Source: Deltaproteobacteria bacterium
GTDB taxonomy: Bacteria > Desulfobacterota > Dissulfuribacteria > Dissulfuribacterales > QOAL01
Assembly: GCA_027028245.1 (NCBI GenBank)
Contig: JALVJO010000038.1
Span: forward strand, 17,545 to 81,544
Length of the DNA: 64,000 nucleotides
Reading direction: 5' to 3'
Shown piece by piece: positions 1 through 64,000 of the stretch; positions within the stretch are counted from its first letter, which is position 1; every line of letters starts with the position of its first letter. The translations under genes and the position numbers were made by a program. The notes beneath the pieces are model-generated. The model was not told the origin of the DNA and made no database searches. It worked only from the letters and a program-made list of their open reading frames with translations.

Positions 1-272
1 TTTTTCAGCCTCCGCACAAATTCTATGCCGTTCATTCCAGGCATATTGATATCCACGAAGACTACATCTATGTTCTCGATTCTTTCCAGCACGGAAAGGC
101 CTTCCAGGGCATTGGATGCATGGAAGACCTCACAGCCTTTCTGAAAATCAAGGTAGGATTCCAGTGTGGTCCTGATGGCCTCGTCATCATCCACCACCAG
201 GATCCGCCAGGGCCTGCCATTGAGCTTGCCGGGATTATGGCAGTCTGCTTGGGAAGGAATGGTGCAGGTCAT
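1..272 (-). CDS. Response regulator receiver-domain protein, runs off window edge
   Basis: Manual translation from ATG 272: ...WRILVVDDDEAIRTTL...IDVVFVDINMPGMNGIEFVRRLK. These are classic REC motifs. Confidence 0.85.
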   Translation of the reverse strand, partial: MTCTIPSQADCHNPGKLNGRPWRILVVDDDEAIRTTLESYLDFQKGCEVFHASNALEGLSVLERIENIDVVFVDINMPGMNGIEFVRRLK

Positions 273-284
273 CTCAGAAACAGG

Positions 285-944
285 CTATAATTTGCCGAAG
301 AGTTTTTCTTTCAGGAATTTGAATTCTTCAGATGTTAGAGCACCCTGGTTCTTCAGCCTGGCCAATCGTTCCAGCTCGTCTATGGCAGCCTCTTTCTTAA
401 TGCCTGCCTCAAAATAATTTGGGGGAAACCAGTCCGGGCCGAAAAGGGTCTTCTGGTCAGGATAATTTGGAACTGCTCTGCTGGAATCCTTTTCTTCATC
501 GGGGATGCTACACATCTTTTTGATATGATCAAGCAGAAGCTCATTTTCCCTTCTGAGCAGTATCTTTTCGCAGGCATTGTCCACGCTTATCTTGAGCTCC
601 TCAAGGCGGAATGGTTTTCGAAGGTAGTCATAAGCCCCCTCCTTGACAGCACTGATAGCAGTTTCCAGGGAAGCATAACCGGTTATTATGATGACCATGA
701 TATCGGGATACAATTTCTTGGCCTCGTGGAGCACCTCCATGCCGTCTACTTCAGGCATCATGAGGTCTGTTATCAGGAGATCAAATCTCTTTTCCCTGAG
801 CCTGTTGACAGCTTCCAGGCCGTCGTTGACCAGGGTTATATTTCTATCCTCCTGGTCCAGGAGTTCTGTTAAAAGATCACCGATATTTCTTTCATCTTCG
901 GCGATAAGTATATTCAAAAGGTGATTATTTTCCTTGGAAGGCAT
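285..944 (-). CDS. Response regulator (REC) with short SHOCT-like C-terminal tail
   Basis: ILIAEDE, LLITDLMMP, IIITGY and YLRKPF motifs. The C-terminus ELERLARLKNQGALTSEEFKFLKEKL resembles SHOCT. Confidence 0.9.
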   Translation of the reverse strand: MPSKENNHLLNILIAEDERNIGDLLTELLDQEDRNITLVNDGLEAVNRLREKRFDLLITDLMMPEVDGMEVLHEAKKLYPDIMVIIITGYASLETAISAVKEGAYDYLRKPFRLEELKISVDNACEKILLRRENELLLDHIKKMCSIPDEEKDSSRAVPNYPDQKTLFGPDWFPPNYFEAGIKKEAAIDELERLARLKNQGALTSEEFKFLKEKLFGKL

Positions 945-1040
945 ATCGAGTTGTGATTACCTGCTTGTTAAATTAGTGCCCGGTGCTTAGTTTCAAAGGG
1001 ATCGCTATCTCTAAAACACATTTTTTTATTTATCGGATTT

Positions 1041-2771
1041 ATGGAAAATAACTTAATAAAACAGGATATTCACGCCTTTTTTGAAATGGCGCCCAGGGCA
1101 AGGGAAAAAAGGTTAAACAGCCTTGCCCTGGAGGAGCAGCTTACACTTGTTCTCCTGTCTCCCTGGGAAAAGCGCAATGAAATCATCATCTCATCCCGCC
1201 GGGCAGGAGAACTTGTTCAGGCCATACCGGCAGAAGAATTGTTCTGGACCGTGAAGGCAGCAGGCCCGGAGGATTCTGCTACCATTTTAACCCTGGCCTC
1301 TCCGGCACAGCTGCAGTTGTTTTTTGACCTGGACTGGTGGTTTAAGGCAGAAATCAAGGCGGAAAAAGTAGCCGCATGGCTGCTTCTCATGTTTGAATGC
1401 GCCAGACCTGCCCTCAAAGAGTGGCTCAAGTGGGTCATGCAAAAAGATGTCTGGCTTATGGCCGCTGCCTTTTCAAGATTTGTTTCCGTTGTAAAACGGC
1501 CTGATGATATGGACATCCAGGAAGCCAAGGACTTACTGCCGCCATTTACCATTGATAACGTCTATTATCTTGCCTTTAAAAACCAGAAGCTTGCACCTCT
1601 TTTTTCATCCCTCATCGGAACCATGCTTGAGATTTCACCGGCCTTGTACCGGGACCTTTTTGAAACCATGCTGGGAGAAACTCCCAGCCATAACCTGGAA
1701 ACAGCTTACAGGTTCAGGTGCGGCAGGCTTCAGGATTTTGGTATCCCTGACTATTATGATTCCCTGAACATATACCTGCCCATGAAACCAGAGGAAATGC
1801 ACAGGATCAGCCCGGAACATTTCCGCCAGCTTCCCACCCATGACGAGATGCCTGCCTTTGTCCCAACCCTTTACGTAAGCGGTTTCCCTGTGCTGGAAAA
1901 GGCCGTCAGGGTACTGGCTGGAGACCGGGTGATGGAACGGATCGTACGGGAGATTACGGGAATTGCAAACAAGGTCATGATGGCCGACCTCATCGATCTT
2001 GACGATCCGGAAGACCTGAAGGATGCCCTTGAGAAGACCTTCTCCATGCTGAATCTAGGCATGGAATACCTTGCAGGAAAGTGGTCTCTTCCACCTGAAG
2101 AAATACTGTCCTCCTGTTTCCTGGAAGAGATAGTCCGGGTAGGCTGCAGATTCCTGCTTTCCATCTCCACAGGGGCAGGTCAAATTGCGGCCAGGGATTC
2201 GGCAAGGTTTCTGCCCTATGAACTCAGGGAGCAGCTAAAGGCTGCATCCAGACGCCCTGCCATGCTGTTTGATGATATTTCCACCATTGAAATCCATATA
2301 AGTTCCCTTGATCAGCTGCATAAGTGCAGGCAAAGGATCAGGGATGCGGCCTTTTGGTGCGATTTTGCCGAGGGGCTTTCCCCTGCACTGCCGGAATGGG
2401 CTGAAGACGTAGAATGGAAGAAGACCAATTTCCTGGCCGTTGAGGAATTTACTGCAGAGGCGGCACTATCCACTGCTGCAGTAAATCTCGTGACCAGAGG
2501 AAGGTTTGAAGTGCGCGTTTTGAATGGCCGTGATCTTTCAAAATTCGCAGAAATCCTGGCAGGCGTCGGCGTGGAAAAAATTGTTGACGAAGCTGCATCA
2601 GCACTGAAACAGGTTGCGGCCCGCCGCGCTGATAATGAATATGATGAAGATTATCTTAAAACCACGATGCGAAGCTGCCTGGAAAAGACCGTCGAAGACA
2701 TGGAAATGCTTGATTCGGCTGAACGAGACAGTCTGCGTTTTTTAAAGGCTGTTTTGGTAGAAACAGATTAA
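1041..2771 (+). CDS. Conserved hypothetical protein, DUF6178-like
   Basis: 576-aa ORF. Motifs FDLDWW and AYRFRxGRLQDFGIPDY are recalled from the deltaproteobacterial DUF6178 family. Confidence 0.7.
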   Translation: MENNLIKQDIHAFFEMAPRAREKRLNSLALEEQLTLVLLSPWEKRNEIIISSRRAGELVQAIPAEELFWTVKAAGPEDSATILTLASPAQLQLFFDLDWWFKAEIKAEKVAAWLLLMFECARPALKEWLKWVMQKDVWLMAAAFSRFVSVVKRPDDMDIQEAKDLLPPFTIDNVYYLAFKNQKLAPLFSSLIGTMLEISPALYRDLFETMLGETPSHNLETAYRFRCGRLQDFGIPDYYDSLNIYLPMKPEEMHRISPEHFRQLPTHDEMPAFVPTLYVSGFPVLEKAVRVLAGDRVMERIVREITGIANKVMMADLIDLDDPEDLKDALEKTFSMLNLGMEYLAGKWSLPPEEILSSCFLEEIVRVGCRFLLSISTGAGQIAARDSARFLPYELREQLKAASRRPAMLFDDISTIEIHISSLDQLHKCRQRIRDAAFWCDFAEGLSPALPEWAEDVEWKKTNFLAVEEFTAEAALSTAAVNLVTRGRFEVRVLNGRDLSKFAEILAGVGVEKIVDEAASALKQVAARRADNEYDEDYLKTTMRSCLEKTVEDMEMLDSAERDSLRFLKAVLVETD

Positions 2772-3036
2772 CCCGGATTATGCACTTCAAACGCCGAACA
2801 AAATGATTTCCTTTATAATTTCAGCAGATTATCGTTAATATAATGCCCGAAAATATTCACCTAAAAGGTGACAGGTTCCAACAGCAAAAACGTTCGGCAT
2901 TTGAAGCCGCAAGGGGCTCGCAATTTCGCCGAATTTGTCCCGCGGTGCCGCGGGATCGGACACTTGAAGTACCATAGTACGTCTACATGCCCTCCGCCTT
3001 GCACCTTCGGCAAACTTACGAGCTGCATAATCCGGG
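2772..3036. mobile_element. MITE copy 1 (complete, 265 bp)
   Basis: Perfect 13-bp TIR CCCGGATTATGCA...TGCATAATCCGGG, flanked by 5-bp direct repeat ATTAA (2767-2771 and 3037-3041). Internal palindrome TCCCGCGG-tg-CCGCGGGA at 2938-2955. Confidence 0.92.
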
Positions 3037-3070
3037 ATTAACAACACTGGAACTGCAGCCATGAAGATAC

Positions 3071-3949
3071 TCAGGCCCTTTTCCCCTTGACTGCCACTCT
3101 TACCACCAATGAACCGTAAAAGAGAAGGCTTGAAACCAGCACTATCACTGCCCCGCTGGGCACAGGCAGCAGCCCGGAAAGGAGAAGTCCCACAGTGGTG
3201 CTGATGGTCGACAGCATGATGCTTATCCAGACAAACTGCCTGAGATTACAGGCCAGATTTTGAGCCGCTGCGGCAGGAACTACAATAAGAACAAGCACCA
3301 GCAATGCGCCTATGAGTTTCAGGCTTGCAACCACGATGGTGGTCATCAGGGCAACGAATACGTATTCCAGAAACACGGGATTCAGCCCCCTGGACCGTGA
3401 AAGCACGGGGTTGAAACTGCTGAGCATGACCCGGTTGTAGGTGATTGTGAAAATTATGCCGGCTGACAGGGCTGCTGCAAATAAGGTTATGAGGTCCATA
3501 TCGTTCAGTGTTATGAGACTGCCAAAGAGGATGGCCTCAACCTGATGGATGTTGAACTGGCTTGTTACAAGAATCATCAATATTATGCCTATTCCAAGGA
3601 CCTGGGCCAGCACAACTCCGATAATGGTGTCGTTGGACAGCCTTGATCGATTCTTGATAAAGGTCATTATAAGGGCAACTATGAGGCAGAATCCATAGAG
3701 ACCTGCATAGGTGCCGTCAACCGGTTCACCCAGGAGTAGTCCTATTGCCACTCCGGACATGGCTGCATTGCCTATGGTCTGTGTGAAAAAGGCAAGCTTC
3801 TTTGTTATAACCACAGTACCCATGGCCCCCAGGAGGGGACCTATAAGCATTGCTGCCAGAAATCCGCGGATCATGAAGGTATGCTGAAATATGGAAGGAA
3901 GCCAGCCGGCCTGGGCACAGTTTCCTATGATATCATAAAGAAGCTCCAT
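3071..3949 (-). CDS. Metal (Zn/Mn) ABC transporter permease, ZnuB/ABC-3 family
   Basis: Hydrophobic; LFGSL and GALLVLVLIVVPAAAA motifs. Start chosen at ATG 3949 after GAGGG. Confidence 0.9.
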   Translation of the reverse strand: MELLYDIIGNCAQAGWLPSIFQHTFMIRGFLAAMLIGPLLGAMGTVVITKKLAFFTQTIGNAAMSGVAIGLLLGEPVDGTYAGLYGFCLIVALIMTFIKNRSRLSNDTIIGVVLAQVLGIGIILMILVTSQFNIHQVEAILFGSLITLNDMDLITLFAAALSAGIIFTITYNRVMLSSFNPVLSRSRGLNPVFLEYVFVALMTTIVVASLKLIGALLVLVLIVVPAAAAQNLACNLRQFVWISIMLSTISTTVGLLLSGLLPVPSGAVIVLVSSLLFYGSLVVRVAVKGKRA

Positions 3950-3957
3950 AACGGCCC

Positions 3958-4719
3958 TCAGCCTTCGGCTTTGCAAGAAGCAAATAAATCCGGAAACCCC
4001 AAGCCAAAAATCTCTGCCAGCCTGGCCGGATTTTGAAGAATATCAGGCTTTCCATCAAAGACAACTCTGCGGTTTACAGCAGTTACATGGTCTGCAAGGG
4101 CGAGAATTCGCCGGATGTCGTGGCCTACCATCAAGATGGAAAGTCCGTGGCGCTTCTGTAGTTTTTTCAGCAGTTGTTCAAACTGGCTGGTGCTGACCTC
4201 ATCCATGTTGCTTGCGGGTTCGTCAAGCAGCAGAAGCTCTGGAATGGGAAAAAGGGCCTGGGCCAGGAGTACCCGCCTGAATTCACCACCTGAAAGGCCT
4301 CCCATCATGCGGTCTTTGAGATGAAGACACTCTGTTACCGAGATGATCTCCTCGACCTTTTCCATGTTCCTTTTTCTGCCTGCAAGAAACAGGGGGTAAT
4401 CCTGGAGCAAGAGCTTGATGAAGTCAGATACGGTCAATGGGATAGAATGATCGAAATCCAGAAATTGGGGTACGTATCCAATCCTGCCATTACCCGTAAA
4501 TCGAAACATGATGGTACCCCTGTGGGGCATCTGTCCCAGGATGCTTCGGATAAGAGTGGTCTTCCCTGCGCCGTTGGGACCAATCAGGGCATGAATGGAT
4601 CCCCGTGCCACTTTGAAACTTATATTTTCAAGTATGCTATTTCTGCCCAGGGATACGCTCAAGCCCGCAATTTCCAACAGGGCGTCCGCTTCAGGAAAAC
4701 AGACGGCATTATCAGGCAT
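3958..4719 (-). CDS. Metal ABC transporter ATP-binding protein, ZnuC-like
   Basis: Walker A GPNGAGKTT, IGYVPQ, LSGGE signature, LLLLDEP. Confidence 0.93.
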   Translation of the reverse strand: MPDNAVCFPEADALLEIAGLSVSLGRNSILENISFKVARGSIHALIGPNGAGKTTLIRSILGQMPHRGTIMFRFTGNGRIGYVPQFLDFDHSIPLTVSDFIKLLLQDYPLFLAGRKRNMEKVEEIISVTECLHLKDRMMGGLSGGEFRRVLLAQALFPIPELLLLDEPASNMDEVSTSQFEQLLKKLQKRHGLSILMVGHDIRRILALADHVTAVNRRVVFDGKPDILQNPARLAEIFGLGFPDLFASCKAEG

Positions 4720-5662
4720 GTTGGGAACGTGAGGTCTGCCTTAGTGCCATCACTATGGTATCCAGGTTTTTTTTCATGCATTTTTCGAAAAAATCAGCCG
4801 AGTAAGGGCCGTTTGAAATGTGTGAAAGGCTGTAAATCCGGCAGCCGGTTTCCTTGTATATGATATCTACGTATCTTTTCCTGTAATCAAGTTCTGCAAA
4901 CAGTATATTTACTCCGGCCCTTTTGATCCTTCGGATCGTGTCTTCCAGCTGTCTTGGAGTAGGTTCAATACCGTGCCGGGGCTGGACTACTGCCGCAACC
5001 TCTATGCCCAGTTCCTGAAAAAGATATGCATAACCGTCGTGAACTGTGGCAATCTTGAGGCCTGTTGTATCCACGTTTTCCAGTTCCTGGAGGGCATGGG
5101 AAAGCATTTTTCTCAGTCGCCTGGCATATGCCCTGCTGTTTTTTCTGAAAAACTGGGCTTCTCCAGGACAAAGTTCAGAAAGTTTTCGGGTAATGGTGTG
5201 AATCTGCTGTATGGCACCAGTGATGGATATGTAGGTATGGCTGTTATAGGCAACCTTGTTATTTGCAGCATCCTTTTCAAAGGCAAATACGTGCCGTTCC
5301 ACAGGTATCAGGGGCAGGCCCTTACTGGTATCGATGATTACCAAGTCTTTTTTGTTTACGGCCTTCAACATGGGTTTTATGAATTCGTCATGGCCCAGGT
5401 TGTTGATTACAAGAACATCTATGTTGTTCAAGACAGCCATGTCCTTGGCCGTTGGCTGATAACTGTGTGGGTCGGTATTTGGAGGAATAATGGGTATAAC
5501 TTCTGCTTTGTCGCCAACGATGTTCTTAACCCAGGAATAATAGGGATGAAGTGTTACACCTATTTTAAGACCGCATTTATTCTGCGGCCCGGCAGCCAGG
5601 CCATTTGAAGATGAAAAAACCACCAAGAGGACAAGACAGCACATTTTCAGTAATGATTTCAT
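4712..5662 (-). CDS. Metal ABC transporter substrate-binding protein, ZnuA/TroA family
   Basis: Signal peptide; DPHSYQP, NSHTY, HDGYAY and HGIEP metal-ligand motifs. Confidence 0.92.
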   Translation of the reverse strand: MKSLLKMCCLVLLVVFSSSNGLAAGPQNKCGLKIGVTLHPYYSWVKNIVGDKAEVIPIIPPNTDPHSYQPTAKDMAVLNNIDVLVINNLGHDEFIKPMLKAVNKKDLVIIDTSKGLPLIPVERHVFAFEKDAANNKVAYNSHTYISITGAIQQIHTITRKLSELCPGEAQFFRKNSRAYARRLRKMLSHALQELENVDTTGLKIATVHDGYAYLFQELGIEVAAVVQPRHGIEPTPRQLEDTIRRIKRAGVNILFAELDYRKRYVDIIYKETGCRIYSLSHISNGPYSADFFEKCMKKNLDTIVMALRQTSRSQHA

Positions 5663-5676
5663 TGTACACCTCTTTT

Positions 5677-6378
5677 TTACTTCAGCGCAGTTTCAGCCGT
5701 TTTTCCAGGTGATTCCACGACATTTCTGTTCTTTCCATCGGCAATATCCGAGGCACTCAATATCCATTTCCACCCGGTGGCAACCAGGTTGCCGGCCGGC
5801 GGATAGTTTCTGGGGCCTGGATAGATCCAGACCTGCGTTGTAAATCGTTCCTTCTGATCTTTTTTGTTTACAGAAACGGGATAGGGATGGCCCGGGTTCT
5901 GCAGGTCAATAATACGGAGAATAAAACTGTCTTGCAGGGGGTCGGATACCTTCTTGGCAGTCCCGTCTGTTTGCTTGTTGATACCAAAATAATCCACTCT
6001 TCCCGGCCCGATGTACCTGGACCATACATAGCCCTTTAGTCCACTGGGGAGAAATTCTTTGGAAAAGGGTGGAAGTTCTTCCTGTTGAAGCTCTGTCACG
6101 TCGGGCCAGATTCCTTCCTGCTGATATATGTCAAGTATATCGGATGCAACGCTGCATAATGCCCTGTACATGGCAGGTGCCTGGTTCTTGAGAAAAAGGT
6201 CCTTTTGCTGAAAGGGCTGCAGGGCAGACCTTCTGCCCTCGGCCTTGTTCACTGCATAAAATCGAAGGCCCATGAGTGCAATTACAACACCTATTGCAGC
6301 CAGTAGAAAAAATGCCTCTTTCTTGGCAGAAAGAGGATTTACATACACGAGTCTCAGAGATTTTTCGGTTTCCATCAT
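5677..6378 (-). CDS. Membrane-anchored hypothetical protein (DUF6162-like) associated with metal ABC cluster
   Basis: N-terminal TM helix, WPxVxEL...LPPF motif, and position directly upstream of the SBP. Confidence 0.55.
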   Translation of the reverse strand: MMETEKSLRLVYVNPLSAKKEAFFLLAAIGVVIALMGLRFYAVNKAEGRRSALQPFQQKDLFLKNQAPAMYRALCSVASDILDIYQQEGIWPDVTELQQEELPPFSKEFLPSGLKGYVWSRYIGPGRVDYFGINKQTDGTAKKVSDPLQDSFILRIIDLQNPGHPYPVSVNKKDQKERFTTQVWIYPGPRNYPPAGNLVATGWKWILSASDIADGKNRNVVESPGKTAETALK

Positions 6379-6456
6379 GCAATCAGGAATAAAAGGGAAA
6401 CCCGGAAAACCTGAAGGGCCTTAAGTTGCGGTCTATATCTTGTATTAAGGAAGTAG

Positions 6457-7221
6457 CTACTTTTCAAAATGAACCCAGATGACTGCACCAAGTTCCACTT
6501 CCTTGTCCTTACCCTCGTGTTTCATGGGTGTCTTGGAACTGGTCAGGGCAGCAAAACCCCACCAACCTGGCCGCGGCACCCCGTACGTAAAAACTCCATT
6601 GCTGTCAGCCTTAAGGGTCTGGGTCACCATGTATTCGTTAGGAGGGGTAAAGCTGCCGTCTTCGTTGTAGTATTCCACCTCCACCTCTGCAAAGGGCACG
6701 GGCTTGCCGTCCACCTTTACAATGCCCTGAAAGACATTTCCGGAATAAAGGCCGTAGGGCCTTGAAAGCGGAACTATCTCTGCCTTAAGGCCGACCTCCC
6801 TGTCCCATCCTTCATCCAGTCCGTAAGCCGATATGATTGTCTTGGTATAATGTATTATGAACTTGTCCTCGGCAGGCTCCCAATAGGGTTTAGGCTCCAT
6901 GAAAAAAATATACACTCCCGGACGCTTAACCTTGTATTCGGCAGTCCAAGCCTGGTGCCCTTTGATTTTTACCGGTCTGAGATCGTTCAACAGGTCCTGC
7001 TGCTTTTTATTGGCCAAGACGCCGAATCCTGCAGGTTTTTCGAGGGACATGGGCGTACCCTCCATTGGATGCCAGAATCTGATATCCAACTTGACAACAC
7101 TGTTTTCTCCCTGGCAGATCATGGAATCGGAAGGGATAATCATGCCGAAATGGGCGTATGCGCTGCTGGTGATAATAGGCATTATGATTAAGGCAAAAAA
7201 CAAAGTAGCCATGTACTTCAT
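6457..7221 (-). CDS. DUF4198 periplasmic Co/Ni/metal-uptake associated protein
   Basis: Signal peptide then AHFGMIIPS; EPKPYWEPAED and GWWGFAAL motifs. RBS AAAGGAGA lies upstream of ATG 7221, so the longer ORF start is unlikely. Confidence 0.85.
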   Translation of the reverse strand: MKYMATLFFALIIMPIITSSAYAHFGMIIPSDSMICQGENSVVKLDIRFWHPMEGTPMSLEKPAGFGVLANKKQQDLLNDLRPVKIKGHQAWTAEYKVKRPGVYIFFMEPKPYWEPAEDKFIIHYTKTIISAYGLDEGWDREVGLKAEIVPLSRPYGLYSGNVFQGIVKVDGKPVPFAEVEVEYYNEDGSFTPPNEYMVTQTLKADSNGVFTYGVPRPGWWGFAALTSSKTPMKHEGKDKEVELGAVIWVHFEK

Positions 7222-7396
7222 CGGACATTCTCCTTTCAGACCGGGCTCTGAGAAACATTCAAAAGTCAATAATACGTTCCTGAATTTTGTAACACAAATT
7301 TTATGAATATTTATAGCAAAACAAGACGGTATTGCAAGTGAATTTTTTACTGCTGTTCCCCCCGGCCTTGATCCAGCTTCCGGCCCAAGACATGAT

Positions 7397-7413
7397 CCCG
7401 GATCATGCACTCA
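7397..7413. repeat. Solo MITE-like terminus overlapping an 8-bp palindrome
   Basis: CCCGGATCATGCAC matches the MITE end CCCGGATTATGCAC at 13/14. CATGATCC-C-GGATCATG palindrome at 7391-7407. Confidence 0.45.
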
Positions 7414-10314
7414 GAACCCCTTGTAACCTATTTTGACTCCGTCTATAACGGCATTTCCGGCACTGTATGCCTTTTTGTCATCCAAGTCCGTGGAAGCAAA
7501 AACCGGGTCCCCCAATACGTCATGCGCTCCCTTGGAACAATCCAGATAATCCACCTGGTTATGCCAAAGCATGTTGAAATTGTTCTTAAGTACTGCGCTT
7601 CGCACCTGAAAATCCTCGGGCCCCAGATAATTGATGATCCCTCCGCCGCCGTTATTGGAAATGATGTTTTTTTCAATTACTACAGTGAAGTCCGCCGGTT
7701 GAGGATAGCCTATAACCAACCCGCCCGCCCGGAGTCTCTTGTTTTTTAAATTATTTGAGTCAATGGTATTGCCAGTAACAATTACCTTGCTCAGGTTAAA
7801 AGACGTGATATTGATCCCAATATGCTGGTTGCGGGCTATAAGGTTTCCATCAATGACAATGTTTCGGAACTTGTATGACTTGATGGTTGACAGCGGCCCC
7901 ACCACCACTCCATCGATATTGTTGTATATGCGGTTTGCAGCTATGGTAGGCGCAGATACCTCTCTTATGCCCACGCCGATACGGTTATCGTGGATGTTGT
8001 TGGCCTCTATTAATGGAGCTGCCTTTCCCCTGCATCCAATACCTACAACAGCATTGTCATAAACCTCGTTTCTGAAAATCCTGGCCTGGCTGTCCTTTCC
8101 GTTACCAATTCCAACCATGTTCTCATATACCAGGTTCCCATGAATTTTGGTTCTGCCGGTCATGGAAACAGGGCCGTGAACGCCTATGCCGTGATGGTTG
8201 CCGGTTATCCTGTTGTTGAAAATCTCCGGGGAAGAATCCCATATATTAATACCATGGCCCAGGGGGCCAGTGCCTCCGCCTGTAATTACAAAGCCCTCTA
8301 TTCTGCCTGCCCTGTCGCCCAAGTAAAAGATGTCTATGGTATTCCTGTTCCCTTCCGGCGACCCACCGTCTATAACAGGATAATCCTTTCCTATGAGGTT
8401 GATACTCTTATCTATTTTAATCAATTCATGATAATGACCCTTGCCGACCTCGATATTATCTCCGGGCTGGGCTGCATCTATTGCTGACTGTATGCTGGGA
8501 TAGTCCTCTGGCACCCGCCTGATACCATTGGAGCTGGTACTCCTGGTATTGATATATATTACTGCAGGCCTGCTGTCTGACTTGCCGTCGTTAACTATAA
8601 GCTGGACAGCATATCCTCCATCTGCATCTATCTGCAGGGAACAGTTTTTCTGGTTCGCCTCCTGGAGCTGCGCATTACTGGCGGACGGCCTGAATTTCAA
8701 CGTCCACTTATATGTAAGCTGGTCTCCGTCTGCGTCACTGCTTGGGCTTCCATAAACCGTGATGGTATCTCCAACTGAAACAGGAGAAATCAGCTCACCT
8801 ATTACTGCCTTGGGTGGATGATTGGAAGGAACAGTGATTTTGACGGTGTCAGGCTTGCTTGAAGCATTCCACCTGTCCGTTACCACGAGTGTCACAATAT
8901 ATATGCCGGGTTTTTTGACCCTCAAGGAGGCCCTGGGCCTGTCCTGGCCGGATAATCTTGCAGAGCCTGGTGAAGGAGCCTTTTTCAGCGTCCACCTGTA
9001 AGTCAGGGAATCTCCATCCGGGTCAATACTGCCGGAACCGTCAAGCACAATCCTTTTGCCGGGAAAGATTTTCATGTCTTTACCGGCATCTGCCACTGGA
9101 GGGTGATTTGGTCCTCTCTTTTCTGGCAAGGTACCTGGACCCCCGTATGCACCAATGTCGTTGACCTTGGTACCAAGGGAAGGGGGGAAATGGATGTCGT
9201 TATATTCCTCTTCCTTTGTCCCGCGATCAATGGCCGGGGAACCTGCTTTCAGGTGGAAATCATGTCCCTTTTCATCTGCAAAGAGCGGGTCGGCAATTAT
9301 ATTTTTGGTTACCTTGTAGCTTTTCTCATCTTCGTAGCCGCCGAACTGTGGCCTTACGCACCAGAGGTATTCCGGGCTGCAGGCACCAACACCCCCGTTG
9401 GCAAACAACAGATTATGAGAATAGCCTCTGCCGAAACTGCTTATGCCTGCATCTGTATTTCTGGCAAAAATGTTGTTTCTGATATCTGCCGTTACAGATG
9501 GATCTTCCATGAAAAAACCCGACTGGCCGTTTTCCACCACGGTGTTGTTGTATACCGAAAGGGGCACATGCCGTGCCCTGATACCCGATTTCTTGTTTCC
9601 GTAAATGATGTTGTTCCGGATAGAACCAGTTGCTTCCTGCGCATTGATACCAGAACGGTGGTTTTGATAGATTTGGTTGTTTTTTATATCGAGTACAGAT
9701 ATGGGTTTCTTGGTGCTGCTTATACCTGAATACTTGTTTCCATAGATACGATTTTGCGATACCAGGACGTCCGATGCCTTCTCTGCAAATACCCCTGCCT
9801 GTGCATTGTTGTAGATCAAATTGCCTATGATCCTTGCCTTGCTGGAACTGCAGTAGATTCCAGAGGGTTCATTGTCTCTAATCTTGTTTCCCTTGATGAC
9901 AGGAGAGGTCTTTTCACAGTAAATACCAGAGCCCATGGATTCATCTCCCTTAACCAGAAGAGAACCATGAACTACAGTAAAGTCTTCCAGGACTGCCGCA
10001 TCTGCTCCCATGACTGTAGGACCTTTCTCCCTTATTCCGTCTATAACCGTTTCAAAGCGATGGGCATCCTGCCTGGAAAAATCATTTTTCCATCCCCCCT
10101 GAACAGTTACACCGCTCTTGAGCCTGATATGCTCGAAATAGGTCCCCTGTGCCACAAGAACCGTATCTCCGGGAGATGAGGCATTAAGTGCTGCCTGAAT
10201 AGTTCCATATTGAGCCGGAACTTTCAAAACCTTGGCATCAGCAGAAAAAATTGGAAAAGAAACAAGAAAACAAATGATTGCGGCCAGTATTAATAATGGA
10301 AATCTGTTTATCAC
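7411..10314 (-). CDS. Secreted protein: parallel beta-helix / two PKD-like Ig domains / second beta-helix
   Basis: Signal peptide. VPxQYxTIQxA..A..PGD caps appear twice, with many IxxNxIYxNxxSGI repeats and PPVADAG..LDGSGSxDPDGDxLTYxW PKD motifs. Confidence 0.85.
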   Translation of the reverse strand: MINRFPLLILAAIICFLVSFPIFSADAKVLKVPAQYGTIQAALNASSPGDTVLVAQGTYFEHIRLKSGVTVQGGWKNDFSRQDAHRFETVIDGIREKGPTVMGADAAVLEDFTVVHGSLLVKGDESMGSGIYCEKTSPVIKGNKIRDNEPSGIYCSSSKARIIGNLIYNNAQAGVFAEKASDVLVSQNRIYGNKYSGISSTKKPISVLDIKNNQIYQNHRSGINAQEATGSIRNNIIYGNKKSGIRARHVPLSVYNNTVVENGQSGFFMEDPSVTADIRNNIFARNTDAGISSFGRGYSHNLLFANGGVGACSPEYLWCVRPQFGGYEDEKSYKVTKNIIADPLFADEKGHDFHLKAGSPAIDRGTKEEEYNDIHFPPSLGTKVNDIGAYGGPGTLPEKRGPNHPPVADAGKDMKIFPGKRIVLDGSGSIDPDGDSLTYRWTLKKAPSPGSARLSGQDRPRASLRVKKPGIYIVTLVVTDRWNASSKPDTVKITVPSNHPPKAVIGELISPVSVGDTITVYGSPSSDADGDQLTYKWTLKFRPSASNAQLQEANQKNCSLQIDADGGYAVQLIVNDGKSDSRPAVIYINTRSTSSNGIRRVPEDYPSIQSAIDAAQPGDNIEVGKGHYHELIKIDKSINLIGKDYPVIDGGSPEGNRNTIDIFYLGDRAGRIEGFVITGGGTGPLGHGINIWDSSPEIFNNRITGNHHGIGVHGPVSMTGRTKIHGNLVYENMVGIGNGKDSQARIFRNEVYDNAVVGIGCRGKAAPLIEANNIHDNRIGVGIREVSAPTIAANRIYNNIDGVVVGPLSTIKSYKFRNIVIDGNLIARNQHIGINITSFNLSKVIVTGNTIDSNNLKNKRLRAGGLVIGYPQPADFTVVIEKNIISNNGGGGIINYLGPEDFQVRSAVLKNNFNMLWHNQVDYLDCSKGAHDVLGDPVFASTDLDDKKAYSAGNAVIDGVKIGYKGF

Positions 10315-11486
10315 CTTTTCTCCTTGTAATGAGGCAGACGGCTGTCAACAAGGGGCTGAGATCCGCCGTATGCACCCATGTCGTTAAAAGATCCATCATG
10401 GTCATAATAAAAGGGATCAGGGCTTCCCTTATCAATGCAGGGAGAACCGGGCAAAAGATGAAAATTACCCGCTTTGGGCCCTGCAAATAAAGGGTCCTTT
10501 GAAATATTGCCGTTGATTCCCCTGAAAATAGCCTTTTGCACATCACAAAAGGCTGGCCTTGCAGCCGGTCCTATCCCAGTGAGTGCCAGGCCGTCGGGTA
10601 TGTTGTGCCAAAGAATGAGGTTTGTTATACGGACAGAACCCCTTTCCACAAAGACTGCCCCACCGAAGGATGCCTTGTTTTCAACGTGCGTGTTATTTTC
10701 AATCATTGAAGCAGCTCGGTCGCATGATATGCTGCCTCCGAATACCGCCCTGTTCTTCCAAAAGATGTTGTTTGAAATCTTTGAAAAATCCCTGTTGCAT
10801 GCTATGGCCCCGCCGGAACTGCCTGCTGAATTTTCCAAGAACCTGTTGCGTGCAATCAATCCCCGGGCATGGTCAGCAAAAATGGCTCCACCAGCAACAT
10901 GTGCCCTGTTTCCCTTGAAGAGATTTTCCAAAATCGCCGGTTCCGATTTTACATCGCAGTAGATCCCGCCCCCCAAGACCGCTTGATTGTCAATAAGAAT
11001 GTTGTGCTTGATAACCGGCCTGGAACCTACCCCGCAATAGATGCCTCCCCCTGTTGTAGAAGATTCCAGGCTGCCCTGCCTGACAATGGTAAAGCCCTCC
11101 ACTACAGCTGAACTTCCCTCTCTTATAGTGATAACCGGAATGTTGCCGCGACCAGAAATGGTAGTAAAAAGCGGGCCGTTGGTACTTTTTAAGATTACAT
11201 CTGAATTTTCAGGGATGATAATTCCGGTAAAAAATAGAGTGTATCTTCCCGGTGACACCAGGATGGTATCCCCGTTGCCTGCCTTGTTCAACGCATCCTG
11301 AATGGACGGATAACTGCCCGGAACCCTGAGAACCGCTGCTGACGCCTCCTTTATCAGGGGCCTTGCCGCGACCAACAAAGCAAGAAGAGCGGATAGGAGA
11401 AAGGCAGTACCTTTTAAAGGCAAGGTGCACTCCCGAAATGCAATCAGCGGGCAGCTCTTTTCTGCAGCGGAAGACGAACCAATCAT
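10311..11486 (-). CDS. Secreted right-handed parallel beta-helix protein
   Basis: VPGSYPSIQDAL cap, GGGIYC/GGAI repeats, and C-terminal DPLF...FHLxPGSPCIDxG...DMGAYG. Confidence 0.85.
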   Translation of the reverse strand: MIGSSSAAEKSCPLIAFRECTLPLKGTAFLLSALLALLVAARPLIKEASAAVLRVPGSYPSIQDALNKAGNGDTILVSPGRYTLFFTGIIIPENSDVILKSTNGPLFTTISGRGNIPVITIREGSSAVVEGFTIVRQGSLESSTTGGGIYCGVGSRPVIKHNILIDNQAVLGGGIYCDVKSEPAILENLFKGNRAHVAGGAIFADHARGLIARNRFLENSAGSSGGAIACNRDFSKISNNIFWKNRAVFGGSISCDRAASMIENNTHVENKASFGGAVFVERGSVRITNLILWHNIPDGLALTGIGPAARPAFCDVQKAIFRGINGNISKDPLFAGPKAGNFHLLPGSPCIDKGSPDPFYYDHDGSFNDMGAYGGSQPLVDSRLPHYKEKR

Positions 11487-12802
11487 CTTTTTTCCCAGCC
11501 GATAAAATCGATTCCAGTCGTGACATTTTTGAAGATATGATTCCTCCTTACATATACATGAGCTACATCAAGAAGCCTTATTCCAGAGGTAAAATTTCCA
11601 TATATTTCGTTATCTTCGATGGCAGCCGTTCCTACATCCCATAAACTTATACCGGCCTTCCTGTTCTGAAAGACCGCGTTGAATCTGGCAATAACCTCAG
11701 ATGTTTTGATGCACCTTATGCCCGCCTGCCTGTTGTTGAATATTTGATTGAATTCAATGAATACTCTTGTATTTTTCCCAGGGGACCCGGTGCCGCGTAT
11801 GTTTATCCCCGCCATCATATTTCCATAAATACGATTTTGGGTGATTTTAAGCGGCTTTTTGTGGTTGTCCAGATTCAGTGCACCTATGCCTACTTCGTTT
11901 TGGTAGCAGATGTTGTCGTGAATAACCGGTCTGGCCTTCTCTCTGATGCCGATTCCAGGCGCAAAAATATTCTTCTGATCAGAGGGCGGAAACCTGTTTT
12001 GGAAGATCTCATTATGGGCTATCAGGGCTGCTGAATTACTGCCGTTGGCTATTCCAGGTCCGCTGTTGCCGTAAATAATATTGTTGAGGATTTCTGGTTT
12101 GGCTTTTGTATGCAGTTCAGCACCCATTCCTATGCCCAGGCCGCTGGCAAGAATCCCGCCCCAGCTCTTATTGCCTCGAAAGATATTGTTTACGACACTG
12201 GGAGAACATCCCCTTATCTCCATAAGAAACAGCCGCACGCCGGACCTGTATTTCGGCATATTCTGAAATGTGAACCCGTCAACCTTCATTGGCTCTGTGG
12301 TCTCCGAGGGAAAACTTATGAGATACCCCGGCTCCTCTATCTGACTGCCGTCGATGATCGTTCTGAGTGTCCTTCTTAATACCTTTTTAAGACCTGGTCC
12401 GTCTACCAGTTCGTCTCCCCCGTCACCCTTGAAACTGACAAGGCTAACTCCTGCCTTCATCTTGATGCGCTCCCGATAGACCCCGGGCATGACAACCACG
12501 GTATCACCGGGTTCAGCCATTTCCAGTGCCTCGGAAATATCCTGATAATCATCAGGCACAAAAAGATCAGCTGATTCGGCAATGGTACTGAATAAAAGAA
12601 TAAGTAAAATCAGACCTGGGGAAAAAGCGCAAAGGATCATTTTATAAAATCGATTTCCCGATTCTATAAAGGACATGGATGAGATAGTTTTATCTGAGCC
12701 AGCGGCAACGTCATTCATTATTCCGGGAATATAGCACAATAATCCCTTACAGGGCACCCTGACTGCGGAATAAGTTTGTATTTTCATGCACAGGTGTGGC
12801 AA
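11483..12802 (-). CDS. Secreted right-handed parallel beta-helix protein (true start probably ~12640-12680)
   Basis: VPDDYQDISEAL cap and NxIYxNxxAGI repeats. The signal-like stretch begins about 45-55 aa into the ORF. Confidence 0.8.
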   Translation of the reverse strand: MPHLCMKIQTYSAVRVPCKGLLCYIPGIMNDVAAGSDKTISSMSFIESGNRFYKMILCAFSPGLILLILLFSTIAESADLFVPDDYQDISEALEMAEPGDTVVVMPGVYRERIKMKAGVSLVSFKGDGGDELVDGPGLKKVLRRTLRTIIDGSQIEEPGYLISFPSETTEPMKVDGFTFQNMPKYRSGVRLFLMEIRGCSPSVVNNIFRGNKSWGGILASGLGIGMGAELHTKAKPEILNNIIYGNSGPGIANGSNSAALIAHNEIFQNRFPPSDQKNIFAPGIGIREKARPVIHDNICYQNEVGIGALNLDNHKKPLKITQNRIYGNMMAGINIRGTGSPGKNTRVFIEFNQIFNNRQAGIRCIKTSEVIARFNAVFQNRKAGISLWDVGTAAIEDNEIYGNFTSGIRLLDVAHVYVRRNHIFKNVTTGIDFIGWEKR

Positions 12803-12838
12803 AATCCCTTATTATGACCGTGTGGGATAAAAGCCAGT

Positions 12839-13810
12839 TCAAGAACCATCAAGATGTTTCCGAAAATATTCTATCGTCTTTTTAAGCCCTGACTCCAGTG
12901 AAGTAGTCGGCCTCCAGTCCAAATATTTTCGAGCAAGGCTTATATCAGGCCTGCGTCTCTGGGGGTCATCAGATGGAAGAGGCACAAACTTCAGTTCCGA
13001 ATCAGAACCAGTGATCTCAATAAGTTTACGAGCCAGATCGATTATGGCCATTTCTTGCGGATTTCCCACGTTCATTGGACCAATAAGGTCATCCCCAGAG
13101 GCCATAAAGCGGATCATAACCTCGACAATGTCGTCTACATAGCAAAAGGACCTGGTCTGGGTCCCGTCTCCGTATATTGTGATTGGTTCATTCAGTATGG
13201 CCTGCACAATAAAATTGGAAACCACCCTGCCGTCATCAGGATGCATACGGGGGCCGTAAGTGTTGAATATCCTTGCAACCTTGATCTTGGTGCCATGCTG
13301 CCTGTGATAGTCAAAAAAGAGTGTCTCGGCGCATCGTTTTCCCTCGTCATAACAGGAGCGTTTGCCAATGGGATTGACATTTCCCCAGTAACTTTCCGGC
13401 TGCGGATGAACCTCAGGGTCCCCATAAACTTCAGACGTGGAAGCCTGAAATATCTTTGCTCCTGTTCGTTTTGCCAGGCCCAGCATGTTGATAGCGCCAT
13501 GAACAGAGGTTTTGGTGGTCTGTACAGGATCGAACTGGTAATGAACCGGAGAAGCAGGACAGGCCAGATTGTAGATTTCATCTACCTCAACGTAGAGCGG
13601 AAAGGTGATATCATGCCGCATTACCTCAAAAAACGGGTTGCCAAGCAGATGCACTATATTTTCCCTGGTGCCAGTATAAAAATTATCTACGCAAAGGACT
13701 TCATTTCCTTCCTCCAGGAGCCTTTGACAAAGATGAGAGCCTATAAAGCCGGCTCCCCCTGTAACCATTATTCGTTTTCGCCCCCTGATCTTCTTTCTCC
13801 TTATGTCCAT
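12839..13810 (-). CDS. uxs: UDP-glucuronic acid decarboxylase (UDP-xylose synthase)
   Basis: [41 protein letters not shown] and [11 protein letters not shown] motifs. Confidence 0.93.
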
Positions 13811-13832
13811 CTCTTATCACCACTTCATGATT

Positions 13833-14495
13833 TCAATCAGTTGCAGAACATTTGTGTTTCCAGTCTATTCGGGTCTTTTTTACTACAGCAGGCACCCCTG
13901 CTGCCAACGAGTAGGCCGGGATATCCCTGTTGACAACAGAACCAGCTGCAATTATGGAATTCTTTCCTATGGTCACGCCTTTCAAAATTGTGCTGTTCAG
14001 CCCAATCCAGACATTGTCTCCTATCCTTACAGGGGCGGTATCGACTATGCTTCCTGCAGAATGACCATCAGTATCCCAAATGGTAACCCCCTCAGAGATT
14101 GCCACGTTTTCGCCTATCTCTATTTTGTTGAGGCAGGTCAGTGAAAAATTGTTGTTGATGTATCCGCTTCCCAGGACCAGGCTTGCATTCTTATTTATCC
14201 AAATAGAGTGACCAGAATAGATCTTGAAGACCCCGTTTACCTTGAGCTGACCCCCCTGTCTTAAAACCATGTGCGAAGGCATATATCTGCCCAAATGCCA
14301 CTGAATACCAAGCAGCAAGCGGCCGTTACCGGAAAGAGTGCCCCCCTTTCCTACCCTAATCCTGACATTTCTGAAGGGAATCACCTTGAAAGACTTGAAT
14401 TTCAACAAGCAGTAGCATAAGGCGGCGATATTGATCTTCAAAAGATAACCGGCTTTTGAATGCATCAGCATCGGCAAATCAGGTGCCATTGTCAT
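13833..14495 (-). CDS. Hexapeptide-repeat O-acetyltransferase
   Basis: PVRIGDNVWIG..STILKGVTIGKNSIIAAGSVV..AGVPA left-handed beta-helix motifs. Start uncertain. Confidence 0.85.
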   Translation of the reverse strand: MTMAPDLPMLMHSKAGYLLKINIAALCYCLLKFKSFKVIPFRNVRIRVGKGGTLSGNGRLLLGIQWHLGRYMPSHMVLRQGGQLKVNGVFKIYSGHSIWINKNASLVLGSGYINNNFSLTCLNKIEIGENVAISEGVTIWDTDGHSAGSIVDTAPVRIGDNVWIGLNSTILKGVTIGKNSIIAAGSVVNRDIPAYSLAAGVPAVVKKTRIDWKHKCSATD

Positions 14496-15741
14496 CTTCG
14501 CCAGCAGCAATAAACATACGGCCACGAATTATAGCAGAATACATATAGCCTATATACATGGTCAAGAGCATATCGTAAGGGAGGCGGAATCTGATTCTGG
14601 GAAGAAAGACTGCATGGAAAAAGGCACTTCCTATGTAAAGAGACGACAAGAGCCAGTCAAATCTTGAAAATGGAAAGCGCTTAACTGATAGGATTCTGGC
14701 TATTAGACTAAACAGCAGGGGGTAATAGGTAATAAACATTACAACGGCGCGCCATGTATTGAATTCTCCGGAAACACATAAGTTGTTTCTGAAATTAAAA
14801 TAGTCTGTCAACTTTAAAAAATAAAGCCTTAAGGCATGCCAGGGCTGACTGGTCCAAAATTCAATAGTTCTGCGCACATAATAGCTGTTCTGCTCCTCCT
14901 CAGGCAGCTTGGAAGCCTCTTTATAAAAATCTTCGTTAACATATTCGTACCAGGCTGACAAAGAAGTATGAGGATTGTTGCCGATATAGAGAATATCTCC
15001 TCCATGGGTAGTCAGGGGGATGAACCTGTGAAATACTGTATAGTTTCTGTATGCCCAAGCTGACAGGCAGCAAATGGAGACGAAAACGGCTAACGACAGT
15101 CTCTTCAGGATCTGCCTTTTTTTGTTGGAAGTCACAACAAGCCAGACACATATAACAGGAGGAACAAAGATCCCTGTCCCGTGGACCAGTACTATTACTG
15201 CTGACAATATGCCTAAAAGGAAGGCATAGATTGCTCTGAACGGCTGCTGGACAGCCACCCTTACAACAATCAGGAGTATGAGAGCAAATAACGTTTGAGG
15301 ATAGAGGGTGCCTGCTGTATAAAAGATGACACAATATCCCAGCATCAATATTGCAGCGAGTCCAATGCCTTTCCCCGCCTTTTCATATTGCAGAATTGAA
15401 CGCATGGTAAACAGGCAGAAACCCAGAAATACAAAGTTCATATATCGGAGCCATACAACCGATGCCCCCATTTTGATAAAAAGGGCAAGGAGAAAAGGAT
15501 AAACAGGCGGCAGAAAGGCTGTGGGTTTAAGTCCATCAAATGAAAAGCCATTGCCGGCCGCGATATTCTTGGCTATGGCCAGGTAAAGCCTTTCATCTCG
15601 AAATTTCAGCTGGGCTCCCAGATAATAAGAATAAATAAAGCCCCCGATAATAAAAACTGCCAGGGAAAAGAGATAAAGCCGGGCAGAATACCTTTCCTGG
15701 AATATGGTGTTGAATGTTTCACGCTTCGTAAATGACATCAC
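14479..15741 (-). CDS. ArnT/PMT-like (GT-C fold) integral membrane glycosyltransferase
   Basis: About 11 TM segments; DE in first loop, PPxYP, WxYRNY and RFRLP motifs. Confidence 0.75.
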   Translation of the reverse strand: MMSFTKRETFNTIFQERYSARLYLFSLAVFIIGGFIYSYYLGAQLKFRDERLYLAIAKNIAAGNGFSFDGLKPTAFLPPVYPFLLALFIKMGASVVWLRYMNFVFLGFCLFTMRSILQYEKAGKGIGLAAILMLGYCVIFYTAGTLYPQTLFALILLIVVRVAVQQPFRAIYAFLLGILSAVIVLVHGTGIFVPPVICVWLVVTSNKKRQILKRLSLAVFVSICCLSAWAYRNYTVFHRFIPLTTHGGDILYIGNNPHTSLSAWYEYVNEDFYKEASKLPEEEQNSYYVRRTIEFWTSQPWHALRLYFLKLTDYFNFRNNLCVSGEFNTWRAVVMFITYYPLLFSLIARILSVKRFPFSRFDWLLSSLYIGSAFFHAVFLPRIRFRLPYDMLLTMYIGYMYSAIIRGRMFIAAGEDDNGT

Positions 15742-15791
15742 AAATCCCAGGTCTTCAGCTCACGATTCAGGGAGGAACAAGAGTTTTTTAA

Positions 15792-16053
15792 CCGAGATTA
15801 GGCAGGTCGGAAGTTTGTCGAAGATAAAAGGCGAAAGGGCAAGGCGTAGTTTTGTACTTCAAATGCCCGATTCCGCGACATCGCCAGACAGATTCGGTAA
15901 AATTGCGTGCCCCTTGCGGCTTCAAATGCCGAACAATTTTATGCTGGAACTCCTCGCCATTTGGATGGATAGTTTCGGGCATTGTTTTTAAGTTAACCTC
16001 TTGAATTTATAAAATAAATTATTTTGTTCGGCGTTTGAAGTTCATAATCTGGG
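15792..16053. mobile_element. MITE copy 2 (diverged, opposite orientation to copy 1)
   Basis: Ends CCGAGATTAGGCAG and TTCATAATCTGGG. Shares CCCCTTGCGGCTTCAAATGCCGAAC and TTTTGTTCGGCGTTTGAAG blocks with the other copies. TSD eroded (TTTAA/CTTAG). Confidence 0.8.
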
Positions 16054-16182
16054 CTTAGGGAACAAACAAAAAGCCCGGATTGATCCTGCAGCCTGACATG
16101 GTGCAGATCTGCTCAGGAGTCCAAACCACACATGAAGTTCGGCCGTGAGCCGGGCATTCATGCAAAGAATATTGTTAGTCAA

Positions 16183-17931
16183 TCAGTTCATGCTGGAATG
16201 AATATCAAAGCCGTACATGTTTTTCCAGTTGTAGAAATCAACCCATTGACTGCATGACCAATTATCACTCCAGCAAAAGACGTTATCAGGATCTGCCGCC
16301 CTGTAGGCATTATAATCGAGAGTACTGGGGAGCTCGGAAAACTGTGGATTTTTGGTTTTAAGGATCAATTTCTGCCCAGGGCCTGCTTCAATGGAATTAT
16401 GAATAATGGTACATGAGGCATTTGCCCTTACAGGGAAAAGTACTATTTGGGCCGAATCCCATACTGGAGCCCCGTTGTTTATTATGGTATTGAACTGAAT
16501 CGTATGACCAGGTCCAGTCACAACTATGCCGCCGTTTGAATTGCCTTCAATGGTATTCTTTTCCATCAATGTAGAACCAGTGCCGGTATCAAGCATGATT
16601 CCAGCGCTTCTGAGCTGGTTGGATCCGCACGCCCTTATTGTATTGTCCCTTATGATATTCCCCTGACCTACAAACAAAGCGTATATTCCAGCACCGTCAT
16701 ATGCGTATGTGTTTGCATTTTCAATCGTGTTGCCGATTATCTTGTTGTTCTGGACCAAGATATTCTGTTTGGGAAAATCTGTCCAAAGCCCTATTCCAGC
16801 TGAAGCAGTATCATGAACATAGTTACCCCTAATGGTATTGTTCCAGGACCTGGCCCATGAATCAGGACCAGGCGGGCCAAATGAATAAATTACCACGCCA
16901 CTTCCAAGGATTGACTCCACGGTGCTGTCGATGAGGCTGCAGTCATTGGCATTGAAAAACAATACCCCGGACTTGTGCCCTTCCGATCCTATGCCGGATA
17001 CGTGAACGTTTTGCAACACAACGTTATTGCATCTGCATACCATGATGCCCATCTCGTTGAATCCGCTTACGGCAATGTTGCGAATATTGACAAAGGATGC
17101 ATTGAAGATACGAAGGCCATAGCCCAAACGGCTGAGTTTTACATGGGCAGCGGCAGGAGGAACATCAGAATAGAGATAAACCGCCTTTTCATCTGGATTC
17201 CAGTACCAATCACCCGGCTTAACAAGAGAGCTCATGTCTTTTACTGTTTGGGCTTTGCCCAGGGTATAGGGCCATTGTCTTTCCCTGCCATTTTCAATTT
17301 GTCTCACATAGACCTGTTTTTCCGGATCTATCTTGAAAAAGCTGATTCCGGAAACAAGACTGCCGTTTTTGGAGGTCATCCAGAAATTTCGATAGATTCC
17401 ATCCAGCTGCAGCAGCACTGCACCCGGGGCCAGGGAAGCAGGAACACTGTTGAATCTCAATGTGGTAACTGGAGGAACTACCCTTCCCTTGTAAAAAAGC
17501 AAACCAGGTTCATTCAGCCAGTGCACCTGGCCCGTTGTATAAAGATTCCCAGCTATTTTTATCCAGTTGACATTAAAGGGAGAGCTTAGTGTACCGTCTA
17601 TCCTGGGGGGGGCATTCTCAGCATCGCCGAAGTCTGCCACAACAATAGGCTGCTCCTTGGTGCCAGAACTCATCAGGCTGAGCTGCTCGTGCCAGATCTG
17701 TCCGCGTCTTAAAAGAATCTGGTCTCCAGGCAGGAATCTGAATGTGCTGACTCTTCTAAGACTCTTCCATGGACTTTCCGGGGAAGTGCCCGGGAAGCTA
17801 TCATTGCCCCTGACAGCATCAACAAAGTAAGTCTGGGCAGTCACTGGTTCTGGCAGAAGAACTAGACATACTGCAAACCACACCAACAATGTGCTGAAAA
17901 AAATCTCAAATCTTTTCTTGGATAAATTCAT
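16183..17931 (-). CDS. Secreted parallel beta-helix protein, possible polysaccharide lyase/hydrolase
   Basis: Signal peptide, TYFVDAVRGNDSFPGTSPESPWKSL start, PGDQILLRRG and PbH1-type repeats. Lies inside the EPS locus. Confidence 0.75.
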   Translation of the reverse strand: MNLSKKRFEIFFSTLLVWFAVCLVLLPEPVTAQTYFVDAVRGNDSFPGTSPESPWKSLRRVSTFRFLPGDQILLRRGQIWHEQLSLMSSGTKEQPIVVADFGDAENAPPRIDGTLSSPFNVNWIKIAGNLYTTGQVHWLNEPGLLFYKGRVVPPVTTLRFNSVPASLAPGAVLLQLDGIYRNFWMTSKNGSLVSGISFFKIDPEKQVYVRQIENGRERQWPYTLGKAQTVKDMSSLVKPGDWYWNPDEKAVYLYSDVPPAAAHVKLSRLGYGLRIFNASFVNIRNIAVSGFNEMGIMVCRCNNVVLQNVHVSGIGSEGHKSGVLFFNANDCSLIDSTVESILGSGVVIYSFGPPGPDSWARSWNNTIRGNYVHDTASAGIGLWTDFPKQNILVQNNKIIGNTIENANTYAYDGAGIYALFVGQGNIIRDNTIRACGSNQLRSAGIMLDTGTGSTLMEKNTIEGNSNGGIVVTGPGHTIQFNTIINNGAPVWDSAQIVLFPVRANASCTIIHNSIEAGPGQKLILKTKNPQFSELPSTLDYNAYRAADPDNVFCWSDNWSCSQWVDFYNWKNMYGFDIHSSMN

Positions 17932-18116
17932 GGAAGCCCCCTTGACACCAGGCAGTAAACTTATCTATAGAGATCCATGTCCTGCAATGTTTGCCGATAA
18001 TCCCTTTGACATTTTTATCGGCATACATGTTTATTTTATTGAGTTGATTGTTAACTATAACATACCTAAAAAATTATGCATAGCTTAAGAGCTGGCAATG
18101 AGGACAGGCATAGACT

Positions 18117-19553
18117 CTAAATCCATTTTATTCTCCATATGCCCTTCCACACCATCTTGAACAGCAGCAAGCCGTGTCTGAATCGACTTATATTGGTTGT
18201 GCCGTAGGCACGCTCCCGATAACGTATTGGTATTTCAATAATTTTAAGACTGAGCTTTACCGCTCCGAAAAGCAGGTCGAAATCGCCAAAGGGATCAATG
18301 TGGCCAAAATAACTTCTCCCCTTGCTTATTTTTTCGTAGTCATCCCTCCAAAGCACCTTGGTCCCGCATAGGGTATCTCTTATCCTTTGCTCAAACAAAT
18401 AGGTAAAAGCCCTGCTGAAAAATTTGTTTGCTATCAGATTTAAAAAGCGCATTGCTTCTCTTTCCATCTGGTAAACCAGCCGGGAGCCGTTTATAAATTC
18501 TCCCTTGCCATGGGAAATGGCATGGAAAAATTTTGGAAGATCCTCAGGAGGTACCGTAAGATCAGCGTCCAGAATCATAAGCACGTCGTTCTGAGCAGCA
18601 GCGAAGCCCTTTCTTACTGCATCTCCCTTGCCCCTTCCGTCCTGCTTAAGCACTTTGATATCAAGCTGTTTATATTTTTCCCTGACACGCCTGCATTCTT
18701 CCAATGTCCCATCAGATGACCCACCCTCCACAAAAATTATTTCCGTGTGCCTCCCTAGTTTTGGTATCCTCTTGACAGCAGGCTCTATATTTCCCTTTTC
18801 ATTTCTACATGGCACAACGATGCTGCAGGTAACGTCTTCCGGTGGTTTTCTGAGGCGGGAAGGCTTGGCGATAATAATTTCAGTAAGGGCCAGTTTCCAG
18901 ATGAAAGGCATGTTTGCCAGAAATCTGTTAAAAAATGCCGAAACCAACGGAATATAGAAGGGAAGCAGGGTTCGATATGTCTTTCTTATAACATCGAAAT
19001 CTTCAAGATAAAGAAGATTTTCTATGTCCTCCAGGGGAAGCCAGTGCTGAAGTGCCTGGGGCATCCTGAATCGCAATGCCTCAGATGCCTTGATAAGAGG
19101 TACCCAGAGGTAATTGAAATATACGATTATAATCCTTGTCCTGGCATGACATACCTTATGAAGCTGACGAAATGCCTGCTGTATATCATCCACATGTCCA
19201 ATGGTTTCTATTATGACTACATAATCAAATTTTTCTTCTATTTGTATGTCTTCCATGTCACCTACATGGAATTCAAGATCCGGAAAGCTGCTTCTGGCCT
19301 TGCGGATCATTTCAGGGCTTATATCAATTCCTACTCCCCTGGCTGGCTTCAGTGCATTCAGCAGGTCCCCGGTGGCACAACCTATTTCCAGGACTGAAGA
19401 GTCCGGCGGTATCAGATAACGAAGATACTTTTCGAGCTCGCGGTGAAAATACTGGCCTCTTTTCCTCCATTTAGAACGTTCGAACGCAAGCGAATCGAAC
19501 CGCTTGATCAGTTCTTTTTTGTTTGCTGAAATGTTTTTGACTGAGTGATTCAT
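18117..19553 (-). CDS. Fused class I SAM methyltransferase / GT2 glycosyltransferase
   Basis: VLEIGCATG at the N-terminus; IVVPCRNE, GKGDAVR, ILDADL and DTLCGTK at the C-terminus. Confidence 0.88.
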   Translation of the reverse strand: MNHSVKNISANKKELIKRFDSLAFERSKWRKRGQYFHRELEKYLRYLIPPDSSVLEIGCATGDLLNALKPARGVGIDISPEMIRKARSSFPDLEFHVGDMEDIQIEEKFDYVVIIETIGHVDDIQQAFRQLHKVCHARTRIIIVYFNYLWVPLIKASEALRFRMPQALQHWLPLEDIENLLYLEDFDVIRKTYRTLLPFYIPLVSAFFNRFLANMPFIWKLALTEIIIAKPSRLRKPPEDVTCSIVVPCRNEKGNIEPAVKRIPKLGRHTEIIFVEGGSSDGTLEECRRVREKYKQLDIKVLKQDGRGKGDAVRKGFAAAQNDVLMILDADLTVPPEDLPKFFHAISHGKGEFINGSRLVYQMEREAMRFLNLIANKFFSRAFTYLFEQRIRDTLCGTKVLWRDDYEKISKGRSYFGHIDPFGDFDLLFGAVKLSLKIIEIPIRYRERAYGTTNISRFRHGLLLFKMVWKGIWRIKWI

Positions 19554-19589
19554 TAGTCAGGTCTTTTCTTTCTCTGAAAATATGTCTTG

Positions 19590-20630
19590 CTATGGCAGCC
19601 TCTTATCCAAAGTATAAATTTTCCTGGAAGGCTGGCCGGCAGCAGATATTTTGGAGGTGTCCCTTACACGTCTAAATTCTACCTTGGAAAAAAATTCTTC
19701 TTGAGGAAAAACAGCCGGTGCCAAAAGCTGCAAAGTTTTACGTGTATATCCTGAGGCCCTCCAAAGCAGGGCATATCGATCCATTACGTCGGCCCTGTTT
19801 CCAGTTGCCTTGCTGTATAAATATCTCGGCATATTCAGGAACAGTGCCTGGAATATCCGTCCGACACAGGACAGGCAGGTTACCATCCTGCCCCTTTGTT
19901 TCCAGTCCGTATAGGCAAAAGCACATCCCCATTGGAGGCTGTACCATTTGATATGACGAGTCTTGAGCCTTCCTCTGTCTATAATATGACGGGCCACGGC
20001 TTTTCTAGCCCATCCCATTGGAATTCCATGGTCCCTGGCCCTTAATAAAAAGTCACGATCACAGCCCCCGGTGACCATCCTTTCATCAAACCCCCCTATT
20101 TCTGAAAAAACACTCCGGTGGATGAGGCGGTTTCCTCCAGATGGCAGGGGCGGTCTATGCCTGAATTTGTCCGGATTTCTAACATCCGGACTCTCTCCAA
20201 AAAGATCCCTGCAAACAGGCCCCAAGGATTGCAAAACGTCTTCGGGAAGATCCAGTACAATGGGACCGCCAACCATCTTTGCCTTCTGCTCCCTTGCAGC
20301 ATCAAGGAGCAGATACAGCCATGATCTGTGGGTGATCTGGTCATCATCAAAAAAGGCCAGCCACTGTCCCCTGAATTCATGGACGGATCTGTTAAGGGCA
20401 TGGGTATAACCTTGTCCCGATTCCCTGATATATCGAAGCGGCACTTTGGCATTCCGGGCCGCATCTCGGACAACTTCATGAGTTGCATCGGTTGATGCGT
20501 CATCTACAATAAGAATCTCGTAAGAAAATTTCCCTTGGGTATCCTGGGTAAGCATACACTCAAGGAGCTTTTTGAGCAGAGCCGCCCTGTTATAGGTTGG
20601 TATAGCAATAGTTGCTGAAGGGTCAGACAT
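19590..20630 (-). CDS. GT2 family glycosyltransferase
   Basis: IAIPTYNR, IVDDAS, AFFDDD and GGFDE motifs. Confidence 0.9.
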   Translation of the reverse strand: MSDPSATIAIPTYNRAALLKKLLECMLTQDTQGKFSYEILIVDDASTDATHEVVRDAARNAKVPLRYIRESGQGYTHALNRSVHEFRGQWLAFFDDDQITHRSWLYLLLDAAREQKAKMVGGPIVLDLPEDVLQSLGPVCRDLFGESPDVRNPDKFRHRPPLPSGGNRLIHRSVFSEIGGFDERMVTGGCDRDFLLRARDHGIPMGWARKAVARHIIDRGRLKTRHIKWYSLQWGCAFAYTDWKQRGRMVTCLSCVGRIFQALFLNMPRYLYSKATGNRADVMDRYALLWRASGYTRKTLQLLAPAVFPQEEFFSKVEFRRVRDTSKISAAGQPSRKIYTLDKRLP

Positions 20631-21925
20631 CAGGTAGAAACTTCCTGTTCTGCAGCAGGAAGAAAAGCCAGGCGGGCCAGAAAGGTCAAAACAACAAAGG
20701 TCATAAACGTGGGCAAGAGATAAAGATTTGCCTCTAAAAAAATATTGTAGCTGAACCAGATCAGAACGGAAGCCACAAAGACATAGGTACTGTTTTCCCT
20801 GGCCAGGGTTAAGACCCTGATCAGGGCAGCCGAGAGGAAAGCCAGCATTCCGAAAAGCCCTATTACCCCTAATCCCATGAGTGCATCAAGATAACCTGAA
20901 TGAATAGAACTTGGGATCCAACCCACGTTCTGGCTGATCTCAACATAGTGCTTTGGGCTTATGAAGGTATTGAATCCGTATCCCAAAATCGGTCTCTTTG
21001 CCGCCCACCTGAAACACTCATTCCAAAGAGGCAGCCTGCCGGTCAGGGTGCCTATGCTTTCCCTGGCGGTTTCACCCCTGCCCAGGGTGAGGGCCAAATC
21101 ACCCAAGCTTGAGATCCCATCGCCCATTGCCAAGTATGAGATCGAAATCGCAATTAACATTAAGAGCACAGCTGCTACCCTGGCCCTTGCCGTAGAAACC
21201 CAGGTCCCAAAAAAGAACAGGCCTACAATAGTAGAAGCAAGGGCCATGCGGCTCTTTGTCAATACCAGCAGTACCAGGCCGAATAACAGAGCGGCAAAAT
21301 ACCAGTATCTTTTCTTTGCATCTTTACTGGAATATGCCAGGTATGCGGCAGAAAGGGCCAAAAGGCCGCAGTTCCATCCCATCATCACCGTATGAAACAC
21401 GCCTGAAAACCGCCACAATTCATAAAAGGGATCAAGGGTATGAAGGCGTATTTCGTTAACAAAACCAGCCGCAGCAGTCACCCCTGTAATCCAAAATGCA
21501 ATTCTGGCCAGGTCCTTAATTGAATAATGGGCTGCAGTGGCTATGGCTGCGAACCATAAAATTGCGAACACTGCCACCCTTCTCAGGGTAAACATCTTGT
21601 CAATTGACCACAGAAGACTCATCAGCACCCAGGCAAAATAAATAATCAAGAGCCAGCCGGCGGCCCCGTTGATACGGAATCTGTTTCTGGTAACAGCCAG
21701 GAGCCCTGCAGCATAAAAAGCAAGCACCACAAGTCCTATGCGCCTTCCCAAATTCCCTCTTTCCATGCGGTAAATGGCCTCATTGACCTGGATGAAGTTT
21801 TTTTTGTGTTTAACATCAGATGGCCAGGAAAAATCATACGGGGTAGTGAAACTGAAAATAACCAGAAAAAAAGGAATAATTATCCAAATTTTCCTGCCAG
21901 ACCCTGAATTTTCGAATTTATTCAT
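20630..21925 (-). CDS. Wzy-type polymerase / O-antigen ligase family
   Basis: Polytopic; LTKSR, TLTGRLPLW, PILGYG and HSGY motifs. Confidence 0.85.
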   Translation of the reverse strand: MNKFENSGSGRKIWIIIPFFLVIFSFTTPYDFSWPSDVKHKKNFIQVNEAIYRMERGNLGRRIGLVVLAFYAAGLLAVTRNRFRINGAAGWLLIIYFAWVLMSLLWSIDKMFTLRRVAVFAILWFAAIATAAHYSIKDLARIAFWITGVTAAAGFVNEIRLHTLDPFYELWRFSGVFHTVMMGWNCGLLALSAAYLAYSSKDAKKRYWYFAALLFGLVLLVLTKSRMALASTIVGLFFFGTWVSTARARVAAVLLMLIAISISYLAMGDGISSLGDLALTLGRGETARESIGTLTGRLPLWNECFRWAAKRPILGYGFNTFISPKHYVEISQNVGWIPSSIHSGYLDALMGLGVIGLFGMLAFLSAALIRVLTLARENSTYVFVASVLIWFSYNIFLEANLYLLPTFMTFVVLTFLARLAFLPAAEQEVST

Positions 21926-23270
21926 TTACATCAGCCTTGCGCATGGATTTAAAAAAATAGCCGATAATTATAGACGCAGTGATTGCTAACCCCAGAAAAA
22001 GGCCCAGTGCAACTCCAAATGGACCGAATTTTTTCACAAAATAAATACCACAGGAAAGCGTTATCAGCAACGGGACCACATTTGCTGAGAAATAGGCCCT
22101 TGTTTTTTCCATGGCCAGCAGACCGTATGAAAACGGGAAACAAGCTGCCATGATCAACAGATTAACCGCCAATACCGAAATTATTTTTTGATTTCCTGCA
22201 TATTTTGCCCCATAAAACAGAACCGCCAGGTATCCGCCCCCAATAAACAGTGTGACCGCCACAGGCAGAACAAGCAGCAAAAAAAGGATGCTGTTCTGTC
22301 TTGTGCATTTCAATAGTTTTTGTCTGCCACCTCTGGCATATGATGCAACAATTCGAGGTCCCAGGAAATTCTGGATACCTAACATTAGAGGATTTGCAAT
22401 GGACGCAATTCCCCAGCATGCACCCCAGATGCCTGCAGAAGCCGTCCCGTGAAAATATGCCAGAATCCAAGGGTATAGAGTCATGCTCAAGGCCCAAAGC
22501 AGGCCGCTTCCAAAAATCCAGCTTCCAAAAGCCCAGTTTTGGGTAAGATGCTTCCAAAATCGCAGGTTGGACAGGGAATACAGATCTCTATTAATGAGCA
22601 GCCAGCCTGTTGCTGCAACTGCACAGGCAATGCCCATGACCCAGAAGGCGGTGCGTGCAGAAATAAGGGCCCTTGAATATAGAAAAAGAAGGCCTGACAG
22701 CTGGATTACACAAACTGCAGAATCAACCAAGAATGCTGTCTTCATGAGAAGATTTGCAAAACATAGCCTGCGAATAAACTCCTTCAGCATAACGAAGGAT
22801 ATGACCAGAAGAAGGGTGTCAAGTACGTTGATCAGACCAGGGGCTGGGAATGCCCTTACAAGAAAATTTTCCCCAATCCATATGGCAAAGACAGTCAACA
22901 GGCATAGCATCAGCTGCTGTATCAGGCTGCTGCCCGTATAATGAGCCAGTTGTCTTCCTTTTAATCGCTGGCAGTAGACGGTATAGGGAGATGAGAGAAG
23001 CGATGTCTGAAGGTCCACCACAAATAATACTATATTAAAGCACAGAAGATAGAGTCCGAATTCATCCTTGGTACAAGCCCTACCTATGATTATTCCAGTC
23101 AAGAAATTGGTGGCACTTGCCACCACCTGGTCCAAAAGGGCAATGACTCCTCCTCTGCCCACGGATGAAACATAGTGGCCGCAAGCCTTGAACAAAGATT
23201 TGGCACGAAAAAGAAAAAATCCCGATGATTTGATTGAATTTACAGGGGATCTGCCGGCCGCTTTTTTCAT
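21918..23270 (-). CDS. Wzx-type oligosaccharide flippase
   Basis: About 12 TMs; DQVVASATNF..I.IGR..EFGLY motif. Confidence 0.85.
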   Translation of the reverse strand: MKKAAGRSPVNSIKSSGFFLFRAKSLFKACGHYVSSVGRGGVIALLDQVVASATNFLTGIIIGRACTKDEFGLYLLCFNIVLFVVDLQTSLLSSPYTVYCQRLKGRQLAHYTGSSLIQQLMLCLLTVFAIWIGENFLVRAFPAPGLINVLDTLLLVISFVMLKEFIRRLCFANLLMKTAFLVDSAVCVIQLSGLLFLYSRALISARTAFWVMGIACAVAATGWLLINRDLYSLSNLRFWKHLTQNWAFGSWIFGSGLLWALSMTLYPWILAYFHGTASAGIWGACWGIASIANPLMLGIQNFLGPRIVASYARGGRQKLLKCTRQNSILFLLLVLPVAVTLFIGGGYLAVLFYGAKYAGNQKIISVLAVNLLIMAACFPFSYGLLAMEKTRAYFSANVVPLLITLSCGIYFVKKFGPFGVALGLFLGLAITASIIIGYFFKSMRKADVNE

Positions 23271-23277
23271 TTGATTT

Positions 23278-23427
23278 CTATCTGCCTGTCAGCGATGATG
23301 CACGGTGTACACCACTTGCGATAAAGGCCTTGCAGGCAGGAAATGCGTCAAAACCGAAACGAAGCATCTTGGCAATGAGGCCTGGTGGTGGTTGGTAACT
23401 GCGAAAGACCTTGTAATAAAACAACAT
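23278..23427 (-). CDS. Possible 49-aa small ORF immediately upstream of wzx
   Basis: Strong RBS AAGGAGG 5 nt before ATG 23427. Its stop lies 7 nt before the wzx start. Confidence 0.35.
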   Translation of the reverse strand: MLFYYKVFRSYQPPPGLIAKMLRFGFDAFPACKAFIASGVHRASSLTGR

Positions 23428-23985
23428 GAATTCCTCCTTGACTTGCCACAGAGGAAAATGAGGAAGCTTCAGTGCGGGATATGTCCTTTCTGAACAATTT
23501 TTTTCTGCACTTTTAATGATAAGATGTTTTTTCATGCAAATTTTGTGAGGCATGGTACCCGGGTATGGATAATATATACATACAGCATGTTTTGGCCCCG
23601 CTGCCATTAACAAAGAGAGGCGGCATGTCTTCCAGCAGGTGCGGCCCATGTCATTGGGCTGCTAACCACACAAATCAACCGAGATTATTTATACTACCCA
23701 TTCACTATATTATAAGTCAATGATTTGAGAGGAGTTGTATCATCTTATATCAAATCCCAAAAAGATATCTGATGAAATATAGCCATAATGAAGGTATTGT
23801 CTGCATGTTATAGCCACAATCTACAAACCCTTAATTTAAAAAGGGACAAATAAAACTGAAATATGAAATACCCGGCATAAATAATATTTCGCATGGATAT
23901 ATATTCCCAATCCATTTTAACTGGTTGACAAAAACAAGATGGTGGTCTAAACATAATTTAGTTTTAAATCTTGTCCCCAGTTCAA

Positions 23986-24176
23986 CCCGGATTATGCAGC
24001 TCGTAAGTTTGCCGAAGATGCAAGGAGACGTACTATGGTACTTCAAATGCCCGATACCCCGGTATCGCGGGACAAATTCGGTGAAATTGCGAGCCCCTTG
24101 CGGCTTCAAATGGCGAACGTTTTTGCTATTGGTAAGAAAAATCATTTTGTTTGGCATTTGAAGTGGATAATTTGGG
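23986..24176. mobile_element. MITE copy 3 (internal deletion, 191 bp)
   Basis: Ends CCCGGATTATGCAG and GGATAATTTGGG. Flanks TTCAA/TTAAA match 4/5. Confidence 0.85.
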
Positions 24177-24346
24177 TTAAAAATTCATTTCTATAGACTG
24201 AAATGCCTCAATATCTGGTTTTTGTCCCAAATTACACAGCTCTCAAATTGGCAGCAGCTTACATCATGCGATTTCTTTAAAACAATGAGTGCTCATTTCC
24301 CTGATAGGTTGGACCTGCTATCAGTTTCCCCGATTATCCAGGATTA

Positions 24347-25396
24347 ATGTTAAAAGGAATCCAGGTTGCAAGAGGAGTAGCTGCACTCTTTGTTGTTCTT
24401 TACCATGCATCTAGATGGTCTCATGTGTTTTATCATCAAGTTTTCAACAAATTTTTTAATTTTGGTTATATAGGAGTCGATTTCTTTTTCGTATTAAGTG
24501 GATTTATTATTTTTCATGTTCATAGCTCGGACAGTCCCGGGATAAAGACATGGAAAAGATATTTTTTAAAGAGACTGATTCGAATCTATCCTCCGTATTT
24601 ACCCATATCTATAACGCTGTTGCTGGCATATTTCTATTTTCCTGAAATAGTAAAAGGAAATCGTGAAATTGGAATAATAACCAGTATTTTTCTTGTCCCT
24701 TCAAAATATTGGCCATCGCTTGAAGTTGCCTGGACATTGATTCATGAGATGTTGTTTTATTCTATTTTTTCTCTTTATTTTTTTTCAAGAAAAGTCTTTC
24801 TTGTTGTTACATTCTTCTGGGTAAGTTTGATTATAGTTAATATATTTATTGGTGCTAAGTATTATTTATTGGCTTTTCTATTCAATTTTCACAATATTGA
24901 GTTTATCTTTGGAGTTATTATTGCATATATAATAAATTTCTACTCGAAATATTATAAAATTTCACTTGTTTTTGGCTTCCTACTAATTTTCTTTTATGCT
25001 CTAGGAGCATATTATCAGCTTAATAATCTGTTTTTAGGTCATAGTGAAATTTCTATTTTATATTTGGGTTTAGCTTTTTCATTAATTGTCTATGGCTTAT
25101 ATGGTATTGATAAATATACTTCTGTCTCTTATCCAATATCTTTAATTGTTTTAGGGAGTGCATCATATTCTCTTTATCTAATTCATTATCCTTTGGTCTG
25201 TATTTTAAATAGAATTTCATCAATGATTTATCCTGAAATCACACCCTATTATAATATCATTTTTATAACAACTGTTCTGCTTTGTATAATTATCTCAATT
25301 CTTTATCATCGTATTTATGAGGTCAAGGTAATATCATATTTGAGAAATAAGCTAGGATTGGGATCCAGCAGCTCTTTATATACCAACCCTGGGTAA
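24347..25396 (+). CDS. Acyltransferase family 3 (OafA-like membrane O-acyltransferase)
   Basis: RGVAA..V.LYH, GVDFFFVLSGF, RLIRIYP, WTL.HE and G.ASYSLYL.H motifs. Visibly very AT-rich relative to flanks. Confidence 0.92.
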   Translation: MLKGIQVARGVAALFVVLYHASRWSHVFYHQVFNKFFNFGYIGVDFFFVLSGFIIFHVHSSDSPGIKTWKRYFLKRLIRIYPPYLPISITLLLAYFYFPEIVKGNREIGIITSIFLVPSKYWPSLEVAWTLIHEMLFYSIFSLYFFSRKVFLVVTFFWVSLIIVNIFIGAKYYLLAFLFNFHNIEFIFGVIIAYIINFYSKYYKISLVFGFLLIFFYALGAYYQLNNLFLGHSEISILYLGLAFSLIVYGLYGIDKYTSVSYPISLIVLGSASYSLYLIHYPLVCILNRISSMIYPEITPYYNIIFITTVLLCIIISILYHRIYEVKVISYLRNKLGLGSSSSLYTNPG

Positions 25397-25482
25397 TATT
25401 CTATACAAATGTCAGTGAAGAGCCCTTTGGTTTTCATAAGTAGAATAGGGTTATAAGTATTACTCAGGTAAGAGGAATACCC

Positions 25483-26208
25483 ATGTTAAAAAAAATATTA
25501 AGAAAGGCTATAAACCTTACTCGATCCAAGCAGGATGCTGAAATAGCTTTTTGGCGAAATGAAATAAAAAGATATCAGAAATGGTTCAAAGGAGATTTAT
25601 CACCTCTCTATAAAACGCCTAGTCCCAAAGATTCTCAAAAAGAAAAGGCTACCACTCTAAAAGATGCAAGTATACTCACATGGCACAAATTACATCAGGA
25701 AGTCAAATATCTAGAAGCCCTTGCATTAAAACCTGATGCGTTTCAAAACATGAAACTCTTGGATGTCGGCTCTGGACCCATGCCGAGTGCAACTTGCTTT
25801 AAAGGATGCCGACTTTACTGCCTGGAGCCCTTGCTGCCAAAATACCTGGAGATCGGCTTTCCTCTCCATTATTATGAGAACGTAACATTCATTCACGGAA
25901 AATCCGAAAAAATACCCGTGGAAAATGGCTTTTTTGATGCGGTTATTTCAGTAAATGCAATTGATCACGTGGACAATATCCGAGAAACCGCTGCCGAGAT
26001 CAGGCGGGTATTGAAAAAAGGGGGGTTGTTGCGCATGCATGTGCACTATCATCCTGCCACAAAATGCGAGCCAATTTCTTTTGATGATGATTTCTTTCAA
26101 GAGCTCTTCGGCTGGTGTCTTAATCTTTCAAAGGTTGAGATCCCCAAACAAAATTACTCCACAACCCTGCCTGATAAAGAGAATTTTGTTTTGTGGAGCA
26201 ATTTTTAA
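25483..26208 (+). CDS. Class I SAM-dependent methyltransferase
   Basis: LLDVGSG, FDAVISVNAIDHV and EIRRVLKKGG motifs. Confidence 0.88.
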   Translation: MLKKILRKAINLTRSKQDAEIAFWRNEIKRYQKWFKGDLSPLYKTPSPKDSQKEKATTLKDASILTWHKLHQEVKYLEALALKPDAFQNMKLLDVGSGPMPSATCFKGCRLYCLEPLLPKYLEIGFPLHYYENVTFIHGKSEKIPVENGFFDAVISVNAIDHVDNIRETAAEIRRVLKKGGLLRMHVHYHPATKCEPISFDDDFFQELFGWCLNLSKVEIPKQNYSTTLPDKENFVLWSNF

Positions 26209-26299
26209 AATTTGTCCCCCTTTCACTTCTTCATGATCCGCCATCTCAAAATAGCGGCCAAACCAGAAATTATATTTTATCCCGAATTTCGACAAAAGT

Positions 26300-26448
26300 C
26301 CGAGCCTGTTGCGGCTTCAAATGCCGAACGTTTTTGCTGTTGGAACCTGACACCATTTAGGTAAATATTTTTTGCATTATGTTAACGATAATCTACTGAA
26401 ATTATAAAATAAATCACTTTGTTCGGCACTTGAAATGCATAATTTGGG
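26300..26448. mobile_element. MITE copy 4 (right half only)
   Basis: GCGGCTTCAAATGCCGAACGTTTTTGCTGTTGGAACCTG...TGCATAATTTGGG matches copies 1 and 5. A short duplicate end GTGCATAATTTG follows. Confidence 0.82.
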
Positions 26449-26474
26449 TTAAAGTGCATAATTTGAATTTATCG

Positions 26475-27635
26475 TTACCAGCCCGAGCGCGGCGCCCGTT
26501 TTACGTATTCCATGATTATTATCCACGCCCTCCAAATCACAAAAAAAGGAGCATATACCAAGGACTTGTAAACTCTCTGGTCCGCACGGGCTGAAATCAG
26601 CCCCATCAATACATAAACCGCCATGCTGAAAATAGCAGCGACCCATAAATAAAAAAGTCCGTTAAATCCATGAAAGTCCAGGAGAAAATATGGGATAAAC
26701 AGTATCCATACAGCCAGAAACAGCAAGGCAAAAGGCGGCAGAATTAATTCCATCATGGCATCGAGATATGAGATCTCACGGGTACGCAGGAAGCTCCGAA
26801 AGAGTCTGGAAAGGTAAATATTTCGTACCTGGAATTTACCCACATCCCACCGGAGCCTCTGTCCCCGGGATTTGCCTACATCTTCATGGAGCTTAACCGA
26901 CACCTTTGCATCCGGGGCAAATACTACCCTGATGCCGTGCAGCTTCAGAAACATGGTGAATTCCAGGTCTTCCACCATTGAAACAGCGGGCCAGCCGAAT
27001 CTTTCCACGATGGACCTTGAAAAACACATGCCTGTGCCCATAAGATTGGCCTGTAGTCCCAGCCTGCTTCGCCCCTTGTACCGCAGATTCCTGTTAAGGG
27101 CAAATCCGAGAAAGGCCAGACTCTCCATGGAGGAATGCTCTGGATGTCTTACCTGGGAATATGCCTGAATGGCCTCAGCCCCTTCTATTAAGAGGGTATT
27201 CATGACAAGCAGAAAATTGTCGTTCATGTAAGTATCTGCATCGATCACAACCATTGCATCGAAGGAATAAACGGGCAGTATTTTGTCCACGGCCCATGAA
27301 AGTGCGTATCCCTTCCCAGGCCTTTCAGGTTCAGACCTTTCGAGACATTTCACGCCCATGGCCCTGACGACCTTTGCAGTATCATCATTGCAATTGTCTG
27401 CAACAACAACGACCTGGATCAGTTCGGGCGGATAATTCACCTTCTCTATCCTTTCCAGGGTATGGGATATGACAGAGGCCTCGTTATGTGCAGGCACAAG
27501 TATGAGAAAGTGCTTTTGAGCTGGCATGAGGTTTCTTCTCTTTTCAGGCAAAAGACCAGCAGATGCCAGCACAAAAAGATAACAAAACACCAGCAGCAAA
27601 ACTGCTGCGATGAATCCAAAGATAATATCCAGCAA
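26475..27635 (-). CDS. Membrane GT2 glycosyltransferase (paralog of 31924-33123)
   Basis: LVPAHNE, VADNC, GKGYAL, IDAD, VED and QRLRW motifs. Confidence 0.9.
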   Translation of the reverse strand: MLDIIFGFIAAVLLLVFCYLFVLASAGLLPEKRRNLMPAQKHFLILVPAHNEASVISHTLERIEKVNYPPELIQVVVVADNCNDDTAKVVRAMGVKCLERSEPERPGKGYALSWAVDKILPVYSFDAMVVIDADTYMNDNFLLVMNTLLIEGAEAIQAYSQVRHPEHSSMESLAFLGFALNRNLRYKGRSRLGLQANLMGTGMCFSRSIVERFGWPAVSMVEDLEFTMFLKLHGIRVVFAPDAKVSVKLHEDVGKSRGQRLRWDVGKFQVRNIYLSRLFRSFLRTREISYLDAMMELILPPFALLFLAVWILFIPYFLLDFHGFNGLFYLWVAAIFSMAVYVLMGLISARADQRVYKSLVYAPFFVIWRAWIIIMEYVKRAPRSGW

Positions 27636-27638
27636 TAT

Positions 27639-28469
27639 CTATTCCTGCTGTCTGAAAAAACGCTGAAAAAAAACCATGGCTATGAAAACCATATTGCCAA
27701 TCAGATATCGGCGCCAAAGCCGCCTCGGTTCGGCCATAAGACGGCACAGCCATTCGAATCCGTTATCCAGCAGCCACTGCGGGCCTCTGGGTGTGCTGCC
27801 TGAAAGAAAATCAAACAATCCGCCCACACCCCACAATATTCTTGGGGACAGGAGGTCCCTGTTCCTGGTTATCCAAAATTCCTGATATGGGGCACCTAGA
27901 CCTACAAGAAGGATATGGGCACCGCTATTGTTTATAAGAGATATAACCTTTTCAGTTTCGTCCTGGGTAAAATATCCATGGTGCGTACCGGCGATCTTGA
28001 GGTTGGGAACCTTCTCCAGAAGACGGAGGGCAGCCTTGCTGGCCACCCCTTCCCTGGCACCCAGCAAAAAAATCTTGTATCCCCTTTCTGCGAAATGGCT
28101 GCAGAAATCCGGCATGAAATCAGCTGCCGTGGATCGGGCGGCCATCCCGAGACCCAAAAATCTTGCACCAAGTACCACACCTATGCCATCTGGATATAAT
28201 ATGTCAGCTGAGTTCAATAATTTCTTGTAATCCCTGTTTTTTCGAGCAATCAGCATGCAGTCTGCGTTCACATACATGACCAGGCGCTGACGGGAACCTG
28301 AGGCATAGCAGAGTATCCGCTCAAGCAGCTGCCTTGTGTCCAGATTGTCCACCTTGACACCCATAAAATCTACAGTGTCTCTGGTGGTTATATCAGTCTT
28401 CCCTTTCTCTGTTCTACAGCTTAAAACACCGGATGATCTGTCCGCACCGGAATCTTGCAGGACATTCAT
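27639..28469 (-). CDS. WecB/TagA/CpsF (GT26) glycosyltransferase
   Basis: PDGIGV, HHGYF, LVGLGAPYQE, GVGGLFDF and EWLCRL..EPRRLWRRY motifs. Start at ATG 28469 after GAGGGG. Confidence 0.92.
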   Translation of the reverse strand: MNVLQDSGADRSSGVLSCRTEKGKTDITTRDTVDFMGVKVDNLDTRQLLERILCYASGSRQRLVMYVNADCMLIARKNRDYKKLLNSADILYPDGIGVVLGARFLGLGMAARSTAADFMPDFCSHFAERGYKIFLLGAREGVASKAALRLLEKVPNLKIAGTHHGYFTQDETEKVISLINNSGAHILLVGLGAPYQEFWITRNRDLLSPRILWGVGGLFDFLSGSTPRGPQWLLDNGFEWLCRLMAEPRRLWRRYLIGNMVFIAMVFFQRFFRQQE

Positions 28470-28482
28470 TTTACAGTTCCCC

Positions 28483-29946
28483 TCAAGAACGAATCCTCGA
28501 AAAATCGAGTATATGTCCCAGGACCGCCTTGGAACCACGCAGGACATAATCAAGATCTTCCCTGCTGCGAATGCCCAGGATCTGGCGCAAAATAAATTGA
28601 GGCGTTACGAAGGACTTGTAGATATTGCTGCACATTTTCATGACCTCTTCAGGGGTCATGTCCGGAGTTTCAAGTACCGGTTCAGTCATATCGTATCGCT
28701 GCCAGGAGTCTATGGGATTGAAGCGTATCCAGCCCTTTTTGACTGCCTCTTTGAACAAAGGGGTGCCTGGGTAGGGTACAACCACCGTGGCCTGCAGCAT
28801 TTCCGCGTGTCCCTTGGCCATGAGATTCCTTGCAAGATCCAGGGTCCTTTCTGCATCCTTCCTGGTCTCCCAGGGATAACCCACCATTACTGTAAGCTGT
28901 ATATTTAGTCCGGCCCCGGATGCCAGCCGGCAACCTTCTACAATATCCTCCACGCGGATATTCTTGTTTATCTTGTCCAAAGTAGCCTGATTTGCTGATT
29001 CAAGGCCGGATTTCATCTTTCTGAACCCTGCCTTTTTCATGAGGCTAAGCAGCTCCGGCCTTTTTACCAGGTAATCGAATCTCATGTTGCAGGAAAAGAG
29101 GATTTCCTTGTTGAGGCCGCGTTCAATCAGGCCCTGACAGAACCTCTTGAGCCAACCGCCAGCAGGAAAATTTCCCGTATCGTCGAATATTTCTTTTACT
29201 CCGAAATCTTCAACCAGCATTTCTATTTCGTTCAGCAGGCTTTCGACGCTGCGTGTTCTGAAGCTTGGATACAGGGTTGTCCATGAACAGAAACTGCATC
29301 TGCCCCATGGGCAATCACGCCCGGCCATGGTGTACCTGAAGGGTTCGCGTTTTTTCCATTTTTCAAAATAAAGATGAGCCTTGGTGAGTTTCCTGTCAAT
29401 AAAAGGAAGGCTGTCCAGTTTACCCGACAGGGAAAATGCTCCAGTGTTTCTGATACCGCCGTCCTGCCTGTAATAAGTGCCAGAAGGCAGCTTCGTCTTG
29501 CCGTAAAGCGCATCTGCAAGGGCCTTGAGTCCAAAATCATAGTCTCCACCCGTGAGAACAAAATCCACTGAGCACTTTCGAAATGATTCTTCAGGAAGGG
29601 CAGTTACATGATCCCCCACCAGCACAGTCTTAATATCAGGATCTATTTTTTTGATATCGTCGATAATAGACCAGTGCAGCTTGACCACTGGGGTCTTGGT
29701 CTCCATGATGATCATGTCCGGCCTGGAACTTGTGACCTCTTCCAGAAAATTCTCATAGGACAGTTGTTCCGCAATGCCGTCATGCCAGATGACATCGTGT
29801 CCCTCCCTGGCAAGAAGCGTGGCGGCAGATGCCATGACAAGAGGATAAATATAGGAGCCTTGGCTCATCCACTGGAACTGACGATTTTGAGTCAGCATCG
29901 GGCTTCCTTTACCCTGGAGCTGAGGATAGCTTATCATGATCTTCAT
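28483..29946 (-). CDS. Cobalamin-binding radical SAM protein
   Basis: N-terminal B12-binding-like domain (ETKTP, LVGDHVTALPEE), CxxxCxxC (CPWGRCSFC), GLESANQ and VPYPGTPLF. Confidence 0.88.
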   Translation of the reverse strand: MKIMISYPQLQGKGSPMLTQNRQFQWMSQGSYIYPLVMASAATLLAREGHDVIWHDGIAEQLSYENFLEEVTSSRPDMIIMETKTPVVKLHWSIIDDIKKIDPDIKTVLVGDHVTALPEESFRKCSVDFVLTGGDYDFGLKALADALYGKTKLPSGTYYRQDGGIRNTGAFSLSGKLDSLPFIDRKLTKAHLYFEKWKKREPFRYTMAGRDCPWGRCSFCSWTTLYPSFRTRSVESLLNEIEMLVEDFGVKEIFDDTGNFPAGGWLKRFCQGLIERGLNKEILFSCNMRFDYLVKRPELLSLMKKAGFRKMKSGLESANQATLDKINKNIRVEDIVEGCRLASGAGLNIQLTVMVGYPWETRKDAERTLDLARNLMAKGHAEMLQATVVVPYPGTPLFKEAVKKGWIRFNPIDSWQRYDMTEPVLETPDMTPEEVMKMCSNIYKSFVTPQFILRQILGIRSREDLDYVLRGSKAVLGHILDFSRIRS

Positions 29947-29968
29947 GGCACTTATTCGCCCGATCTCA

Positions 29969-31411
29969 TCACGCTGCACCTCTGCCAAGAAGAACAGCAG
30001 GAATTGTCTTCATCAAAATGAGTACATCCAGCCCCAGAGACCAGCGGTCGATGTATTTCAAGTCCATCTGTATCCATTTTTCAAAAGGAATATCGCTCCT
30101 GCCGTTTATCTGCCAAAGACCTGTAATACCGGGTCTCACACTGAAGCGCCTGTTGAACCACTGCTTATCAAATTCCCGATAGTCTCGAACCGGCAGGGGT
30201 CTTGGACCTACAAGGCTCATGTCTCCTTTAAGCACATTGAGCAGCTGAGGCAGTTCATCTATACTGCTTTTCCTCAAAAATTTACCAATGGGTGTGATGC
30301 GGGGATCGTCTTTGATCTTGAATACAGGTCCGCTGGCTTCATTATATTTTTCCAGGTCTTTCTGCATCTCCTCTGCATTTGGTACCATTGTACGAAACTT
30401 GTAAAGACGAAACAGCCTTTTGTTTCTGCCCAGCCGTTCCTGAATGAAAAAAACAGGTCCCGGGGATGCCATCTTAATGGCAATGGCTGTTATTAGAAAA
30501 ACCGGAGAAAGTATTACAAGAAGGGCCATTGACAGGCTGATATCCATGAATCTCTTGATGATGAGGGCTCCCGAGTTCATGTTGCCAGTATAAAGGCTTA
30601 TGAAGGTATCTTCACCGAACTGCTCTATTCTGGACTTTGCCAGGCTGAGAAAAAATAGGTCTGCTACGAGCCTTACAACTATTCCCTGTTCAACGCATAA
30701 ATCGATTATTCTGCTGTATATATCGTAGTAGTGTTTTATTGGCAGACATATTATTACTTCATCTACCACATTTTCCCTGAGATAATCCCCGAATTTCTGC
30801 AGCGGAATCAAGGGATACTTGCGCTTATAGCCTTCGCATTCCGCACATACCCACTCCTTGTCGACAAAACCCACCACATCGTAGCCTAGTTCAGGTTTCT
30901 CAAGGATCTTTTCAGCAAATTTAATAGCATGGGAGTTTGTTCCTACTATCAATAGGTTCCTGAGATTGCGGCCGTATCTCCTGACGCGTCCGAGAAAAAA
31001 CCGGAGCAGAAATCTTACAATAATCATCAAGGTTATATTTGCAGCACAAAATACTATTATAAAAAGCGTATTGACCAGGACTATATTGAATAGGAAGGCG
31101 GCCACGTAGAGAAATCCTGTTGCCAGCGCATTGGCCTTAATTATGTCAACGACCTCCATCCAAAAGGATGAAAGTCTTCTGGAATAATAAAGACCAGACA
31201 TGGAAAAGATGATGTGCCAGGAGAGGAGAAGACCGCAAAACAGAAGCAGGTTTTGCAGACTTATTCGTATGGCCAGAAACTCTTCCAGGGAAACTATGCC
31301 CAGTTCATTTTTTACAGCAAGGGTGGCCAGTGAAAATGAACAGACAAGAATAAAGGTATCAGCAAGCTGGAAGCTTCGAAGCAGTATATCTCGACGTTCC
31401 AAGATCACCAT
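29969..31411 (-). CDS. Priming polyprenyl-phosphate sugar-1-phosphate transferase (WcaJ/GumD-like)
   Basis: KRFMDI, YKFRTM, DPRIT.IG.FLRKSSIDELPQL, SLVGPRP and PGITGLWQ motifs. Confidence 0.95.
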   Translation of the reverse strand: MVILERRDILLRSFQLADTFILVCSFSLATLAVKNELGIVSLEEFLAIRISLQNLLLFCGLLLSWHIIFSMSGLYYSRRLSSFWMEVVDIIKANALATGFLYVAAFLFNIVLVNTLFIIVFCAANITLMIIVRFLLRFFLGRVRRYGRNLRNLLIVGTNSHAIKFAEKILEKPELGYDVVGFVDKEWVCAECEGYKRKYPLIPLQKFGDYLRENVVDEVIICLPIKHYYDIYSRIIDLCVEQGIVVRLVADLFFLSLAKSRIEQFGEDTFISLYTGNMNSGALIIKRFMDISLSMALLVILSPVFLITAIAIKMASPGPVFFIQERLGRNKRLFRLYKFRTMVPNAEEMQKDLEKYNEASGPVFKIKDDPRITPIGKFLRKSSIDELPQLLNVLKGDMSLVGPRPLPVRDYREFDKQWFNRRFSVRPGITGLWQINGRSDIPFEKWIQMDLKYIDRWSLGLDVLILMKTIPAVLLGRGAA

Positions 31412-31923
31412 AAAACACCCTTGATGGCATGTAATGTCGGCATGAACTGGAGATTATTTCGGAGTGTCCAAAAATATCGAGAGAATCTGCGGAAAAATTC
31501 GGCTAAATTGCCTGGAGATACAAAGAGATTGAAACAAATAAATAAGAGATTCATATGCCGCATCTAAAAATCTCCCCCTGCCTCACATCTCGAGGATTCT
31601 TGAATAGGTAAAAAATTATAAGAACTATATCATTTCATGGAACCTAACAAAAGGAATTTTCTGGGGCAACAGGCCAAGGAGCTGGTGCTGTTCAAGGCAG
31701 ATTGCTCTCTGAAGTCCTATTCCACAGGCCAGCTGGACGATAAATTTGAACACACTTCAAGAACGTTCCGGCATGGAGCCTTTTGACCTGAGGGTATCTG
31801 ATGTATTCTGGGAAGGGCAGAAAAAAAGCGGAAGGCCGGAAAAGACCTGCCTGATAAACAGTTGGCTGTTGCCTTACAAAAGCTGTACCGTATAATAGAA
31901 CAATTTTTCCAAAGGCAGCATCA

Positions 31924-33123
31924 ATGGATATCCTTTTTCTTATAATCGGAGTGGTTTTTTTCCTTTCCCTTATATATCTCTATTTTCTGGCTGCAGCATC
32001 CCTGTGGCCCGGGGGAAAGACCCTGGATAAGACCAAAAAGAAGATCAAATTTGCCATTCTTATTCCTGCCCATAATGAATCGAACATACTTTTGCGGACC
32101 ATAAATAGTATAAGAAACGTCGATTATCCGTCGGATCTCTACCAGATATTTGTTGTAGCAGACAACTGCGATGATAATACCGCTGAAATTGCCAGAAGGG
32201 CAGGAGCTGTATGCTGGGAAAGGAAATCACGTGACTTCGGAAAGGGATTTGCCCTTAAATTCGGCTTTGAAAAATTGCTGGAATACGAAAAGGCTGCAGC
32301 AGGCAACCCTGCTGACAATTCAAAACTGTTTGACGCGTATTTGCAAATTGACGCCGATACATTCATAGACAAAGGATTTCTACAGGCATTAAGTCACCGC
32401 ATCCAGAATGGGGCCAAGGCGGTACAGTGCAATGCCATTATTCTCCACCCTGAACGTTCGCCCATGGAAAGCCTTGCCTATCTTGGCTCGGTCCTTAACC
32501 GAACCCTCCGATATAAAGGAAGAACCAGATTAGGATTTACCACAAATTTGATCGGAACAATGTGTTTCGCCAGCGAAGTAATCAGGAAATTCGGCTGGAC
32601 TGCCACGTCTTTGGTGGAAGACATGGAATATACCATGTTCCTCCACTTGAACGACGTCAGGGTTGTTTTTGCACCTGAAGCGAAGATTTATATTGAAATA
32701 CCCAAAACCTTCAAGGAAGCAAGACATCAGAGAAAACGCTGGGACGGCGGAAAATTCAAAATTCGAAACAGCTATCTTGCCAAGCTCATTTTGGAAGGGA
32801 TTAAAAAACGGGATATGAGTTATTTTGACAGCGCCATGGAGCTGCTGATCCCGCCCTTTTCAATATACGCCTTTCTAATAATCTTCTTTTTTATTCTTTT
32901 TCTGCTCCTTGACTTCCATGGGCCCAATCTGAATTTTTTCATCTGGGTAACAGTTATGTCAGGGCTGTTGATATATGTGGCTGCCGGTCTCATACTTGCC
33001 AGAACAAGCCTGAAAGTTTACCAGAATCTGCTCTATGCTCCCTACTATCTGCTTTGGAGAAGCTGGATAGTACTGCAGCACACATTAAGCAAAAAAGAAC
33101 TTCAATTTTATGAGAACAAATGA
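31924..33123 (+). CDS. Membrane GT2 glycosyltransferase (paralog of 26475-27635)
   Basis: LIPAHNE, VADNC, GKGFAL, IDAD, VED and QRKRW motifs. Confidence 0.9.
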   Translation: MDILFLIIGVVFFLSLIYLYFLAAASLWPGGKTLDKTKKKIKFAILIPAHNESNILLRTINSIRNVDYPSDLYQIFVVADNCDDNTAEIARRAGAVCWERKSRDFGKGFALKFGFEKLLEYEKAAAGNPADNSKLFDAYLQIDADTFIDKGFLQALSHRIQNGAKAVQCNAIILHPERSPMESLAYLGSVLNRTLRYKGRTRLGFTTNLIGTMCFASEVIRKFGWTATSLVEDMEYTMFLHLNDVRVVFAPEAKIYIEIPKTFKEARHQRKRWDGGKFKIRNSYLAKLILEGIKKRDMSYFDSAMELLIPPFSIYAFLIIFFFILFLLLDFHGPNLNFFIWVTVMSGLLIYVAAGLILARTSLKVYQNLLYAPYYLLWRSWIVLQHTLSKKELQFYENK

Positions 33124-33202
33124 GCACCAACAGTTGTAACAGTATGTTTGCGAAAGCTCCTGACTTTACTCGATCCTGTTCTCCAAGCATCATGATCATG
33201 AA

Positions 33203-33455
33203 CCCGGATTATGCAGCTCGTAAGTTTGCCGAAGGTGCAAGGAGACGTACTATAAGTACTTCAAGTGCCCGATCCCGCGGCACCGCGGGACAAATTCGGT
33301 GAAATTGCGAGCCTCTTGTGGCTCAAATGCCGAATGTTTTTGCTGTTGAAACCTGTCACCATTTAAGTGAATATTTTCTGGCATAATATTAACGATAACC
33401 CACTTAAATTATTAAATAAAATATTTTGTTCGGCATTTGAAGTGCATAATTTGGG
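33203..33455. mobile_element. MITE copy 5 (complete, 253 bp)
   Basis: Ends CCCGGATTATGCA and TGCATAATTTGGG, with perfect 5-bp direct repeat ATGAA (33198-33202 and 33456-33460). Confidence 0.92.
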
Positions 33456-33555
33456 ATGAAGGCCCCCCAAAAAGTCGAGCAGCATTTTTTAGCCCTGTAT
33501 GTTAAAATCTATAAAATCAAAATCTATAAAATTTGTTGAGCAAAGGAGAACAACC

Positions 33556-33948
33556 ATGGCGAAATCCGAGGGGAGATTATTTGACAAAGTCAGTGTCTGC
33601 AAAATACTGCTCTGTTCTGTTGTCTTATCTGTCTTCATGATGGGCTCAGCATACGGCCATTCTCCAGTACTATGGTGCTACGTGCAAGACGGGCAAGTTC
33701 ATGTAGAAGCATTTTTCATGGGTGGGACCAAGATACAAAACGCCAAGATATACGTGGTGGACAAGAACGGCAATAAACTCCTGGAAGGAAAGACCAATGA
33801 AAAGGGATTATTCCATTTCACCCCGCCGGTGAAAGATGATATGACCATACTTCTTAGGATAGATTCCGGACACAGTGCCGAGTTCACAATTACAAAACAG
33901 GACTTCCTGGATGCTGAAAAAGAACAGGAACGGGCGACACCAAAATGA
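33556..33948 (+). CDS. Small periplasmic protein, CbiL-like Co/Ni transport accessory
   Basis: RBS AAAGGAG; signal ending AYG-H; LLEGKTNEKGLFHF and DSGH motifs. Confidence 0.6.
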   Translation: MAKSEGRLFDKVSVCKILLCSVVLSVFMMGSAYGHSPVLWCYVQDGQVHVEAFFMGGTKIQNAKIYVVDKNGNKLLEGKTNEKGLFHFTPPVKDDMTILLRIDSGHSAEFTITKQDFLDAEKEQERATPK

Positions 33949-33963
33949 GCCTCTCTTATCTTA

Positions 33964-34974
33964 TCAGTCCCGGGTTAAAACCCGTCCTCCACGGACAGCA
34001 CGTACAAAATAACGCCTGTTCTTGAATCCGCCCCTGTAAGGCTTTCCGTTTGAAAAATCCACAACCCAGGCCATATAGGGTGCATCCTCGCAGGTCGTGC
34101 TAGACCAATAGGCTCCGGCCCTTGCTCCTGGAAAAAACCTGCTGTTTACAAGGGGCAGCTTATCACGGAAAACCACTATACTTAATAATTCCTTGATATT
34201 GGGAAGTCTCCAGTCTGTAAAACCCCCGAGCTGGAGACCTTGGCAATATTTTAGTGCCTGTTTCCATGTCATGGGTTCCTGTTCATCGGCCTGAAACATC
34301 AGGCCAGAGGTTTCATCAGTGACTGTTCCATTGGTGCTCTTTAGAAACCTTCCAGTGGTCAAAGACGCACCTTTTACCGCAAGAACCTTCAGTTTTTCAT
34401 CTATGTCAAATATTTTTACCTCATTGGCAGCAGAGCAGTATCCAATGGCTTCCCGGGTATTTCCAAGACTGGTAACAGACCAGAAACAATCACTTACATC
34501 ACCGGCTGCATTGAAAACAGCAAAGACTATTCCCTGGTCGGAACCGAATGAACCAAGGGTTTCAAGTTCATATATAGTGGGAAGTCTCCACTTTTCTCCA
34601 CTCTTACTACATTGGCTATCCACAGCATCCAGGGCCTCGCTCCAGGTTGCACCCTGGGAGTTTATTTTCCTCCAGGTCAAACCAGTAACCTGATCCAATA
34701 CGATGTACTCCTGACCCTGTTCAATCACCGAATAAGAAGGCTTATTGATGAGATAGTTTCCGTCTTCTCCGAAAAAGGCCTCACCGGGCTTAGGACATGG
34801 AATCAGCCTGGAATCGTCAAAACAATGTTGCTGGCCCGTATCCGGCAGGAACATCTCGACAGCTGTGGTATTCGTACATTCAAGCCCGTGGTCCTGGTCA
34901 CCAGCGTTGGCCTGAACAGTAATTATTCCTGCAGTCATGGTTACTGCAAGCCAAATATAAAGACACCTTTTCAT
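33964..34974 (-). CDS. Secreted protein with two DUF1566 (Lcl C-terminal) domains
   Basis: LPDTGQ..CFD start. DxxTGLxW...WRLPxIxEL...YWS occurs twice, ending in VRAVRGG. Confidence 0.85.
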   Translation of the reverse strand: MKRCLYIWLAVTMTAGIITVQANAGDQDHGLECTNTTAVEMFLPDTGQQHCFDDSRLIPCPKPGEAFFGEDGNYLINKPSYSVIEQGQEYIVLDQVTGLTWRKINSQGATWSEALDAVDSQCSKSGEKWRLPTIYELETLGSFGSDQGIVFAVFNAAGDVSDCFWSVTSLGNTREAIGYCSAANEVKIFDIDEKLKVLAVKGASLTTGRFLKSTNGTVTDETSGLMFQADEQEPMTWKQALKYCQGLQLGGFTDWRLPNIKELLSIVVFRDKLPLVNSRFFPGARAGAYWSSTTCEDAPYMAWVVDFSNGKPYRGGFKNRRYFVRAVRGGRVLTRD

Positions 34975-34990
34975 GCCGTCTCCATGCCTG

Positions 34991-35833
34991 CTATTTGACG
35001 ATACTGTGAGCCACACCGTGACACCTGCCGCAGGAACCGAATTTTTTGAACATGACAGAAGGATGAGGCTGGCCGTGGCATTGCCTGCACCTTTTTATGG
35101 TCTTGTGTTTGTCAGGATGACATCTCGTACAGGACAGGGCGGAATGTTTTGTTCGGCTTTTTTTCAGCATCTCGTAAGCCTTTCTGTGGCAGAGGGCACA
35201 ATCCTCTGGGGATCTTTCATTGGAATACCTGACATTCAGTGCCTTGTGAGCTTGATGACATGCCTTACAGCCGTCAAGCGAAGTCGCAACCGGTTTGAAA
35301 CCCGCCTTGACCAATACCACACCCTGATGAGGCTGGTGACATTCCAGGCATTCCGGAATGTAACCATGCCTGGTGTGGTGACAAACCGTGCAGTGAAACT
35401 CAGAATGCTTGGTGGTAAAGGTCATGACCTCTTTATACAGCTTTTGGTGGCAGACCCGGCACCCCTCTGCCAGATACAGGGTTGCCGGGATATCAAGGGG
35501 AGTGTGGGCCTCAGTGTGACAGCTGCTGCAATCTGTCAACTCTTTCCCGTGCGGATGCCCATGGCACCTGGAACACTTGGGTAAAATATCCTGATAATCT
35601 GTCTTCCCCGGTTTATAAACGTGAAATTTCCGGTGGCAGCTCCTGCATGCCACCCGTTTATGACCAGCCCCGTTTATCCTTAAAAGCTTTGCAATAATCG
35701 GATGACACCTCATACATTCCTGTCGTGTAAGCCTGTCAGGATGTGGAGGATAAAGCCCATCTGCCCAGACAAATCCTGCCCCTGCCAGGAAACACAGCCA
35801 AAGGATAAAGACTGCCTGCAGGTTCATGGACAT
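34991..35833 (-). CDS. Periplasmic dodecaheme c-type cytochrome
   Basis: Signal peptide; 12 CxxCH motifs counted. Confidence 0.93.
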   Translation of the reverse strand: MSMNLQAVFILWLCFLAGAGFVWADGLYPPHPDRLTRQECMRCHPIIAKLLRINGAGHKRVACRSCHRKFHVYKPGKTDYQDILPKCSRCHGHPHGKELTDCSSCHTEAHTPLDIPATLYLAEGCRVCHQKLYKEVMTFTTKHSEFHCTVCHHTRHGYIPECLECHQPHQGVVLVKAGFKPVATSLDGCKACHQAHKALNVRYSNERSPEDCALCHRKAYEMLKKSRTKHSALSCTRCHPDKHKTIKRCRQCHGQPHPSVMFKKFGSCGRCHGVAHSIVK

Positions 35834-37179
35834 GCTGCCCTTTTATCCATTCCGGGCACTAACAGTGCTCCCATGCATCTGTGATCAAAGGTCTTCAGAT
35901 ATGGTATATCCAGATACTTGCCGGCATCTACAGCCGGGGATGTGTCCAAAATGGAAAAATCATAATTGTCAGGATCAGAAAAACGCGGATCTGCCAGTAT
36001 ATCTCCGCGGCCTTCAGACGGACAACCACCGTACTGCATCCTCCTTGAAAGGAAGGCGTGGTCCCTGTCCCGGTTAAATTCCGGGATCTGGCCGTTTGCA
36101 AAAATAAGATTGCTGGAAAAGTTGCCGCAGCGGGTTACCAGAAGGCCTGTACGTATGTTGTAGACAATGATGTTATTTGCAATATCGGCCGTGGCATTGC
36201 TGTCAATTCTAACCCCTGCCCCTTCATTTCTGCTGCCGTTTGAAACTATGGTATTATGGTAAATATTAATGGGCCCTGGTGCGGAATAAGTATCCGTTGC
36301 GGAAAGACAGGCGATTCCCGATTCCAGGTTGTTGTAAATCCAGTTATTCATGATTCCCAGGGAACCTGTACAGCCTCCACGGATAAAAATGCCCGCCTTC
36401 TTGTTGAAAAAGATTCGGTTTTCAACCACGTCTACGACAGGAAAACCAGATGTCCTGCTTTGTCCGTAGACACCAGAAGTGCCGTTTGAGAAAATATCAT
36501 TTCCGGCTGCGGCCAGTCGTACTCGGCCTTCAACACGCAGGCCTGCCCTTGCATTTTCATGGATCTGATTCATTGAAGCGTATATATGCAGGCCACTATC
36601 AGAGGAGACTGCGGCATACAGGCCGGCCTGGCCGTTTAAGAATATATCGCTCTCTATTATCCCAACCGAGGTTTCCCAGAAGCTTTCTTGTTCAATCTTC
36701 CTGATTCGTATCCCAGCGCCCTGGTTGTTAAATATACCCAAGTGCCTGCAATCCAGTCTCAAAATATTCCTGGCATCCAAGCCTGCACGTTGATTTCCAT
36801 AAATTCTGGAGTTTTCCACGTAAACATTTGCATTTTTTTCAATTCTGATGCCCCCTCTGCCGTTTCCATAAATATCGCATTCTGTCACCCTTACAGGCAG
36901 GGAACCGCGAATTCTCACGCCGCTTCTGTTGTTTTCATATATTTCATTTTTTTCCATGACCGCCTTGAATATTCCGGGATCAGGCAAAAAATTCCCTGTC
37001 TTCATCTCCCTTTTCACACCATCGGTACTGGTGGAGCCTGCTGCAGGAAAAAAACTCTGGAACTGACGCTCCTGAAGACTGCAGCCGGAAACAGGAATCA
37101 GGGGCACCAGACACAGCAAAAGAATCAGGCGAAAGTTGCGTTTGGTGCTGCTGCTCGGCTGGCCTTTTTTCATATCCAT
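35824..37179 (-). CDS. Parallel beta-helix lipoprotein
   Basis: Lipobox VSGC, NxIxxNxxAGI repeats, and C-terminal ILADPRF...SPAVDAG. Confidence 0.82.
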   Translation of the reverse strand: MDMKKGQPSSSTKRNFRLILLLCLVPLIPVSGCSLQERQFQSFFPAAGSTSTDGVKREMKTGNFLPDPGIFKAVMEKNEIYENNRSGVRIRGSLPVRVTECDIYGNGRGGIRIEKNANVYVENSRIYGNQRAGLDARNILRLDCRHLGIFNNQGAGIRIRKIEQESFWETSVGIIESDIFLNGQAGLYAAVSSDSGLHIYASMNQIHENARAGLRVEGRVRLAAAGNDIFSNGTSGVYGQSRTSGFPVVDVVENRIFFNKKAGIFIRGGCTGSLGIMNNWIYNNLESGIACLSATDTYSAPGPINIYHNTIVSNGSRNEGAGVRIDSNATADIANNIIVYNIRTGLLVTRCGNFSSNLIFANGQIPEFNRDRDHAFLSRRMQYGGCPSEGRGDILADPRFSDPDNYDFSILDTSPAVDAGKYLDIPYLKTFDHRCMGALLVPGMDKRAACP

Positions 37180-37182
37180 TTG

Positions 37183-38628
37183 TTAAAAAAACCTCTTGGA
37201 CAGGCCTGCGTGTATGACATAATCTTCAATCCAGCCGTTCTCCTGTTTCACCAACGGAACCCTGCCGCCTATCTCAAGTTTCAGGCCTTCGGCTACAAAA
37301 AACTGGAGACAGGGGGAAATAAAGAGACTGTTTCCGCCTTTGTCGGTCACCCAGGTATCTACAGGCACAGGACCTCCCGGGAGCCGCTGGGGTGTTATGA
37401 CGTCCGGCCTTCCTTTCATTGCCAGGATGTGCTGCTTTCTTCTGACATGTCCCCGCCAACGGTAGTTGAATTCAAGATCTCCGTATACCGAAGGATTAAG
37501 GGGATACAGGAAGGCAGCTCCCATGTTGAATTCATCTCCGACATGCTGCCCGTTGGTAAACTTGTATGAAACGTTGATGTTTGTCTGGACTTTGTTCAGC
37601 TCTGTACTAAGGGCCAGTCCAGGCATGAAATCTACACTTCCGGAGCCCAGCGGAATCCAGCGCCAGACATCCTCCTGACGGACATCCTTGTCCTTGCCGA
37701 TAGCATTTTGATCTCCAGTGGGAATGGACAAAAGGTGAAAAAAGGCAAGATGAGTCTTTCTCTTGCCCCAAAGATGATATTTGGTGAAAAAAACAGTGTC
37801 GCCAAAGCCGGATACATTGAATTCTGCCTTTGCATCAGGGCCCGGCACCGACTCCAGATTCACATCCACTGTTTTCCAGAAATATTTCCCGATAATACCC
37901 ATGGTCAATTTGTCCGTCACCGCATACCGCATGCCCATAATCAAGGTCTTCACATGAACGCTGCGTTCTTCTGCCGGGTAGAACAACGGAGAGCCTTGCT
38001 CGTACATATCGTCGGCAATGGTTGCAGTCTGGTGCCAGAAACGGAACAATGTGTCAAAAAGAAGTTTTCCCCTGGGCATGGGAAAGGCACTGATTCGATT
38101 GAAGGACGGATTGGTAACCATCCTGTGGTAAGGAAGCAGGTTCAGATCGAAATTGTGCAGTCTTTTGTAAATGTATTGAAGATTATTCTGTGCTGCCCTG
38201 CAATCAGGAAAGCTTTCCAGGAGTTTCTCCAGCTGGCTGGCCGCTTCTTCCAGTTTTCCCTGCATCCGGTAGATTTCAGCCGTATTTAGCATGGAATCTA
38301 CCAGCAGCTGCTTTGAGCCCGGCTGAGACATGAGAAAATCGCTGGAAAGGATCTGGATCTTTACCTGTTCGAACTCTCTTCGGGCAAGCCCCAGCCGGCC
38401 CTGCTGCATGTGGATCTTTCCCAGCCTCAGCTTGGCTTCTACCAGAAGCGGACACAGGTCAAGGGCTTTTTCCAGGCAGTATGTCTGGCGGTGGACATCG
38501 TGAAATGAGGCGGTTGCCTCCTGCAGCCATTCCCAGGCCTTGTCGCAATCATCCGCTCGAAGCCCGCACGGGAAACTCCATTCCAATAAAATGGCCAGAA
38601 TTATTATTGTCTTTTCCAGACGTGACAT
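37183..38628 (-). CDS. TPR-containing outer-membrane beta-barrel (MetA-pathway 'transporter'-like)
   Basis: Signal peptide and N-terminal TPR-like helices. GFGD, SIPTG and LGSGS motifs, alternating beta strands, terminal Phe. Confidence 0.7.
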   Translation of the reverse strand: MSRLEKTIIILAILLEWSFPCGLRADDCDKAWEWLQEATASFHDVHRQTYCLEKALDLCPLLVEAKLRLGKIHMQQGRLGLARREFEQVKIQILSSDFLMSQPGSKQLLVDSMLNTAEIYRMQGKLEEAASQLEKLLESFPDCRAAQNNLQYIYKRLHNFDLNLLPYHRMVTNPSFNRISAFPMPRGKLLFDTLFRFWHQTATIADDMYEQGSPLFYPAEERSVHVKTLIMGMRYAVTDKLTMGIIGKYFWKTVDVNLESVPGPDAKAEFNVSGFGDTVFFTKYHLWGKRKTHLAFFHLLSIPTGDQNAIGKDKDVRQEDVWRWIPLGSGSVDFMPGLALSTELNKVQTNINVSYKFTNGQHVGDEFNMGAAFLYPLNPSVYGDLEFNYRWRGHVRRKQHILAMKGRPDVITPQRLPGGPVPVDTWVTDKGGNSLFISPCLQFFVAEGLKLEIGGRVPLVKQENGWIEDYVIHAGLSKRFF

Positions 38629-38637
38629 CTCCTTTAA

Positions 38638-39363
38638 TCAACTCTGCCTGCATATTGGACAGGATGGATTCCTGACAAGTTCCAGTTCCTGGAATTTCAT
38701 GGCCTCAAAATCCATGATTAACATCCGGCCGGAAAGTGCCATTTTCCTGCCGGAGAGAAACTTTAAGGCCTCCATGGCCTGCATACTGCCGGTGGCACTG
38801 GTTACTGCTCCAAGGACAGGGGTGCATTCGGATTCCGGTGCGGACGGAAACACACAAGAAATACAAGGGGTGTGGGGAGGCTGAAAGACTGCCACACGTC
38901 CTTCCATACCCCAGACAGCCCCGTGGATCATGGGAATCCCCTTTTTAAGGGCACACTGGCTCAATGCATAACGGGCCTCAAAGTTATCCAGGCAGTCTAT
39001 TATAATCTGGGCGTCGCCCACCAGTTCATTGACATTTTCAGAAGTGATCTTTTTATCGATTGTTTCGATTCCAGAGTCCGGGTTCAATCCCCTGAGGCAT
39101 TCTTTGGCAGAACTCGTCTTTTTGGCCCCTATATGAACATCCCTGTGAAGAAACTGACGATTAAGATTGGTTATGTCCACCATGTCAGAATCACATATCC
39201 TGATTATGCCTATTCCTGCAAGTGCCAGGTTGAGTGCTACTGGACAACCCAGTCCTCCTATCCCGGCAACAAAAACCCTGCTGTTCCTCAGCCTTACCTG
39301 GGTGTCAACCCCCCAGCCCTCCAGCAGGATCTGCCTGTTGTATCTATCAAATCTTTCCCTCAT
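38638..39363 (-). CDS. ThiF/MoeB/HesA E1-like adenylyltransferase (no rhodanese domain)
   Basis: RYNRQI, GIGGLG, DxDxVDxTNLNRQ, DCLDN, and two CxxC pairs (PCISC, SCPIC). Confidence 0.93.
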   Translation of the reverse strand: MRERFDRYNRQILLEGWGVDTQVRLRNSRVFVAGIGGLGCPVALNLALAGIGIIRICDSDMVDITNLNRQFLHRDVHIGAKKTSSAKECLRGLNPDSGIETIDKKITSENVNELVGDAQIIIDCLDNFEARYALSQCALKKGIPMIHGAVWGMEGRVAVFQPPHTPCISCVFPSAPESECTPVLGAVTSATGSMQAMEALKFLSGRKMALSGRMLIMDFEAMKFQELELVRNPSCPICRQS

Positions 39364-40803
39364 TTATGCGGCACTGCATGATCCATCTGGACTGGCCAAG
39401 GGACACAGCCTTTCAACTTCAACATCCTGCTCGCCTAGATCTTTTAAAACCTTTGCCGCAGCACCAGCTGCAAGTCTTTCTGAAAATCCAACATGGCTCT
39501 CCGGACTTATTATTGCCCTGATTTCCTCCTTGGAATATGAGCTGGCTATTCCCTCCTTTTTAAAGAGGATATCAAGAAATTCTCCCCTTTTTTCAGCAGC
39601 CTCCATGGCGGCTTCGTAAATCAACTGGTGGGCCCTGTCCTTCCCCATTTTTTCCCCGATATAAAACATCAAGGCCTCGCTGCATATCAGGGGTGCTGCA
39701 TTCTTAACATTATCACGGATCCTGTCCGTATGCACAACCAGCTCGTTCAAAATAAATTTCATTTGAGAAAGGGCAGAACAGGTATACTGGCATGAATCCG
39801 TTATGGCTGCCCATTCCACCCTGACAGCCCTGTAATCCCTCTCGTGTTCATTTATAAGGCACTCCATGCCCAGACCGGCTTGAGCCCTGACAAGCTTGGC
39901 AAGTACTGCCACCTGTTCGCACATTTCCGGGTTTCTCTTGTGGGGCATGGTACTGGAACCTATTTTACCATGGTGAAAAGGTTCTTCCATTTCACCCAGA
40001 CTGCTTCTGGAAAGCCCCCTTATTTCTTCAGCAATCTTGGCAAGGGTTCCACATATCAAAGCCAGCAAATTTAAAAATTCCGAAAAACGGTCCCTGGAGT
40101 TATGCCACGGAGTATCAGGCGGTTTTAGCTCCAGGCTGCGGGAGAACCTCTCCAACAGCTGCGGTGCCATTGGACCGAATGAATCCATGGTACCGACCCC
40201 TCCAAAGAGCTGGCTGACCAGGATTCTTTTTCTTGTCTCTTCCAGCCTTTCAAGGTGCCTGGCCAGCTCATCAAGCCATACGGCCATCTTGAGACCCAGT
40301 GTCATGGGAAGTGCATCCTGGGTGTGAGTACGTCCTACTGTTACCACGTCTTTGAAATGTTCCACCAAGGCAGCCAGCCGCCTCATTATAGAGACAAGAT
40401 CCCTGTGAACTATTAAAAGGACATCCCTGATCTCAAGAACCTGGGCGGTATCCTGGATATCCTGCGTAGTTGCCCCGTAGTGTATATATCCCCGGCTGGA
40501 CTTTCTGCATTTCACAGCCAGGGCGTTCAAGAGGGGCAGGAGGGAATGACTGGTACTCTCAAGCTCTCTTTTTACTGTCTCAAGATCCAGTTTTCTTATG
40601 TCTGCATTGGAGCTTATGTCACGGGCTGCACTGTCTGGAATAATGGCCAATGAGGCCTGAGTCACTGCCAATACGGCCTCGACATCAAGCCAGCGCTGAT
40701 ATCTGTATAAATCGCAAAAGATCCTCTTTACCTCAGGTGTTGCATATCCTCTGGAATAAAATCTTGAGTCTGTTATATGGCTTGCAGGACTGCACCTGGT
40801 CAT
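39364..40803 (-). CDS. Adenylosuccinate lyase/fumarase superfamily lyase B
   Basis: HYGATTQD, GRTH, GGVGT, signature GSSTMPHKRNP and HERD. Confidence 0.88.
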   Translation of the reverse strand: MTRCSPASHITDSRFYSRGYATPEVKRIFCDLYRYQRWLDVEAVLAVTQASLAIIPDSAARDISSNADIRKLDLETVKRELESTSHSLLPLLNALAVKCRKSSRGYIHYGATTQDIQDTAQVLEIRDVLLIVHRDLVSIMRRLAALVEHFKDVVTVGRTHTQDALPMTLGLKMAVWLDELARHLERLEETRKRILVSQLFGGVGTMDSFGPMAPQLLERFSRSLELKPPDTPWHNSRDRFSEFLNLLALICGTLAKIAEEIRGLSRSSLGEMEEPFHHGKIGSSTMPHKRNPEMCEQVAVLAKLVRAQAGLGMECLINEHERDYRAVRVEWAAITDSCQYTCSALSQMKFILNELVVHTDRIRDNVKNAAPLICSEALMFYIGEKMGKDRAHQLIYEAAMEAAEKRGEFLDILFKKEGIASSYSKEEIRAIISPESHVGFSERLAAGAAAKVLKDLGEQDVEVERLCPLASPDGSCSAA

Positions 40804-40874
40804 ATTCTTGGCCTTTGCACGTGGAAAAATGGTTTTAAATGTTTAAGGCAGCAGTCTGCCTCAATTGCAACAAA

Positions 40875-42248
40875 CTAAAGTTCCTGGGGGTCTTCAGCCC
40901 TTGATCTCCTGATTTGGCCTGCAACCTGGTTTATGATATTTACCGCCTGGCCCGTGTAGGCTTCGGGACTGTCCAGCATAAAAAGATCTCCTTTACTGAA
41001 AAGACCTCCTATCCCGGGATCTTCCATCACCAGCTCGCCAATGTTTCTGTCTTCTTTTTTTGCCTTTTCCACGATTTTGTTCAACTTTTCCATTGCATTC
41101 ATCTTGCCTATCTTTTCTCCCAGCCTGAAAAGAAGCCATTCCCCAGCTATAAAATCACCTTTAGATCTCAAGTTTTCGTACATTCGTTTAGTGTCTATTT
41201 CCAATGAGGACAAGATTGATTTCATATAAGAGGCAGCCGCACCTGTATAAATGCATATTTGAGGCATTGACAGCCATTCGGCCCACAAGCACCTTGGATC
41301 CCTTTCGTGTTCATGACACATGCTCTCTATTGCAACCGCAGAGAGAGCTCGAATGTGTTTTGAAAGTGCCTGAACCCTTTGACACAAAACGGGATTACGC
41401 TTGTGTGGCATGGTAGAACTTGCAGGCTGTCCCGGGGCCGCTTCAAAGAGTTCGGCGATCTCCGATTTCTGAAGTTGGTAAATCTCGTTTGCAATCTTTG
41501 AAAACGTGGAAGAAAGCATGGCCAGACAGCAGGCTGTATCCGCGATTGCATCGCGCCGCGTATGCCATGCCAATGGGTCATGCTCGAGGCCCAAAAGCCT
41601 CAATGTATGGCTTGCAATTTCAAGGGCGTTTTCTCCGAGAGCTGCAAGGGTCCCAACCGCACCGCCGAACTGACCATATCTAAGCCCGGAATGGCGATCT
41701 CTTATCCTATGGATATGGGACCTGATCTCCTTAAGCCAGACGGCAGTCTTGAGACCGAATGTGATTGGAAGGGCCTGCTGACCATGTGTTCTTCCTGCCA
41801 TGGGTGTGTCGGCGTACCGTTCTGAAAGAAGCAGGCAATTTGTTTCTATTTCTCGAAGATCCTTGTACATAAGTCCAAGGCTCAGGCGGATTCCAATGAT
41901 TTCAGCAGTATCAATGACGTCCTGGGTTGTGGCACCGTAATGAACATATTGTCCAGCCTCGCTGCTGCAGGCATGTCTCAAGGCCTGTAAGAGAGGGACC
42001 AAAGAATTCCGGCTTTTTCCATAACCTTTTCTGATTAAAGACTTATCCAACCGGTCAAAACGGGCATTTTCAACTATCTCCCGAGCTGCAGTCCCGGGGA
42101 TAATGCCCTTGTCTCCAAGGGTTGAAGCAAGCGCTGCTTCAAAATCAAGCCATCTCTGGAAAACAGCTTCTTCTTCGAATATCTCCCGTTGTTCCGGCGT
42201 ACTGAAAACATCCTGATTCAGGTGAAAATCAATCGGATGAACAGACAT
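40875..42248 (-). CDS. Adenylosuccinate lyase/fumarase superfamily lyase A
   Basis: HYGATTQD, GRTHGQQA, GAVGT, signature SSTMPHKRNP and HERD. Confidence 0.88.
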   Translation of the reverse strand: MSVHPIDFHLNQDVFSTPEQREIFEEEAVFQRWLDFEAALASTLGDKGIIPGTAAREIVENARFDRLDKSLIRKGYGKSRNSLVPLLQALRHACSSEAGQYVHYGATTQDVIDTAEIIGIRLSLGLMYKDLREIETNCLLLSERYADTPMAGRTHGQQALPITFGLKTAVWLKEIRSHIHRIRDRHSGLRYGQFGGAVGTLAALGENALEIASHTLRLLGLEHDPLAWHTRRDAIADTACCLAMLSSTFSKIANEIYQLQKSEIAELFEAAPGQPASSTMPHKRNPVLCQRVQALSKHIRALSAVAIESMCHEHERDPRCLWAEWLSMPQICIYTGAAASYMKSILSSLEIDTKRMYENLRSKGDFIAGEWLLFRLGEKIGKMNAMEKLNKIVEKAKKEDRNIGELVMEDPGIGGLFSKGDLFMLDSPEAYTGQAVNIINQVAGQIRRSRAEDPQEL

Positions 42249-42357
42249 GCTTAAGCCTCTTCCATAGGGTTAAAAACTGATCTTGATTCCATCTTACATG
42301 GAATCCCTGATATTAAGTAAGCGTCAGGATGCTCCCAAGGACAACATCGACTGCAGG

Positions 42358-42927
42358 TCAACTGATAATAATGGGGACCTCTTTTTCCCTAATGCCTTCA
42401 TAAAAGGCCCGAATAATCGGCCGTGATGGATCCACCAAGGAGATAATAAAGCTGAAAAGATTCGAATTTTTGGCCAGAATCATGTCCAGTTTGGTGGGCG
42501 TATCGCGCAGCCGATCATGATCCCATGGAACAATGTGCATGTGATAGGTGCCTATGGCAAGCAAATCATCTCTGTCGCATATTTCGTAACACTCCCTCAA
42601 TTCTTCAGGGTCGGTTATCCATCCCCTCTGGGAAAGCGGGGTCTTGGAGGCCACGGCATATCTGTTCATAACGTCATCCATATAGCTCTTAAGTGGCTCG
42701 TGCATCCTGGCATTTTTCTTAAAATAAAAAATTTTCAGTACATGAGCCGCGTCACCATCCAATGTCCCTGCAAGCATGCCATAGGCTCGTTTCACCCTGG
42801 TTTCACCCGGCAGATATTCTCCCGCCAGTTTTCTTCGGCAGTGCGACTTTACATCATCCCAGAGGGCCTCAGGGAGAAATATGTTTTTAAGACTTGATAA
42901 ACCTGTCACAGAATTCGACCTTGTCAA
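42358..42927 (-). CDS. Divergent JAB/MPN (Mov34) domain protein
   Basis: RAYGMLAG (compare EACGLLAG), IGTYHMH...TPTKLD (compare GxYHSH...PSxxD) and FIISL. Overlaps the ThiS-like gene by 4 nt. Confidence 0.6.
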   Translation of the reverse strand: MTRSNSVTGLSSLKNIFLPEALWDDVKSHCRRKLAGEYLPGETRVKRAYGMLAGTLDGDAAHVLKIFYFKKNARMHEPLKSYMDDVMNRYAVASKTPLSQRGWITDPEELRECYEICDRDDLLAIGTYHMHIVPWDHDRLRDTPTKLDMILAKNSNLFSFIISLVDPSRPIIRAFYEGIREKEVPIIIS

Positions 42928-43187
42928 CCCCCCGCTATGGGAATAATAAGAGAAATCTCATCGTCTTGTTTAAGACTTATCTGAGACCAGTCCTTTTGCT
43001 GGACCTTGACAAGTCTGCCGTTTACAAAGATGGAAAGAAGCTTAGGCTGCTCAAAGAGCACGTTTAGACCTTCATGCATCTGGACAAGTCTTTTCATGGT
43101 CCCTTCCAGGTCAGGGGCATCGATGACAATTTCTCGCTCGTTGTCAGTATATTTTCTATAAGGAAATGGAATTATAACGCGTGCCAT
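42924..43187 (-). CDS. MoaD/ThiS-family ubiquitin-like sulfur carrier
   Basis: 87 aa from ATG 43187; IFVNG, LKQDDEISLIIPIAGG-stop. Confidence 0.9.
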   Translation of the reverse strand: MARVIIPFPYRKYTDNEREIVIDAPDLEGTMKRLVQMHEGLNVLFEQPKLLSIFVNGRLVKVQQKDWSQISLKQDDEISLIIPIAGG

Positions 43188-43194
43188 GATATTC

Positions 43195-44058
43195 TTATCG
43201 TGATGATTCAAGCACTTCTGAAAGGGCCTGGGGAATATATGCCAGAATCTCCGAAATCTGCGTAGCAGGATTAGGTTGAGCAAGCTCTCCTGCTCTCCTG
43301 TTTGCCCTGCCTGCCACCATGCATGCCTCCACCGGAGTCTTTCCAGCGTAAATCAGGCCGCTGATCATGCCGGTGATAAGGTCCCCGGTACCTCCTACCG
43401 CCTCCATGGTTTCTACACATGGAGAATCGATTGTATCCACCACATTGCCGTCATGACAGATGTAATCCACTTTCCCCTTTACAAACATGGTCTTTGGCGC
43501 ATTTTTAGCCGCATAGGCCCGTTGAATCAGCTCCGTGACATTTTCTTCCATATGGAAAATAGCACCTCTGGTAAAAGCAGGATGGTCGGCCTTTTCATCA
43601 GCCAAAAAGGTCAGTTCTCCGATATCAGGTGTAAAAACATCGTAAAATACGGCATCTCCACCCGCCTTGGCCACATACATGGAACCGGCATCTGCTATGA
43701 GCACCGGTTTCCTGGGCATTTTTTTTACTGATTGCAGCACCCGTTTATTCAATTTCAAATCAGGCATTATGTAATGGAGGGTCATTACACTAAGCTGGAG
43801 AATGGGAAGATTTTCCTCGAGATATCGATAAATGGCCTCGCTTCCTTCCCTTTTTCCTATATCACCGGCTACAAGACCTACTGGTCTTTCACATCCCAAC
43901 AGCTCGCAAACCTGGCAGGCTGCAGTCATCATGGCTTCGTTGCCCCTGTTGATTCCAAGTTTTCTGCCGCCAATCTCAATACCTTCAGGAGAATAATCGA
44001 TGTGGCCCATGACAAGGGAAAGACCTTCCACGGGTACAGATCCTGCTAAAAGCAACAT
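43195..44058 (-). CDS. Ribokinase-fold protein (YjeF-C / NAD(P)HX dehydratase-like)
   Basis: LIADAG, FTPDIGEL, VKG..D and GGTGDLITG motifs. Confidence 0.75.
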   Translation of the reverse strand: MLLLAGSVPVEGLSLVMGHIDYSPEGIEIGGRKLGINRGNEAMMTAACQVCELLGCERPVGLVAGDIGKREGSEAIYRYLEENLPILQLSVMTLHYIMPDLKLNKRVLQSVKKMPRKPVLIADAGSMYVAKAGGDAVFYDVFTPDIGELTFLADEKADHPAFTRGAIFHMEENVTELIQRAYAAKNAPKTMFVKGKVDYICHDGNVVDTIDSPCVETMEAVGGTGDLITGMISGLIYAGKTPVEACMVAGRANRRAGELAQPNPATQISEILAYIPQALSEVLESSR

Positions 44059-44061
44059 CCG

Positions 44062-44607
44062 TCAGTCTCCTATGAGCCTGATCATTTCTTCTCTTGCCGT
44101 ATTGAGAGAATATGCGCAAAGGGAAAATCCTACTTCACCCGGGTCCGGGGCTTCGCGGAGCCTTTTGCCCAGCATGGACGTGGCAAGAAATGGGACATCC
44201 GGGCAACCACCTCCCGAAATATTAACGATTTCGCGGCTTTCCTTGTCCACGGTAATCTTCATGTTGGCTGCACGCACCATAAGATACCTGCCGAAATCCT
44301 TCACCCTGACGAACTGGAGGGGCTCGGTGCCCTTGGATGTTATGGGCACCACATCCATTGGTGGCAGTCCCACCCGGTGGAGAAGCTCAACTATTGCTGA
44401 TTCTGCATCAAAGGGAAACTCGACGCTCAAATCGCAGCCTGTTCTGTATGTGGGAGGCGGACTGACCACCCTTATGTCATACCCTTCGTCTCTTAAAAGC
44501 TCCTGAACCGAAATTACCGTTGTGGGATGCGCAAAAATCAGGAGTCCGCGGTCAGGCTTTCCTGTGTATTCTTTCTTTTTTTCTTTTTTCTTTTTAAACC
44601 AGAGCAT
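44062..44607 (-). CDS. DUF3343-domain protein (Cys-containing)
   Basis: PPPTYRTGCDL, NISGGGCPDVP and SLCAY motifs. Start at ATG 44607; the upstream part of the ORF overlaps yedE in another frame. Confidence 0.7.
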   Translation of the reverse strand: MLWFKKKKEKKKEYTGKPDRGLLIFAHPTTVISVQELLRDEGYDIRVVSPPPTYRTGCDLSVEFPFDAESAIVELLHRVGLPPMDVVPITSKGTEPLQFVRVKDFGRYLMVRAANMKITVDKESREIVNISGGGCPDVPFLATSMLGKRLREAPDPGEVGFSLCAYSLNTAREEMIRLIGD

Positions 44608-44654
44608 TATCACCTTACCCCTATAAATTTTTCCTAAAAACAGGTTATCTGGCA

Positions 44655-45731
44655 CTACCTGACAGCCGCTGGAGACCTCCGATAATACATGACTAAAACT
44701 ACACATGCCATGAGCCCTGCCAGCACGGCAATCTTTCCGTAAAAAGTCGGCCCTGCAGACGTTGATCTTATTGACCAACCAATGACCAAAGCCGCACCTG
44801 TGAGCATGCCAAAACACGTAACAGCCGAATCCACGTCCCCCTGGCCTGCCTTGATCACCTGTCTGAAGGGACAACCATCTATTATTACCGAGGCCAACCC
44901 TACCAGCATCATGGCTAAAAATGTCCACAGATGACTGGTATGAGAGGCGGGTTGACCGTTCAGACCCAGATGAAACTGTCCCAGCACAAGGCTGAGCACC
45001 AATGCCCCCAGAAACGCAGCCAGCACCCCCTTAAACAAGGTGCCCTCGCGAACAAGAAACAGGTTTCTGAAGCCACCGGTTATGCACAATCCTGAACGCT
45101 GTGCCAGACAGCCGATTACGAAGCTCACTGCCAGGGAGATAGGTACAGGTGCGTGCAGTGCGGCAGGACCAGTCTGGCCGAATACGATGAAGGCAGGCTT
45201 CATAAATAGGAAAAGAAGCAGGTTCAGGGCAAACAACGGAAAGATGTATCCGTTTATCTTGGGAAGCTTTCTCACTCTATCAAGGGCAACCCCGGCCTTT
45301 ATATACCTTGCCCCAAGCCATACACCAAGCATAAGACCCAGGAGGGCAGCGCAGGCCGTCAGGTCACCTGCAGCCAGCCGGTGAATCATCTTAATTGGGC
45401 ATCCTATAAACACCGCACAGCCCACTATCATAAAAAAACCCAGAAAAAAACGTATAATGGGAGAAGAGCCTCCAGTCACCTGAAAACGCCTTGTTGCCGT
45501 TGCCATGGCAAATGATCCAAGTACAAAACCGATCAATTCCGGCCTGAGATAGCTCATTCTGACATGAGAGTGAAGCTGCATGGCCCCGGCAAGGTTTTCC
45601 AGGAAACAGGAAAGACAGATACCTGAATTTACAGGGTTGCCCAGGTATGAAAGAACGACACAGCCGGCGCCAAGGACAGCACCGGTAATAATGGAAACGT
45701 CAAAGAAGCTCTTAAACACCTCTATTCGCAT
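44655..45731 (-). CDS. yedE: YedE/YeeE-family sulfur/selenium transporter (selenium-metabolism type)
   Basis: GNPxNxGICxxCF, YLRPEL.G, FIGCP, QRSGLC..GG and DGCPFRQ motifs; about 9-10 TMs. Confidence 0.85.
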   Translation of the reverse strand: MRIEVFKSFFDVSIITGAVLGAGCVVLSYLGNPVNSGICLSCFLENLAGAMQLHSHVRMSYLRPELIGFVLGSFAMATATRRFQVTGGSSPIIRFFLGFFMIVGCAVFIGCPIKMIHRLAAGDLTACAALLGLMLGVWLGARYIKAGVALDRVRKLPKINGYIFPLFALNLLLFLFMKPAFIVFGQTGPAALHAPVPISLAVSFVIGCLAQRSGLCITGGFRNLFLVREGTLFKGVLAAFLGALVLSLVLGQFHLGLNGQPASHTSHLWTFLAMMLVGLASVIIDGCPFRQVIKAGQGDVDSAVTCFGMLTGAALVIGWSIRSTSAGPTFYGKIAVLAGLMACVVLVMYYRRSPAAVR

Positions 45732-46285
45732 CCTCCGGCTATTCTGCGTTGAAGGTAGTAGATATCGTTTATGGCAGTTTGAATCTGTTTATCTTCAGGT
45801 TTCAGTTTTTTCTCCCTGTTCAGCTTTCCTCTGGCACTTGAAATCAGCTTCATTATTTCGTCACCTATATAGAGAGGCGTGGTCTTGTCAACGTAATCCG
45901 GATCCAATTCTACAGCGCGGCGATAGCTGCGGACTGACTTAACAATTTGTCCCTGCTGGCTGTAAAGCCTTCCAAGCAGTACAAGGCCGTAGGCATCATC
46001 GGGATGATCTTTTAGGATTTTTAAAACCTTGGAAACGGCCTGATCGAAATCCCCTTTTTTTTCAAGATAAAGGACATCCTTATAAAGCCAGGCCTTCTTG
46101 GCCAGCTGTTCTTCATATCTCTTCTGAAGGGTATTTATACCTGGTGAGCCGTGGCTAGAGTCGGCCTTCAATTCAAGCTCGTGCTGCACAATCATGCCGG
46201 CAGTAACAGCAACAAGCACAATCAGAACAGCAGTATTCACTCGGAAAAACCAATCCACCCCTTCATTCTCCATATGGTTCGCCAT
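45722..46285 (-). CDS. Membrane-anchored TPR protein with C-terminal -IAGGCE
   Basis: One N-terminal TM and TPR repeats (LLGRLY..YRRAVELDPDY). Overlaps the yedE start. Confidence 0.8.
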   Translation of the reverse strand: MANHMENEGVDWFFRVNTAVLIVLVAVTAGMIVQHELELKADSSHGSPGINTLQKRYEEQLAKKAWLYKDVLYLEKKGDFDQAVSKVLKILKDHPDDAYGLVLLGRLYSQQGQIVKSVRSYRRAVELDPDYVDKTTPLYIGDEIMKLISSARGKLNREKKLKPEDKQIQTAINDIYYLQRRIAGGCE

Positions 46286-46324
46286 TTATGAAGTGGAGCA
46301 GCAATCTTGATCTAGATCCAGGGA

Positions 46325-47293
46325 CTAAAACCGTCCGGCTCCTGAAACGGGTTCATTGGCAAAGTTGCATATCCTGACTCGACCAAGGCCCTTATCACTG
46401 GATGCATCCTTGATGCTGCTTCTAATCTTTTTCAAATCAGTACTTCCCCACCAGTTATAGCGGGCATCAACATCCTGCTCCTGACCTTCCAAGAGGGAGA
46501 TGTTATAATCTGAGTTATCAAAGATATTGTTCTCTCTTAATATGAGCCGGGGGACGGAATACAAGATGATCCCTTTTGCGTTCTTGAAAATATTGTTGAA
46601 GCGGATGCAGCATGGACCGCTTTTCTTGGTAAAGATGCCGAAGAATTTATTTTCTGTGATTTGATTATGGGATATTATAGAATTGGCAGATCCCCCGATC
46701 AATATGCCGCCGCCATTTTGCCAGATCCTGTTGTAAACAACGGGTACAGCACATTTTATATCCATACCCCGTATATTTTTCATTCCTATGGCAACACCAT
46801 TGTCGTGCAGCCTGCAGCGGCTGACCAGCACCTGTGCTGAATGGCAGTGTATTGAGGTATGACCGTAACTGATGCTGCAAAACTCCAGGATATTGTCCCT
46901 GCTGCCGATGAAATTAATGGCTCCCCAGTCTGAGACAGACGGCCTTTTTTCAGCGCTGGTAAAGGTGATCATCTTGTCCCTTAATCCCTGGGCGATAAGT
47001 CTGCCCCTGACAATCAGTTCGGCCCTGGGGAAATGATTTGCCTTATCAAGACTGAGTTTATCAGGCCCGAAATCCTTAATCTTTTTAAATCTGATATTGG
47101 TCCCGGGAAGGATTATCAGAGTAGCCCCCCTGTTTATCCTCACATCCCCCTTCAGGAGGATGTCTCCCTGCCACACCGTGTCAGAAGTTATTTCCGTCTT
47201 GCTGTTTATTTCCTGGACTGCATAAGCTGGAGATGAATAAAGGAGAAAAAAAACATTCAGAACAAAGAAAAAGAATCTTGCCAGCTTTACCAT
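46325..47293 (-). CDS. Secreted parallel beta-helix protein
   Basis: Signal peptide; DTVWQG..GATLIILPGT, ITFTS...DWGAI and DARYNWWG motifs. Confidence 0.82.
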   Translation of the reverse strand: MVKLARFFFFVLNVFFLLYSSPAYAVQEINSKTEITSDTVWQGDILLKGDVRINRGATLIILPGTNIRFKKIKDFGPDKLSLDKANHFPRAELIVRGRLIAQGLRDKMITFTSAEKRPSVSDWGAINFIGSRDNILEFCSISYGHTSIHCHSAQVLVSRCRLHDNGVAIGMKNIRGMDIKCAVPVVYNRIWQNGGGILIGGSANSIISHNQITENKFFGIFTKKSGPCCIRFNNIFKNAKGIILYSVPRLILRENNIFDNSDYNISLLEGQEQDVDARYNWWGSTDLKKIRSSIKDASSDKGLGRVRICNFANEPVSGAGRF

Positions 47294-47823
47294 TAAGATC
47301 TCTCCGCTCCGGATTTGGTCAGCATCTTAATCTCGTCTTTTATCTTCTGCTTGTCTGCAGGCCCTTGGGCAAGGGTTTCAGCCCTGGAAAATTCCTGTTC
47401 AGCATCCACCTTCCTGCCCATTTTCTCAAAAACCACGGCCTTATGTACATGAACCAGGATATCAGAAGAATTTACCTTTTCTGCAATGTTGAAATATTGC
47501 ATTGCCTTTTCAAGGGCATTCTTTTTCATGAAGACCAGCCCGAGACCATCCAACGCATTGAAGTTACGGGAATCCTTTTTCAGAACCTTTTCGAATTGTT
47601 TCTGAGCTTCTTCCATCTGTCCTGCCAGCCAGTATGCCATGCCAAGCTTGTTCCTGGTTTCCAGGTCATCAGGGTTCATGAAAAGGACCATGTTGTACTG
47701 CAAAATCTGTACGGAAGGGGGGAACTTAGATATGTCACCGTGGGCAAACACCTGGGAGGGGCCGATACACATTGCAATACAGGCCAATATACAGACTGCA
47801 GCTTCAAAACATTTCATGGTCAT
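47293..47823 (-). CDS. Periplasmic TPR protein
   Basis: Signal ending VFA-HG; TPR repeats (RNKLGMAY, ALDGLGLVF). Confidence 0.82.
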   Translation of the reverse strand: MTMKCFEAAVCILACIAMCIGPSQVFAHGDISKFPPSVQILQYNMVLFMNPDDLETRNKLGMAYWLAGQMEEAQKQFEKVLKKDSRNFNALDGLGLVFMKKNALEKAMQYFNIAEKVNSSDILVHVHKAVVFEKMGRKVDAEQEFSRAETLAQGPADKQKIKDEIKMLTKSGAERS

Positions 47824-47874
47824 CAGATCAGTATCAGAATCAAATTCCGCCTAAAACCAACGTCTCTTTCACAG

Positions 47875-48807
47875 TCAATCTTTACGATATGGAGCCATAT
47901 TGCAGAGTTTCAGCCTATCGCGTATGGGGTCATATTCTTTATCTACGGCCTTGACGAAGCCGTCTATCCACATGCGCTTAAGCACCTTTAGTACCTCCCC
48001 GTCTACCAGGACTGTCTCATCCTTTTTCAAATTTAAAAGCAATTCCAAAACCTGTTCCTGAAGAACAGGATCAACCTGGGGCATGGCACCAATGGTGCAG
48101 TATGGCATGGGTATGCTCTCGGCTATAATGTTGAAATCCTGTTTGCGAACCTTATGTTCTTCAATCATTTGGTCCAGATCGATCCTGGGAGCCGCCCCCA
48201 CATCATATTTGCCAAAATAAACTCCATAAATCACCTTTTCATGCTTTGCAGAGCCCATGGGGATGGCATAAAGTGAAAAATCGATTTCCGGGTCAAATCC
48301 ATGCTTCAAAAGCATTGCATATTGGGCCATAAAGCCGAAGGGAGCCAGGGCAGGTCCGAAAATCATGCTCTTTCCCTTCATGTCCTTTATGGTCTTTATA
48401 CCGCTGTCTTTCAGCGAAATTATGGTTCCTGTTGACTTGTAGCCATTTCGTCCGCGAACATCTACTGCCAGAAGCTTCATGCCGAATCTCTTATTGAGCA
48501 TTATGGCGATTATGGAATTGACATGGACAAAATCCACCTTCTTTTGCTGGGCCAGATCTTCAAATTCGAACGTATTTGCCAGGACCATTTCGAATTTCCT
48601 GCCTGTCTTTTCAGAAAGATAGGCAGTAAGAGGAGCAAATCTTGCCCGGGACTGTTCCCGGCTGTCGCAAATCATGAAGCCTATGCGGACAGGTTTTTGA
48701 CTGGTGAACTTGGAGCCCTTATCTTCTTTGCTGCACCCAGAAAGGGCGAAAATAAAAACACCTAAAATTATTGTTATTGCCTTGATATATATATTATTGG
48801 GATCCAT
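47875..48807 (-). CDS. PhnD-like substrate-binding lipoprotein (orphan)
   Basis: Lipobox LSGC; RFAPLTAYLSEKTG, SGIKTIKDMKGK and HEKVIYGV..G.YDVG motifs. No ABC permease or ATPase nearby. Confidence 0.82.
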   Translation of the reverse strand: MDPNNIYIKAITIILGVFIFALSGCSKEDKGSKFTSQKPVRIGFMICDSREQSRARFAPLTAYLSEKTGRKFEMVLANTFEFEDLAQQKKVDFVHVNSIIAIMLNKRFGMKLLAVDVRGRNGYKSTGTIISLKDSGIKTIKDMKGKSMIFGPALAPFGFMAQYAMLLKHGFDPEIDFSLYAIPMGSAKHEKVIYGVYFGKYDVGAAPRIDLDQMIEEHKVRKQDFNIIAESIPMPYCTIGAMPQVDPVLQEQVLELLLNLKKDETVLVDGEVLKVLKRMWIDGFVKAVDKEYDPIRDRLKLCNMAPYRKD

Positions 48808-48855
48808 ATCAATGATAATCTGCCCGCGTTTCCGTTAGTACAAAAATACTAGTCT

Positions 48856-48884
48856 ATTTTCCCAAACAAAAACATTATTGTCAA
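48856..48884 (-). promoter_or_regulatory. Putative sigma70 promoter heading the 16-gene run
   Basis: Minus strand TTGACA-17 nt-GAAAAT with extended TG, about 50 nt before the ATG. Confidence 0.5.
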
Positions 48885-49148
48885 GTTAAACGCAATCTAA
48901 CTGTTAGAGTTCTTCTTAAATTCCAGCTTCAACTACAAAGATAAAATATTAAAGAAAATTATTAAATCACAAAAAAATAATTGTTTATATAAGATATTGA
49001 GGAGAGTGATGGGTCGGCCGGCGCCAAACAAGAAGACTATTCCTTTAAAACTGTCACTAGGACACAAAACTGGTTTCTCAATTGAATCAGGAAGACGGAA
49101 AGGGTGCTGCTGGAAGCCCGCTGAACAAGACGACTTTTGTGCTGCCAT

Positions 49149-49766
49149 TTAAATCAGGTTTCTCTGTTTGAGAAATTTTTTGATGGCAGCTTTATCTTTG
49201 CCTGAATCAGAACTTTGCACCAGCTCTTTTAAGACGGCATCGTCTATCTTGCCGCTCAACTTGTTTATCACCCTGTCGAGTACTGGAAACTTATTAAGGA
49301 CCTTTCTGGTAATGACTGCTGCTGCCAGAGAATCTTGGTCAGAGTCTGATTGCAGGTACTGATCAACGGGTCCATGATAACCAAAAGGCCTAAGCCATAT
49401 CATGGAATAATTATGTATAAAATACTGCTTTACCAGTGAATAGGTCTCCTGGGCAGTATTACCCTGCCTTATCCCGGGAATGGCTGAACTGGCAGGTCCT
49501 GTATAGCTGATGAATATATCCGCATCCCCCCTCTTAACCATATCCTGGCATTCATGGATATCTGAGCACGATTTCAGATTCACCGTGGTACCAGTTCTTT
49601 CATTTATGAAAACTGCAAGAACATTGCCTACAGTCTGCTGATCAGGAGATGAATCTACAGCCAGATTCAATATTCGGCCTACACACGAAATAGCCGAATC
49701 GCAAATTATAAATTGCAAAAATATTATAGTAATGAAGATAAAGAAGAATTCTGTCCTTTTCATCAT
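49149..49766 (-). CDS. Truncated OpuAC/glycine-betaine-like periplasmic binding protein
   Basis: RBS AGGAGG; signal then CVGR; DIFISYTG, WLRPFG and KFPVL..VINKLSGKI motifs. Short for a full SBP. Confidence 0.6.
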   Translation of the reverse strand: MMKRTEFFFIFITIIFLQFIICDSAISCVGRILNLAVDSSPDQQTVGNVLAVFINERTGTTVNLKSCSDIHECQDMVKRGDADIFISYTGPASSAIPGIRQGNTAQETYSLVKQYFIHNYSMIWLRPFGYHGPVDQYLQSDSDQDSLAAAVITRKVLNKFPVLDRVINKLSGKIDDAVLKELVQSSDSGKDKAAIKKFLKQRNLI

Positions 49767-49905
49767 GAAAGCCTCCTGATCTGTCATATCAATAAAATTC
49801 AAAGTTGGATGCGCTTATAAAAAACCTTATTAGCTGAATTGTCCAAGAAAAATTGGATCTTTGTTTAGGTTTCTCTATCAAAGTATTTTAAGGCTGCATG
49901 GGATT

Positions 49906-51279
49906 TCATATCATATCCAGAAGTTTCCACCACAGAAAATCAAGTGGGAACAGGACAACCACGGTGATGCCGGCCATGATAAGACAAATCCTCGTGGCAT
50001 GGGAAAATTTCTCCCCTGCCAGCTGCATTCCTACCACTATGGGAGGGGCTTGGTAAGGAAAGAGTACGGTTGAAAAGCCCAGCACCTGGATGTTTAGAAT
50101 GCTCGTAACAGGTATTCCTGCAGCCTTTGAAAGGGTTTCAGAAAACTGCGTGAATACTGCCGGCATTGCAGGCAATGTGGTTGCAACTCCTGTGGCTGTT
50201 GCTGCAACGCTTAGGGATAAATAATTTGAAAAATCATGCCCTGGTTTAAGGGGCAGCATTCCTAAAATCCTGTGTGCCAGGGCCTGGCCCGTACCCGAGC
50301 TGCTAATAAGCGAGCCCATTCCAAGAATTCCCGCCACAAAAATGATGGAAGCCCAGTTGATATCCCTGCTGAACCTCTTGCTGTCAAATACGGCCACGCC
50401 TGGAAACATGAGGAACACTGCTCCTGCCAGGGCAACCCATGCAGGAGATACATGATGCAGGAAATCTGACATCCACAGAAGGAGTAGTACGAACAAAGTA
50501 ACGGTCAGCAGCCTCTCATCACGCGAAAGAGGCGGGATTCCACGGGTTTTGTTGTTCTTGACCTGCACCGGCCTGTCCGGGAAGAGCCAGACAATTAAAA
50601 GCACTATCAACAACCCCTTTAATAAGCCCAGGACAGGAAAATGAAGCAGGAGGTAGGGTCCATAAAGCAGGCTTTCATGAAACAGGTTTTCAGATACGCC
50701 GATTAAAACCATGTTGGGTACATTGGCAGGCAGAACGGCAAAGGCCGGCAGAAATGAACCCAGAATGACTGCCAGGACAATACCGGTACGCCCCCTGCGT
50801 CCCTTTTGAAATCCGAAAAAATCGGCAACAGCCAGGGATATGGGCACAAGCAGCACCACCCTGCTCATTGCAGAGGGCATCAGAAAGCTGAAAAAAACGC
50901 TGCCTGCCACCAAACCGGCAATGATCTTCACGTATGAGCCGTGCAGGTGCTGCGCAATGAACTTTCCCAGTCGCCTGCCCAGCCCGGTAGTGGTTATGGC
51001 AGAGCCTATAACAAGACCTCCAAAGATCAGCCAAACAGCCGAGGAGGCAAATCCTGAAAATACAACTTCAGGCCTTGCAAGAGAAAACACAAGGCATACA
51101 ACAAAAAAACAAAGGGCGGTTATGTGCTGGGGGATTATTCCAGTTGCCCAAAAAGAGATTGAAAGAAGGCAGACCGCAGCTATTTTTTCCTGGCTGCCGG
51201 AGAAAAAAGAGGGCTGAAAAATCAATATAAAGATAGAAGCTGCTATGGCCGCACCCAGGACGGCTGGCTTTAATTTCAT
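49906..51279 (-). CDS. SLC13/DASS family permease (dicarboxylate/sulfate)
   Basis: FWATG..P, FSGF, LMPSA..R, PANVPN and LFPYQAPP motifs. Confidence 0.85.
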   Translation of the reverse strand: MKLKPAVLGAAIAASIFILIFQPSFFSGSQEKIAAVCLLSISFWATGIIPQHITALCFFVVCLVFSLARPEVVFSGFASSAVWLIFGGLVIGSAITTTGLGRRLGKFIAQHLHGSYVKIIAGLVAGSVFFSFLMPSAMSRVVLLVPISLAVADFFGFQKGRRGRTGIVLAVILGSFLPAFAVLPANVPNMVLIGVSENLFHESLLYGPYLLLHFPVLGLLKGLLIVLLIVWLFPDRPVQVKNNKTRGIPPLSRDERLLTVTLFVLLLLWMSDFLHHVSPAWVALAGAVFLMFPGVAVFDSKRFSRDINWASIIFVAGILGMGSLISSSGTGQALAHRILGMLPLKPGHDFSNYLSLSVAATATGVATTLPAMPAVFTQFSETLSKAAGIPVTSILNIQVLGFSTVLFPYQAPPIVVGMQLAGEKFSHATRICLIMAGITVVVLFPLDFLWWKLLDMI

Positions 51280-51671
51280 GGTTTTTGGAATTTATCCCTG
51301 TTTATTCCGGGCTTATCTGAATTTACCTTGGAATTAGCCATTGTATCCAGGTTGTGAAATACATTGAAAGGACTGAAACATTACCCTGTTTAGTCGGTCT
51401 TGTGTATGCCAGGAATCTTAAACAAGAATTCAATTTCACCTCTCTTCAGTTCAAGGAATTTAAAACCAAAAAACTCCAGGCCCTTCGCCTGTAACAAAAA
51501 GCTTCAGGAAAAATATTGTAAACATTTTCAAGATTTGGTAAATAAAAAATTTAACAATGACAGAAGATAAAATAAAATTTTGTGTAAAAATATAAAAACA
51601 GACTGCCCTGCAGTTTCTCTGTTGGCAACACTTTTTTTACTTAGCTTCCCAAAGGAACAATACAGGCCTAG

Positions 51672-53090
51672 ATGGAATCAGTGACCACAAACCATACAGC
51701 GAACAGCAGCCTTCAGGATCTCCTTCAACTTGCGTCAAGGCGTAAGCGGGGCATGTTTTTCATATTTGCTGGAACAGTTCTCCTGGTGACAGTTTGGACA
51801 TTTATCCAATCACCTGTTTATGAAATCAAATCAAAAGTAATGGTTAAATACGGCAGAGAATATATTTACCGGCCGGTTGACCTGTTGCAGCAGGGAGACG
51901 TTCAGCCCATGCTCTCTTTCAACAGGGAGGAAATTATCAACACGGAACTCCAGATCTTTAAAAGTTCCGAATTGATATCCGAGGTTATAAAATCCGTTGG
52001 AATGGATAAACTTTATCCAAAGATATATGATGATAAAAGGAGCGACCAGGAAAAGCTCTCGCTCGCTGTTGCCAGGTTTAAAAAGGACCTGGATGTCATA
52101 CACGTGAAGGGCTCGGGTGTAATACAGGTTACTTTCAGCCATAAAGACCCGGAAACCGCAGTCCAGGCCGTCAGCTGTCTCGAAGATCTTTTCAGGAATC
52201 GTCACTTGAAGATTTTCAAAAGTCCAAAGATAACATTTCTGGAAGAACAGCTTCAAACCTACAAGAACAAGCTGTTAAAATCACAGGCAGACTTGGAGGC
52301 GTTCAAACTAAAAAACCATATAATCTCATTAAAGGACCAAAAGCAGCTCCTGCTCCAGGAATATTCACGAATTCAGGCCCTTCTTGTTCAAGGGAAGGGA
52401 CGTGTAAGACAGCTGGAACAAAAGATAGCGGCCCTCAAAAAACGGTCCACCTATGTGCCAGTTGATGTGGTTATCTTTAAGGAAAAGGCTGAAAGCAATA
52501 ACATCGATACTGCCAAAGCCAGCCTCCTTGCCCTTCAGCTGGAAGAAAGAGACCTTCTCCAGAGATACCCTGAAAATAACAGATTGGTTAAAAACGTAAG
52601 GGCGAAAATCCATACTGTGCAAAATTTCCTGGATACCCAGGCCCAAAACAGGACCGTCAACAATAGAAGGGGTAAGAATAATGTTCACCAATACCTCGAA
52701 AGGCTTTTGATCGAGGCTGAAGCTGACAAAAAAGGACAGGAAGCAGAAAATGAGGTGTTGGAGAAGCAGCTTACAGAAATAGAAAATCAGCTCAAGGGAT
52801 TCAGCAAAAAAGAAGCCGTGCTCAACATGCTCAAGGAGAACGTGGAAATAAACGAAAAAAGCTATAAAAACTTCATTGGCAGGCTTGAAGAAACACGGAT
52901 TCTGGAGGCCATGGATAATCAGAAGATGGTAAGCATTGCCGTTATTGAAAAACCCTTCCTGCCAGTCAAGCCTGTAAGGCCCAAAAAAGGCTTGAATATT
53001 TTAATCGGAGTCATACTCGGGTCTGCCTTAAGCTTGTCTTATGCCTTGTTTTACGATTACCTGTTTGTCAGTAAAAAAGGAACTTCCTGA
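51672..53090 (+). CDS. GumC/Wzz-like polysaccharide co-polymerase (no kinase domain)
   Basis: Two TMs flanking a long coiled coil; PVY, and P..PVRPKK..NI.IG before TM2. Confidence 0.88.
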   Translation: MESVTTNHTANSSLQDLLQLASRRKRGMFFIFAGTVLLVTVWTFIQSPVYEIKSKVMVKYGREYIYRPVDLLQQGDVQPMLSFNREEIINTELQIFKSSELISEVIKSVGMDKLYPKIYDDKRSDQEKLSLAVARFKKDLDVIHVKGSGVIQVTFSHKDPETAVQAVSCLEDLFRNRHLKIFKSPKITFLEEQLQTYKNKLLKSQADLEAFKLKNHIISLKDQKQLLLQEYSRIQALLVQGKGRVRQLEQKIAALKKRSTYVPVDVVIFKEKAESNNIDTAKASLLALQLEERDLLQRYPENNRLVKNVRAKIHTVQNFLDTQAQNRTVNNRRGKNNVHQYLERLLIEAEADKKGQEAENEVLEKQLTEIENQLKGFSKKEAVLNMLKENVEINEKSYKNFIGRLEETRILEAMDNQKMVSIAVIEKPFLPVKPVRPKKGLNILIGVILGSALSLSYALFYDYLFVSKKGTS

Positions 53091-53872
53091 TGTTGATTAT
53101 CCCTAAAGCAATATTTTCCATCCCTGGAAGCACCTTTTTGCCGAAAAAACCCGTATTGCTCTCAATTGCAGCTGCATTTTTTGCGGTATTGCTCCTTCAA
53201 GGCTGCAGTAATTCCCTGGTGAAAGAGCCCGTGGTTCCTGAGCAGGTTGGCAACATGCCCCTGCCTGACCAGTCCGTCAATGCCTCTATCCCTGAATATG
53301 TCATCCGCGCCGGAGATGAACTTGACATCAAGTTCTTTTATAACCGTGAATTGAATGAAAGGGTGACAGTCAGGCCTGATGGCCGTATTTCTCTGCAGCT
53401 GGTTCATGATGTCCCTGCAGCAGGTCTGTCGCCTGAAGAATTGACCCGAATCCTTTCAAGAAGGTATGCGGCTCACATCAAGGAGCCCGAAATCTCCGTA
53501 ATTGTCAAGTCATCAGGATCCAGAAGGATTTTTGTTGACGGGCAGGTCAAGAACCCCGGACTGGTTGCCATGGGCGGCTACATGAATGTCCTTCAGGCAC
53601 TGGCAAGCGCAGGTGGCGTGATGGATAGCGCACTTGAAAGCCAAGTCCTTGTAATACGCAGAAACGGCCTGGGAAAACCGTTTATAATTGCCGTAGACGT
53701 GGAAAAAATCCGCTCTGGAGAGGACACATCACAAAACATAGAGCTCAAACCCTATGATATAGTATTTGTTCCAAAATCCAGAATTGCACAGGTCAATACG
53801 TGGGTGGACCTGTACCTCAGAAAGAACATTCCCTTTGACTTCAGCGCAGGAGTCTACCGAAGTCTGGATTAA
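53090..53872 (+). CDS. Wza-like polysaccharide export lipoprotein
   Basis: Lipobox LQGC; YVIRAGDELDI, VRPDGRISL, GQVKNPG and LKPYDIVFVP motifs. Confidence 0.9.
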   Translation: MLIIPKAIFSIPGSTFLPKKPVLLSIAAAFFAVLLLQGCSNSLVKEPVVPEQVGNMPLPDQSVNASIPEYVIRAGDELDIKFFYNRELNERVTVRPDGRISLQLVHDVPAAGLSPEELTRILSRRYAAHIKEPEISVIVKSSGSRRIFVDGQVKNPGLVAMGGYMNVLQALASAGGVMDSALESQVLVIRRNGLGKPFIIAVDVEKIRSGEDTSQNIELKPYDIVFVPKSRIAQVNTWVDLYLRKNIPFDFSAGVYRSLD

Positions 53873-54315
53873 GACACACCCGTTTTTATATGCCTGGATG
53901 ATTTTTTCATATCCCGGCAATTCCCTGTAAGCTCTTTTTGCCCACTTCTGGAAAAACGCCTTTCCTGCATTCCGGCCAATCATATTGCTTGAAATAACAA
54001 AGACTAAGGTGTAAAAATTGCGTTTTAAAGAAGCTTCATTGTCTTGACTTTGTGAAAAAATGGTGCTTTTATTTACTAAATATTAGACTATTTGTGTTTT
54101 CAGGCAACTGCCGGGCAGTGAGGGGAGAGTCTTTTGTCCTGTTTTTTATCTGAAAAAACTAAAATGGACTGCGTTCTTTAATTAAGGAAGTAAAAATATT
54201 TGCAACACAACATGAGTCATTATTCACTTTCAAAATGCTCCTGGTACATTAACAGCTTATTGGGTCGGATTGCTTTTTAATTCGGCCTTAATCCTAAAGG
54301 GAAGAGGGAGGAGTT

Positions 54316-55116
54316 ATGAGGAAAACCGTTTTCATCGCTACAATCCTATTGGCCGCACTACTTTGTCTTTCTGCAGGAAATGGTTCATGTGGAGATGATA
54401 ATTCTCAGACCAAGCTGCAGAACAGTGATTGTGTCAAATGTCATCCACAGGTAGTCCACGAGAACCAGGAGGCAGGGGGAAAGCATAAAACAGCGGTCGG
54501 ATGCCTTGACTGCCACGAGGGAGGACATCCCCCGCTGGTGCCGGCAGAACAGATAATACCAGAGTGTTCAAAATGTCACCAGGGAGAAGCACATTTTGAG
54601 CTTAAGGGCTGCCTGAAATGTCATCAAAACCCTCATCAGCCACTAAATATCGTTTTCAGTGAAAAAAGCAATATCGCAGCCTGCAATACCTGCCACCCCG
54701 AGCAGGTGGAAGAGGTCAAGAATAATCCCAGCGCCCACAGCAAGATTGACTGTACTTACTGCCATACCAAGCATGGCTACATTCCAGACTGCATGAAATG
54801 CCATGAACCCCACCGTGAGGGGCAGCAGTTCAAGGATTGCGTCTCCTGCCACAAGGTACACCAGCCTCTGAATGTTGCTTACGGCGATAATATTCCGAAC
54901 CAGGATTGCGGAGCCTGCCATGGAGACCTGGTAGATGAACTCGAATCCAGCAATACCAAGCATTCCAAACTGAAATGTGTTTACTGTCATAAAGCCAAGC
55001 ACGGTATGAAACCAGCCTGCCAGGATTGTCACGGAGTGCCTCATCCCGCTCCAATGATGCAGAAATTCAAAAACTGCACTGACTGCCATAATGACCCGCA
55101 TGCGCTGGTCAAATAG
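54316..55116 (+). CDS. Periplasmic dodecaheme c-type cytochrome
   Basis: RBS GGAGG, signal peptide, 12 CxxCH. Confidence 0.93.
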   Translation: MRKTVFIATILLAALLCLSAGNGSCGDDNSQTKLQNSDCVKCHPQVVHENQEAGGKHKTAVGCLDCHEGGHPPLVPAEQIIPECSKCHQGEAHFELKGCLKCHQNPHQPLNIVFSEKSNIAACNTCHPEQVEEVKNNPSAHSKIDCTYCHTKHGYIPDCMKCHEPHREGQQFKDCVSCHKVHQPLNVAYGDNIPNQDCGACHGDLVDELESSNTKHSKLKCVYCHKAKHGMKPACQDCHGVPHPAPMMQKFKNCTDCHNDPHALVK

Positions 55117-55132
55117 ATTGAAGGAGGAGATT

Positions 55133-56116
55133 ATGAAAAGCAAGATTTGGGCTGGTTGCCTTTTGGTTCTGGCTGCCATGTTTACCTTGTTCTTGTGTGC
55201 CGCCTGTGCAAAGCAGATTCAGGGGCCTGTCAAAACTGAAAAACATGCCCAGCCAGCAAAGGACACCCAGGTACAGAAGGAACAGCCTGCTGAAACTGTA
55301 GCAGAATCTGAACAAGAAAAATCAGATCAGACAGGAGCTGAGCTGTATCAGCAGGAACCAAGATCCATGAAACCGGTGGAATGCGGCGCCTGCCACAAGC
55401 GTGAATATACCAGGTTAAAGGAAAGCAACAGCAGGCACAGATTCGACTGTCTGAATTGTCACACCAAGCTTCATGCCTATATTCCTCCCAAAAACAATTA
55501 TGCGGAGATAATGCCTAAATGCGCCAGGTGCCATGGTGCTCCTCACGGCAAGGCATTTACCAAGTGCCTCCAGTGCCACGAAGACCCTCATTCTCCAAAG
55601 GATATCCCCTTTTCCGCTGTGTCCAAAAAGATCAGGATAAAGGGCGGAAAATCCGTGGTCGCCTGCCAGGTGTGCCATTACGAACCTGAAGGACGGGAAA
55701 TGGAAACTCATCCCTGTAAGCACAACAAAGAGATGGGCTGTACAGGCTGTCATGCCGACAAACACGGTGTCAAACCATCCTGTCTGGATTGTCATGAGCC
55801 GCATATTCCCGGGCAGACGTATGCTGACTGCCTTGTATGCCATCGTCCCCACAGCGCTAAAAACATCCTGAAATATCCTGAAGATATGAACAACCAGGTG
55901 TGTGGTTCTTGTCACACCACCATTTATGAAGATCTGCAGAAAAACCATACCAAGCATTCGGAGCTGCATTGTGCAGAATGTCATGAACGGCACGGGCAAA
56001 TACCAAAATGCCAGGATTGCCACGGGCTGCCTCATGGTGCTGCACTTCATAAAAAATTTCCAAACTGTCTGGAGTGTCATATTGACCCGCACAACCTGCC
56101 GGTTTTGAAAAAATAA
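55133..56116 (+). CDS. Dodecaheme c-type cytochrome, probable lipoprotein
   Basis: RBS AGGAGG before ATG 55133; signal ending CAAC, Q/E/P-rich linker, 12 CxxCH. Confidence 0.92.
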   Translation: MKSKIWAGCLLVLAAMFTLFLCAACAKQIQGPVKTEKHAQPAKDTQVQKEQPAETVAESEQEKSDQTGAELYQQEPRSMKPVECGACHKREYTRLKESNSRHRFDCLNCHTKLHAYIPPKNNYAEIMPKCARCHGAPHGKAFTKCLQCHEDPHSPKDIPFSAVSKKIRIKGGKSVVACQVCHYEPEGREMETHPCKHNKEMGCTGCHADKHGVKPSCLDCHEPHIPGQTYADCLVCHRPHSAKNILKYPEDMNNQVCGSCHTTIYEDLQKNHTKHSELHCAECHERHGQIPKCQDCHGLPHGAALHKKFPNCLECHIDPHNLPVLKK

Positions 56117-56140
56117 TAACGGCATTACAAGCAGAACAAC

Positions 56141-56194
56141 AAAGGGCCCGGCTGCCCCTAAGAGGTATCCGGGCCTTTCCTTTTTCATTTTTTT
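56141..56194 (+). terminator. Putative intrinsic terminator after cytochrome pair
   Basis: AAAGGGCCCGG...CCGGGCCTTT stem followed by T-rich run. Confidence 0.55.
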
Positions 56195-56254
56195 CAAGTT
56201 ACGAGCTTTAAAAGACGAACAGACCAATAAAAGACTGCCCAAGAGGATGGTTCT

Positions 56255-57682
56255 ATGAAACTGTTTGTCTCATGCCTTAATATTTCAATCTTTTTGACTG
56301 TACTCGTAGGATTGATGGTACCTGCCATTTCTTTTTGTGAAGACCTCTACGTGGATTGCTATTCCGGGAGAGATACAGGCAGGGCTTCTTCTCAAACACC
56401 ATGGAAAACAATTGGGGCTGCATTAAAACATGCCAGAAATTCAGATGTAATTTACATAGAGCCCGGCACTTATCACGAGTCCTTGAACCTTGCCATGATC
56501 CCCCTCAGGGGGGTCAGCCTTGTGGGAATATCTGACAACGGAAACAGGCCGGTTATTCACTCCGAATCTCCAGACACTGATACAATCTTTCTGGTCAACT
56601 ATTATGGTGTGGTAAAAAATCTGGACATTACAGGTGCAGCAAACTCGCATGGAATAAACTGCATTGCAAATGGCGGCAGAAATCAGGCTGAAATCTCAAG
56701 ATGTAATATTTACGGCAATAACGTGGGAGTGCATGTCACCACTGTTGGAAACAGCAGTTCGGAGTGCATCCCTTTTATTCATGACAACAAAATATTTTCC
56801 AATGTCACACAGGGCATAGGAAATATGGGCCATTCAAGTGCCTTGATACAAAGAAATATTATAAATGACAATGGCAGCGGTGAGGCTGGAAATGGCGGCA
56901 TCGGAAACAGGGATAATTCATCTGCTCAAATTATAGGAAATATCATTTATGCAAACAATCACTCAGGCATAGCAGTACGTGACCATGCCTCCCCCAAGAT
57001 CGTGAACAACACCATATATAATCACAGTTTCTCCGGGAATCAGGCTGCTGGTATAAGGTTTGCCAACCCGCCCAATAATGACCCCACATCCATAATAAAC
57101 AATATAATTGCGCAGAATACCTTTGGCTTACTTACAAAGCCTGGCAGTTCATTGCCTGTCATTGATTATAATCTGGTTTGGAATAACTCGGCAGCCGACT
57201 ATAAGGGATTCCAAAAGGGAGAACATGGCATATCTGCTGACCCGCTCATGCTGAATCCTGAAAATGGCGACTTTCATTTGACGGCAGATTCGCCATGCAT
57301 AGATGCAGGCCTTACGAGCGATTTGTCAAAATATCCGGATTTTGACGGGATCCAGCGGCCGGTTGGGGCCTCCACAGACATTGGTGCCTATGAATACATT
57401 GATGAGTCTGAATCTCCTTCAAGGCCGACGCCTCCAGTTATCGCAGCTGAAGTAAATGGACAGAATATAAATATCACCTGGAATCAGGTTCCATGGGCCA
57501 ACCGTTATATTCTCTTTTATGCCCCAGAAGATATTAGTTACATAAACACCATAAACTTGGAAAACCGCAAGGAATTTTCTACCAAATTATGGGATGGAGC
57601 CGCTTTTTTCGTGGCGGTTAAAGCATGCAATAATGAAGGATGCAGCGATTTTTCAGACATTAAATATCTTGAGATAAATTAG
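56255..57682 (+). CDS. Secreted parallel beta-helix protein with C-terminal FN3-like domain
   Basis: LYVD...PWKTI..AL cap, PbH repeats, DPL..DFHL.ADSPCIDAG..DIGAYE, then ITWNQV..Y..AVKA.N. Confidence 0.82.
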   Translation: MKLFVSCLNISIFLTVLVGLMVPAISFCEDLYVDCYSGRDTGRASSQTPWKTIGAALKHARNSDVIYIEPGTYHESLNLAMIPLRGVSLVGISDNGNRPVIHSESPDTDTIFLVNYYGVVKNLDITGAANSHGINCIANGGRNQAEISRCNIYGNNVGVHVTTVGNSSSECIPFIHDNKIFSNVTQGIGNMGHSSALIQRNIINDNGSGEAGNGGIGNRDNSSAQIIGNIIYANNHSGIAVRDHASPKIVNNTIYNHSFSGNQAAGIRFANPPNNDPTSIINNIIAQNTFGLLTKPGSSLPVIDYNLVWNNSAADYKGFQKGEHGISADPLMLNPENGDFHLTADSPCIDAGLTSDLSKYPDFDGIQRPVGASTDIGAYEYIDESESPSRPTPPVIAAEVNGQNINITWNQVPWANRYILFYAPEDISYINTINLENRKEFSTKLWDGAAFFVAVKACNNEGCSDFSDIKYLEIN

Positions 57683-57816
57683 CCAGGACCCCAATCCGGT
57701 TTTGACCTGACGGGGTGAAAAATTTAGGCCCTAAACAGAGACCTTGGCATCACTTTTAATTCTGGGCGGAAGGGGGAAGGCTGCACCTGCCCTCCCCGTC
57801 TCTTTGCAGTCTCCTT

Positions 57817-59226
57817 TTAGAAATCCAACTGGCTTCTGATACCCCATATATATATATCATCTATCCTGGAATTTCCGCCGGCATTATCTATCCATTGAAA
57901 ATCTGCACTCAGTGCAAAATACTGGTTCATCATGAAACGGTAGTAGGCCTCCACGTAGTTCTCATTTGCAGTGTGGTCATTGTCATCCTCATAATCATCT
58001 GTGAGCAGTGTCTGGCCGTATGCAAAACCAAAGGCATCACCTCCCCTGTTCCATAGGCCTCCATCCAACTCAAAACCCGCTGACCACGTGCGGTTAAAGG
58101 GAATCATCTCCCATGCGTCATCATCGCTGTTCCACACAGCACGATCATCCGTAAGGGTCTGGCTGTAGCGGGCAAAACCCTTGAGGCCTTCTATAAGTTC
58201 CTGATCAAAGGAAAGGCCCCAGCCCGTAAGGGAACTATCAGCAAGTTTTCCGGCCTTTTCATGTTCCATGCCCGGGACCTTAGCAAGGTCCTTGTTCTTG
58301 AGATATCCCCTTTTGTCAACCCAGCCATAAAACCTGTAGTTGCCGTTTCTGCCGAAAAGACCGGGCATGACGTTCATCTGCCCGGCTATCATCCCATCGT
58401 CAAAGACATTGTGCCACACGGTATCTTCGCCATGAGCCCGGACGCTTGCCCCAACAACCTTGAATTCCAGTAGATCAACGGGTCTTGCCCGCAACTGGAA
58501 CGCAGGGCAGTAAAAATTGTCAGGCTCCGGGATGTTCATGCCCATGCTCTTTACAAATATATTCGAACTGAACTGGCTGGTCTCGTCACCTGCTACCTCG
58601 TTTTCATCAAAAAGTACGCTTATATCCATTTTTCCAATATCAAAACCGTACCTGTCATCCAGGAAAGAGAACTCATAAAAGGCCTCGGATATGGTAAGGG
58701 CAGCCTCATCAAGGGCCGTGGCTGTCTTATAGGCATCATAATTGGGCACACTGAAGCTGGGAACGTCATTGTTCAGGCCGTCTCCGTCACCACCCTCGAA
58801 ATGGATAAAGAATTTTCCCCACTTGGCAAAGTCTGCATCCAGGTTGAGATCAAGGGTGTAAGAGGCATCCTGGGTAGACCTGATGTCTTCCAAGCTGTCC
58901 GTATCCCCGAGGGTGCCCATCAAGATGCCCGTGGCACCTCCTCCCAGGCTGAACCTGTCATACCAGTGTTCTTGCGGCTCGGACTCTTGTACCTGTGCCT
59001 CAGCTGCTGGGAGCGCCTCCTTTTCACCTTGGTGCTTAATGCGTGAAAGCTCTTGTTCAACACTTTCCAGCCTCTTGCTGAGATTCCTGTTTTCCTTCAT
59101 AAGCTGTTTTACCATTTCTTCCAGTCTCTGCTCCCTCGGCGAGACACCTCCCCCTGCAAAAACATCGGCAAAGGCACCAAAGAACAAAACGATAACAAAA
59201 AAACACACAATTCTTTTCATTTTCAT
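57817..59226 (-). CDS. OprB-like outer-membrane porin with N-terminal coiled coil
   Basis: Signal peptide and coiled coil; GKMD, F..N...GDE..QF, GNYRFY.W and EAYY motifs; terminal DF. Confidence 0.82.
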   Translation of the reverse strand: MKMKRIVCFFVIVLFFGAFADVFAGGGVSPREQRLEEMVKQLMKENRNLSKRLESVEQELSRIKHQGEKEALPAAEAQVQESEPQEHWYDRFSLGGGATGILMGTLGDTDSLEDIRSTQDASYTLDLNLDADFAKWGKFFIHFEGGDGDGLNNDVPSFSVPNYDAYKTATALDEAALTISEAFYEFSFLDDRYGFDIGKMDISVLFDENEVAGDETSQFSSNIFVKSMGMNIPEPDNFYCPAFQLRARPVDLLEFKVVGASVRAHGEDTVWHNVFDDGMIAGQMNVMPGLFGRNGNYRFYGWVDKRGYLKNKDLAKVPGMEHEKAGKLADSSLTGWGLSFDQELIEGLKGFARYSQTLTDDRAVWNSDDDAWEMIPFNRTWSAGFELDGGLWNRGGDAFGFAYGQTLLTDDYEDDNDHTANENYVEAYYRFMMNQYFALSADFQWIDNAGGNSRIDDIYIWGIRSQLDF

Positions 59227-59261
59227 CCCCCTCGGTTATACACGGTTATATATTTTGGAAC

Positions 59262-59295
59262 AAAAAACCCGAAGCCATTATCTGACGGCTCCGGG
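59262..59295 (-). terminator. Attenuator terminator (riboswitch expression platform)
   Basis: Minus strand CCCGGAGCC-loop-GGCTTCGGG-TTTTTT, between the aptamer and the porin ATG. Confidence 0.75.
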
Positions 59296-59358
59296 CTGCC
59301 CGCTAATCCCGTCCACCTCGGATCAGGTTCAGGTCTCCGCTGAATCAAATCCTTCATC

Positions 59359-59501
59359 TTCTGCCTCCAGGTATCCTGACTCGTGGATCAACCTAATTTC
59401 TGAGCCTTCCCGTTGCATGAACAGTGGCATCGTCAGATTTCGTCCCCACTCACAGTGGCGGGCCCGCTCTGGATTTTCACCAGATTCCCTGAAAGACAGA
59501 A
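59359..59501 (-). ncRNA. Cobalamin riboswitch
   Basis: Minus strand AGGGAAtctGGTGAAAATCC...CCCGCCACTGT...GCCACTG...GGGAAGG...GAGTCAGGATACCTG (B12 box). Closing helix UUCUGUCU/AGGCAGAA. Confidence 0.92.
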
Positions 59502-59514
59502 TGAATGATTATTC

Positions 59515-59544
59515 ATTTTAAGATCTTTGTGAAATATATGTCAA
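59515..59544 (-). promoter_or_regulatory. Putative sigma70 promoter of riboswitch-porin transcript
   Basis: TTGACA-18 nt-TAAAAT, placing +1 just before the aptamer P1. Confidence 0.6.
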
Positions 59545-59982
59545 CAGAAATTCTTTACCATGACAAATATTTTTTGCAGTGAATCCGCCAAGACCTGGAG
59601 CAGTAATCTCCTGTCCCGGATTCGGCTCCAGTTTTTGCAGCAATCCAGATAAGTATGGGCAAGGCAGAATACTATCTTATCCGTTTACTGCTAAAATAAT
59701 GCCTGCTGAAATGCCTACTGTTTGCCAAAGACTACTAAATAAGCAAACTATGGGAGCATTCCTAATTTCCCCCCCATTTGTGCCATTGGCAAGGAAGGAG
59801 TGTTTCTTAAAAGGTTTCACCACAAGGAAGCCAACTTCAGCCGCAGTCAAGCCGCAAAGATTGGCCATGTCTGTATTCGAGAAGGATTTGAAATTTGCAC
59901 AGCGTCTTGGTGAACCTTGAAAGAAATACACCCATCCTTGCCCTTCTTCATCCAGGTACAAACCCGGAATGCCCCCCAGAAA

Positions 59983-61356
59983 CTACAGTCTGCCTTCCAT
60001 AAAGTCGACCATGGACCGGGCGGCAATTCTTCCCTGGTAGGCTGCCTTTGCCACAGTCTGAGGGCCAAGAACATCGTCTCCGCCGGCAAATATCCAGGGG
60101 ACAGAGGTCTGAAGGGTCTCAGGGTTCACTTCAAAGGTGCCCCATGGGGCCCTTTTAATTTCTATGCCCTTTACAGCAGTAGGATCCACGTTCTGACTGA
60201 TGGCTGCAATTATACTGTCGGCCTGGATCATGAAATTGGAACCTTCAATGGGAACAGGCCTTCTTCTTCCTGATTCATCCGGCTCTCCAAGCTCCATCCT
60301 GATGCACTCTATCCTGTCAAGTCTTCCCTTGCTGCCGTGAATGGCCACGGGAGCTGCCAGGAATTCCAGGCGAACTCCTTCTTCCTCCAGGTGATGGATC
60401 TCGGCCTGGGATGCAGGCATTTCCTTCTTGGTCCGCCTGTAGAGGATAAAGACATCCTTTGAACCAAGACGAAGGGCGGTGCGCGCCACATCGATTGCAA
60501 CGTTTCCTCCGCCTACTACCACTACTCTTGCTCCCAGATCCAAGTCTGCACCGAGGTTTACCTCCCTGAGGTAATCTACGCCGTGCATCACGCCCTTGAG
60601 ATCTTCACCGGGTATGCCCAGTTTCCTGCTCTTGTGAGCTCCTATCCCAACAAAGACCGCGTCAAAGCCCTCGGACTTCAATTCTTCCAGGGTCTTGTCC
60701 CTGCCGATGGTGATATTGCTTTTGATCTCAACGCCGCAGGCTTTGAGTGCATCAAATTCGGCCTTTATGATATCCCTGGGCAGCCTGAAGGCAGGTATCC
60801 CCACACTCAGCATACCTCCAAGGACAGGAAGTGAATCGTAAATAGTGCATTTAACTCCTTTATGGGCAAGGTTGTAGGCCACGGTCATACCTGCCGGCCC
60901 GGAACCCACGATGGCCGCCTTCCTGCCGGTGGGAAGGGCACAGGGCTCCATGAGGGTCTTGTTGTTTTCCACCATCCAGTCCACTATAAAACGCTCCAGC
61001 ATGCCTATGGCCACTGGCTCGCCCTTTTTCCCCCTGATACAGTGTCCCTCACACTGGAATTCGTGCGGGCAGACCCTTGAACAGACTGCGGGCATGGAAC
61101 TTGTCTTTCTTATGGTCCAGTAGGCCTTTTCGATTTCGCCTTCCCTCAGAAGCTTTATAAAGGCGGGAATATCGTTATGCAGGGGACAGCCCTTCCTGCA
61201 GCCGGGTTTTTTACACTGGAGGCATCTTTCAGCTTCCATCCTGGCAGTTTCCGGGTCGTATCCAAAAACTATCTCGTCGAAATTGCGAATTCTTTCCTCC
61301 GGGGACAGTTCCTTGGGTTTGTGGCGCTGGATGGCCATCCTTTCCTTGGGCTTCAC
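59983..61356 (-). CDS. Stand-alone GltD/SudA/NfnB-like Fe-S flavoprotein NAD(P)H oxidoreductase
   Basis: EAERCLQC..P.C..GCP, RVCP...QCE..C, GSGPAG, GGGNVAID.AR and IFAGGD motifs. Confidence 0.9.
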   Translation of the reverse strand: MKPKERMAIQRHKPKELSPEERIRNFDEIVFGYDPETARMEAERCLQCKKPGCRKGCPLHNDIPAFIKLLREGEIEKAYWTIRKTSSMPAVCSRVCPHEFQCEGHCIRGKKGEPVAIGMLERFIVDWMVENNKTLMEPCALPTGRKAAIVGSGPAGMTVAYNLAHKGVKCTIYDSLPVLGGMLSVGIPAFRLPRDIIKAEFDALKACGVEIKSNITIGRDKTLEELKSEGFDAVFVGIGAHKSRKLGIPGEDLKGVMHGVDYLREVNLGADLDLGARVVVVGGGNVAIDVARTALRLGSKDVFILYRRTKKEMPASQAEIHHLEEEGVRLEFLAAPVAIHGSKGRLDRIECIRMELGEPDESGRRRPVPIEGSNFMIQADSIIAAISQNVDPTAVKGIEIKRAPWGTFEVNPETLQTSVPWIFAGGDDVLGPQTVAKAAYQGRIAARSMVDFMEGRL

Positions 61357-61435
61357 TCGATTCTCCTTGACAAGGTAATTGACTAATGTCTAAATGCTTT
61401 CAAAAATCAATGTATAAGGGTGTTTTCACAGAGAA

Positions 61436-61633
61436 ATGGAATATTACTGCGAAAAAGATAACCGCCAGACAGATATAAGTAAAGGGTGCAGGCATCCCAA
61501 TGATTTCTGCCAGCACCGCCAGGCCTGCATGATTCATTTTCTGGAACAGGAAGAAAAGAGAAACCAAAAAATCGGGGAAGAAACGTCCCCGAAAACCCTT
61601 AGCGAGACCAAGGAAAATGACCAGAGAATGTAA
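61436..61633 (+). CDS. Small Cys/His-rich hypothetical protein
   Basis: C-x12-C-x6-C-x5-C..H pattern. Overlaps the start of the next gene. Confidence 0.6.
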   Translation: MEYYCEKDNRQTDISKGCRHPNDFCQHRQACMIHFLEQEEKRNQKIGEETSPKTLSETKENDQRM

Positions 61634-62462
61634 AATTACAGTACTTTGTGAAAACAGCGTGGCAGGGCCCTTCGGCCTTACGGGTGAGCACGGCTGGGCC
61701 GCATACGTGGAGACAGACGGATGCAGGATACTTTTCGATACCGGCCAGGGTCAGGGCCTGGTCCCCAACAGCCTCATCCTGAAAAAGGATCTTGGCAAGA
61801 TAGATTCCATTGTGCTGAGCCACGGACATTATGACCACACCTCTGGGCTGCCCCAGGCAGTGCAGCTCAGGGGTGAAGTACCAGTCTATGCCCATCCCGA
61901 TATCTTCCTGGACAGGTACTGGTCAAGAGGGGGACAGAAGAGACATATCGGAATAAGGTTCAAGAAATCCTGGCTGGAATCCCTTGGCTGCAGGTTTGAA
62001 TTCAGGACAGGCTTTGCGGAGATTTATCCAGGGATCCATATAACAGGAGAAGTACCGAGAACTACCGATTTCGAACCACCTGATCCCAACATGAAGATAC
62101 CCGGAGAAAAGCCGGGAGAAATGCTTCAGGACCAGCTTCGAGATGACCTGTCAATGGTGATAGATACCCGGGAAGGACTAGTGATCCTACTTGGCTGTGC
62201 CCATGCCGGGCTAGTAAACATCTTGAATTGGTGCTCTGAAAACCTGCCTGGAAGACCTTTTCACACGGTTATCGGGGGTACCCACCTGGGTTTTGCCGGA
62301 GCTGACCAGTTCGAGAAAACACTTGCGGCCCTGGACCAGTTCGATATCAAAAGACTTGGTGCGTCCCACTGTACCGGGCTTGAAAACAGTTCCAGGCTGT
62401 ACTGTGCCCTGGGCAAGAGGTTTTTTCATGCCTCAGCAGGCATAACCGTGACCATCGGCTAA
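61617..62462 (+). CDS. MBL-fold metallo-hydrolase
   Basis: GEHG, LFDTG, LSHGHYDHTSGL, GCAHAG, GGTH and HCTG motifs. Confidence 0.9.
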   Translation: MTRECKITVLCENSVAGPFGLTGEHGWAAYVETDGCRILFDTGQGQGLVPNSLILKKDLGKIDSIVLSHGHYDHTSGLPQAVQLRGEVPVYAHPDIFLDRYWSRGGQKRHIGIRFKKSWLESLGCRFEFRTGFAEIYPGIHITGEVPRTTDFEPPDPNMKIPGEKPGEMLQDQLRDDLSMVIDTREGLVILLGCAHAGLVNILNWCSENLPGRPFHTVIGGTHLGFAGADQFEKTLAALDQFDIKRLGASHCTGLENSSRLYCALGKRFFHASAGITVTIG

Positions 62463-62477
62463 TTTGCATCCTTCCAT

Positions 62478-64000
62478 CTATTTAATGCCACCTGTACCCC
62501 AGCCGCCGATTCCAAGGAGTTCAACATTTACAAGGAACGAGGTATCATCGGAATCGGTCTTCAGCTTTCCTTCAACCGCCCAGCAGCTTGACTGGTATCT
62601 CAGGGCATAGCGAGATTCTATCTGGCGGGATTCCTCAAAATTCTGCTTGATATGAAACATGAATGACCATGCCTTGGTAAGTGCTGCCCGAAGGTCGCAG
62701 TTTAATTCGTTTACGTCTGTGACCTTGTGATACCTGTAATCGAGATCCAGGGTGCTTCCCAGATATCCTGTGTAGTGCCACCGGACGTTGTGAGTTCTGA
62801 AACCATCCCCATAGAAATTATAGGTGGTGTCGTACCTCATATAAAAACGCCGCAGGGGCCGGAAATCGATCTCCCCGTAAAGATCGGAGAGATTTCTTTT
62901 GGGCATGTCGTGAACAAGGTTCAGGGTGGGAACCTGTTCAAAGTTGTAATCCTCAAAGATTTTAATCCTGATGAGGTCGGAATAGGAAAAGTGACCGTGC
63001 CCCAGTTCCCCCTTGTTGCTCAGAAAGCTCAGCATGGAAAACCTGATCCTGTTGATCTGGTTGTAATAATCCTGGCGGTCGATCTGGGGAATATTGTCAT
63101 CACGTTTATCAGGGGTGTAGAGGTACTGGATCCGGGGTATGATGCTGTGACGCCAGAGCGAATGTCCGGAGAATTTATAATTCCTGGCAAAGGTCTTGCT
63201 GAGATCTGCCTGAAGGGTATAGCGGAACTTGTTGTCTGTATCATTGGGCCTGTCGCCAGTTTCTTCCTCCCCGTATGCCACGTATATTGTATCGTCAAGA
63301 CTGCCGGTAAAAACCAGATCTCCCCAGTCAAAAAGGTCAAGAGGCATGCTGAGACAGGGCGACATCTTTATCCTGTGTTCCTTGGTACCCTGCTCACGCC
63401 AGTAATCCGTGTAATCGAAATCCATCTGGTAATAAAGGGGCGAATTAAAGAGCCTGGTCTTGAAGGCGTGGAACAAGACGCTGGGCAGTGTCTGAACTGT
63501 ATATGCCCTTTCCCCAAAGTAGTGGTTGTCGTTGTATCTTCCGTGAAGTGCCAGGAAGGTATTTTCCGATTCCCTGGTTATCTGGGCAGTAGACGGACGG
63601 ATTTCATCTGCGTCTTCTGCAAGGGAGCGATTGAAATACTTCTTGAACACGTCATTACTGGCATCAAAGCCCATTCGTCCATTGTCAAATTCCTGGAGGT
63701 AGTCCATATCACTCATGAGGTCCACGTCCAGCTTTGCGTGAAAACCCATGGGTAGTCCCTGATCCAGCTTCCCCCTTATCCACCACCTGAAATCATTGCC
63801 CCTGATCTGCCCGTCTCCGTTGAAGTCGTCATCGTCCTTTTTGTCATTTAGAAAATTGTAGCGGATCACAGCCTTGTCTTCCCCGGAAAATACATGCCTG
63901 TATTCAATGCCTTCCATCCAGCCGCGGCTGTACATGGGATGCTGGTAAAAGGTCAAATCCATGCTGTCGTTTAGGGCCAGAAAGAAAGGTATGTTGACGC
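62478..64000 (-). CDS. lptD: LPS-assembly protein LptD, C-terminal barrel (5' end outside window)
   Basis: SD..YL..F, H.I.P.I.Y.YTP and Y.SSCW C-terminal motifs. The frame continues toward the window edge. Confidence 0.8.
   Translation of the reverse strand, partial: VNIPFFLALNDSMDLTFYQHPMYSRGWMEGIEYRHVFSGEDKAVIRYNFLNDKKDDDDFNGDGQIRGNDFRWWIRGKLDQGLPMGFHAKLDVDLMSDMDYLQEFDNGRMGFDASNDVFKKYFNRSLAEDADEIRPSTAQITRESENTFLALHGRYNDNHYFGERAYTVQTLPSVLFHAFKTRLFNSPLYYQMDFDYTDYWREQGTKEHRIKMSPCLSMPLDLFDWGDLVFTGSLDDTIYVAYGEEETGDRPNDTDNKFRYTLQADLSKTFARNYKFSGHSLWRHSIIPRIQYLYTPDKRDDNIPQIDRQDYYNQINRIRFSMLSFLSNKGELGHGHFSYSDLIRIKIFEDYNFEQVPTLNLVHDMPKRNLSDLYGEIDFRPLRRFYMRYDTTYNFYGDGFRTHNVRWHYTGYLGSTLDLDYRYHKVTDVNELNCDLRAALTKAWSFMFHIKQNFEESRQIESRYALRYQSSCWAVEGKLKTDSDDTSFLVNVELLGIGGWGTGGIK

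What the first reader, a model, noticed from the sequence alone, without database searches (positions are those of the whole stretch)
33964..48884. Candidate undescribed system: 16-gene operon joining S/Se uptake, a ubiquitin-like sulfur relay, twin fumarate-type lyases and a barrel/12-heme cytochrome module
Seen: 16 co-oriented genes with overlaps or gaps of at most ~110 nt, behind a TTGACA-17-GAAAAT promoter. The order is PhnD-like SBP, TPR, beta-helix, TPR-GGCE, YedE, DUF3343, ribokinase-fold protein, ThiS-GG, JAB-like, lyase A, lyase B, ThiF, TPR-barrel, beta-helix lipoprotein, dodecaheme cytochrome, DUF1566. Established: ThiS/ThiF/JAB trios deliver sulfur as a thiocarboxylate (mycobacterial CysO/MoeZ/Mec; thioquinolobactin QbsE/C/D), and YeeE/YedE proteins move thiosulfate/sulfur through conserved Cys. 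None of the usual clients (ThiG, MoaE, CysM, TtuA, aldehyde:ferredoxin oxidoreductase) is present. The enzymes between carrier and E1 are the JAB-like protein and two lyases. Inference: imported S or Se is loaded onto the carrier and added to, or removed from, a fumarate-like acceptor, and the product is tied to envelope redox chemistry. I know of no characterised pathway with this combination.
Basis: partly seen in the sequence, partly recalled or inferred. Interest (0 to 1): 0.92.

Follow-up and report, generated by a model that had tools for sequence, protein, structure and literature searches.

The report
Selenium-linked ThiS relay and lyase gene cluster
A conserved 16 to 18-gene cluster of sulfate-reducer relatives, including cable bacteria, joins a selenium-type importer and carrier to a ubiquitin-like carrier protein and fumarate-type lyases, which looks like an undescribed way of building a selenium or sulfur metabolite.

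Summary
Sixteen co-oriented minus-strand genes (33964-48807) carry the stated domains. The "JAB-like" protein has no Pfam hit, but its model folds as a JAMM peptidase. The conserved unit reaches two genes further upstream, to 51279 (DASS transporter, OpuAC-like protein).

The synteny recurs in 33 Desulfobacterota loci, among them Seep-SRB2 and Candidatus Electrothrix. In 61 relatives, the JAB-like gene, this YedE paralogue and this extended DUF3343 carrier occur in the same 12 genomes.

New point: the trio YedE / extended DUF3343 / YjeF_C-like kinase has a paralogous copy beside selD in four relatives. The kinase family lies within 7 kb of selD in at least 13 of the 80 genomes that hold it. 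This favours selenium over sulfur.

Most relatives also carry a glutamate-dehydrogenase-like gene between the JAB-like gene and lyase A. It is missing here.

Best reading, all inference: selenium (or sulfur) is imported, relayed to ThiF-activated ThiS, added by the lyases to an unsaturated di- or tricarboxylate, and released by the JAMM enzyme. The barrel / beta-helix / 12-haem module is an accessory front end.

No paper found describes the cluster. No chemistry is shown.

The parts
49906..51279 (-). DASS-family anion/di-tricarboxylate:Na+ symporter.
   Evidence: Pfam Na_sulph_symp 100.9 bits and CitMHS 96.5 bits. TIGR00785 104 bits, below cut-off 198.6. Syntenic in 12 of 33 loci, many of which are cut by contig ends. 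Also present in cable-bacteria-family loci L123-L125 and next to ThiS in the distant locus L080.
49149..49802 (-). OpuAC-like half substrate-binding protein with an N-terminal signal or anchor.
   Evidence: Pfam OpuAC 32.4 bits. Syntenic in 20 of 33 loci. N-terminus read.
48856..48884 (-). Promoter-like TTGACA-17-GAAAAT with a TG extension.
   Evidence: 10 of 12 matches. The region holds 35 such matches against 25.1 +/- 5.7 expected, so this is weak evidence.
47875..48807 (-). PhnD-type periplasmic substrate-binding lipoprotein. No ABC permease or ATPase is in the cluster.
   Evidence: Pfam Phosphonate-bd 169.4 bits. Every NCBIfam equivalog is below its cut-off, including the putative selenate SBP TIGR04553 (47.6 against 250) and the TtrS sensor domain. 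Lipobox LSGC.
47293..47823 (-). Secreted TPR protein.
   Evidence: TPR_1/TPR_2. Signal peptide read.
46325..47293 (-). Periplasmic NosD-like right-handed beta-helix protein.
   Evidence: Pfam NosD 51.6 bits and Beta_helix 51.5 bits. TIGR04247 24.7 against 300, so not NosD proper. Travels with YedE and TPR-GGCE in three different gene orders.
45722..46285 (-). Membrane-anchored TPR protein with the invariant C-terminus AGGCE. Predicted N-in, so the Cys tail would be periplasmic.
   Evidence: TPR hits. 23 of 23 orthologues end ...YYLQ(R/S)(R/V)(I/L)AGGCE. The short N-terminus has K/R before the helix and acidic residues after it. The topology is an inference from the positive-inside rule.
44655..45731 (-). 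YedE-family channel, a paralogue ('type B') of the selD-linked YedE.
   Evidence: TIGR04112 394 bits, above cut-off 200. It is the only such hit in this genome. In 61 relatives, hits of 370-394 bits occur in exactly the 12 genomes that hold the JAB-like gene. Hits of 482-487 bits occur in 5 genomes, next to selD in the four examined.
44062..44607 (-). Extended DUF3343 (Se/S-carrier) protein with three invariant Cys: YRTGCDL, NISGGGCPDVP, SLCAYSL.
   Evidence: Pfam Se_S_carrier 48.7 bits over residues 21-87. Invariant columns in 24 of 24 sequences. Model pLDDT 85.2, with no PDB fold match at E <= 0.001. Always directly upstream of the kinase.
43195..44058 (-). YjeF_C/ThiM-like ribokinase-fold enzyme of a selD-associated family.
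   Evidence: Pfam Carb_kinase 51.3 bits. TIGR00196 42.5 against 129.85, so not the NAD(P)HX dehydratase equivalog. A paralogue sits in YedE-carrier-kinase-porin-selD arrays. The family lies within 7 kb of selD in at least 13 of 80 genomes.
42924..43190 (-). ThiS/MoaD-type beta-grasp carrier ending in a free GG.
   Evidence: Pfam ThiS 29.3 bits, above 22.5. 28 of 28 orthologues end PIAGG followed by a stop.
42358..42927 (-). Divergent JAMM/MPN-fold metallohydrolase, the rare family marker of the system.
   Evidence: No Pfam or NCBIfam hit. Model pLDDT 94.9. JAMM-fold hits, probability 1.00. H129 and H131 invariant, D148 in at least 90% of 36 sequences. Only 88 cluster representatives among 1.84 billion proteins. 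Fused to ThiF in P0053, P0071 and P0043.
40875..42248 (-). Lyase A, aspartase/fumarase superfamily, ADSL/CMLE/XcbD/Tad1 clade.
   Evidence: Lyase_1 130.9 bits. Best NCBIfam hit XcbD 400 against 600; purB 269 against 326. Nearest PDB entries: Tad1, CMLE, 3c8t. SSTMPHKRNP loop read.
39364..40803 (-). Lyase B, same clade, 35-38% identical to lyase A.
   Evidence: Lyase_1 154.5 bits and ADSL_C 51.8 bits. PRK08937 546 against 626; XcbD 479 against 600; purB 325.0 against 326.2. The genome's true purB lies elsewhere at 575 bits. A-to-B identity.
38638..39363 (-). ThiF/MoeB-type E1 adenylyltransferase without a rhodanese domain.
   Evidence: Pfam ThiF 239.8 bits. All NCBIfam equivalogs are below cut-off. 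Two CxxC pairs read.
37183..38628 (-). Outer-membrane barrel with an N-terminal TPR domain.
   Evidence: TPR_2 and Phenol_MetA_deg 29.5 bits. Follows ThiF in 6 of 14 loci with room. Inverted but still adjacent in L047 and L053.
35824..37179 (-). Beta-helix lipoprotein.
   Evidence: Beta_helix 83.1 bits and NosD 50.2 bits. Lipobox VSGC.
34991..35833 (-). Dodecahaem c-type cytochrome, 280 aa.
   Evidence: 12 CxxCH. Cytochrome_C7 39.7 bits.
33964..35016 (-). Secreted Lcl_C (DUF1566) protein. The least conserved member.
   Evidence: Lcl_C 156.5 bits. Found in only 3 of 33 loci.
33499..33948 (+). Convergent NikL-like (nickel/cobalt ECF accessory) gene. A possible associate, not counted as part of the cluster.
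   Evidence: NF058648 78.9 bits, below cut-off 100. Conserved at this place in L024 and L032 only.

Best explanation
This is a dedicated chalcogen-trafficking and small-molecule biosynthetic system. The chalcogen is most likely selenium.

Proposed steps. All are inferred; only the parts list and the co-occurrence are shown.
1. Periplasmic proteins capture the chalcogen species and hand it to the YedE channel. These proteins are the PhnD-type and OpuAC-like binding proteins, two TPR proteins (one presenting an invariant C-terminal -GGCE cysteine tail) and a NosD-like beta-helix.
2. In the cytoplasm the three-cysteine extended DUF3343 carrier, working with the YjeF_C-like kinase, receives it. 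This is the role the paralogous trio would play in front of SelD.
3. In place of SelD, ThiF adenylates the -GG end of ThiS, and the carrier-bound chalcogen converts it to a seleno- (or thio-) carboxylate.
4. The two ADSL/CMLE/XcbD-type lyases prepare an unsaturated di- or tricarboxylate and add the chalcogen nucleophile to it. This parallels XcbC and XcbD, which eliminate phosphate and add a thiol in bacterial coenzyme M synthesis. The DASS transporter moves the organic acid or the product.
5. In most relatives a glutamate-dehydrogenase-like enzyme aminates a neighbouring 2-oxo group. The acyl group can then shift to nitrogen, and the divergent JAMM hydrolase releases a seleno/thio amino-dicarboxylate from ThiS, as Mec+ does for CysO-cysteine.
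6. The outer-membrane barrel, beta-helix lipoprotein and 12-haem cytochrome are an optional front end that reduces or mobilises extracellular oxidised or insoluble chalcogen.
For: Parts and order.

Conserved synteny in 33 species-level genomes of Desulfobacterota and in 11 relatives' loci.

Identical phyletic pattern of three unrelated members. The JAB-like gene is in 12 of 61 genomes. YedE type B is in the same 12, with TIGR04112 hits in 15 of 61 overall. The carrier at >= 308 bits is in the same 12, with hits in 19 of 61 overall.

Modules stay linked through rearrangements:
- NosD-like / YedE / TPR-GGCE divergent from JAB / GDH-like / lyases in L062, L063, L069 and L070
- dispersed in G061 but all present
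- within 15 kb in L124

Selenium link:
- YedE passes the selenium-YedE equivalog.
- A paralogous YedE-carrier-kinase trio (41/47/45% identity) sits with a porin-like gene next to selD in G053, G055, G027 and G045.
- The kinase family was found in 80 of 301 genomes of the phylum. In 13 of these it lies within 7 kb of a listed selD hit, and in 8 within 300 nt.

JAMM-Ubl link:
- JAMM fold
- fusions of this family to ThiF
- ThiS fused in frame to ThiF after AIAGG in L103
- ThiF-JAB-lyase-GDH-lyase-ThiS-DASS in the distant locus L080

Lyase chemistry: XcbD, the best NCBIfam neighbour of lyase A and second best of lyase B, adds cysteine to sulfoacrylate, and XcbC eliminates phosphate (passages of PMC9457059). 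The two cluster lyases are not the housekeeping purB.
Against: No experiment and no expression data: no RNA run was listed.

No selenocarboxylate is known in biology (my recall).

selD is nearly universal in these lineages: 57 of 61 and 275 of 301. Co-occurrence with selenium use therefore cannot discriminate.

DUF3343 proteins are not selenium-specific (passages of PMC5322559).

Many distant loci hold the JAB / GDH-like / lyase triad without a local ThiS, ThiF, YedE or kinase. The triad may therefore work without this relay.

The window's own genome lacks the GDH-like gene with the query used, at 96% completeness. Step 5 cannot run as written here.

The canonical JAMM glutamate aligns with Arg47.

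This genome has only one YedE and one carrier. The trio could therefore simply feed SelD.

The envelope module is absent from 6 of 14 loci with room for it.
Confidence: 0.4

Rival explanations
1. Same architecture, but the element is sulfur. YedE type B imports thiosulfate or sulfane sulfur. The carrier holds a persulfide, ThiS becomes a thiocarboxylate, and the lyases make a thiol di- or tricarboxylate or amino acid of the mercaptosuccinate or beta-mercapto-glutamate type.
For: All characterised ThiS/ThiF/JAMM relays carry sulfur (my recall: CysO/MoeZ/Mec+, QbsCDE, HcyS). YeeE/YedE relatives move thiosulfate or sulfane sulfur (passages of PMC13293266). XcbD makes a C-S bond. DUF3343 is not selenium-specific. 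The hosts are sulfur-cycling Desulfobacterota from vent sediments.
Against: The YedE matches the selenium-type model at 394 bits, against 28.9 bits for the thiosulfate transporter TsuA model. Its closest paralogue, and the paralogues of the carrier and the kinase, sit beside selD. The kinase family is repeatedly adjacent to selD.
Confidence: 0.2
2. The cluster is mainly a high-affinity selenium acquisition and salvage system that feeds SelD. The lyases, GDH-like enzyme and JAMM enzyme break down imported organoselenium or organosulfur adducts of the succinated kind to free the chalcogen. They do not build a product.
For: This genome's only YedE, carrier and kinase are the ones in this cluster, while selD is present elsewhere. 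The paralogous trio is plainly SelD-linked. Lyases of this superfamily run in both directions. An S-(2-succino) lyase pathway with a deacylase is known (my recall).
Against: 46 of the 61 relatives have no TIGR04112 YedE hit, although selD was found in 57 of the 61. YedE is therefore not needed for selenium use here. G053 and G055 keep both trios, which argues for separate roles. A ThiS/ThiF pair has no role in a purely catabolic route.
Confidence: 0.12
3. ThiS, ThiF and the JAMM protein form a ubiquitin-like protein-conjugation or regulatory system. The other genes are neighbours with other tasks.
For: JAMM fold with best hits to deubiquitinase-type enzymes. ThiS with a free GG end. E1 enzyme present.
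Against: No E2-like or other conjugation factor is in the cluster. The JAMM gene's tightest partners are a lyase and a GDH-like gene: each is in 15 of the 19 longer metagenome loci. ThiS and ThiF are absent locally from most of those loci.
Confidence: 0.05
4. The 16 genes are two or three independent operons that happen to abut: an uptake block, a cytoplasmic enzyme block and an envelope cytochrome block. They share no pathway.
For: Cable-bacteria-family genome G061 keeps the blocks at three separate places. The envelope block is missing from 6 of 14 loci with room for it. A 341-nt gap separates the two upstream genes from the rest (coordinates).
Against: Three unrelated members have the same presence/absence pattern in 61 genomes. 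The blocks remain neighbours in at least three different arrangements. The envelope block stays adjacent even when inverted (L047 and L053). Related genomes are not independent samples, which weakens but does not cancel this.
Confidence: 0.08

Closest known systems
CysO / MoeZ / Mec+ / CysM thiocarboxylate-dependent cysteine synthesis of Mycobacterium tuberculosis. Related: QbsC/D/E of thioquinolobactin and HcyS/F/D of Wolinella. All recalled, not retrieved.
   Same: A ThiS-type carrier with a GG end, an E1 adenylyltransferase and a JAMM hydrolase encoded together. The carrier is expected to deliver a chalcogen as an acyl-chalcogenide, and the JAMM enzyme to free the carrier or product.
   Different: There is no PLP enzyme (CysM/MetY) and no acid-activating ligase. 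The enzymes between carrier and E1 are two fumarase-superfamily lyases, plus a GDH-like enzyme in relatives. ThiS already ends in GG. The JAMM protein is a rare divergent family with no Pfam hit and Arg at the canonical Glu position. The chalcogen supply is a YedE/DUF3343/kinase trio of selenium type, not a rhodanese.
Bacterial coenzyme M pathway XcbB-E of Xanthobacter autotrophicus (passages of PMC9457059)
   Same: Two members of the aspartase/fumarase superfamily act in series, one eliminating phosphate and one adding a thiol to the resulting acrylate. XcbD is the best NCBIfam neighbour of lyase A and the second best of lyase B.
   Different: Both lyases score below the XcbD cut-off: 400 and 479 against 600. 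No XcbC-type (ASL-like) enzyme, ComA/XcbB, XcbE or XcbA is in the cluster. The proposed nucleophile here is a protein-bound chalcogenide, not cysteine.
Candidate selenium-trafficking genes YedE, YedF and DUF3343 (Lin et al. 2015; passages of PMC5322559), and the YeeE/YeeD thiosulfate uptake pair
   Same: A YedE-family channel encoded next to a small cysteine-bearing carrier. The YedE passes the selenium-YedE equivalog model.
   Different: There is no YedF or TusA. The carrier is a two-domain, three-cysteine form. It is always paired with a YjeF_C-like kinase. I found that pairing in no paper. The channel also travels with a NosD-like beta-helix and a Cys-tailed TPR protein.
SenA/B/C selenoneine pathway. 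I saw only the search listing and the start of the abstract of bioRxiv 10.1101/2022.04.13.486033. The details are recalled.
   Same: It would be a dedicated route that puts selenium into a small molecule rather than into protein or tRNA.
   Different: SenC is a SelD homologue, and the donor is selenophosphate through a selenosugar. Here no SelD homologue is in the cluster, and the activating enzyme is ThiF with ThiS.
NosDFY(L) maturation system of nitrous oxide reductase (recalled)
   Same: A periplasmic NosD-type beta-helix is encoded next to an inner-membrane transporter, in a context of periplasmic metal/chalcogen handling.
   Different: TIGR04247 scores 24.7 bits against cut-off 300. There is no NosF, NosY, NosL or NosZ. 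The membrane partner is YedE.
YTD / YeeE-TusA-DsrEFH type II cluster of sulfur disproportionators and cable bacteria (passages of PMC13293266 and PMC8780430)
   Same: A YeeE/YedE-family channel with cytoplasmic sulfur carriers, in the same bacterial groups.
   Different: It uses a different YedE paralogue and different carriers (TusA, DsrEFH), and it has no ThiS, ThiF, JAMM or lyases. It feeds dissimilatory DsrC/DsrAB.

Membership tests
JAMM/MPN+ metalloprotease | MPN fold | tested here: met
   Model pLDDT 94.9. Foldseek probability 1.00 to 2kks, 5lda (JAMM1-SAMP2), 8tyx and Rpn11.
JAMM/MPN+ metalloprotease | Zinc ligands HxH...D | tested here: met
   H129 and H131 are invariant, and D148 is present in at least 90% of 36 sequences. 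The spacer is 13 residues longer than the canonical motif as I recall it.
JAMM/MPN+ metalloprotease | Catalytic Glu of the E-x-x-G segment, and Ser before the Asp | tested here: inconclusive
   The profile alignment to 2kks puts R47 opposite the Glu of EACGLLGG. E42, five residues upstream, is invariant in the 10 close orthologues. Thr145 stands where Ser is expected.
JAMM/MPN+ metalloprotease | Match to a curated sequence model | tested here: not met
   No Pfam and no NCBIfam family at E <= 0.01.
ThiS/MoaD sulfur-carrier proteins | Beta-grasp family model and C-terminal Gly-Gly | tested here: met
   Pfam ThiS 29.3 bits, above 22.5. GG terminus in 28 of 28 orthologues. The NCBIfam equivalogs thiS, moaD_arch and SAMP1 are all below cut-off.
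ThiF/MoeB E1 adenylyltransferases | ThiF domain | tested here: met
   Pfam ThiF 239.8 bits. No specific equivalog (MoeB, ThiF, UbaA, MoeZ) reaches its cut-off.
Selenium-type YedE (TIGR04112) | Score above the curated equivalog cut-off | tested here: met
   394.2 bits against 200.
Selenium-type YedE (TIGR04112) | Genomic association with selD | tested here: not met
   This copy is not near selD, which lies on another contig. The higher-scoring paralogue (482-487 bits) is the selD-linked one.
Adenylosuccinate lyase PurB | Score above the TIGR00928 cut-off, and being the genome's copy | tested here: not met
   325.0 and 269.1 bits against 326.2. A 575-bit purB lies on another contig.
XcbD 3-sulfopropionylcysteine synthase | Score above the NF052536 cut-off, and Xcb partners present | tested here: not met
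   400 and 479 bits against 600. No XcbB, XcbC, XcbE or XcbA domains are in the cluster.
Aspartase/fumarase superfamily (catalytically competent) | Signature SS-loop and conserved His segments | tested here: met
   GSSTMPHKRNP / ASSTMPHKRNP and GRTH(T/G)Q are read directly in the translations. That these are the catalytic motifs is my recall.
NAD(P)HX dehydratase (YjeF_C) | Score above the TIGR00196 cut-off | tested here: not met
   42.5 bits against 129.85. Only the Pfam superfamily model passes, at 51.3 bits.
NosD | Score above the TIGR04247 cut-off, and nosFY neighbours | tested here: not met
   24.7 bits against 300. No ABC genes are in the cluster.
CysO/Mec+-type thiocarboxylate amino-acid synthesis | PLP-dependent CysM/MetY client enzyme | tested here: not met
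   No PLP-enzyme domain is found in any of the 18 genes.
CysO/Mec+-type thiocarboxylate amino-acid synthesis | Thiocarboxylate (or selenocarboxylate) formed on the carrier | not testable with these tools
   This needs intact-protein mass spectrometry.

The most novel reading that the evidence does not exclude
The product is a chalcogen-rich organic ligand. It is exported or assembled in the periplasm on the NosD-like beta-helix/TPR scaffold, where it forms a nickel (or cobalt) chalcogenolate/dithiolene-type redox cofactor. On this reading the cluster is the missing biosynthetic machinery, or an evolutionary precursor of it, for nickel bis(dithiolene)-type conductive material of cable bacteria, and related structures exist in Seep-SRB2-like partners of methane-oxidising archaea.

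Hints only:
- All cytoplasmic and uptake modules are present in cable-bacteria-family genomes, and named Electrothrix and Electronema records hold the kinase.
- A NikL-like gene abuts the cluster here and in two relatives.
- An RcnA/NicO-like nickel/cobalt transporter sits inside the cluster in L063 and belongs to a group found in 3 metagenome loci.
- Multihaem cytochromes recur beside it.
- The passages I saw in the nickel-fibre papers name no biosynthetic genes.

Against:
- The cluster is not confined to cable bacteria.
- Only 38 of 119 genomes of that family hold the JAB-like gene.
- The selenium signal has no counterpart in the published Ni/S chemistry.
Probability: 0.07. Interest if true: 0.97.

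Novelty: new variant of a known kind. Interest (0 to 1): 0.8.

Why it matters
Selenium is known to enter biology through selenophosphate (selenocysteine, selenouridine, a molybdenum-hydroxylase cofactor and the selenoneine pathway). A route that hands imported selenium to a ubiquitin-like carrier activated by an E1 enzyme would be a new selenium-utilisation trait and new carrier chemistry.

Even in the sulfur version, it would be the first ThiS/ThiF/JAMM relay whose clients are fumarase-superfamily lyases.

The work also yields a testable lead on its own. A YjeF_C-like kinase and a two-domain DUF3343 carrier form a trio with YedE that sits directly beside selD in many Desulfobacterota. This points to unrecognised steps in selenium delivery to SelD.

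The hosts matter ecologically. They include cable bacteria, Seep-SRB2-type syntrophic partners of methanotrophic archaea, and Desulfocapsa-type sulfur cyclers. Cable-bacteria enrichment cultures exist (mentioned in the passages seen), so the proposal can be tested.

Tried and rejected
Tried, with no result or little value:
- RNA evidence. The look-up of sequencing runs listed no RNA holder. The DNA holders are hydrothermal-vent metagenomes of 3 studies, two runs possibly being the source.
- Fold of the extended DUF3343 carrier. No PDB match at E <= 0.001; the top hits are ACT-like domains of aspartate kinase with TM 0.25-0.33. The profile against PDB sequences gave nothing either.
- Selenocysteine codons at the conserved Cys of the TPR tail and the carrier. 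None were seen in 23 and 29 orthologues.
- Co-occurrence with selD as a test of S against Se. It is uninformative, because selD is in 57 of 61 and 275 of 301 genomes.
- The NikL-like gene compared with the CarboxypepD_reg protein of the metagenome loci. No similarity.
- The porin-like gene next to selD gave no PDB sequence match. 'Porin-like' is my reading of its sequence.
- The neighbourhood of the carrier-kinase pair in G061 holds amidase, HAD and polyamine genes and was not informative.

Considered and rejected:
- The YTD / DsrEFH type II cluster. It has a different YedE paralogue and different partners.
- Bacterial coenzyme M synthesis. Cut-offs are not met and the partners are absent.
- Housekeeping purine synthesis. 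purB lies elsewhere.

Literature. I found no description of this gene combination in searches. The ThiF-enzyme review PMC12596934 holds none of the words lyase, JAMM, selen, fumarate or glutamate dehydrogenase. These searches cover only the held open-access library. The gene tables of the cable-bacteria omics papers, for example the core and expressed gene lists of PMC13293266, may list these genes.

Tools not available:
- The protein-atlas search could not read the sequence.
- Complex prediction was unreachable three times and then declared unavailable. No complex of the carrier with the kinase was folded.
Several neighbour genes are therefore unannotated, for example between YedE and the carrier in L124.

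Full report
OBSERVATION

The region 33964-48807 holds 16 minus-strand ORFs, separated by a 26-nt overlap up to a 109-nt gap. Pfam and NCBIfam give the following, in order of transcription:
- a PhnD-type binding lipoprotein
- a secreted TPR protein
- a NosD-like beta-helix
- a membrane-anchored TPR protein ending GGCE
- a YedE channel (TIGR04112, 394 bits, cut-off 200)
- a DUF3343 'Se/S carrier' with an extra C-terminal domain
- a YjeF_C/ThiM-like ribokinase-fold enzyme
- ThiS ending GG
- a protein with no family hit
- two Lyase_1 proteins
- ThiF
- a TPR plus Phenol_MetA_deg barrel
- a beta-helix lipoprotein
- a cytochrome with 12 CxxCH in 280 residues
- an Lcl_C/DUF1566 protein

The orphan protein is a JAMM-fold enzyme. 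An AlphaFold2 model built from 36 relatives has pLDDT 94.9. Foldseek ranks DSY2949, P. furiosus JAMM1 bound to SAMP2, a bacterial Ubl-deubiquitinase and Rpn11 first. His129 and His131 are invariant and Asp148 nearly so. The canonical glutamate position holds Arg47.

Such sites are barely more frequent here than in shuffled sequence.

THE UNIT IS CONSERVED AND LARGER

The JAB-like gene was found in 12 of 61 genomes of the window's order. tblastn of the window's proteins on 11 flanking loci showed the same gene order.

A scan of one genome per species found 33 loci. By their record titles they are Deltaproteobacteria / Thermodesulfobacteriota / Desulfobulbaceae / Desulfocapsa MAGs, a Seep-SRB2 MAG and two Candidatus Electrothrix records. 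Two titles are vaguer: 'uncultured bacterium' and 'uncultured Thermodesulfatator sp.'.

Counts of each gene over these 33 loci, many of them cut by contig ends:

| Gene | Loci of 33 |
|---|---|
| DASS | 12 |
| OpuAC-like | 20 |
| SBP | 21 |
| TPR | 19 |
| NosD-like | 21 |
| TPR-GGCE | 23 |
| YedE | 24 |
| carrier | 29 |
| kinase | 30 |
| ThiS | 28 |
| JAB-like | 33 |
| lyase A | 30 |
| lyase B | 25 |
| ThiF | 22 |
| barrel | 10 |
| beta-helix | 11 |
| cytochrome | 8 |
| Lcl_C | 3 |

Of the 19 loci with at least 7 kb upstream of the carrier gene:
- 16 have the SBP-to-YedE block there.
- 2 have nothing of it. These are Seep-SRB2-type genomes whose YedE type B lies on another contig.
- 1 has YedE with beta-helix genes.

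Of the 14 loci with at least 3 kb beyond ThiF:
- 6 continue with barrel, beta-helix and cytochrome.
- 2 continue with a beta-helix only.
- 6 continue with unrelated genes.

Two further loci (L047, L053) carry that module inverted right after lyase B.

The DASS transporter (49906-51279) and the OpuAC-like protein (49149-49802) belong to the conserved order.

Most loci outside the window's genus carry a gene of about 400 codons between the JAB-like gene and lyase A. It is a divergent Glu/Leu/Phe/Val-dehydrogenase family member. The window lacks it, and the query found no copy in this 96%-complete genome.

CONSERVED SMALL FEATURES
- 23 of 23 TPR orthologues end AGGCE.
- 28 of 28 ThiS orthologues end PIAGG.
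- The carrier keeps YRTGCDL, NISGGGCPDVP and SLCAYSL (24 of 24 sequences).
- No TGA replaces these cysteines.
- The TPR-GGCE protein has a very short N-terminus with Lys/Arg before its single helix and acidic residues after it. I therefore place its TPR domain and Cys tail in the periplasm. This is an inference.

MODULES AND THEIR LINKAGE

The JAB-like family is rare: 88 representatives at E <= 0.001 among 1.84 billion cluster representatives. Some members are fused to ThiF (P0053, P0071, P0043), one to a methyltransferase and one to a carrier-protein domain.

A metagenome scan with a sub-alignment gave 50 loci. The GDH-like gene is next to the JAB-like gene in 27 of them and a lyase in 26. 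Among the 19 loci of at least 4.5 kb, each is present in 15.

Three further arrangements appear:
- NosD-like / YedE / TPR-GGCE divergent from JAB / GDH-like / lyase A / lyase B, followed by an RcnA/NicO-like transporter, OpuAC-like, TPR and SBP genes (L062, L063, L069, L070)
- JAB / CarboxypepD_reg protein / NosD-like / GDH-like / lyases, with giant MtrC-like cytochromes nearby (L072, L074, L075, L079, L081, L098)
- ThiF / JAB / lyase / GDH-like / lyase / TrmO_N-like / ThiS / DASS / SBP / permease (L080)

In L103, ThiS is fused in frame to ThiF after AIAGG. That gives the JAMM enzyme an obvious processing job.

CABLE BACTERIA

The genome that holds the Candidatus Electrothrix laxa locus (G061) has three parts at separate places:
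- JAB / GDH-like / lyase / ferredoxin
- the carrier-kinase pair, 73% and 67% identical to the window's
- a seven-gene operon DASS / OpuAC-like / TPR / SBP / NosD-like / TPR-GGCE / YedE, with YedE 69% identical

In another genome of that family (G151, locus L124), all of these lie within about 15 kb. The JAB-like gene was found in 38 of 119 genomes of that family. Named Electrothrix and Electronema records hold kinase orthologues, annotated only as sugar kinase or NAD(P)H-hydrate dehydratase.

SELENIUM OR SULFUR

selD is present in this genome, with an in-frame TGA. It is also present in 57 of 61 relatives, so its presence cannot discriminate.

The paralogue structure is more informative. TIGR04112 hits fall into two score classes:
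- 370-394 bits in exactly the 12 genomes that hold the JAB-like gene
- 482-487 bits in five genomes of one genus

The carrier profile behaves the same way:
- >= 308 bits in the same 12 genomes
- 204-224 bits in nine genomes of that genus

In the four genomes I fetched (G053, G055, G027, G045), the high-scoring YedE, the low-scoring carrier and a kinase paralogue lie in a row. They are 41%, 47% and 45% identical to the window's proteins. A porin-like gene follows, and selD lies within about 2 kb.

Across 301 genomes drawn from the phylum, the kinase family was found in 80 and selD in 275. Only 150 of the 295 selD matches were listed. Using those, the kinase hit lies on the same contig within 7 kb of selD in 13 genomes:
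- G255, G224, G294, G333, G261, G326, G410 and G435: within 300 nt
- G315, G265 and G378: within 1.2 kb
- G319 and G267: 3.6 and 6.7 kb

This is a lower bound, and it spans ten of the tool's family labels. Related genomes are not independent, but adjacency at this rate is far from chance.

The YedE/carrier/kinase trio is therefore a selenium-associated module, and the cluster holds a specialised paralogue of it. I found no paper that links this kinase family to selenium.

THE LYASES

Both carry the SS-loop and His segments of the aspartase/fumarase superfamily (that these are the catalytic motifs is my recall). A true purB lies elsewhere in the genome.

Their best curated neighbours are an ADSL subfamily model and XcbD, both below cut-off. 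Their nearest solved structures are a structural-genomics 'fumarate lyase', trans-aconitate decarboxylase Tad1, 3-carboxymuconate cycloisomerases, adenylosuccinate lyases and CreD.

This clade therefore does C-N and C-S addition or elimination, lactonisation and decarboxylation on unsaturated di- and tricarboxylates. In bacterial coenzyme M synthesis, XcbC eliminates phosphate and XcbD adds cysteine to sulfoacrylate (passages of PMC9457059).

MECHANISM PROPOSED

The proposal follows the six steps in the best explanation: periplasmic capture, YedE import, transfer through the carrier and kinase to ThiF-activated ThiS, lyase-catalysed addition, amination with JAMM release, and an optional envelope front end. 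Two points carry most of the argument.

First, in the selD arrays the order is carrier, kinase, porin, selD. In this cluster it is carrier, kinase, ThiS, JAMM, lyases, ThiF. An ATP-using activator follows the carrier-kinase pair in both.

Second, the JAMM release step needs a neighbouring amine. The GDH-like enzyme of the relatives supplies it. The window's own genome lacks that gene, so the step cannot run as written here.

None of these steps is demonstrated. What is shown is the parts list, the fold of the JAMM protein, the conserved linkage and the selenium association of the trio.

RIVALS

The rivals are set out with their evidence in the rival-explanations section:
- a sulfur version of the same scheme
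- a selenium acquisition and salvage system that only feeds SelD
- a ubiquitin-like protein-modification system
- unrelated neighbouring operons

The strongest points against my reading:
- There is no experimental or expression evidence.
- Many loci hold the JAB / GDH-like / lyase triad with no local ThiS, ThiF or YedE.
- The GDH-like gene is absent from this genome.
- Arg stands at the canonical JAMM Glu position.
- The trio here is the genome's only copy.

NICKEL HINTS
- The convergent gene at 33499-33948 matches the NikL nickel/cobalt ECF subunit model at 78.9 bits, below cut-off 100. It is conserved at that place in two relatives.
- An RcnA/NicO-like transporter sits inside the cluster in L063 and belongs to a group found in 3 metagenome loci.
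- Cable bacteria build periplasmic nickel bis(dithiolene) fibres. The passages I read name no biosynthetic genes for them (PMC13534509, PMC11247825 and bioRxiv 2023.05.24.541955).

I keep this only as the most novel reading, at low probability. The cluster is not confined to cable bacteria, and 81 of 119 genomes of their family gave no JAB-like match.

COMPARISON AND NOVELTY

The nearest known kind is the ThiS/ThiF/JAMM chalcogen relay (CysO/MoeZ/Mec+, QbsCDE; recalled). This system differs from it in three ways:
- in its clients: fumarase-superfamily lyases and a GDH-like enzyme, not a PLP enzyme or a ligase
- in its supply line: a selenium-type YedE/carrier/kinase trio with periplasmic helpers
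- in its divergent JAMM family

It is not the YTD/DsrEFH cluster and not the coenzyme M pathway. I found no description of it in six literature searches. Supplements were closed.

I rate it a new variant of a known kind. It has high interest because it makes a possible new selenium-utilisation route directly testable, and because it lies in cable bacteria and Seep-SRB2-type syntrophs.

Noticed in passing
L127:2638-8230, L128:5809-10091, L129:4974-9000, L130:5696-10500: A YedE / extended DUF3343 / YjeF_C-like kinase / porin-like gene array lies next to selD in four genomes of one genus. It looks like an undescribed selenium uptake and delivery operon.
   Followed up: partly
Handles G255, G224, G294, G333, G261, G326, G410, G435 and others: The YjeF_C-like kinase family lies within 300 nt of selD in 8 genomes and within 7 kb in 13 of the 80 genomes that hold it (301 searched). 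Only 150 of the 295 selD matches were listed, so this is a lower bound.
   Followed up: partly
window 33499-33948 (+): A NikL-like nickel/cobalt ECF accessory protein (78.9 bits, cut-off 100) is encoded convergent to the cluster's last gene, with no NikMNQO genes beside it.
   Followed up: partly
window 26475-33123 and 51672-53872: The cluster is flanked on both sides by polysaccharide genes: glycosyltransferases, a WecG/TagA-type transferase, a sugar transferase, a B12-binding radical SAM protein, a GNVR chain-length protein and a Poly_export/SLBB protein.
   Followed up: no
window 24001-26000: G+C drops to 0.343, against 0.43-0.50 in the adjacent 2-kb windows and 0.41-0.52 across the rest of the window. 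I did not examine it.
   Followed up: no
L103:9024-10073: ThiS is fused in frame to ThiF through a linker after AIAGG, next to the JAB-like, lyase and GDH-like genes.
   Followed up: partly
P0003, P0017, P0053, P0071, P0043: The JAB-like family occurs fused to a SAM methyltransferase, to a phosphopantetheine-binding domain and, three times, to ThiF.
   Followed up: no
G179:C125:1011-1553: In one genome of the cable-bacteria family the JAB-like gene is split into three pieces, with a TAA stop within one piece and a TGA stop within another. It is probably a pseudogene.
   Followed up: no
L063:9150-9890: An RcnA/NicO-like nickel/cobalt transporter (139.9 bits, cut-off 195) sits between lyase B and the OpuAC-like gene. 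It belongs to a group found in 3 metagenome loci.
   Followed up: partly
L072, L074, L079 (upstream of the JAB-like gene): Giant MtrC/MtrF-like multihaem cytochromes, about 1176 aa in L074, lie a few kb upstream of the JAB-like gene.
   Followed up: no
G000:C120:23164-24087 (L057): This genome's selD carries an in-frame TGA, as do nearly all selD hits in the order. SelD is thus itself a selenoprotein here.
   Followed up: no

Follow-up and report, generated by a model that had tools for sequence, protein, structure and literature searches.

Two diverged aspartase/fumarase-superfamily lyases in a ThiS/ThiF/JAMM-like carrier cassette: a possible link to fumarate-based thiol masking

In the fluopsin C pathway FlcB is reported to add cysteine to fumarate and FlcC to cleave a C-S bond, the two working as separate enzymes. 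This aerobic pathway is so far the only one from which a removable fumarate mask for a thiol is known. In the coenzyme M pathway XcbD is reported to add cysteine to sulfoacrylate. The S-(2-succino) lyase 2SL succinates thiols reversibly and is promiscuous for small thiols; its equilibrium lies on the succination side, so that removal of a succinyl group needs a pull.

Carrier systems of the ThiS/MoaD-ThiF-JAMM type are known from CysO-Mec+-CysM, HcyS-HcyD and QbsCDE, and they pass sulfide equivalents on to small molecules, some of which are metal-binding thioacids. In this study we analysed a window, by which we mean the whole stretch of 64,000 nucleotides from contig JALVJO010000038.1 of a deltaproteobacterium (assembly GCA_027028245.1), in which lyases and carrier genes lie in one operon. 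We consider it roughly an even chance (probability about 0.5) that the two lyases, LyA and LyB, are a paralog pair of long standing, specialised members of the aspartase/fumarase superfamily that act successively in a ThiS/ThiF/JAMM chalcogen-carrier pathway. A literature search, which covered neither subscription papers nor supplements, found no paper describing this cassette.

The lyase pair, its operon and its relatives

LyA (40875..42248, minus strand, 457 aa) matches Pfam Lyase_1 and keeps the catalytic motifs, and LyB (39364..40803, minus strand, 479 aa) matches Lyase_1 and ADSL_C. Both belong to the aspartase/fumarase superfamily by their PF00206 scores (cut-off 27; LyA 130.9 bits, E 8.8e-38; LyB 154.5 bits, E 5.9e-45), signature loop and catalytic His. 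The first-pass annotation had described two neighbouring, diverged lyases that retain GRTH and the catalytic loop, and this was borne out: they share 36% identity across 455 residues, and GRTH and SSTMPHKRNP are present in each. In an alignment of seven sequences, which besides LyA and LyB takes in FlcB, FlcC, an XcbD-like protein, the LyB of Salmonella and the PurB of the same genome, the residues T112, D115, R158, H160, S283, M286-P287-H288-K289, N291-P292 and H320-E321-R322-D323 are invariant. LyB carries a conserved Cys at its N-terminus and, at the C-terminus, a CPLx(n)C tail (RLCPLASPDGSCSAA). The Cys-bearing extension noticed earlier is real: an alignment of 20 LyB orthologs shows no variation at C467 and P468 and at least 90% conservation of C476, and C4, C30, C99 and C295 are invariant in it too. 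LyA and LyB are spaced by a 71-nt gap, and LyB abuts the start of ThiF with 0 nt between them, again as first read.

The operon runs in the order YedE, Se/S carrier, kinase-like protein, ThiS, JAMM, LyA, LyB, ThiF, all on the minus strand. The YedE-family transporter (44655..45731) scores 394 bits on TIGR04112 (cut-off 200) and represents a cassette-linked subtype (∼370-394 bits) whose distribution coincides exactly with that of the JAMM-like gene (14 of 69 class genomes). It is followed by the Se/S carrier protein (44062..44607; start codon chosen by us), assigned by Pfam to DUF3343 (PF11823) and DUF8182 and falling into Atlas clusters with PF11823 and PF26554, and by a Carb_kinase protein of the NAD(P)HX dehydratase/ThiM-like family (43195..44058; PF01256, 51.3 bits). 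Upstream (45722..51279, minus strand), Pfam and NCBIfam recognise a TPR protein, a NosD-like beta-helix protein, a second TPR protein, a phosphonate-type SBP, an OpuAC-like SBP and a DASS/SLC13 permease, a block conserved in synteny in related loci. Downstream (33964..38628, minus strand), Pfam finds a TPR protein with a MetA-type outer-membrane barrel, a beta-helix/NosD-like protein, a multihaem cytochrome c and an Lcl_C protein, with gaps of 9, 3, -10 and -26 nt; these genes are co-located in five related loci (L005, L020, L022, L107, L108). Scans for promoters and terminators did not outperform shuffled sequence (18 terminator-like sites, with 19.8 expected). With Rfam, no riboswitch was detected at the operon, either in the window or in L020, L032, L069 and L088; the only matches were a STAXI RNA in L088 and, in another part of the window, a cobalamin riboswitch. 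A YTD sulfur-disproportionation cluster, which consists of YedE-related, TusA and DsrE-like proteins and two conserved hypothetical proteins (PMC13047784), was considered and rejected, the operon having no DsrE or TusA Pfam match.

Neither lyase reaches a curated NCBIfam cut-off. On the PurB model TIGR00928 (cut-off 326.2) LyA scores 269.1 and LyB 325.0 bits; on the PcaB models the two paralogs score 283.6 and 254.4 bits (TIGR02426, cut-off 355.75) and 361.7 and 334.0 bits (NF006554, cut-off 595). On the XcbD model NF052536 (cut-off 600) LyA has 400.4 and LyB 478.6 bits, and on NF006500 (PRK08937.2-4; cut-off 626) LyB has 546.4 and LyA 398.7 bits; the fluopsin lyases FlcC and FlcB score 797 and 839 bits on the latter. 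Four Lyase_1 genes occur in the genome. Among them are a canonical PurB on contig 20 (575.3 bits against a cut-off of 326), so that neither paralog is the sole purB copy, and a canonical ArgH on contig 110 (631 bits). This PurB is separate from LyA and LyB in both trees (FastTree, IQ-TREE). As the first-pass annotation had it, pur, arg and pca genes are absent from the window, namely among the 40 ORFs scanned with Pfam (the scan left aside 14 others, each 120 aa or longer and most of them within 1-15.7 kb). Judged by sequence, LyA and LyB are neither PurB, PcaB nor ArgH. The coenzyme M pathway was likewise rejected, given the XcbD scores under the cut-off and the failure to find a PF02679 ComA/XcbB family gene in the 96%-complete genome.

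LyB and FlcB fall into one clade with a support of 99 in FastTree (67 sequences) and 100/99 in IQ-TREE (32 sequences). In the latter LyA forms a clade of its own (100/100) that is placed apart from FlcC with modest support (82/72), so a C-S-cleaving role of LyA may be suggested by its pairing with LyB but not by the tree. To reduce redundancy, the trees left out duplicate copies of the same genes, incomplete ORFs (under 420 aa) and most of the nearly identical sequences from actinobacteria and Desulfobulbales. LyB is 47% identical to the protein in FlcB position and LyA 38% to that in FlcC position at a locus (L072) that is an flc cluster: its 328-aa gene matches FlcD (PDB 3BJD/8W1Q) with 641 bits, and flcABCDE = PA3515-3519 fixes its gene order. 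The separate PurB, the trees and the presence of ThiS and ThiF in the operon support the earlier proposal of specialised, non-housekeeping paralogs within a sulfur-carrier cassette. Sulfur chemistry on fumarate, also proposed then, fits the nearest characterised relatives, the C-S enzymes FlcB, FlcC and XcbD, which use fumarate or an analogue. The fluopsin-lyase link itself had been overlooked at that stage, as had the genes for NicO and for an amino-acid-dehydrogenase-like protein that recur as neighbours at related loci.

The carrier genes and the spread of the cassette

The ThiF/MoeB-type E1 adenylyltransferase (38638..39363, minus strand; Pfam ThiF, 239.8 bits) has no rhodanese domain, stays under the cut-offs of the MoeB, ThiF and UbaA models and is one of only two ThiF genes in the whole genome. 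The ThiS/MoaD-type carrier (42924..43187, minus strand, 87 aa; Pfam ThiS, E 1.2e-06) has a free GG end, its C-terminus being AGG or TGG in 13 of 13 orthologs. Between ThiS and LyA lies a gene that the first reading had overlooked. It encodes a 189-aa protein (42358..42927, minus strand) without any match in Pfam, including JAB and Prok-JAB, or in NCBIfam (in Pfam none even at E up to 10), and among the matches listed 0 of 120 homolog clusters carried a precomputed Pfam domain. Its AF2 model (pLDDT 93) has a JAMM/MPN metallohydrolase-like fold, Foldseek matching it to PfJAMM1 (5ld9/5lda), 2kks, 8tyx and Rpn11 with a probability of 1.00. H129, H131 and D148, the metal-binding HxH...D residues, are invariant across 21 sequences, with a spacing longer than in the canonical JAMM motif.

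Modelling of the JAMM-ThiS complex gave a score of 0.87 against 0.00 for the best control; three runs shared at least 87% of contacts, the partner pLDDT was at least 89, and the mark used is reached by 58 of 80 solved complexes and by 2 of 110 mismatched pairs. Contacts are predicted between ThiS residues 83-87 and JAMM residues 101-105, H129, T145 and D148, i.e. the GG tail of ThiS is predicted to enter the HxH/D site, although the score may stem from likeness to solved JAMM-Ubl complexes such as 5lda. The JAMM-like domain is fused to ThiF in three representatives, and ThiF, ThiS, a cysteine desulfurase or a rhodanese adjoins LyB and JAMM at L047, L057, L088 and L069.

LyA and LyB occur in tandem at 32 of 80 related loci, in identical order at 31 of these, and this recurrence indicates a pairing beyond chance. 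In four of four cable-bacterium genomes examined both genes are retained but lie unlinked, megabases apart. At least 27 actinobacterial loci have LyB without LyA, and those combining a TPP enzyme, a dehydrogenase and LyB have neither LyA nor JAMM. At 14 loci LyA and LyB, mostly with JAMM too, are found with ThiS and ThiF not within reach. Variants of the cassette are seen in Desulfobulbales, Gammaproteobacteria, a Salmonella plasmid and Streptomyces. A gene resembling Glu/Leu/Phe/Val-type dehydrogenases is present at 55 of the 80 loci, in most variants adjoining LyB, and a gene for a NicO-family Ni/Co transporter at 12 of the 80, in two unrelated phyla; tblastn found no NicO gene in the window. 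The JAMM-like gene occurs in 14 of 69 genomes of the class and in three of six of the genus, which marks the cassette as accessory.

A proposed pathway and its rivals

Family, clade, synteny, fold, the predicted JAMM-ThiS contact and the separate PurB follow from the data above; substrates, order of steps, product and metal of the pathway we infer as follows. LyB, like its clade-mate FlcB, would add a thiol across fumarate to give an S-(2-succino) thioether in which the thiol is masked; this thiol would probably be that of cysteine or a cysteine-like amino acid, free or bound to ThiS. The masked intermediate would then be reworked, in most relatives by the neighbouring dehydrogenase. Such a gene is absent at the window and at L005, L006 and L012, and a search with the L032 query did not recover one from the genome, which is 96% complete, leaving the middle step without a candidate enzyme here. 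A second sulfur would come from a ThiS thiocarboxylate made by ThiF, with sulfur supplied via YedE and the DUF3343 carrier, and the JAMM-like protein would release ThiS from the acyl adduct. LyA would take off the succinyl handle or perform a related beta-elimination. The product would be a small thiol-bearing metabolite, most likely a nickel or cobalt ligand.

A more specific version, which we regard as a long shot, is that the compound assembled is a nickel ligand of the ene-dithiol (dithiolene-type) or thiol/selenol kind. The first chalcogen would be that of cysteine, masked by LyB as an S-succinyl thioether; the dehydrogenase would oxidise the amino acid to a 2-oxo acid, the ThiS thiocarboxylate would bring the second chalcogen to the carbonyl, and LyA would finally unmask the first. 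If true, this would be the first biosynthesis of a free dithiolene ligand outside molybdopterin and a candidate source of nickel-sulfur cofactors in Desulfobulbales, including the nickel bis(dithiolene) (NiBiD) of cable bacteria, where LyA, LyB, JAMM and the dehydrogenase are all present. A tie specific to NiBiD is weak, since the cassette is also frequent outside cable bacteria, both in their relatives and in other phyla; the accessible parts of the NiBiD papers name no biosynthetic genes for it.

Other readings of the cassette have to be weighed against successive C-S lyases. The same architecture might handle selenium, with YedE, the carrier and the kinase-like protein delivering Se to ThiS to form a selenocarboxylate and the lyases handling Se-succinyl intermediates, on a route to a small selenol compound that bypasses selenophosphate. 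YedE passes a model named 'selenium transporter', an in-frame TGA in SelD shows that this genome makes use of selenium, and comparative genomics links the YedE family and DUF3343 to SelD-bearing organisms (PMC5322559). A paralogous YedE-carrier-kinase trio directly adjoins SelD in four of four genomes examined (G071, G056, G058, G059); for a 455-aa gene lying between that trio and SelD, a sequence comparison gave no relative in the PDB. We nevertheless think selenium unlikely: the cassette trio and the SelD-linked trio are only 41-50% identical, and the presence of both in G056 and G071 suggests different jobs. Moreover, relatives employ a rhodanese or a cysteine-desulfurase-type enzyme, co-occurrence is uninformative with SelD in 50 of 51 good class genomes and the cassette in 10 of 51, and to our knowledge all characterised ThiS systems carry sulfur. 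It is doubtful as well that fumarate is thiolated directly, with the ThiS thiocarboxylate as nucleophile on LyB and the JAMM-like protein hydrolysing a ThiS-S-succinyl thioester to give mercaptosuccinate, the example named in the first-pass annotation, or a close derivative. This would suit the adjacent lyase, ThiS, ThiF and JAMM genes, the free GG end of ThiS (for which JAMM is not required as a trimming enzyme), the thiol addition to fumarate reported for the LyB clade and the dicarboxylate-type permease of the DASS/SLC13 family in the operon and at the Salmonella locus. However, no role would be left for the second lyase or for the dehydrogenase-like gene, and the known clade members take a small amino-acid thiol and not a protein thiocarboxylate.

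We give a similarly low chance to C-N chemistry, in which N-succinyl bonds would be cleaved or formed, either with aspartate as donor as in PurB and ArgH or by EDDS-type amine addition yielding an aminocarboxylate chelator, and the ThiS module would serve another step. C-N or C-O cleavage is the default of the superfamily, LyB falls barely under the purB cut-off, an amino-acid-dehydrogenase-like neighbour is common and metal-transporter neighbours are compatible with a chelator. Against this, no ligase of the PurA, ArgG or SAICAR-synthetase type was seen in the cassette, the nearest characterised tree relatives of LyB are FlcB and the XcbD-like protein and not PurB, and sulfur-carrier genes are linked tightly and repeatedly; nothing pointed to the disuccinate (EDDS-type) chelator of the first-pass annotation. 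Its other suggestion, a heterotetramer, also found no support in an obligate form. Members of the superfamily are tetramers with active sites shared between subunits, and together with the frequent adjacency of LyA and LyB this speaks for a single hetero-oligomer with mixed active sites. We hold it to be very improbable, as the genes are unlinked in cable bacteria, LyB occurs without LyA in actinobacteria, each protein has the full set of catalytic residues, a gap separates LyA and LyB here while none separates LyB and ThiF, and FlcB and FlcC are reported to act separately. Hardly credible is that one paralog serves as an extra housekeeping PurB or as a PcaB in the breakdown of aromatics, even if sources label orthologs 'adenylosuccinate lyase' or '3-carboxy-cis,cis-muconate cycloisomerase': the genome already has its canonical PurB, both proteins stay under the purB and pcaB cut-offs and group neither with PurB nor with the pcaB-annotated sequence, pca genes are absent among the scanned ORFs, and the cassette is patchily distributed.

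In this cassette the lyase logic of fumarate masking appears coupled with a sulfur carrier of the ubiquitin-like type, a JAMM family so far unrecognised and an uptake module with a selenium-type YedE, in anaerobes and scattered other phyla and often next to nickel/cobalt transporters. If the proposed pathway of successive lyases is true, it would be a widespread pathway, so far without a name, that leads to a small ligand containing sulfur (or selenium), and several hundred protein clusters now called 'hypothetical' or 'adenylosuccinate lyase' could be named. The compact cassettes of Marinobacter and Gammaproteobacteria could be expressed for finding the product, and the system lends itself to a concrete test for selenium as a cargo of ThiS-type carriers.

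Comparison with known systems

The closest likeness is to flcABCDE of Pseudomonas aeruginosa, where two neighbouring PurB-like lyases also share a single operon, one placing the cysteine thiol on fumarate and the other later cutting the C-S bond, so that fumarate serves as a recycled thiol mask and the pathway ends in a metal-binding sulfur ligand. A methyltransferase lies downstream in flc, and in some variants of the cassette one occurs as a fusion with LyA or JAMM. In contrast to flc, LyA and LyB stay under the NF006500 cut-off, the tree does not place LyA in the FlcC group, and tblastn did not find the haem-oxygenase-like FlcD or FlcE at the window or cassette loci. The cassette has ThiS, ThiF, JAMM, YedE and the dehydrogenase where flc has oxygen-dependent enzymes, a replacement that fits anaerobes.

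XcbD, the 3-sulfopropionylcysteine synthase of the bacterial coenzyme M pathway, is a PurB-like enzyme reported to put a cysteine thiol onto an activated alkene and to work beside a second superfamily member, XcbC. Its model is the first- or second-ranked NCBIfam match of both LyA and LyB, but the XcbD-like sequence lies outside the LyB clade, and XcbC is ArgH-like, which LyA is not. 2SL, known from yxe-type 2SC breakdown, is a reversible thiol-fumarate C-S lyase of the same superfamily; it is catabolic and accompanied by an acetyltransferase, a deacetylase and an ABC importer. This make-up is seen at a Pantoea locus, whose 2SL-like sequence clusters with PurB, apart from LyA and LyB. With the CysO, HcyS and QbsCDE-type systems the cassette shares a Ubl carrier with a GG end, an E1 and a JAMM hydrolase, here a predicted one, at the carrier C-terminus. 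Its JAMM, however, forms a separate family missed by Pfam and NCBIfam, and its putative acceptor enzymes are fumarate lyases, whereas PLP enzymes or acyl-adenylate ligases take this place in the known systems.

The paired lyases and their operon

Two neighbouring minus-strand genes encode Pfam Lyase_1 proteins, LyA (40875-42248, 457 aa) and LyB (39364-40803, 479 aa, with an additional ADSL_C domain), which share 36% identity over 455 residues. GRTH, SSTMPHKRNP and HERD are found in each, and none of these positions varies in an alignment of LyA, LyB, FlcB, FlcC, an XcbD-like protein, the LyB of Salmonella and the genome's own PurB; the catalytic residues of both paralogs are intact. The first-pass annotation had described adjacent, diverged lyases sharing GRTH and an SSxMPxKxNP loop, a two-cysteine C-terminal tail on LyB and direct abutment of LyB on ThiF, all of which we could confirm. 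In the tail (RLCPLASPDGSCSAA) C467 and P468 are invariant among 20 orthologs and C476 is conserved in at least 90%; outside the tail, C4, C30, C99 and C295 are invariant too. The tail is a feature of Desulfobulbales-type LyB proteins and is absent from actinobacterial, gammaproteobacterial and Flc proteins. The gap between LyB and ThiF is 0 nt, that between LyA and LyB 71 nt.

The minus-strand operon starts with a DASS permease, two solute-binding proteins, a TPR protein, a NosD-like protein and another TPR protein. It continues with what we call the cassette, namely YedE (TIGR04112, 394 bits), a DUF3343 + DUF8182 carrier, a Carb_kinase-family protein, ThiS (87 aa, GG at the end), a 189-aa protein, LyA, LyB and ThiF, and ends with a TPR/outer-membrane protein, a beta-helix protein, a multihaem cytochrome c and an Lcl_C protein. 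Polysaccharide synthesis/export genes, beta-helix proteins and multihaem cytochromes flank it. The cytochrome/beta-helix pair at the operon's 3' end (34991-37179, minus strand) is mirrored by a second multihaem cytochrome c gene set followed by a beta-helix protein at 54316-57682 (plus strand). The window has five beta-helix/NosD-like ORFs altogether (7411-10314, 16183-17931, 35824-37179, 46325-47293 and 56255-57682). A cobalamin riboswitch (RF00174, 89.9 bits, 59369-59490, minus strand) lies just upstream of an OprB-family porin gene (57817-59226, minus strand), and a B12-binding radical SAM enzyme (28483-29988, minus strand) is encoded amid the glycosyltransferase, WecG and sugar-transferase genes of the polysaccharide cluster. 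Elsewhere in the genome, contig C205 (locus L103) carries an adjacent ThiS/ThiF pair, which with the operon pair makes two members of each family, and contig C136 (locus L105) a lone MoaE-like gene.

The source assembly (205 contigs, 96% complete) contains four Lyase_1 genes: LyA, LyB, a canonical PurB and a canonical ArgH (631 bits). The search for a separate purB, which had been proposed as a check, found one outside the window, at 575 bits on TIGR00928 with a cut-off of 326. LyA and LyB stay below every curated NCBIfam cut-off, LyB scoring 325.0 on the purB model (cut-off 326.2). Their best-match groups are the XcbD model (LyA 400, LyB 479 bits; cut-off 600) and NF006500 (399 and 546 bits; cut-off 626). 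The nearest solved structures are the 'fumarate lyase' 3c8t, the trans-aconitate decarboxylase Tad1, PcaB (1re5) and CreD, with true adenylosuccinate lyases ranking behind them. The earlier statement that the window has no pur, arg or pca genes is borne out for the 40 ORFs scanned, 14 further ORFs of at least 120 aa lying outside the scan. With canonical PurB and ArgH encoded separately and both paralogs below the curated cut-offs, a housekeeping role for LyA or LyB is very unlikely.

A JAMM-like protein between ThiS and LyA

The 189-aa product of 42358-42927 (minus strand) has no match in Pfam or NCBIfam, even at E values up to 10. Its structure is confidently predicted as an MPN/JAMM fold (pLDDT 93), for which Foldseek ranks 2kks, Pyrococcus JAMM1 (alone or with SAMP2), a bacterial Ubl-deubiquitinase and Rpn11 highest. 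H129, H131 and D148 do not vary across 21 homologs. A contact between this protein and ThiS is predicted: the modelled complex scores 0.87 (best of three controls 0.00), a mark that 58 of 80 solved complexes attained, as did 2 of 110 mismatched pairs, with at least 87% of contacts common to three runs and a partner pLDDT of at least 89. The model places ThiS residues 83-87 against JAMM residues 101-105, 127, 129, 145-148 and 151. Since like complexes have already been solved, the score may reflect likeness to them alone.

The family is small, with 113 representatives at 50% identity from 1.84 billion proteins searched. Homologs at E values up to 1e-10 form 601 clusters at 90% identity; no Pfam domain is assigned to any of the 120 listed, and all that are named go under 'hypothetical', save two labelled 'proteasome lid subunit'. 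Among six longer representatives that were scanned, P0296, P0289 and P0318 are fused to ThiF, P0248 to a class I methyltransferase and P0259 to a PP-binding domain. This distinct, unrecognised JAMM/MPN-fold family (rows P0127-P0358) is missed by Pfam and NCBIfam.

Related loci and the question of selenium

A scan of species genomes yielded 80 related loci, in which ThiS, ThiF and JAMM-like genes repeatedly occur beside the lyases. The A-type/B-type tandem occurs in 32, the complete set of eight cassette genes in 12 and the JAMM-like gene in 34; 14 loci have LyA and LyB with solute-binding and NosD-like proteins, mostly with JAMM, and no ThiS or ThiF in reach. A Glu/Leu/Phe/Val-dehydrogenase-like gene adjoins LyB or LyA in 55. 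It is absent from the window and from loci L005, L006 and L012, and the L032 gene as query found none in the window's 96%-complete genome. NicO-family Ni/Co transporters occur at 12 loci (eight of Desulfobulbales type, four of Streptomyces), the window having none.

Other versions occur outside the Desulfobulbales. A gammaproteobacterial MAG combines ThiF-rhodanese, a class V aminotransferase, JAMM, LyB, LyA and ThiS; Marinobacter gelidimuriae has JAMM, dehydrogenase, LyB, a beta-propeller, Prok-JAB and a ThiS-ThiF-rhodanese fusion. A Salmonella plasmid (NZ_CP022016.1) encodes ThiF, JAMM, LyB, dehydrogenase, a LyA-TrmO fusion, ThiS, a solute-binding protein, a porin and an SLC13 permease. The fusion (L088:9535-11334) joins a LyA-type lyase to a TsaA/TrmO-type methyltransferase domain (TIGR00104, 127 bits); in its record the entire protein is named tsaA. 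In Streptomyces, NicO lies near dehydrogenase, LyB, JAMM, NmrA-like, ThiS, AMP-binding-like, aldehyde dehydrogenase and MFS genes. A trio of TPP-dependent enzyme, dehydrogenase-like protein and LyB, without JAMM or LyA, recurs in actinobacteria (L048-L064, L071, L076, L080; 14 loci by tblastn). In four cable-bacterium genomes LyA and LyB are both retained, though unlinked. Within the window's class the JAMM-like gene is found in 14 of 69 genomes (10 of the 51 good ones, 3 of 6 in the genus), and therefore the cassette is accessory.

It might be possible that the cassette handles selenium rather than sulfur, which we consider unlikely. Its YedE passes a 'selenium' model, and its uptake trio (YedE, carrier and kinase-like protein) is paralogous, at 41-50% identity, to a SelD-linked trio. 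SelD is present in 50 of the 51 good genomes of the class, being nearly universal, so that general selenium supply does not depend on a YedE of the cassette type. The class has two YedE subtypes: subtype 1 (∼480-490 bits) stands with the paralogous carrier and kinase-like genes directly beside SelD in all four genomes examined, and subtype 2 (∼370-394 bits) occurs in exactly the 14 genomes with the JAMM-like gene and in none of the 55 others, these genomes being kin rather than independent and the genes often sharing one contig. The SelD-linked trios are at L106:14138-19628, L109, L110 and L111 (genomes G071, G056, G058 and G059). The accessible part of PMC5322559 does not discuss the kinase-like member as a selenium gene.

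A proposed thiol-masking pathway and its known relatives

We read the cassette as a combination in which Flc-type thiol-succination lyases have been joined to a ThiS/ThiF/JAMM carrier, with sulfur as the more likely element. No description of such a cassette was found in a full-text literature search, supplements and subscription journals being outside its reach, nor is it mentioned in the accessible parts of papers on cable-bacterium nickel and sulfur genes. One related locus, L072 of Pseudomonas paraeruginosa, is the fluopsin cluster: a 328-aa gene matches the FlcD structures 3BJD and 8W1Q at 641 bits, with a paralogous oxidase upstream and a methyltransferase downstream. As the available part of the published account gives flcABCDE as PA3515-3519 and FlcA as the methyltransferase, its two lyases are FlcC (8466-9899) and FlcB (9896-11350), with NF006500 scores of 797 and 839 bits.

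In the pathway that we propose, LyB would mask a thiol with fumarate, and the masked molecule would be reworked by the dehydrogenase, where present, and by sulfur from the ThiS thiocarboxylate. The JAMM protein could then free ThiS from the adduct, in the manner of Mec+, which acts on CysO-Cys, and LyA might carry out a second elimination. The operon ThiF lacks a rhodanese and the conserved Cys tail sits on a translationally abutting LyB, which suggests, speculatively, that this tail or the DUF3343 carrier relays sulfur. The product may be a metal ligand, to judge from the NicO genes of related loci and from the precedent of fluopsin.

The available parts of the literature describe FlcB as adding L-cysteine to fumarate, FlcC as later cleaving a C-S bond and returning fumarate, XcbD as adding cysteine to sulfoacrylate, and 2SL as succinating small thiols reversibly, with the equilibrium towards the adduct. 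The phylogenetic comparison proposed in the first-pass annotation places the two paralogs apart. LyB, 47% identical to FlcB, forms one clade with it (support 99 with FastTree, 67 rows; 100/99 with IQ-TREE LG+C20, 32 rows). LyA, although 38% identical to FlcC, is not joined with it (node 82/72) and forms a clade of its own (100/100) in the same IQ-TREE analysis. There, a 2SL-like Pantoea row pairs with PurB, and an XcbD-like Nocardioides row falls just outside the LyB clade.

Follow-up and report, generated by a model that had tools for sequence, protein, structure and literature searches.

The window (the whole stretch of 64,000 nt analyzed here) encodes, next to a YedE-family channel, a small TPR protein whose sole cysteine is the next-to-last residue. 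The locus raises the question of what this cysteine does beside such a channel. The sequence-only reading of the window proposed two answers: either the tail is a swinging arm that carries sulfur or selenium to YedE, or it is a cryptic -GG terminus that the JAB could unmask. The features of the locus are listed in Table 1.

Table 1. Coordinates of the TPR gene, its tail, and the neighboring genes in the window
Feature	Position	Strand	Evidence or remark
Cytoplasmic block: YjeF_C-like, ThiS-like, JAMM/MPN protease, two adenylosuccinate-lyase-family enzymes, ThiF	38638..44058	-	
"JAB" ORF, JAMM/MPN-fold protein	42358-42927		AlphaFold2 pLDDT 89.2
ThiS-like gene	42924-43283		Four genes downstream of the TPR gene; ends IPIAGG
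Fusion of a DUF3343 (Se/S carrier-like) domain with another domain	44062..44640	-	PF11823, 6.5e-13
YedE-family channel	44655..45719	-	TIGR04112, 394.2 bits (cut-off 200), E 4.6e-118
TPR protein with invariant C-terminal Cys tail	45722..46285	-	47 homologs at E<=3.9e-30
Tail Y176-E187, YYLQRRIAGGCE	45725..45760	-	Cys186 codon at 45728-45730
GGAGG from two Gly codons, likely yedE Shine-Dalgarno	45732..45736	-	G-rich GGN GGN in nearly all relatives
N-terminal hydrophobic segment, residues 16-34	46184..46240	-	Mean Kyte-Doolittle 2.12
NosD-like right-handed beta-helix protein, signal peptide	46325..47293	-	PF05048 and PF13229, both 1.1e-13
Second TPR protein, signal peptide; mature part without Cys	47293..47823	-	
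PhnD-family substrate-binding lipoprotein (SBP)	47875..48807	-	PF12974, 1.1e-49
OpuAC-like small exported protein, probably a lipoprotein	49149..49802	-	Conserved nearby; C40 in 30/30
DASS/CitMHS-type permease	49906..51279	-	Conserved in the neighborhood

The longest frame of the TPR gene encodes 187 aa, ends in YYLQRRIAGGCE followed by TAG, and has its only cysteine at position 186, as the sequence-only reading had stated. There are three candidate starts, ATG 46285, ATG 46273, and GTG 46258. The last is likely the true one because most relatives are 178 aa long and begin with MDW; it would give a 178-aa protein beginning with MDWFF. The Pfam scan scored the protein above the cut-offs for TPR_2 (33.0 bits, cut-off 27) and TPR_1 (29.9 bits, cut-off 27.8), which makes it a TPR protein, and residues 16 to 34 form its one N-terminal hydrophobic segment, in agreement with the membrane anchoring read earlier from the sequence. 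The AlphaFold2 model (pLDDT 86) is all-helical, with the hydrophobic segment lying within a long helix (residues 5 to 42) and the last five residues assigned by DSSP to coil after the final TPR helix. According to this model, these residues, A-G-G-C-E, would be flexible and would offer a single thiol beside two carboxylates. No specific Pfam or NCBIfam model for the family was found. A Foldseek search of the PDB returned generic or designed TPRs (top matches being consensus or designed TPRs, at E 2e-4 and above) and gave no functional lead, and the ESM Atlas yielded unnamed TPR clusters, all from Thermodesulfobacteriota.

The tail is the best-conserved part of the family, in which the mean column identity is 53%. 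The penultimate cysteine was kept in all of the 103 distinct relatives, 102 of which end in -GCE and 96 in -GGCE, and two variants beyond this set (L080 and L082) keep it as well. Eight tail residues (Y177, L178, Q179, R181, G184, G185, C186, and E187) were invariant in the 48 proteins aligned, and the last 110 residues contained no other cysteine in 99 of the 103 relatives. Ten more representatives of 50%-identity clusters all end in GCE. In a profile search of 1.84 billion representatives, giant TPR proteins dominated the matches; only some 12 clusters, each matched in one stretch over the full length, belong to the family. The GG pair is replaced by EG, QG, or GS in 7 of the 103 relatives and also in L082, giving tails such as AEGCE, GQGCE, AGSCE, and AGSCG. 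The sequence-only reading had staked itself on conservation of the terminal cysteine together with the GG; the cysteine is thus kept without exception, whereas the GG is not strict. Comparison of these sequences indicates that the conservation of the tail is not due to chance.

The codons of the tail were compared in 71 loci and the window, which together gave 58 distinct tail DNAs. The cysteine codon was TGT in 41 and TGC in 17, the glutamate codon was GAA in 41 versus GAG in 16, glycine was encoded by GGA, GGG, GGT, or GGC, and all three stop codons were used. With synonymous codons varying and residues kept, selection on the tail appears to act at the protein level. TGA was not found at the cysteine codon in any of these tails, and the alternation of cysteine with selenocysteine that the earlier reading had envisaged is therefore not borne out.

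The family is closely tied to yedE. The yedE gene follows the TPR gene in 67 of 71 loci, and the remaining four have at most 271 nt of sequence downstream of the TPR gene. Of 401 sampled genomes from the phylum, 11 encode a member of the TPR family, each together with a TIGR04112 YedE; the two genes adjoin by coordinates in nine of these, and they are also adjacent in G164. A twelfth candidate genome (G252) was dropped from the count because it encodes an unrelated 585-aa TPR lipoprotein. Likewise, a 458-aa open frame in G164, considered as a possible TPR-YedE fusion that might have fixed the topology, was found to have a normal stop and then a GTG, in high-GC DNA. These comparisons show, at the level of gene content and order, an obligate pairing of the TPR family with yedE. 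The YedE copies linked to it lie near the low end of the TIGR04112 scores (333 to 414 bits versus up to 517), and five cysteines (C39, C42, C111, C216, and C287 in the numbering of the 358-aa ORF) were invariant in 49 of 49.

The spacing of the two genes indicates that they are tightly coupled. Where a yedE ORF is present (58 loci), its first possible start most often lies at a distance of 0 nt (33 cases) or −1 nt (9 cases) from the TPR stop. The 10-nt overlap of the earlier reading exists only if yedE begins at ATG 45731, which abuts the GGAGG run without a spacer; GTG 45719, which lies 2 nt after the TAG, is the likelier start. In the closest relatives, L001 and L003, yedE starts with a GTG 3 nt after the stop (VLKRFLDIS and VFKRFLDIS), and these starts align with the window GTG (.FKSFFDVS). 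Given this alignment, the lack of a spacer at ATG 45731, and the 0- or −1-nt spacing in 42 of the 58 loci, the overlap is probably an artifact of taking the longest ORF. The two Gly codons probably also serve as the yedE ribosome-binding site, and this may add to the conservation of the GG. The tail is also retained in L068 and L052, in which yedE sits some 300 and 600 nt away, respectively.

Structure prediction of the pair gave a YedE-TPR complex score of 0.57 (0.57, 0.58, and 0.54 in separate runs), compared to 0.01 for the best of three controls. At least 64% of the contacts recurred between runs, and the pLDDT of the partner was at least 74. The score lies above a mark that 116 of 157 solved complexes attained, as did 2 of 215 mismatched pairs; these counts apply only roughly here because the prediction used alignments of our own. 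However, it falls in a weak band, since the scores above the mark and up to 0.60 include only 18 of the 157 solved complexes and both of the passing mismatches. The prediction therefore lends weak support to binding of the TPR protein to YedE, and it applies to the pair as a whole rather than to the tail, the transmembrane helix, or the TPR body.

The side of the membrane on which the tail lies matters for any role at the channel. The positive-inside rule was of no use here because the charges flanking the hydrophobic segment are too balanced (means of +1.1/−1.3 on the N-terminal side and +1.5/−2.0 on the C-terminal side). The orientation in the Desulfobulbia-type members thus rests on gene context and on two distant homologs. 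In these two, L028 and L080, which are divergent, the N-terminus is instead a classical cleavable signal peptide with an R/D-rich n-region, a hydrophobic stretch, and VEA|R. As for context, the three partners encoded upstream of the TPR gene carry signal peptide or lipoprotein signals. For these two reasons, the periplasm is the most likely location of the tail; the K or R that precedes the segment across the family also speaks for it. The hydrophobic segment would then be a signal anchor with the N-terminus in and the TPR domain out, an assignment that is fairly well supported by these sequence features.

Analysis of the neighboring genes showed that the set common to all variants of the locus is minimal, consisting of SBP, TPR, and YedE; in L068-L071 and L082, neither a NosD-like nor a second TPR gene lies between or beside these three. 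Elsewhere, 24 of 26 close loci have the NosD-like gene upstream of the TPR gene, and 37 of 38 NosD-like proteins retain C139. In the SBP, C47 and C237 are present in all 40 sequences and the lipobox C25 in 39 of them. Its nearest solved relatives are ArrX (E 6e-11) and HtxB, but where ArrX has the S-x-S oxyanion motif (MSFSGH), the SBP reads ALAPFG and lacks it, and the phmmer alignment to AioX/ArrX begins after Cys47 and is ambiguous at Cys237. On the other side of yedE, the DUF3343 fusion keeps C69, C146 (in the motif GGGCP), and C175 in 28 of 28 and is likely a cytoplasmic acceptor. Invariant thiols thus occur on both sides of the membrane, two in the SBP, five in YedE, and three in the DUF3343 fusion. 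The block from DUF3343 to JAMM, which includes the YjeF_C-like gene, follows yedE in 17 loci and is absent in 7 loci with several kilobases of downstream flank. These seven, five of them from Electrothrix, keep the Cys tail; ThiS follows the block elsewhere. The ThiF protein matched PF00899 at 3e-71. The loci come from Desulfobulbia including cable bacteria, Desulfocapsa, Thermodesulfatator-like bacteria, and Deferrisomatales, which are sulfur-cycling lineages.

The best explanation of the TPR gene is that its small product serves a divergent YedE channel as an accessory subunit. Tentatively, and with a likelihood somewhat short of even, we propose that it acts as a tethered periplasmic thiol arm that feeds the cysteine ladder of YedE with sulfur or selenium. 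The N-terminal helix would anchor the protein in the cytoplasmic membrane, with a short variable linker and the compact TPR domain facing the periplasm. The Cys-bearing PhnD-type lipoprotein would first capture the chalcogen (selenium or sulfane sulfur), possibly assisted by the NosD-like and second TPR proteins, and would hand it to the tail Cys186. The tail would enter the outer funnel of YedE and form the point at which the periplasmic part of a thiol relay ends. From there the chalcogen would move along the five invariant YedE cysteines, and the Cys-rich DUF3343 fusion would receive it in the cytoplasm. A complete Cys-relay importer, running from the SBP over a glutathione-like Gly-Cys-Glu TPR arm, YedE, and the DUF3343 fusion to the ThiS/ThiF/JAMM and lyase pathway, can be drawn from these parts; as a whole it is doubtful. 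Of the carrier originally suggested for YedE, the link to the channel holds through synteny and, weakly, through the complex prediction, whereas the covalent carriage of S or Se on the tail cysteine and the identity of the cargo are what we infer. The presence of SelD did not help to tell sulfur from selenium, as Sec-type SelD was found in 11 of 11 genomes with the module against a base rate of 366 of 401.

What has been described for YeeE/YedE-type channels bears on this proposal. On its periplasmic side, YeeE has an indentation that is positively charged, with thiosulfate beside C293 and a line of three cysteines, and these cysteines are proposed to hydrogen-bond thiosulfate (S-H-S) rather than bind it covalently (PMC7449682). 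Direct transfer from cysteine to cysteine in such channels is doubted by the authors of a second paper, the cysteines being about 7 Å apart (PMC11582611). The selenium role of YedE is itself putative: a study of M. maripaludis reports that yedE mRNA rises on selenium starvation and that the deletion had no clear phenotype (PMC11097638).

Several other readings of the tail were weighed against the thiol arm. The tail might act without covalent chemistry, as a gate or substrate mimic that blocks or primes the outer, anion-binding funnel of YedE, with the cysteine only hydrogen-bonding and the TPR body docking the SBP and thereby making YedE dependent on a binding protein. This fits the minimal set of SBP, TPR, and YedE (L068-L071 and L082 doing without the NosD-like and second TPR genes), the predicted complex even in its weak band, and the S-H-S bonds and positively charged outer funnel described for YeeE (PMC7449682). 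If the tail were a purely steric or electrostatic plug, Ser or Asp should be acceptable in place of the cysteine, yet the cysteine is kept in 103 of 103 relatives, and the two invariant SBP cysteines suit thiol chemistry better; we therefore consider a gate unlikely. A structural role without cargo, which we judge quite improbable, would have the tail Cys, Glu, and terminal carboxylate ligate a metal from the NosD-like protein, or the Cys form a stabilizing disulfide with the SBP or the NosD-like protein. The position of the NosD-like gene directly upstream, its largely conserved C139, the Pfam annotation of NosD proteins (PF05048) as periplasmic copper-binding, and the invariance of the SBP cysteines can be cited for it, but the tail is equally invariant in L068-L071 and L082, which have no NosD-like gene in the available flank, and the SBP and YedE are the only constant neighbors. 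In addition, the hosts are anaerobes, and stable disulfides are less to be expected in the periplasm of such organisms.

The remaining two readings concern the letters of the tail itself. The JAMM protein could remove Cys-Glu and expose -IAGG, an unmasking that the sequence-only reading had offered as its second answer; ThiF would then activate this ubiquitin-like end. It had correctly noted that the tail repeats the IAGG end of the ThiS-like carrier, 26 of 26 distinct homologs of which end in PIAGG. The operon also holds ThiF and the ORF read as "JAB," which had no match in Pfam or NCBIfam; its model resembles JAMM/MPN structures (e.g., P. furiosus JAMM1 5ld9, E 5.9e-8), and H129, H131, and D142 are invariant. 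Nevertheless, such an unmasking is very improbable, as the GG is replaced in seven relatives and in L082, the predicted fold is all-alpha TPR rather than beta-grasp, the TPR domain most likely lies outside the cytoplasm, the compartment of ThiF and JAMM, and seven loci keep the tail without a JAMM or DUF3343 block after yedE. That the tail is kept for nucleotide reasons (the ribosome-binding site of yedE or translational coupling), with a functionless peptide, is hardly credible. The GGN GGN codons do form runs resembling GGAGG some 10 nt ahead of where yedE starts; however, third positions vary freely while residues are constant, the conservation reaches 12 or more residues upstream, and the tail persists in L068 and L052, where yedE is far removed.

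The thiol arm can also be compared with known systems. SoxY has a beta-sandwich fold and a GGCGG tail motif. Like SoxY, the TPR protein is, by inference, periplasmic and bears its cysteine on a Gly-rich C-terminal peptide (Cys in 103 of 103, GG in 96 of 103), but it is all-alpha with a membrane anchor, and its tail is G-C-E. No Sox family, SoxZ, SoxAX, and SoxB included, was found among the 21 neighboring proteins scanned. The description of the tail as SoxY-like is thus apt for the Gly-rich Cys peptide, whereas homology to SoxY does not hold, and the likeness is functional at most. Hand-over from the SoxY cysteine to SoxT, a channel of the YeeE/YedE family, has been discussed (PMC11582611). 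DsrC/TusE likewise has its penultimate Cys on a flexible C-terminal end; it differs in fold and compartment, and the Pfam and NCBIfam scans showed no similarity of the TPR protein to DsrC/TusE. The arm of DsrC also has a second conserved Cys, whereas the TPR protein has a single one.

A parallel in gene order is YeeD/TsuB, a small Cys-bearing protein encoded beside a YeeE/YedE-family channel. This TusA-like protein is described as the essential partner of the YeeE/TsuA thiosulfate channel (PMC11582611, PMC11073785). YeeD is soluble and cytoplasmic and has the TusA fold, whereas the TPR protein is membrane-anchored and probably periplasmic, matched no TusA or SirA family in Pfam or NCBIfam, and has neither the TusA fold nor Cys-Pro-x-Pro. 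The DUF3343 fusion is more likely the cytoplasmic counterpart of YeeD here. For the neighboring SBP, AioX and ArrX share the PhnD fold and offer a precedent for thiol capture, as arsenite is linked to Cys106 of PhnD-family AioX (PMC5908839); the SBP differs in having two invariant cysteines, in having lost S-x-S, and in having a channel rather than a sensor kinase as its partner.

CcmH/CycH-type TPR chaperones share an N-terminal anchor and a periplasmic TPR domain with the TPR protein. The match to PF23914, however, reached 24.8 bits against a cut-off of 42, and no cytochrome maturation genes lie beside the TPR gene. To our knowledge, proteins of this type lack an invariant C-terminal Cys tail. 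Sulfur carriers of the QbsE/QbsD type are made with residues after the GG that are trimmed by a JAMM protease. Here, too, two residues, the first of them Cys, come after AGG, and the operon encodes a JAMM protease, but unlike QbsE and ThiS/MoaD, the TPR protein has no beta-grasp, its GG is not invariant, and its compartment is likely different.

A literature search on YedE with TPR, NosD, or PhnD partners found no paper on the TPR family, and a 2015 comparative-genomics paper on YedE mentions neither TPR nor NosD in its main text. YeeE/YedE channels move sulfur and probably selenium, and the TPR family bears on how their substrate is presented from the periplasm. It also offers an experimental handle, namely, one invariant cysteine on an accessible tail that is always encoded with the channel, with a Cys-bearing SBP outside and a Cys-rich acceptor inside. 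If the importer, which is previously undescribed, is real, it would show how YedE channels are loaded from the outside, and if its cargo is selenium, it would be the first dedicated, binding-protein-dependent route of selenium import. The family thus bears also on membrane sulfur transport in sulfur-cycling lineages.

Analysis of the TPR protein encoded directly before yedE confirmed that its sole Cys is penultimate, as a sequence-only reading had claimed: the C-terminus reads YYLQRRIAGGCE, followed by a TAG stop, with the Cys at position 186 of the 187-aa longest ORF. Relatives numbered 47 in a word-indexed search (E ≤ 3.9e-30, 37 to 96% identity), and in the 48-row alignment, in which mean column identity was 53%, residues Y177, L178, Q179, R181, G184, G185, C186, and E187 were invariant. 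The set was enlarged by scanning contigs, with 28 loci from genomes and 43 from metagenomes, and loci and proteins were pooled into 103 distinct sequences. The penultimate Cys was kept in 103 of 103, the -GCE end in 102, and the -GGCE end in 96; the variant tails were AEGCE, GQGCE, LLGGCE, and AGSCG, with AGSCE in one additional genome. Ten more cluster representatives, from an exhaustive profile search, all end in GCE. The sequence-only reading had proposed checking homologs for either a conserved terminal Cys or a Cys/Sec alternation; the alternation was not seen, as none of 58 distinct tail DNAs has TGA at the Cys codon. Since these DNAs vary synonymously while the residues stay constant, the tail is under peptide-level selection, with the Cys as its only strictly invariant residue. 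The sole AEGCE locus (L052:911-1507) has about 600 nt from the TPR stop to yedE, compared to 0 to 4 nt. In a distant module variant (loci L068 to L071), the tail is GQGCE and a second Cys occurs in YFCQR; a conserved 402- to 410-aa protein with a Cys-rich, zinc-ribbon-like beginning follows yedE in L068 and L071, and L069 and L070 end too early to show it.

Genes of the long minus-strand operon running from the DASS-type permease to ThiF, in gene order, and of the stretch directly past it
Feature	Position	Strand	Remark
DASS-type permease (CitMHS-type)	49906-51279	-	
OpuAC-like exported protein	49149-49802	-	probable lipoprotein
PhnD-family substrate-binding lipoprotein (SBP)	47875-48807	-	lipobox LSGC
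Second TPR protein	47293-47823	-	signal peptide
NosD-like beta-helix	46325-47293	-	signal peptide
Target TPR protein	45722-46285	-	
YedE channel	44655-45719	-	after target; TIGR04112, 394 bits vs cut-off 200
DUF3343 fusion	44062-44640	-	
YjeF_C-like protein		-	after DUF3343 fusion
ThiS-like protein	42924-43283	-	C-terminus IPIAGG
JAMM-fold protein	42358-42927	-	
Two adenylosuccinate-lyase-family enzymes		-	between JAMM gene and thiF
ThiF	38638-39363	-	
TPR + outer-membrane barrel-like protein (Phenol_MetA_deg), second NosD-like beta-helix, multihaem cytochrome c, Lcl_C-domain protein	33964-38628	-	directly past ThiF

Further analysis showed a tight pairing with YedE. In 67 of 71 loci, the next gene after the target is yedE; the other four have ≤271 nt downstream. 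Of 26 close genome loci, 24 have the NosD-like gene immediately before the target and 22 have the SBP, and those without are cut by contig ends. In the distant loci (L068 to L071 and L082), no NosD-like or second TPR gene occurs in the available flank, and SBP, TPR protein, and YedE are kept together where the flank allows. The permease and OpuAC-like genes (49149-51279, minus strand) are again found before the module in distant relatives (L004, L021, L025, and L068 to L071), and the Cys after the OpuAC-like signal is conserved in 30 of 30. Across 401 evenly sampled genomes of the phylum, 12 had target matches at E ≤ 1e-10, one of which (in genome G252) was rejected as an unrelated TPR lipoprotein, leaving 11. 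All 11 have YedE, with a single match apiece but for two in G063; TIGR04112 YedE itself is found in 165 of the 401. The YedEs of the 11 genomes score 333 to 414 bits, close to the bottom of the TIGR04112 range (up to 517 bits), so that, by profile score, TPR-linked YedEs may be a divergent subclade. In two loci, L017:3064-4283 (Desulfocapsa MAG) and L022:7517-8580 (Candidatus Electrothrix aarhusensis), yedE is split into two ORFs, owing to a frameshift or to faulty assembly, with an intact TPR gene before it.

The 10-nt overlap with yedE that had been reported holds only if ATG 45731 is the start, but this ATG abuts a GGAGG run and relatives start later. Across 58 related loci, the first yedE start codon lies at 0 nt from the TPR stop in 33 and at -1 nt in 9; in the closest relatives (L001 and L003) it is a GTG 3 nt past the stop, and their YedE N-termini align with GTG 45719 of the window. 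From these starts and this alignment, we read the two genes as abutting across a 2-nt gap and translationally coupled, not overlapping. The target probably, though not certainly, starts at GTG 46258, giving 178 aa with an MDWFF N-terminus as in most relatives. Its TPR repeats score above the Pfam cut-offs, and its AlphaFold2 model (family alignment, pLDDT 86) shows a long N-terminal helix (residues 5 to 42), a low-confidence linker (42 to 48), TPR helices ending at residue 182, and the five tail residues as coil; Foldseek with this model returned generic TPRs only. Charges flanking the single N-terminal hydrophobic segment are balanced. The three preceding genes code for exported proteins, a K/R stands right before the hydrophobic stretch, a feature of export signals, and the two most divergent homologs (L028 and L080) have a textbook signal peptide ending VEA|R in place of the long anchor, which together make it quite probable that the TPR domain and tail are periplasmic.

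Conserved cysteines extend to the neighbors: C47 (FMICDS) and C237 (PYCTIG) of the SBP (40/40), five in YedE (49/49), three in the DUF3343 fusion (28/28), including one within GGGCP, and C139 of the NosD-like protein (37/38). The closest solved relatives of the SBP are ArrX and HtxB, and the S-x-S oxyanion motif visible in the ArrX alignment is missing from it; AioX, another family member, carries arsenite linked to a Cys (passages of PMC5908839). The two conserved Cys and the missing motif suggest that SBP ligand binding is thiol-based and not of the oxyanion type. The fusion consists of a Se/S carrier-like DUF3343 domain and another domain that matches no family, and is likely the cytoplasmic acceptor below YedE.

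A C-terminal Cys arm as such is already known from SoxY and DsrC. In the best-supported reading, the target would be a tethered periplasmic thiol arm: cargo would first be captured by the Cys-bearing SBP, and the tail Cys would then load the YedE cysteine ladder. In YeeE, the periplasmic funnel is positively charged, thiosulfate lies beside C293, and three Cys are lined up (passages of PMC7449682). For the YeeE-like SoxT, passages of PMC11582611 regard transfer from the SoxY Cys along the Cys of the channel as conceivable. However, its authors doubt direct Cys-to-Cys transfer at a spacing of roughly 7 Å, and because this caveat applies to the YedE module too, the main rival is that the target acts as a non-covalent gate or adaptor. 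Complex prediction, which had been proposed for this pair, gave 0.57 for YedE and target (runs 0.57, 0.58, and 0.54), compared to 0.01 for the best of three controls. The runs share at least 64% of contacts, with partner pLDDT of at least 74. Of 157 solved complexes, 116 reach the score mark, as do 2 of 215 mismatched pairs, and passing scores of ≤0.60 comprise only 18 of the 157 plus both mismatches, counts that are only rough for this run, which used the analysis's own alignments. The result, a score for the pair as a whole, lies in a weak band and tentatively suggests that YedE binds the target.

Another alternative, also from the sequence-only reading, is that the JAB unmasks a cryptic -GG in the TPR tail. 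The JAB label was right: the ORF has no Pfam or NCBIfam match, but its model has a JAMM/MPN fold, with H129, H131, and D142 invariant. The ThiS-like protein does share IAGG with the TPR tail, a likeness that most likely reflects a flexible, Gly-rich end in each. Unmasking is nonetheless unlikely, as the GG is not strict, the target fold is not beta-grasp, and the compartment is probably different. The DUF3343-to-JAMM cytoplasmic block follows yedE in 17 loci and is absent there, despite several kb of flank, in 7 (five of them Electrothrix), and the persistence of the tail where the block does not adjoin yedE also counts against unmasking.

No specific model for the target family exists in Pfam or NCBIfam, the Atlas clusters matching it are unnamed, and the portions of the literature covered, supplements aside, name no partner of YedE that is a TPR, NosD-like, or PhnD-like protein. 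Within the reach of these searches, the novelty lies in the TPR scaffold, the obligate YedE coupling, and the Cys-bearing binding protein.

The cargo may be selenium or sulfur, and neither is preferred. TIGR04112 is named a putative selenium transporter, and DUF3343 is tied to selenium genes (passages of PMC5322559 and bioRxiv 10.1101/2022.04.13.486033), but the selenium role of YedE is itself described as unproven in the part of PMC11097638 consulted. The window's own genome has a Sec-type SelD, and the module YedE is its sole YedE; selD there (G000:C120:23164-24087, outside the window) has one in-frame TGA, which means that the organism decodes Sec. Selenoprotein-type SelD likewise occurs in the 10 other module genomes checked and in most of the phylum sample. 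SelD as such, found in 11 of 11 module genomes and 366 of 401 sampled genomes, does not separate the two. Points for sulfur are the sulfur-cycling lineages named in the titles of the locus records and the ThiS/ThiF/JAMM system downstream. The target's Gly-Cys-Glu end with its free C-terminus, one thiol and two carboxylates, resembles glutathione read backwards and, speculatively, would suit capture of selenite-type species. For the two lyases, the top models are those of adenylosuccinate lyase and CoM-pathway XcbD, with scores below the cut-off (400 and 479 bits vs 600). The block at 38638-44058 (minus strand), with YjeF_C-like, ThiS-like, and JAMM proteins, two lyases, and ThiF, appears to form a pathway for an unknown small molecule that contains sulfur or selenium.
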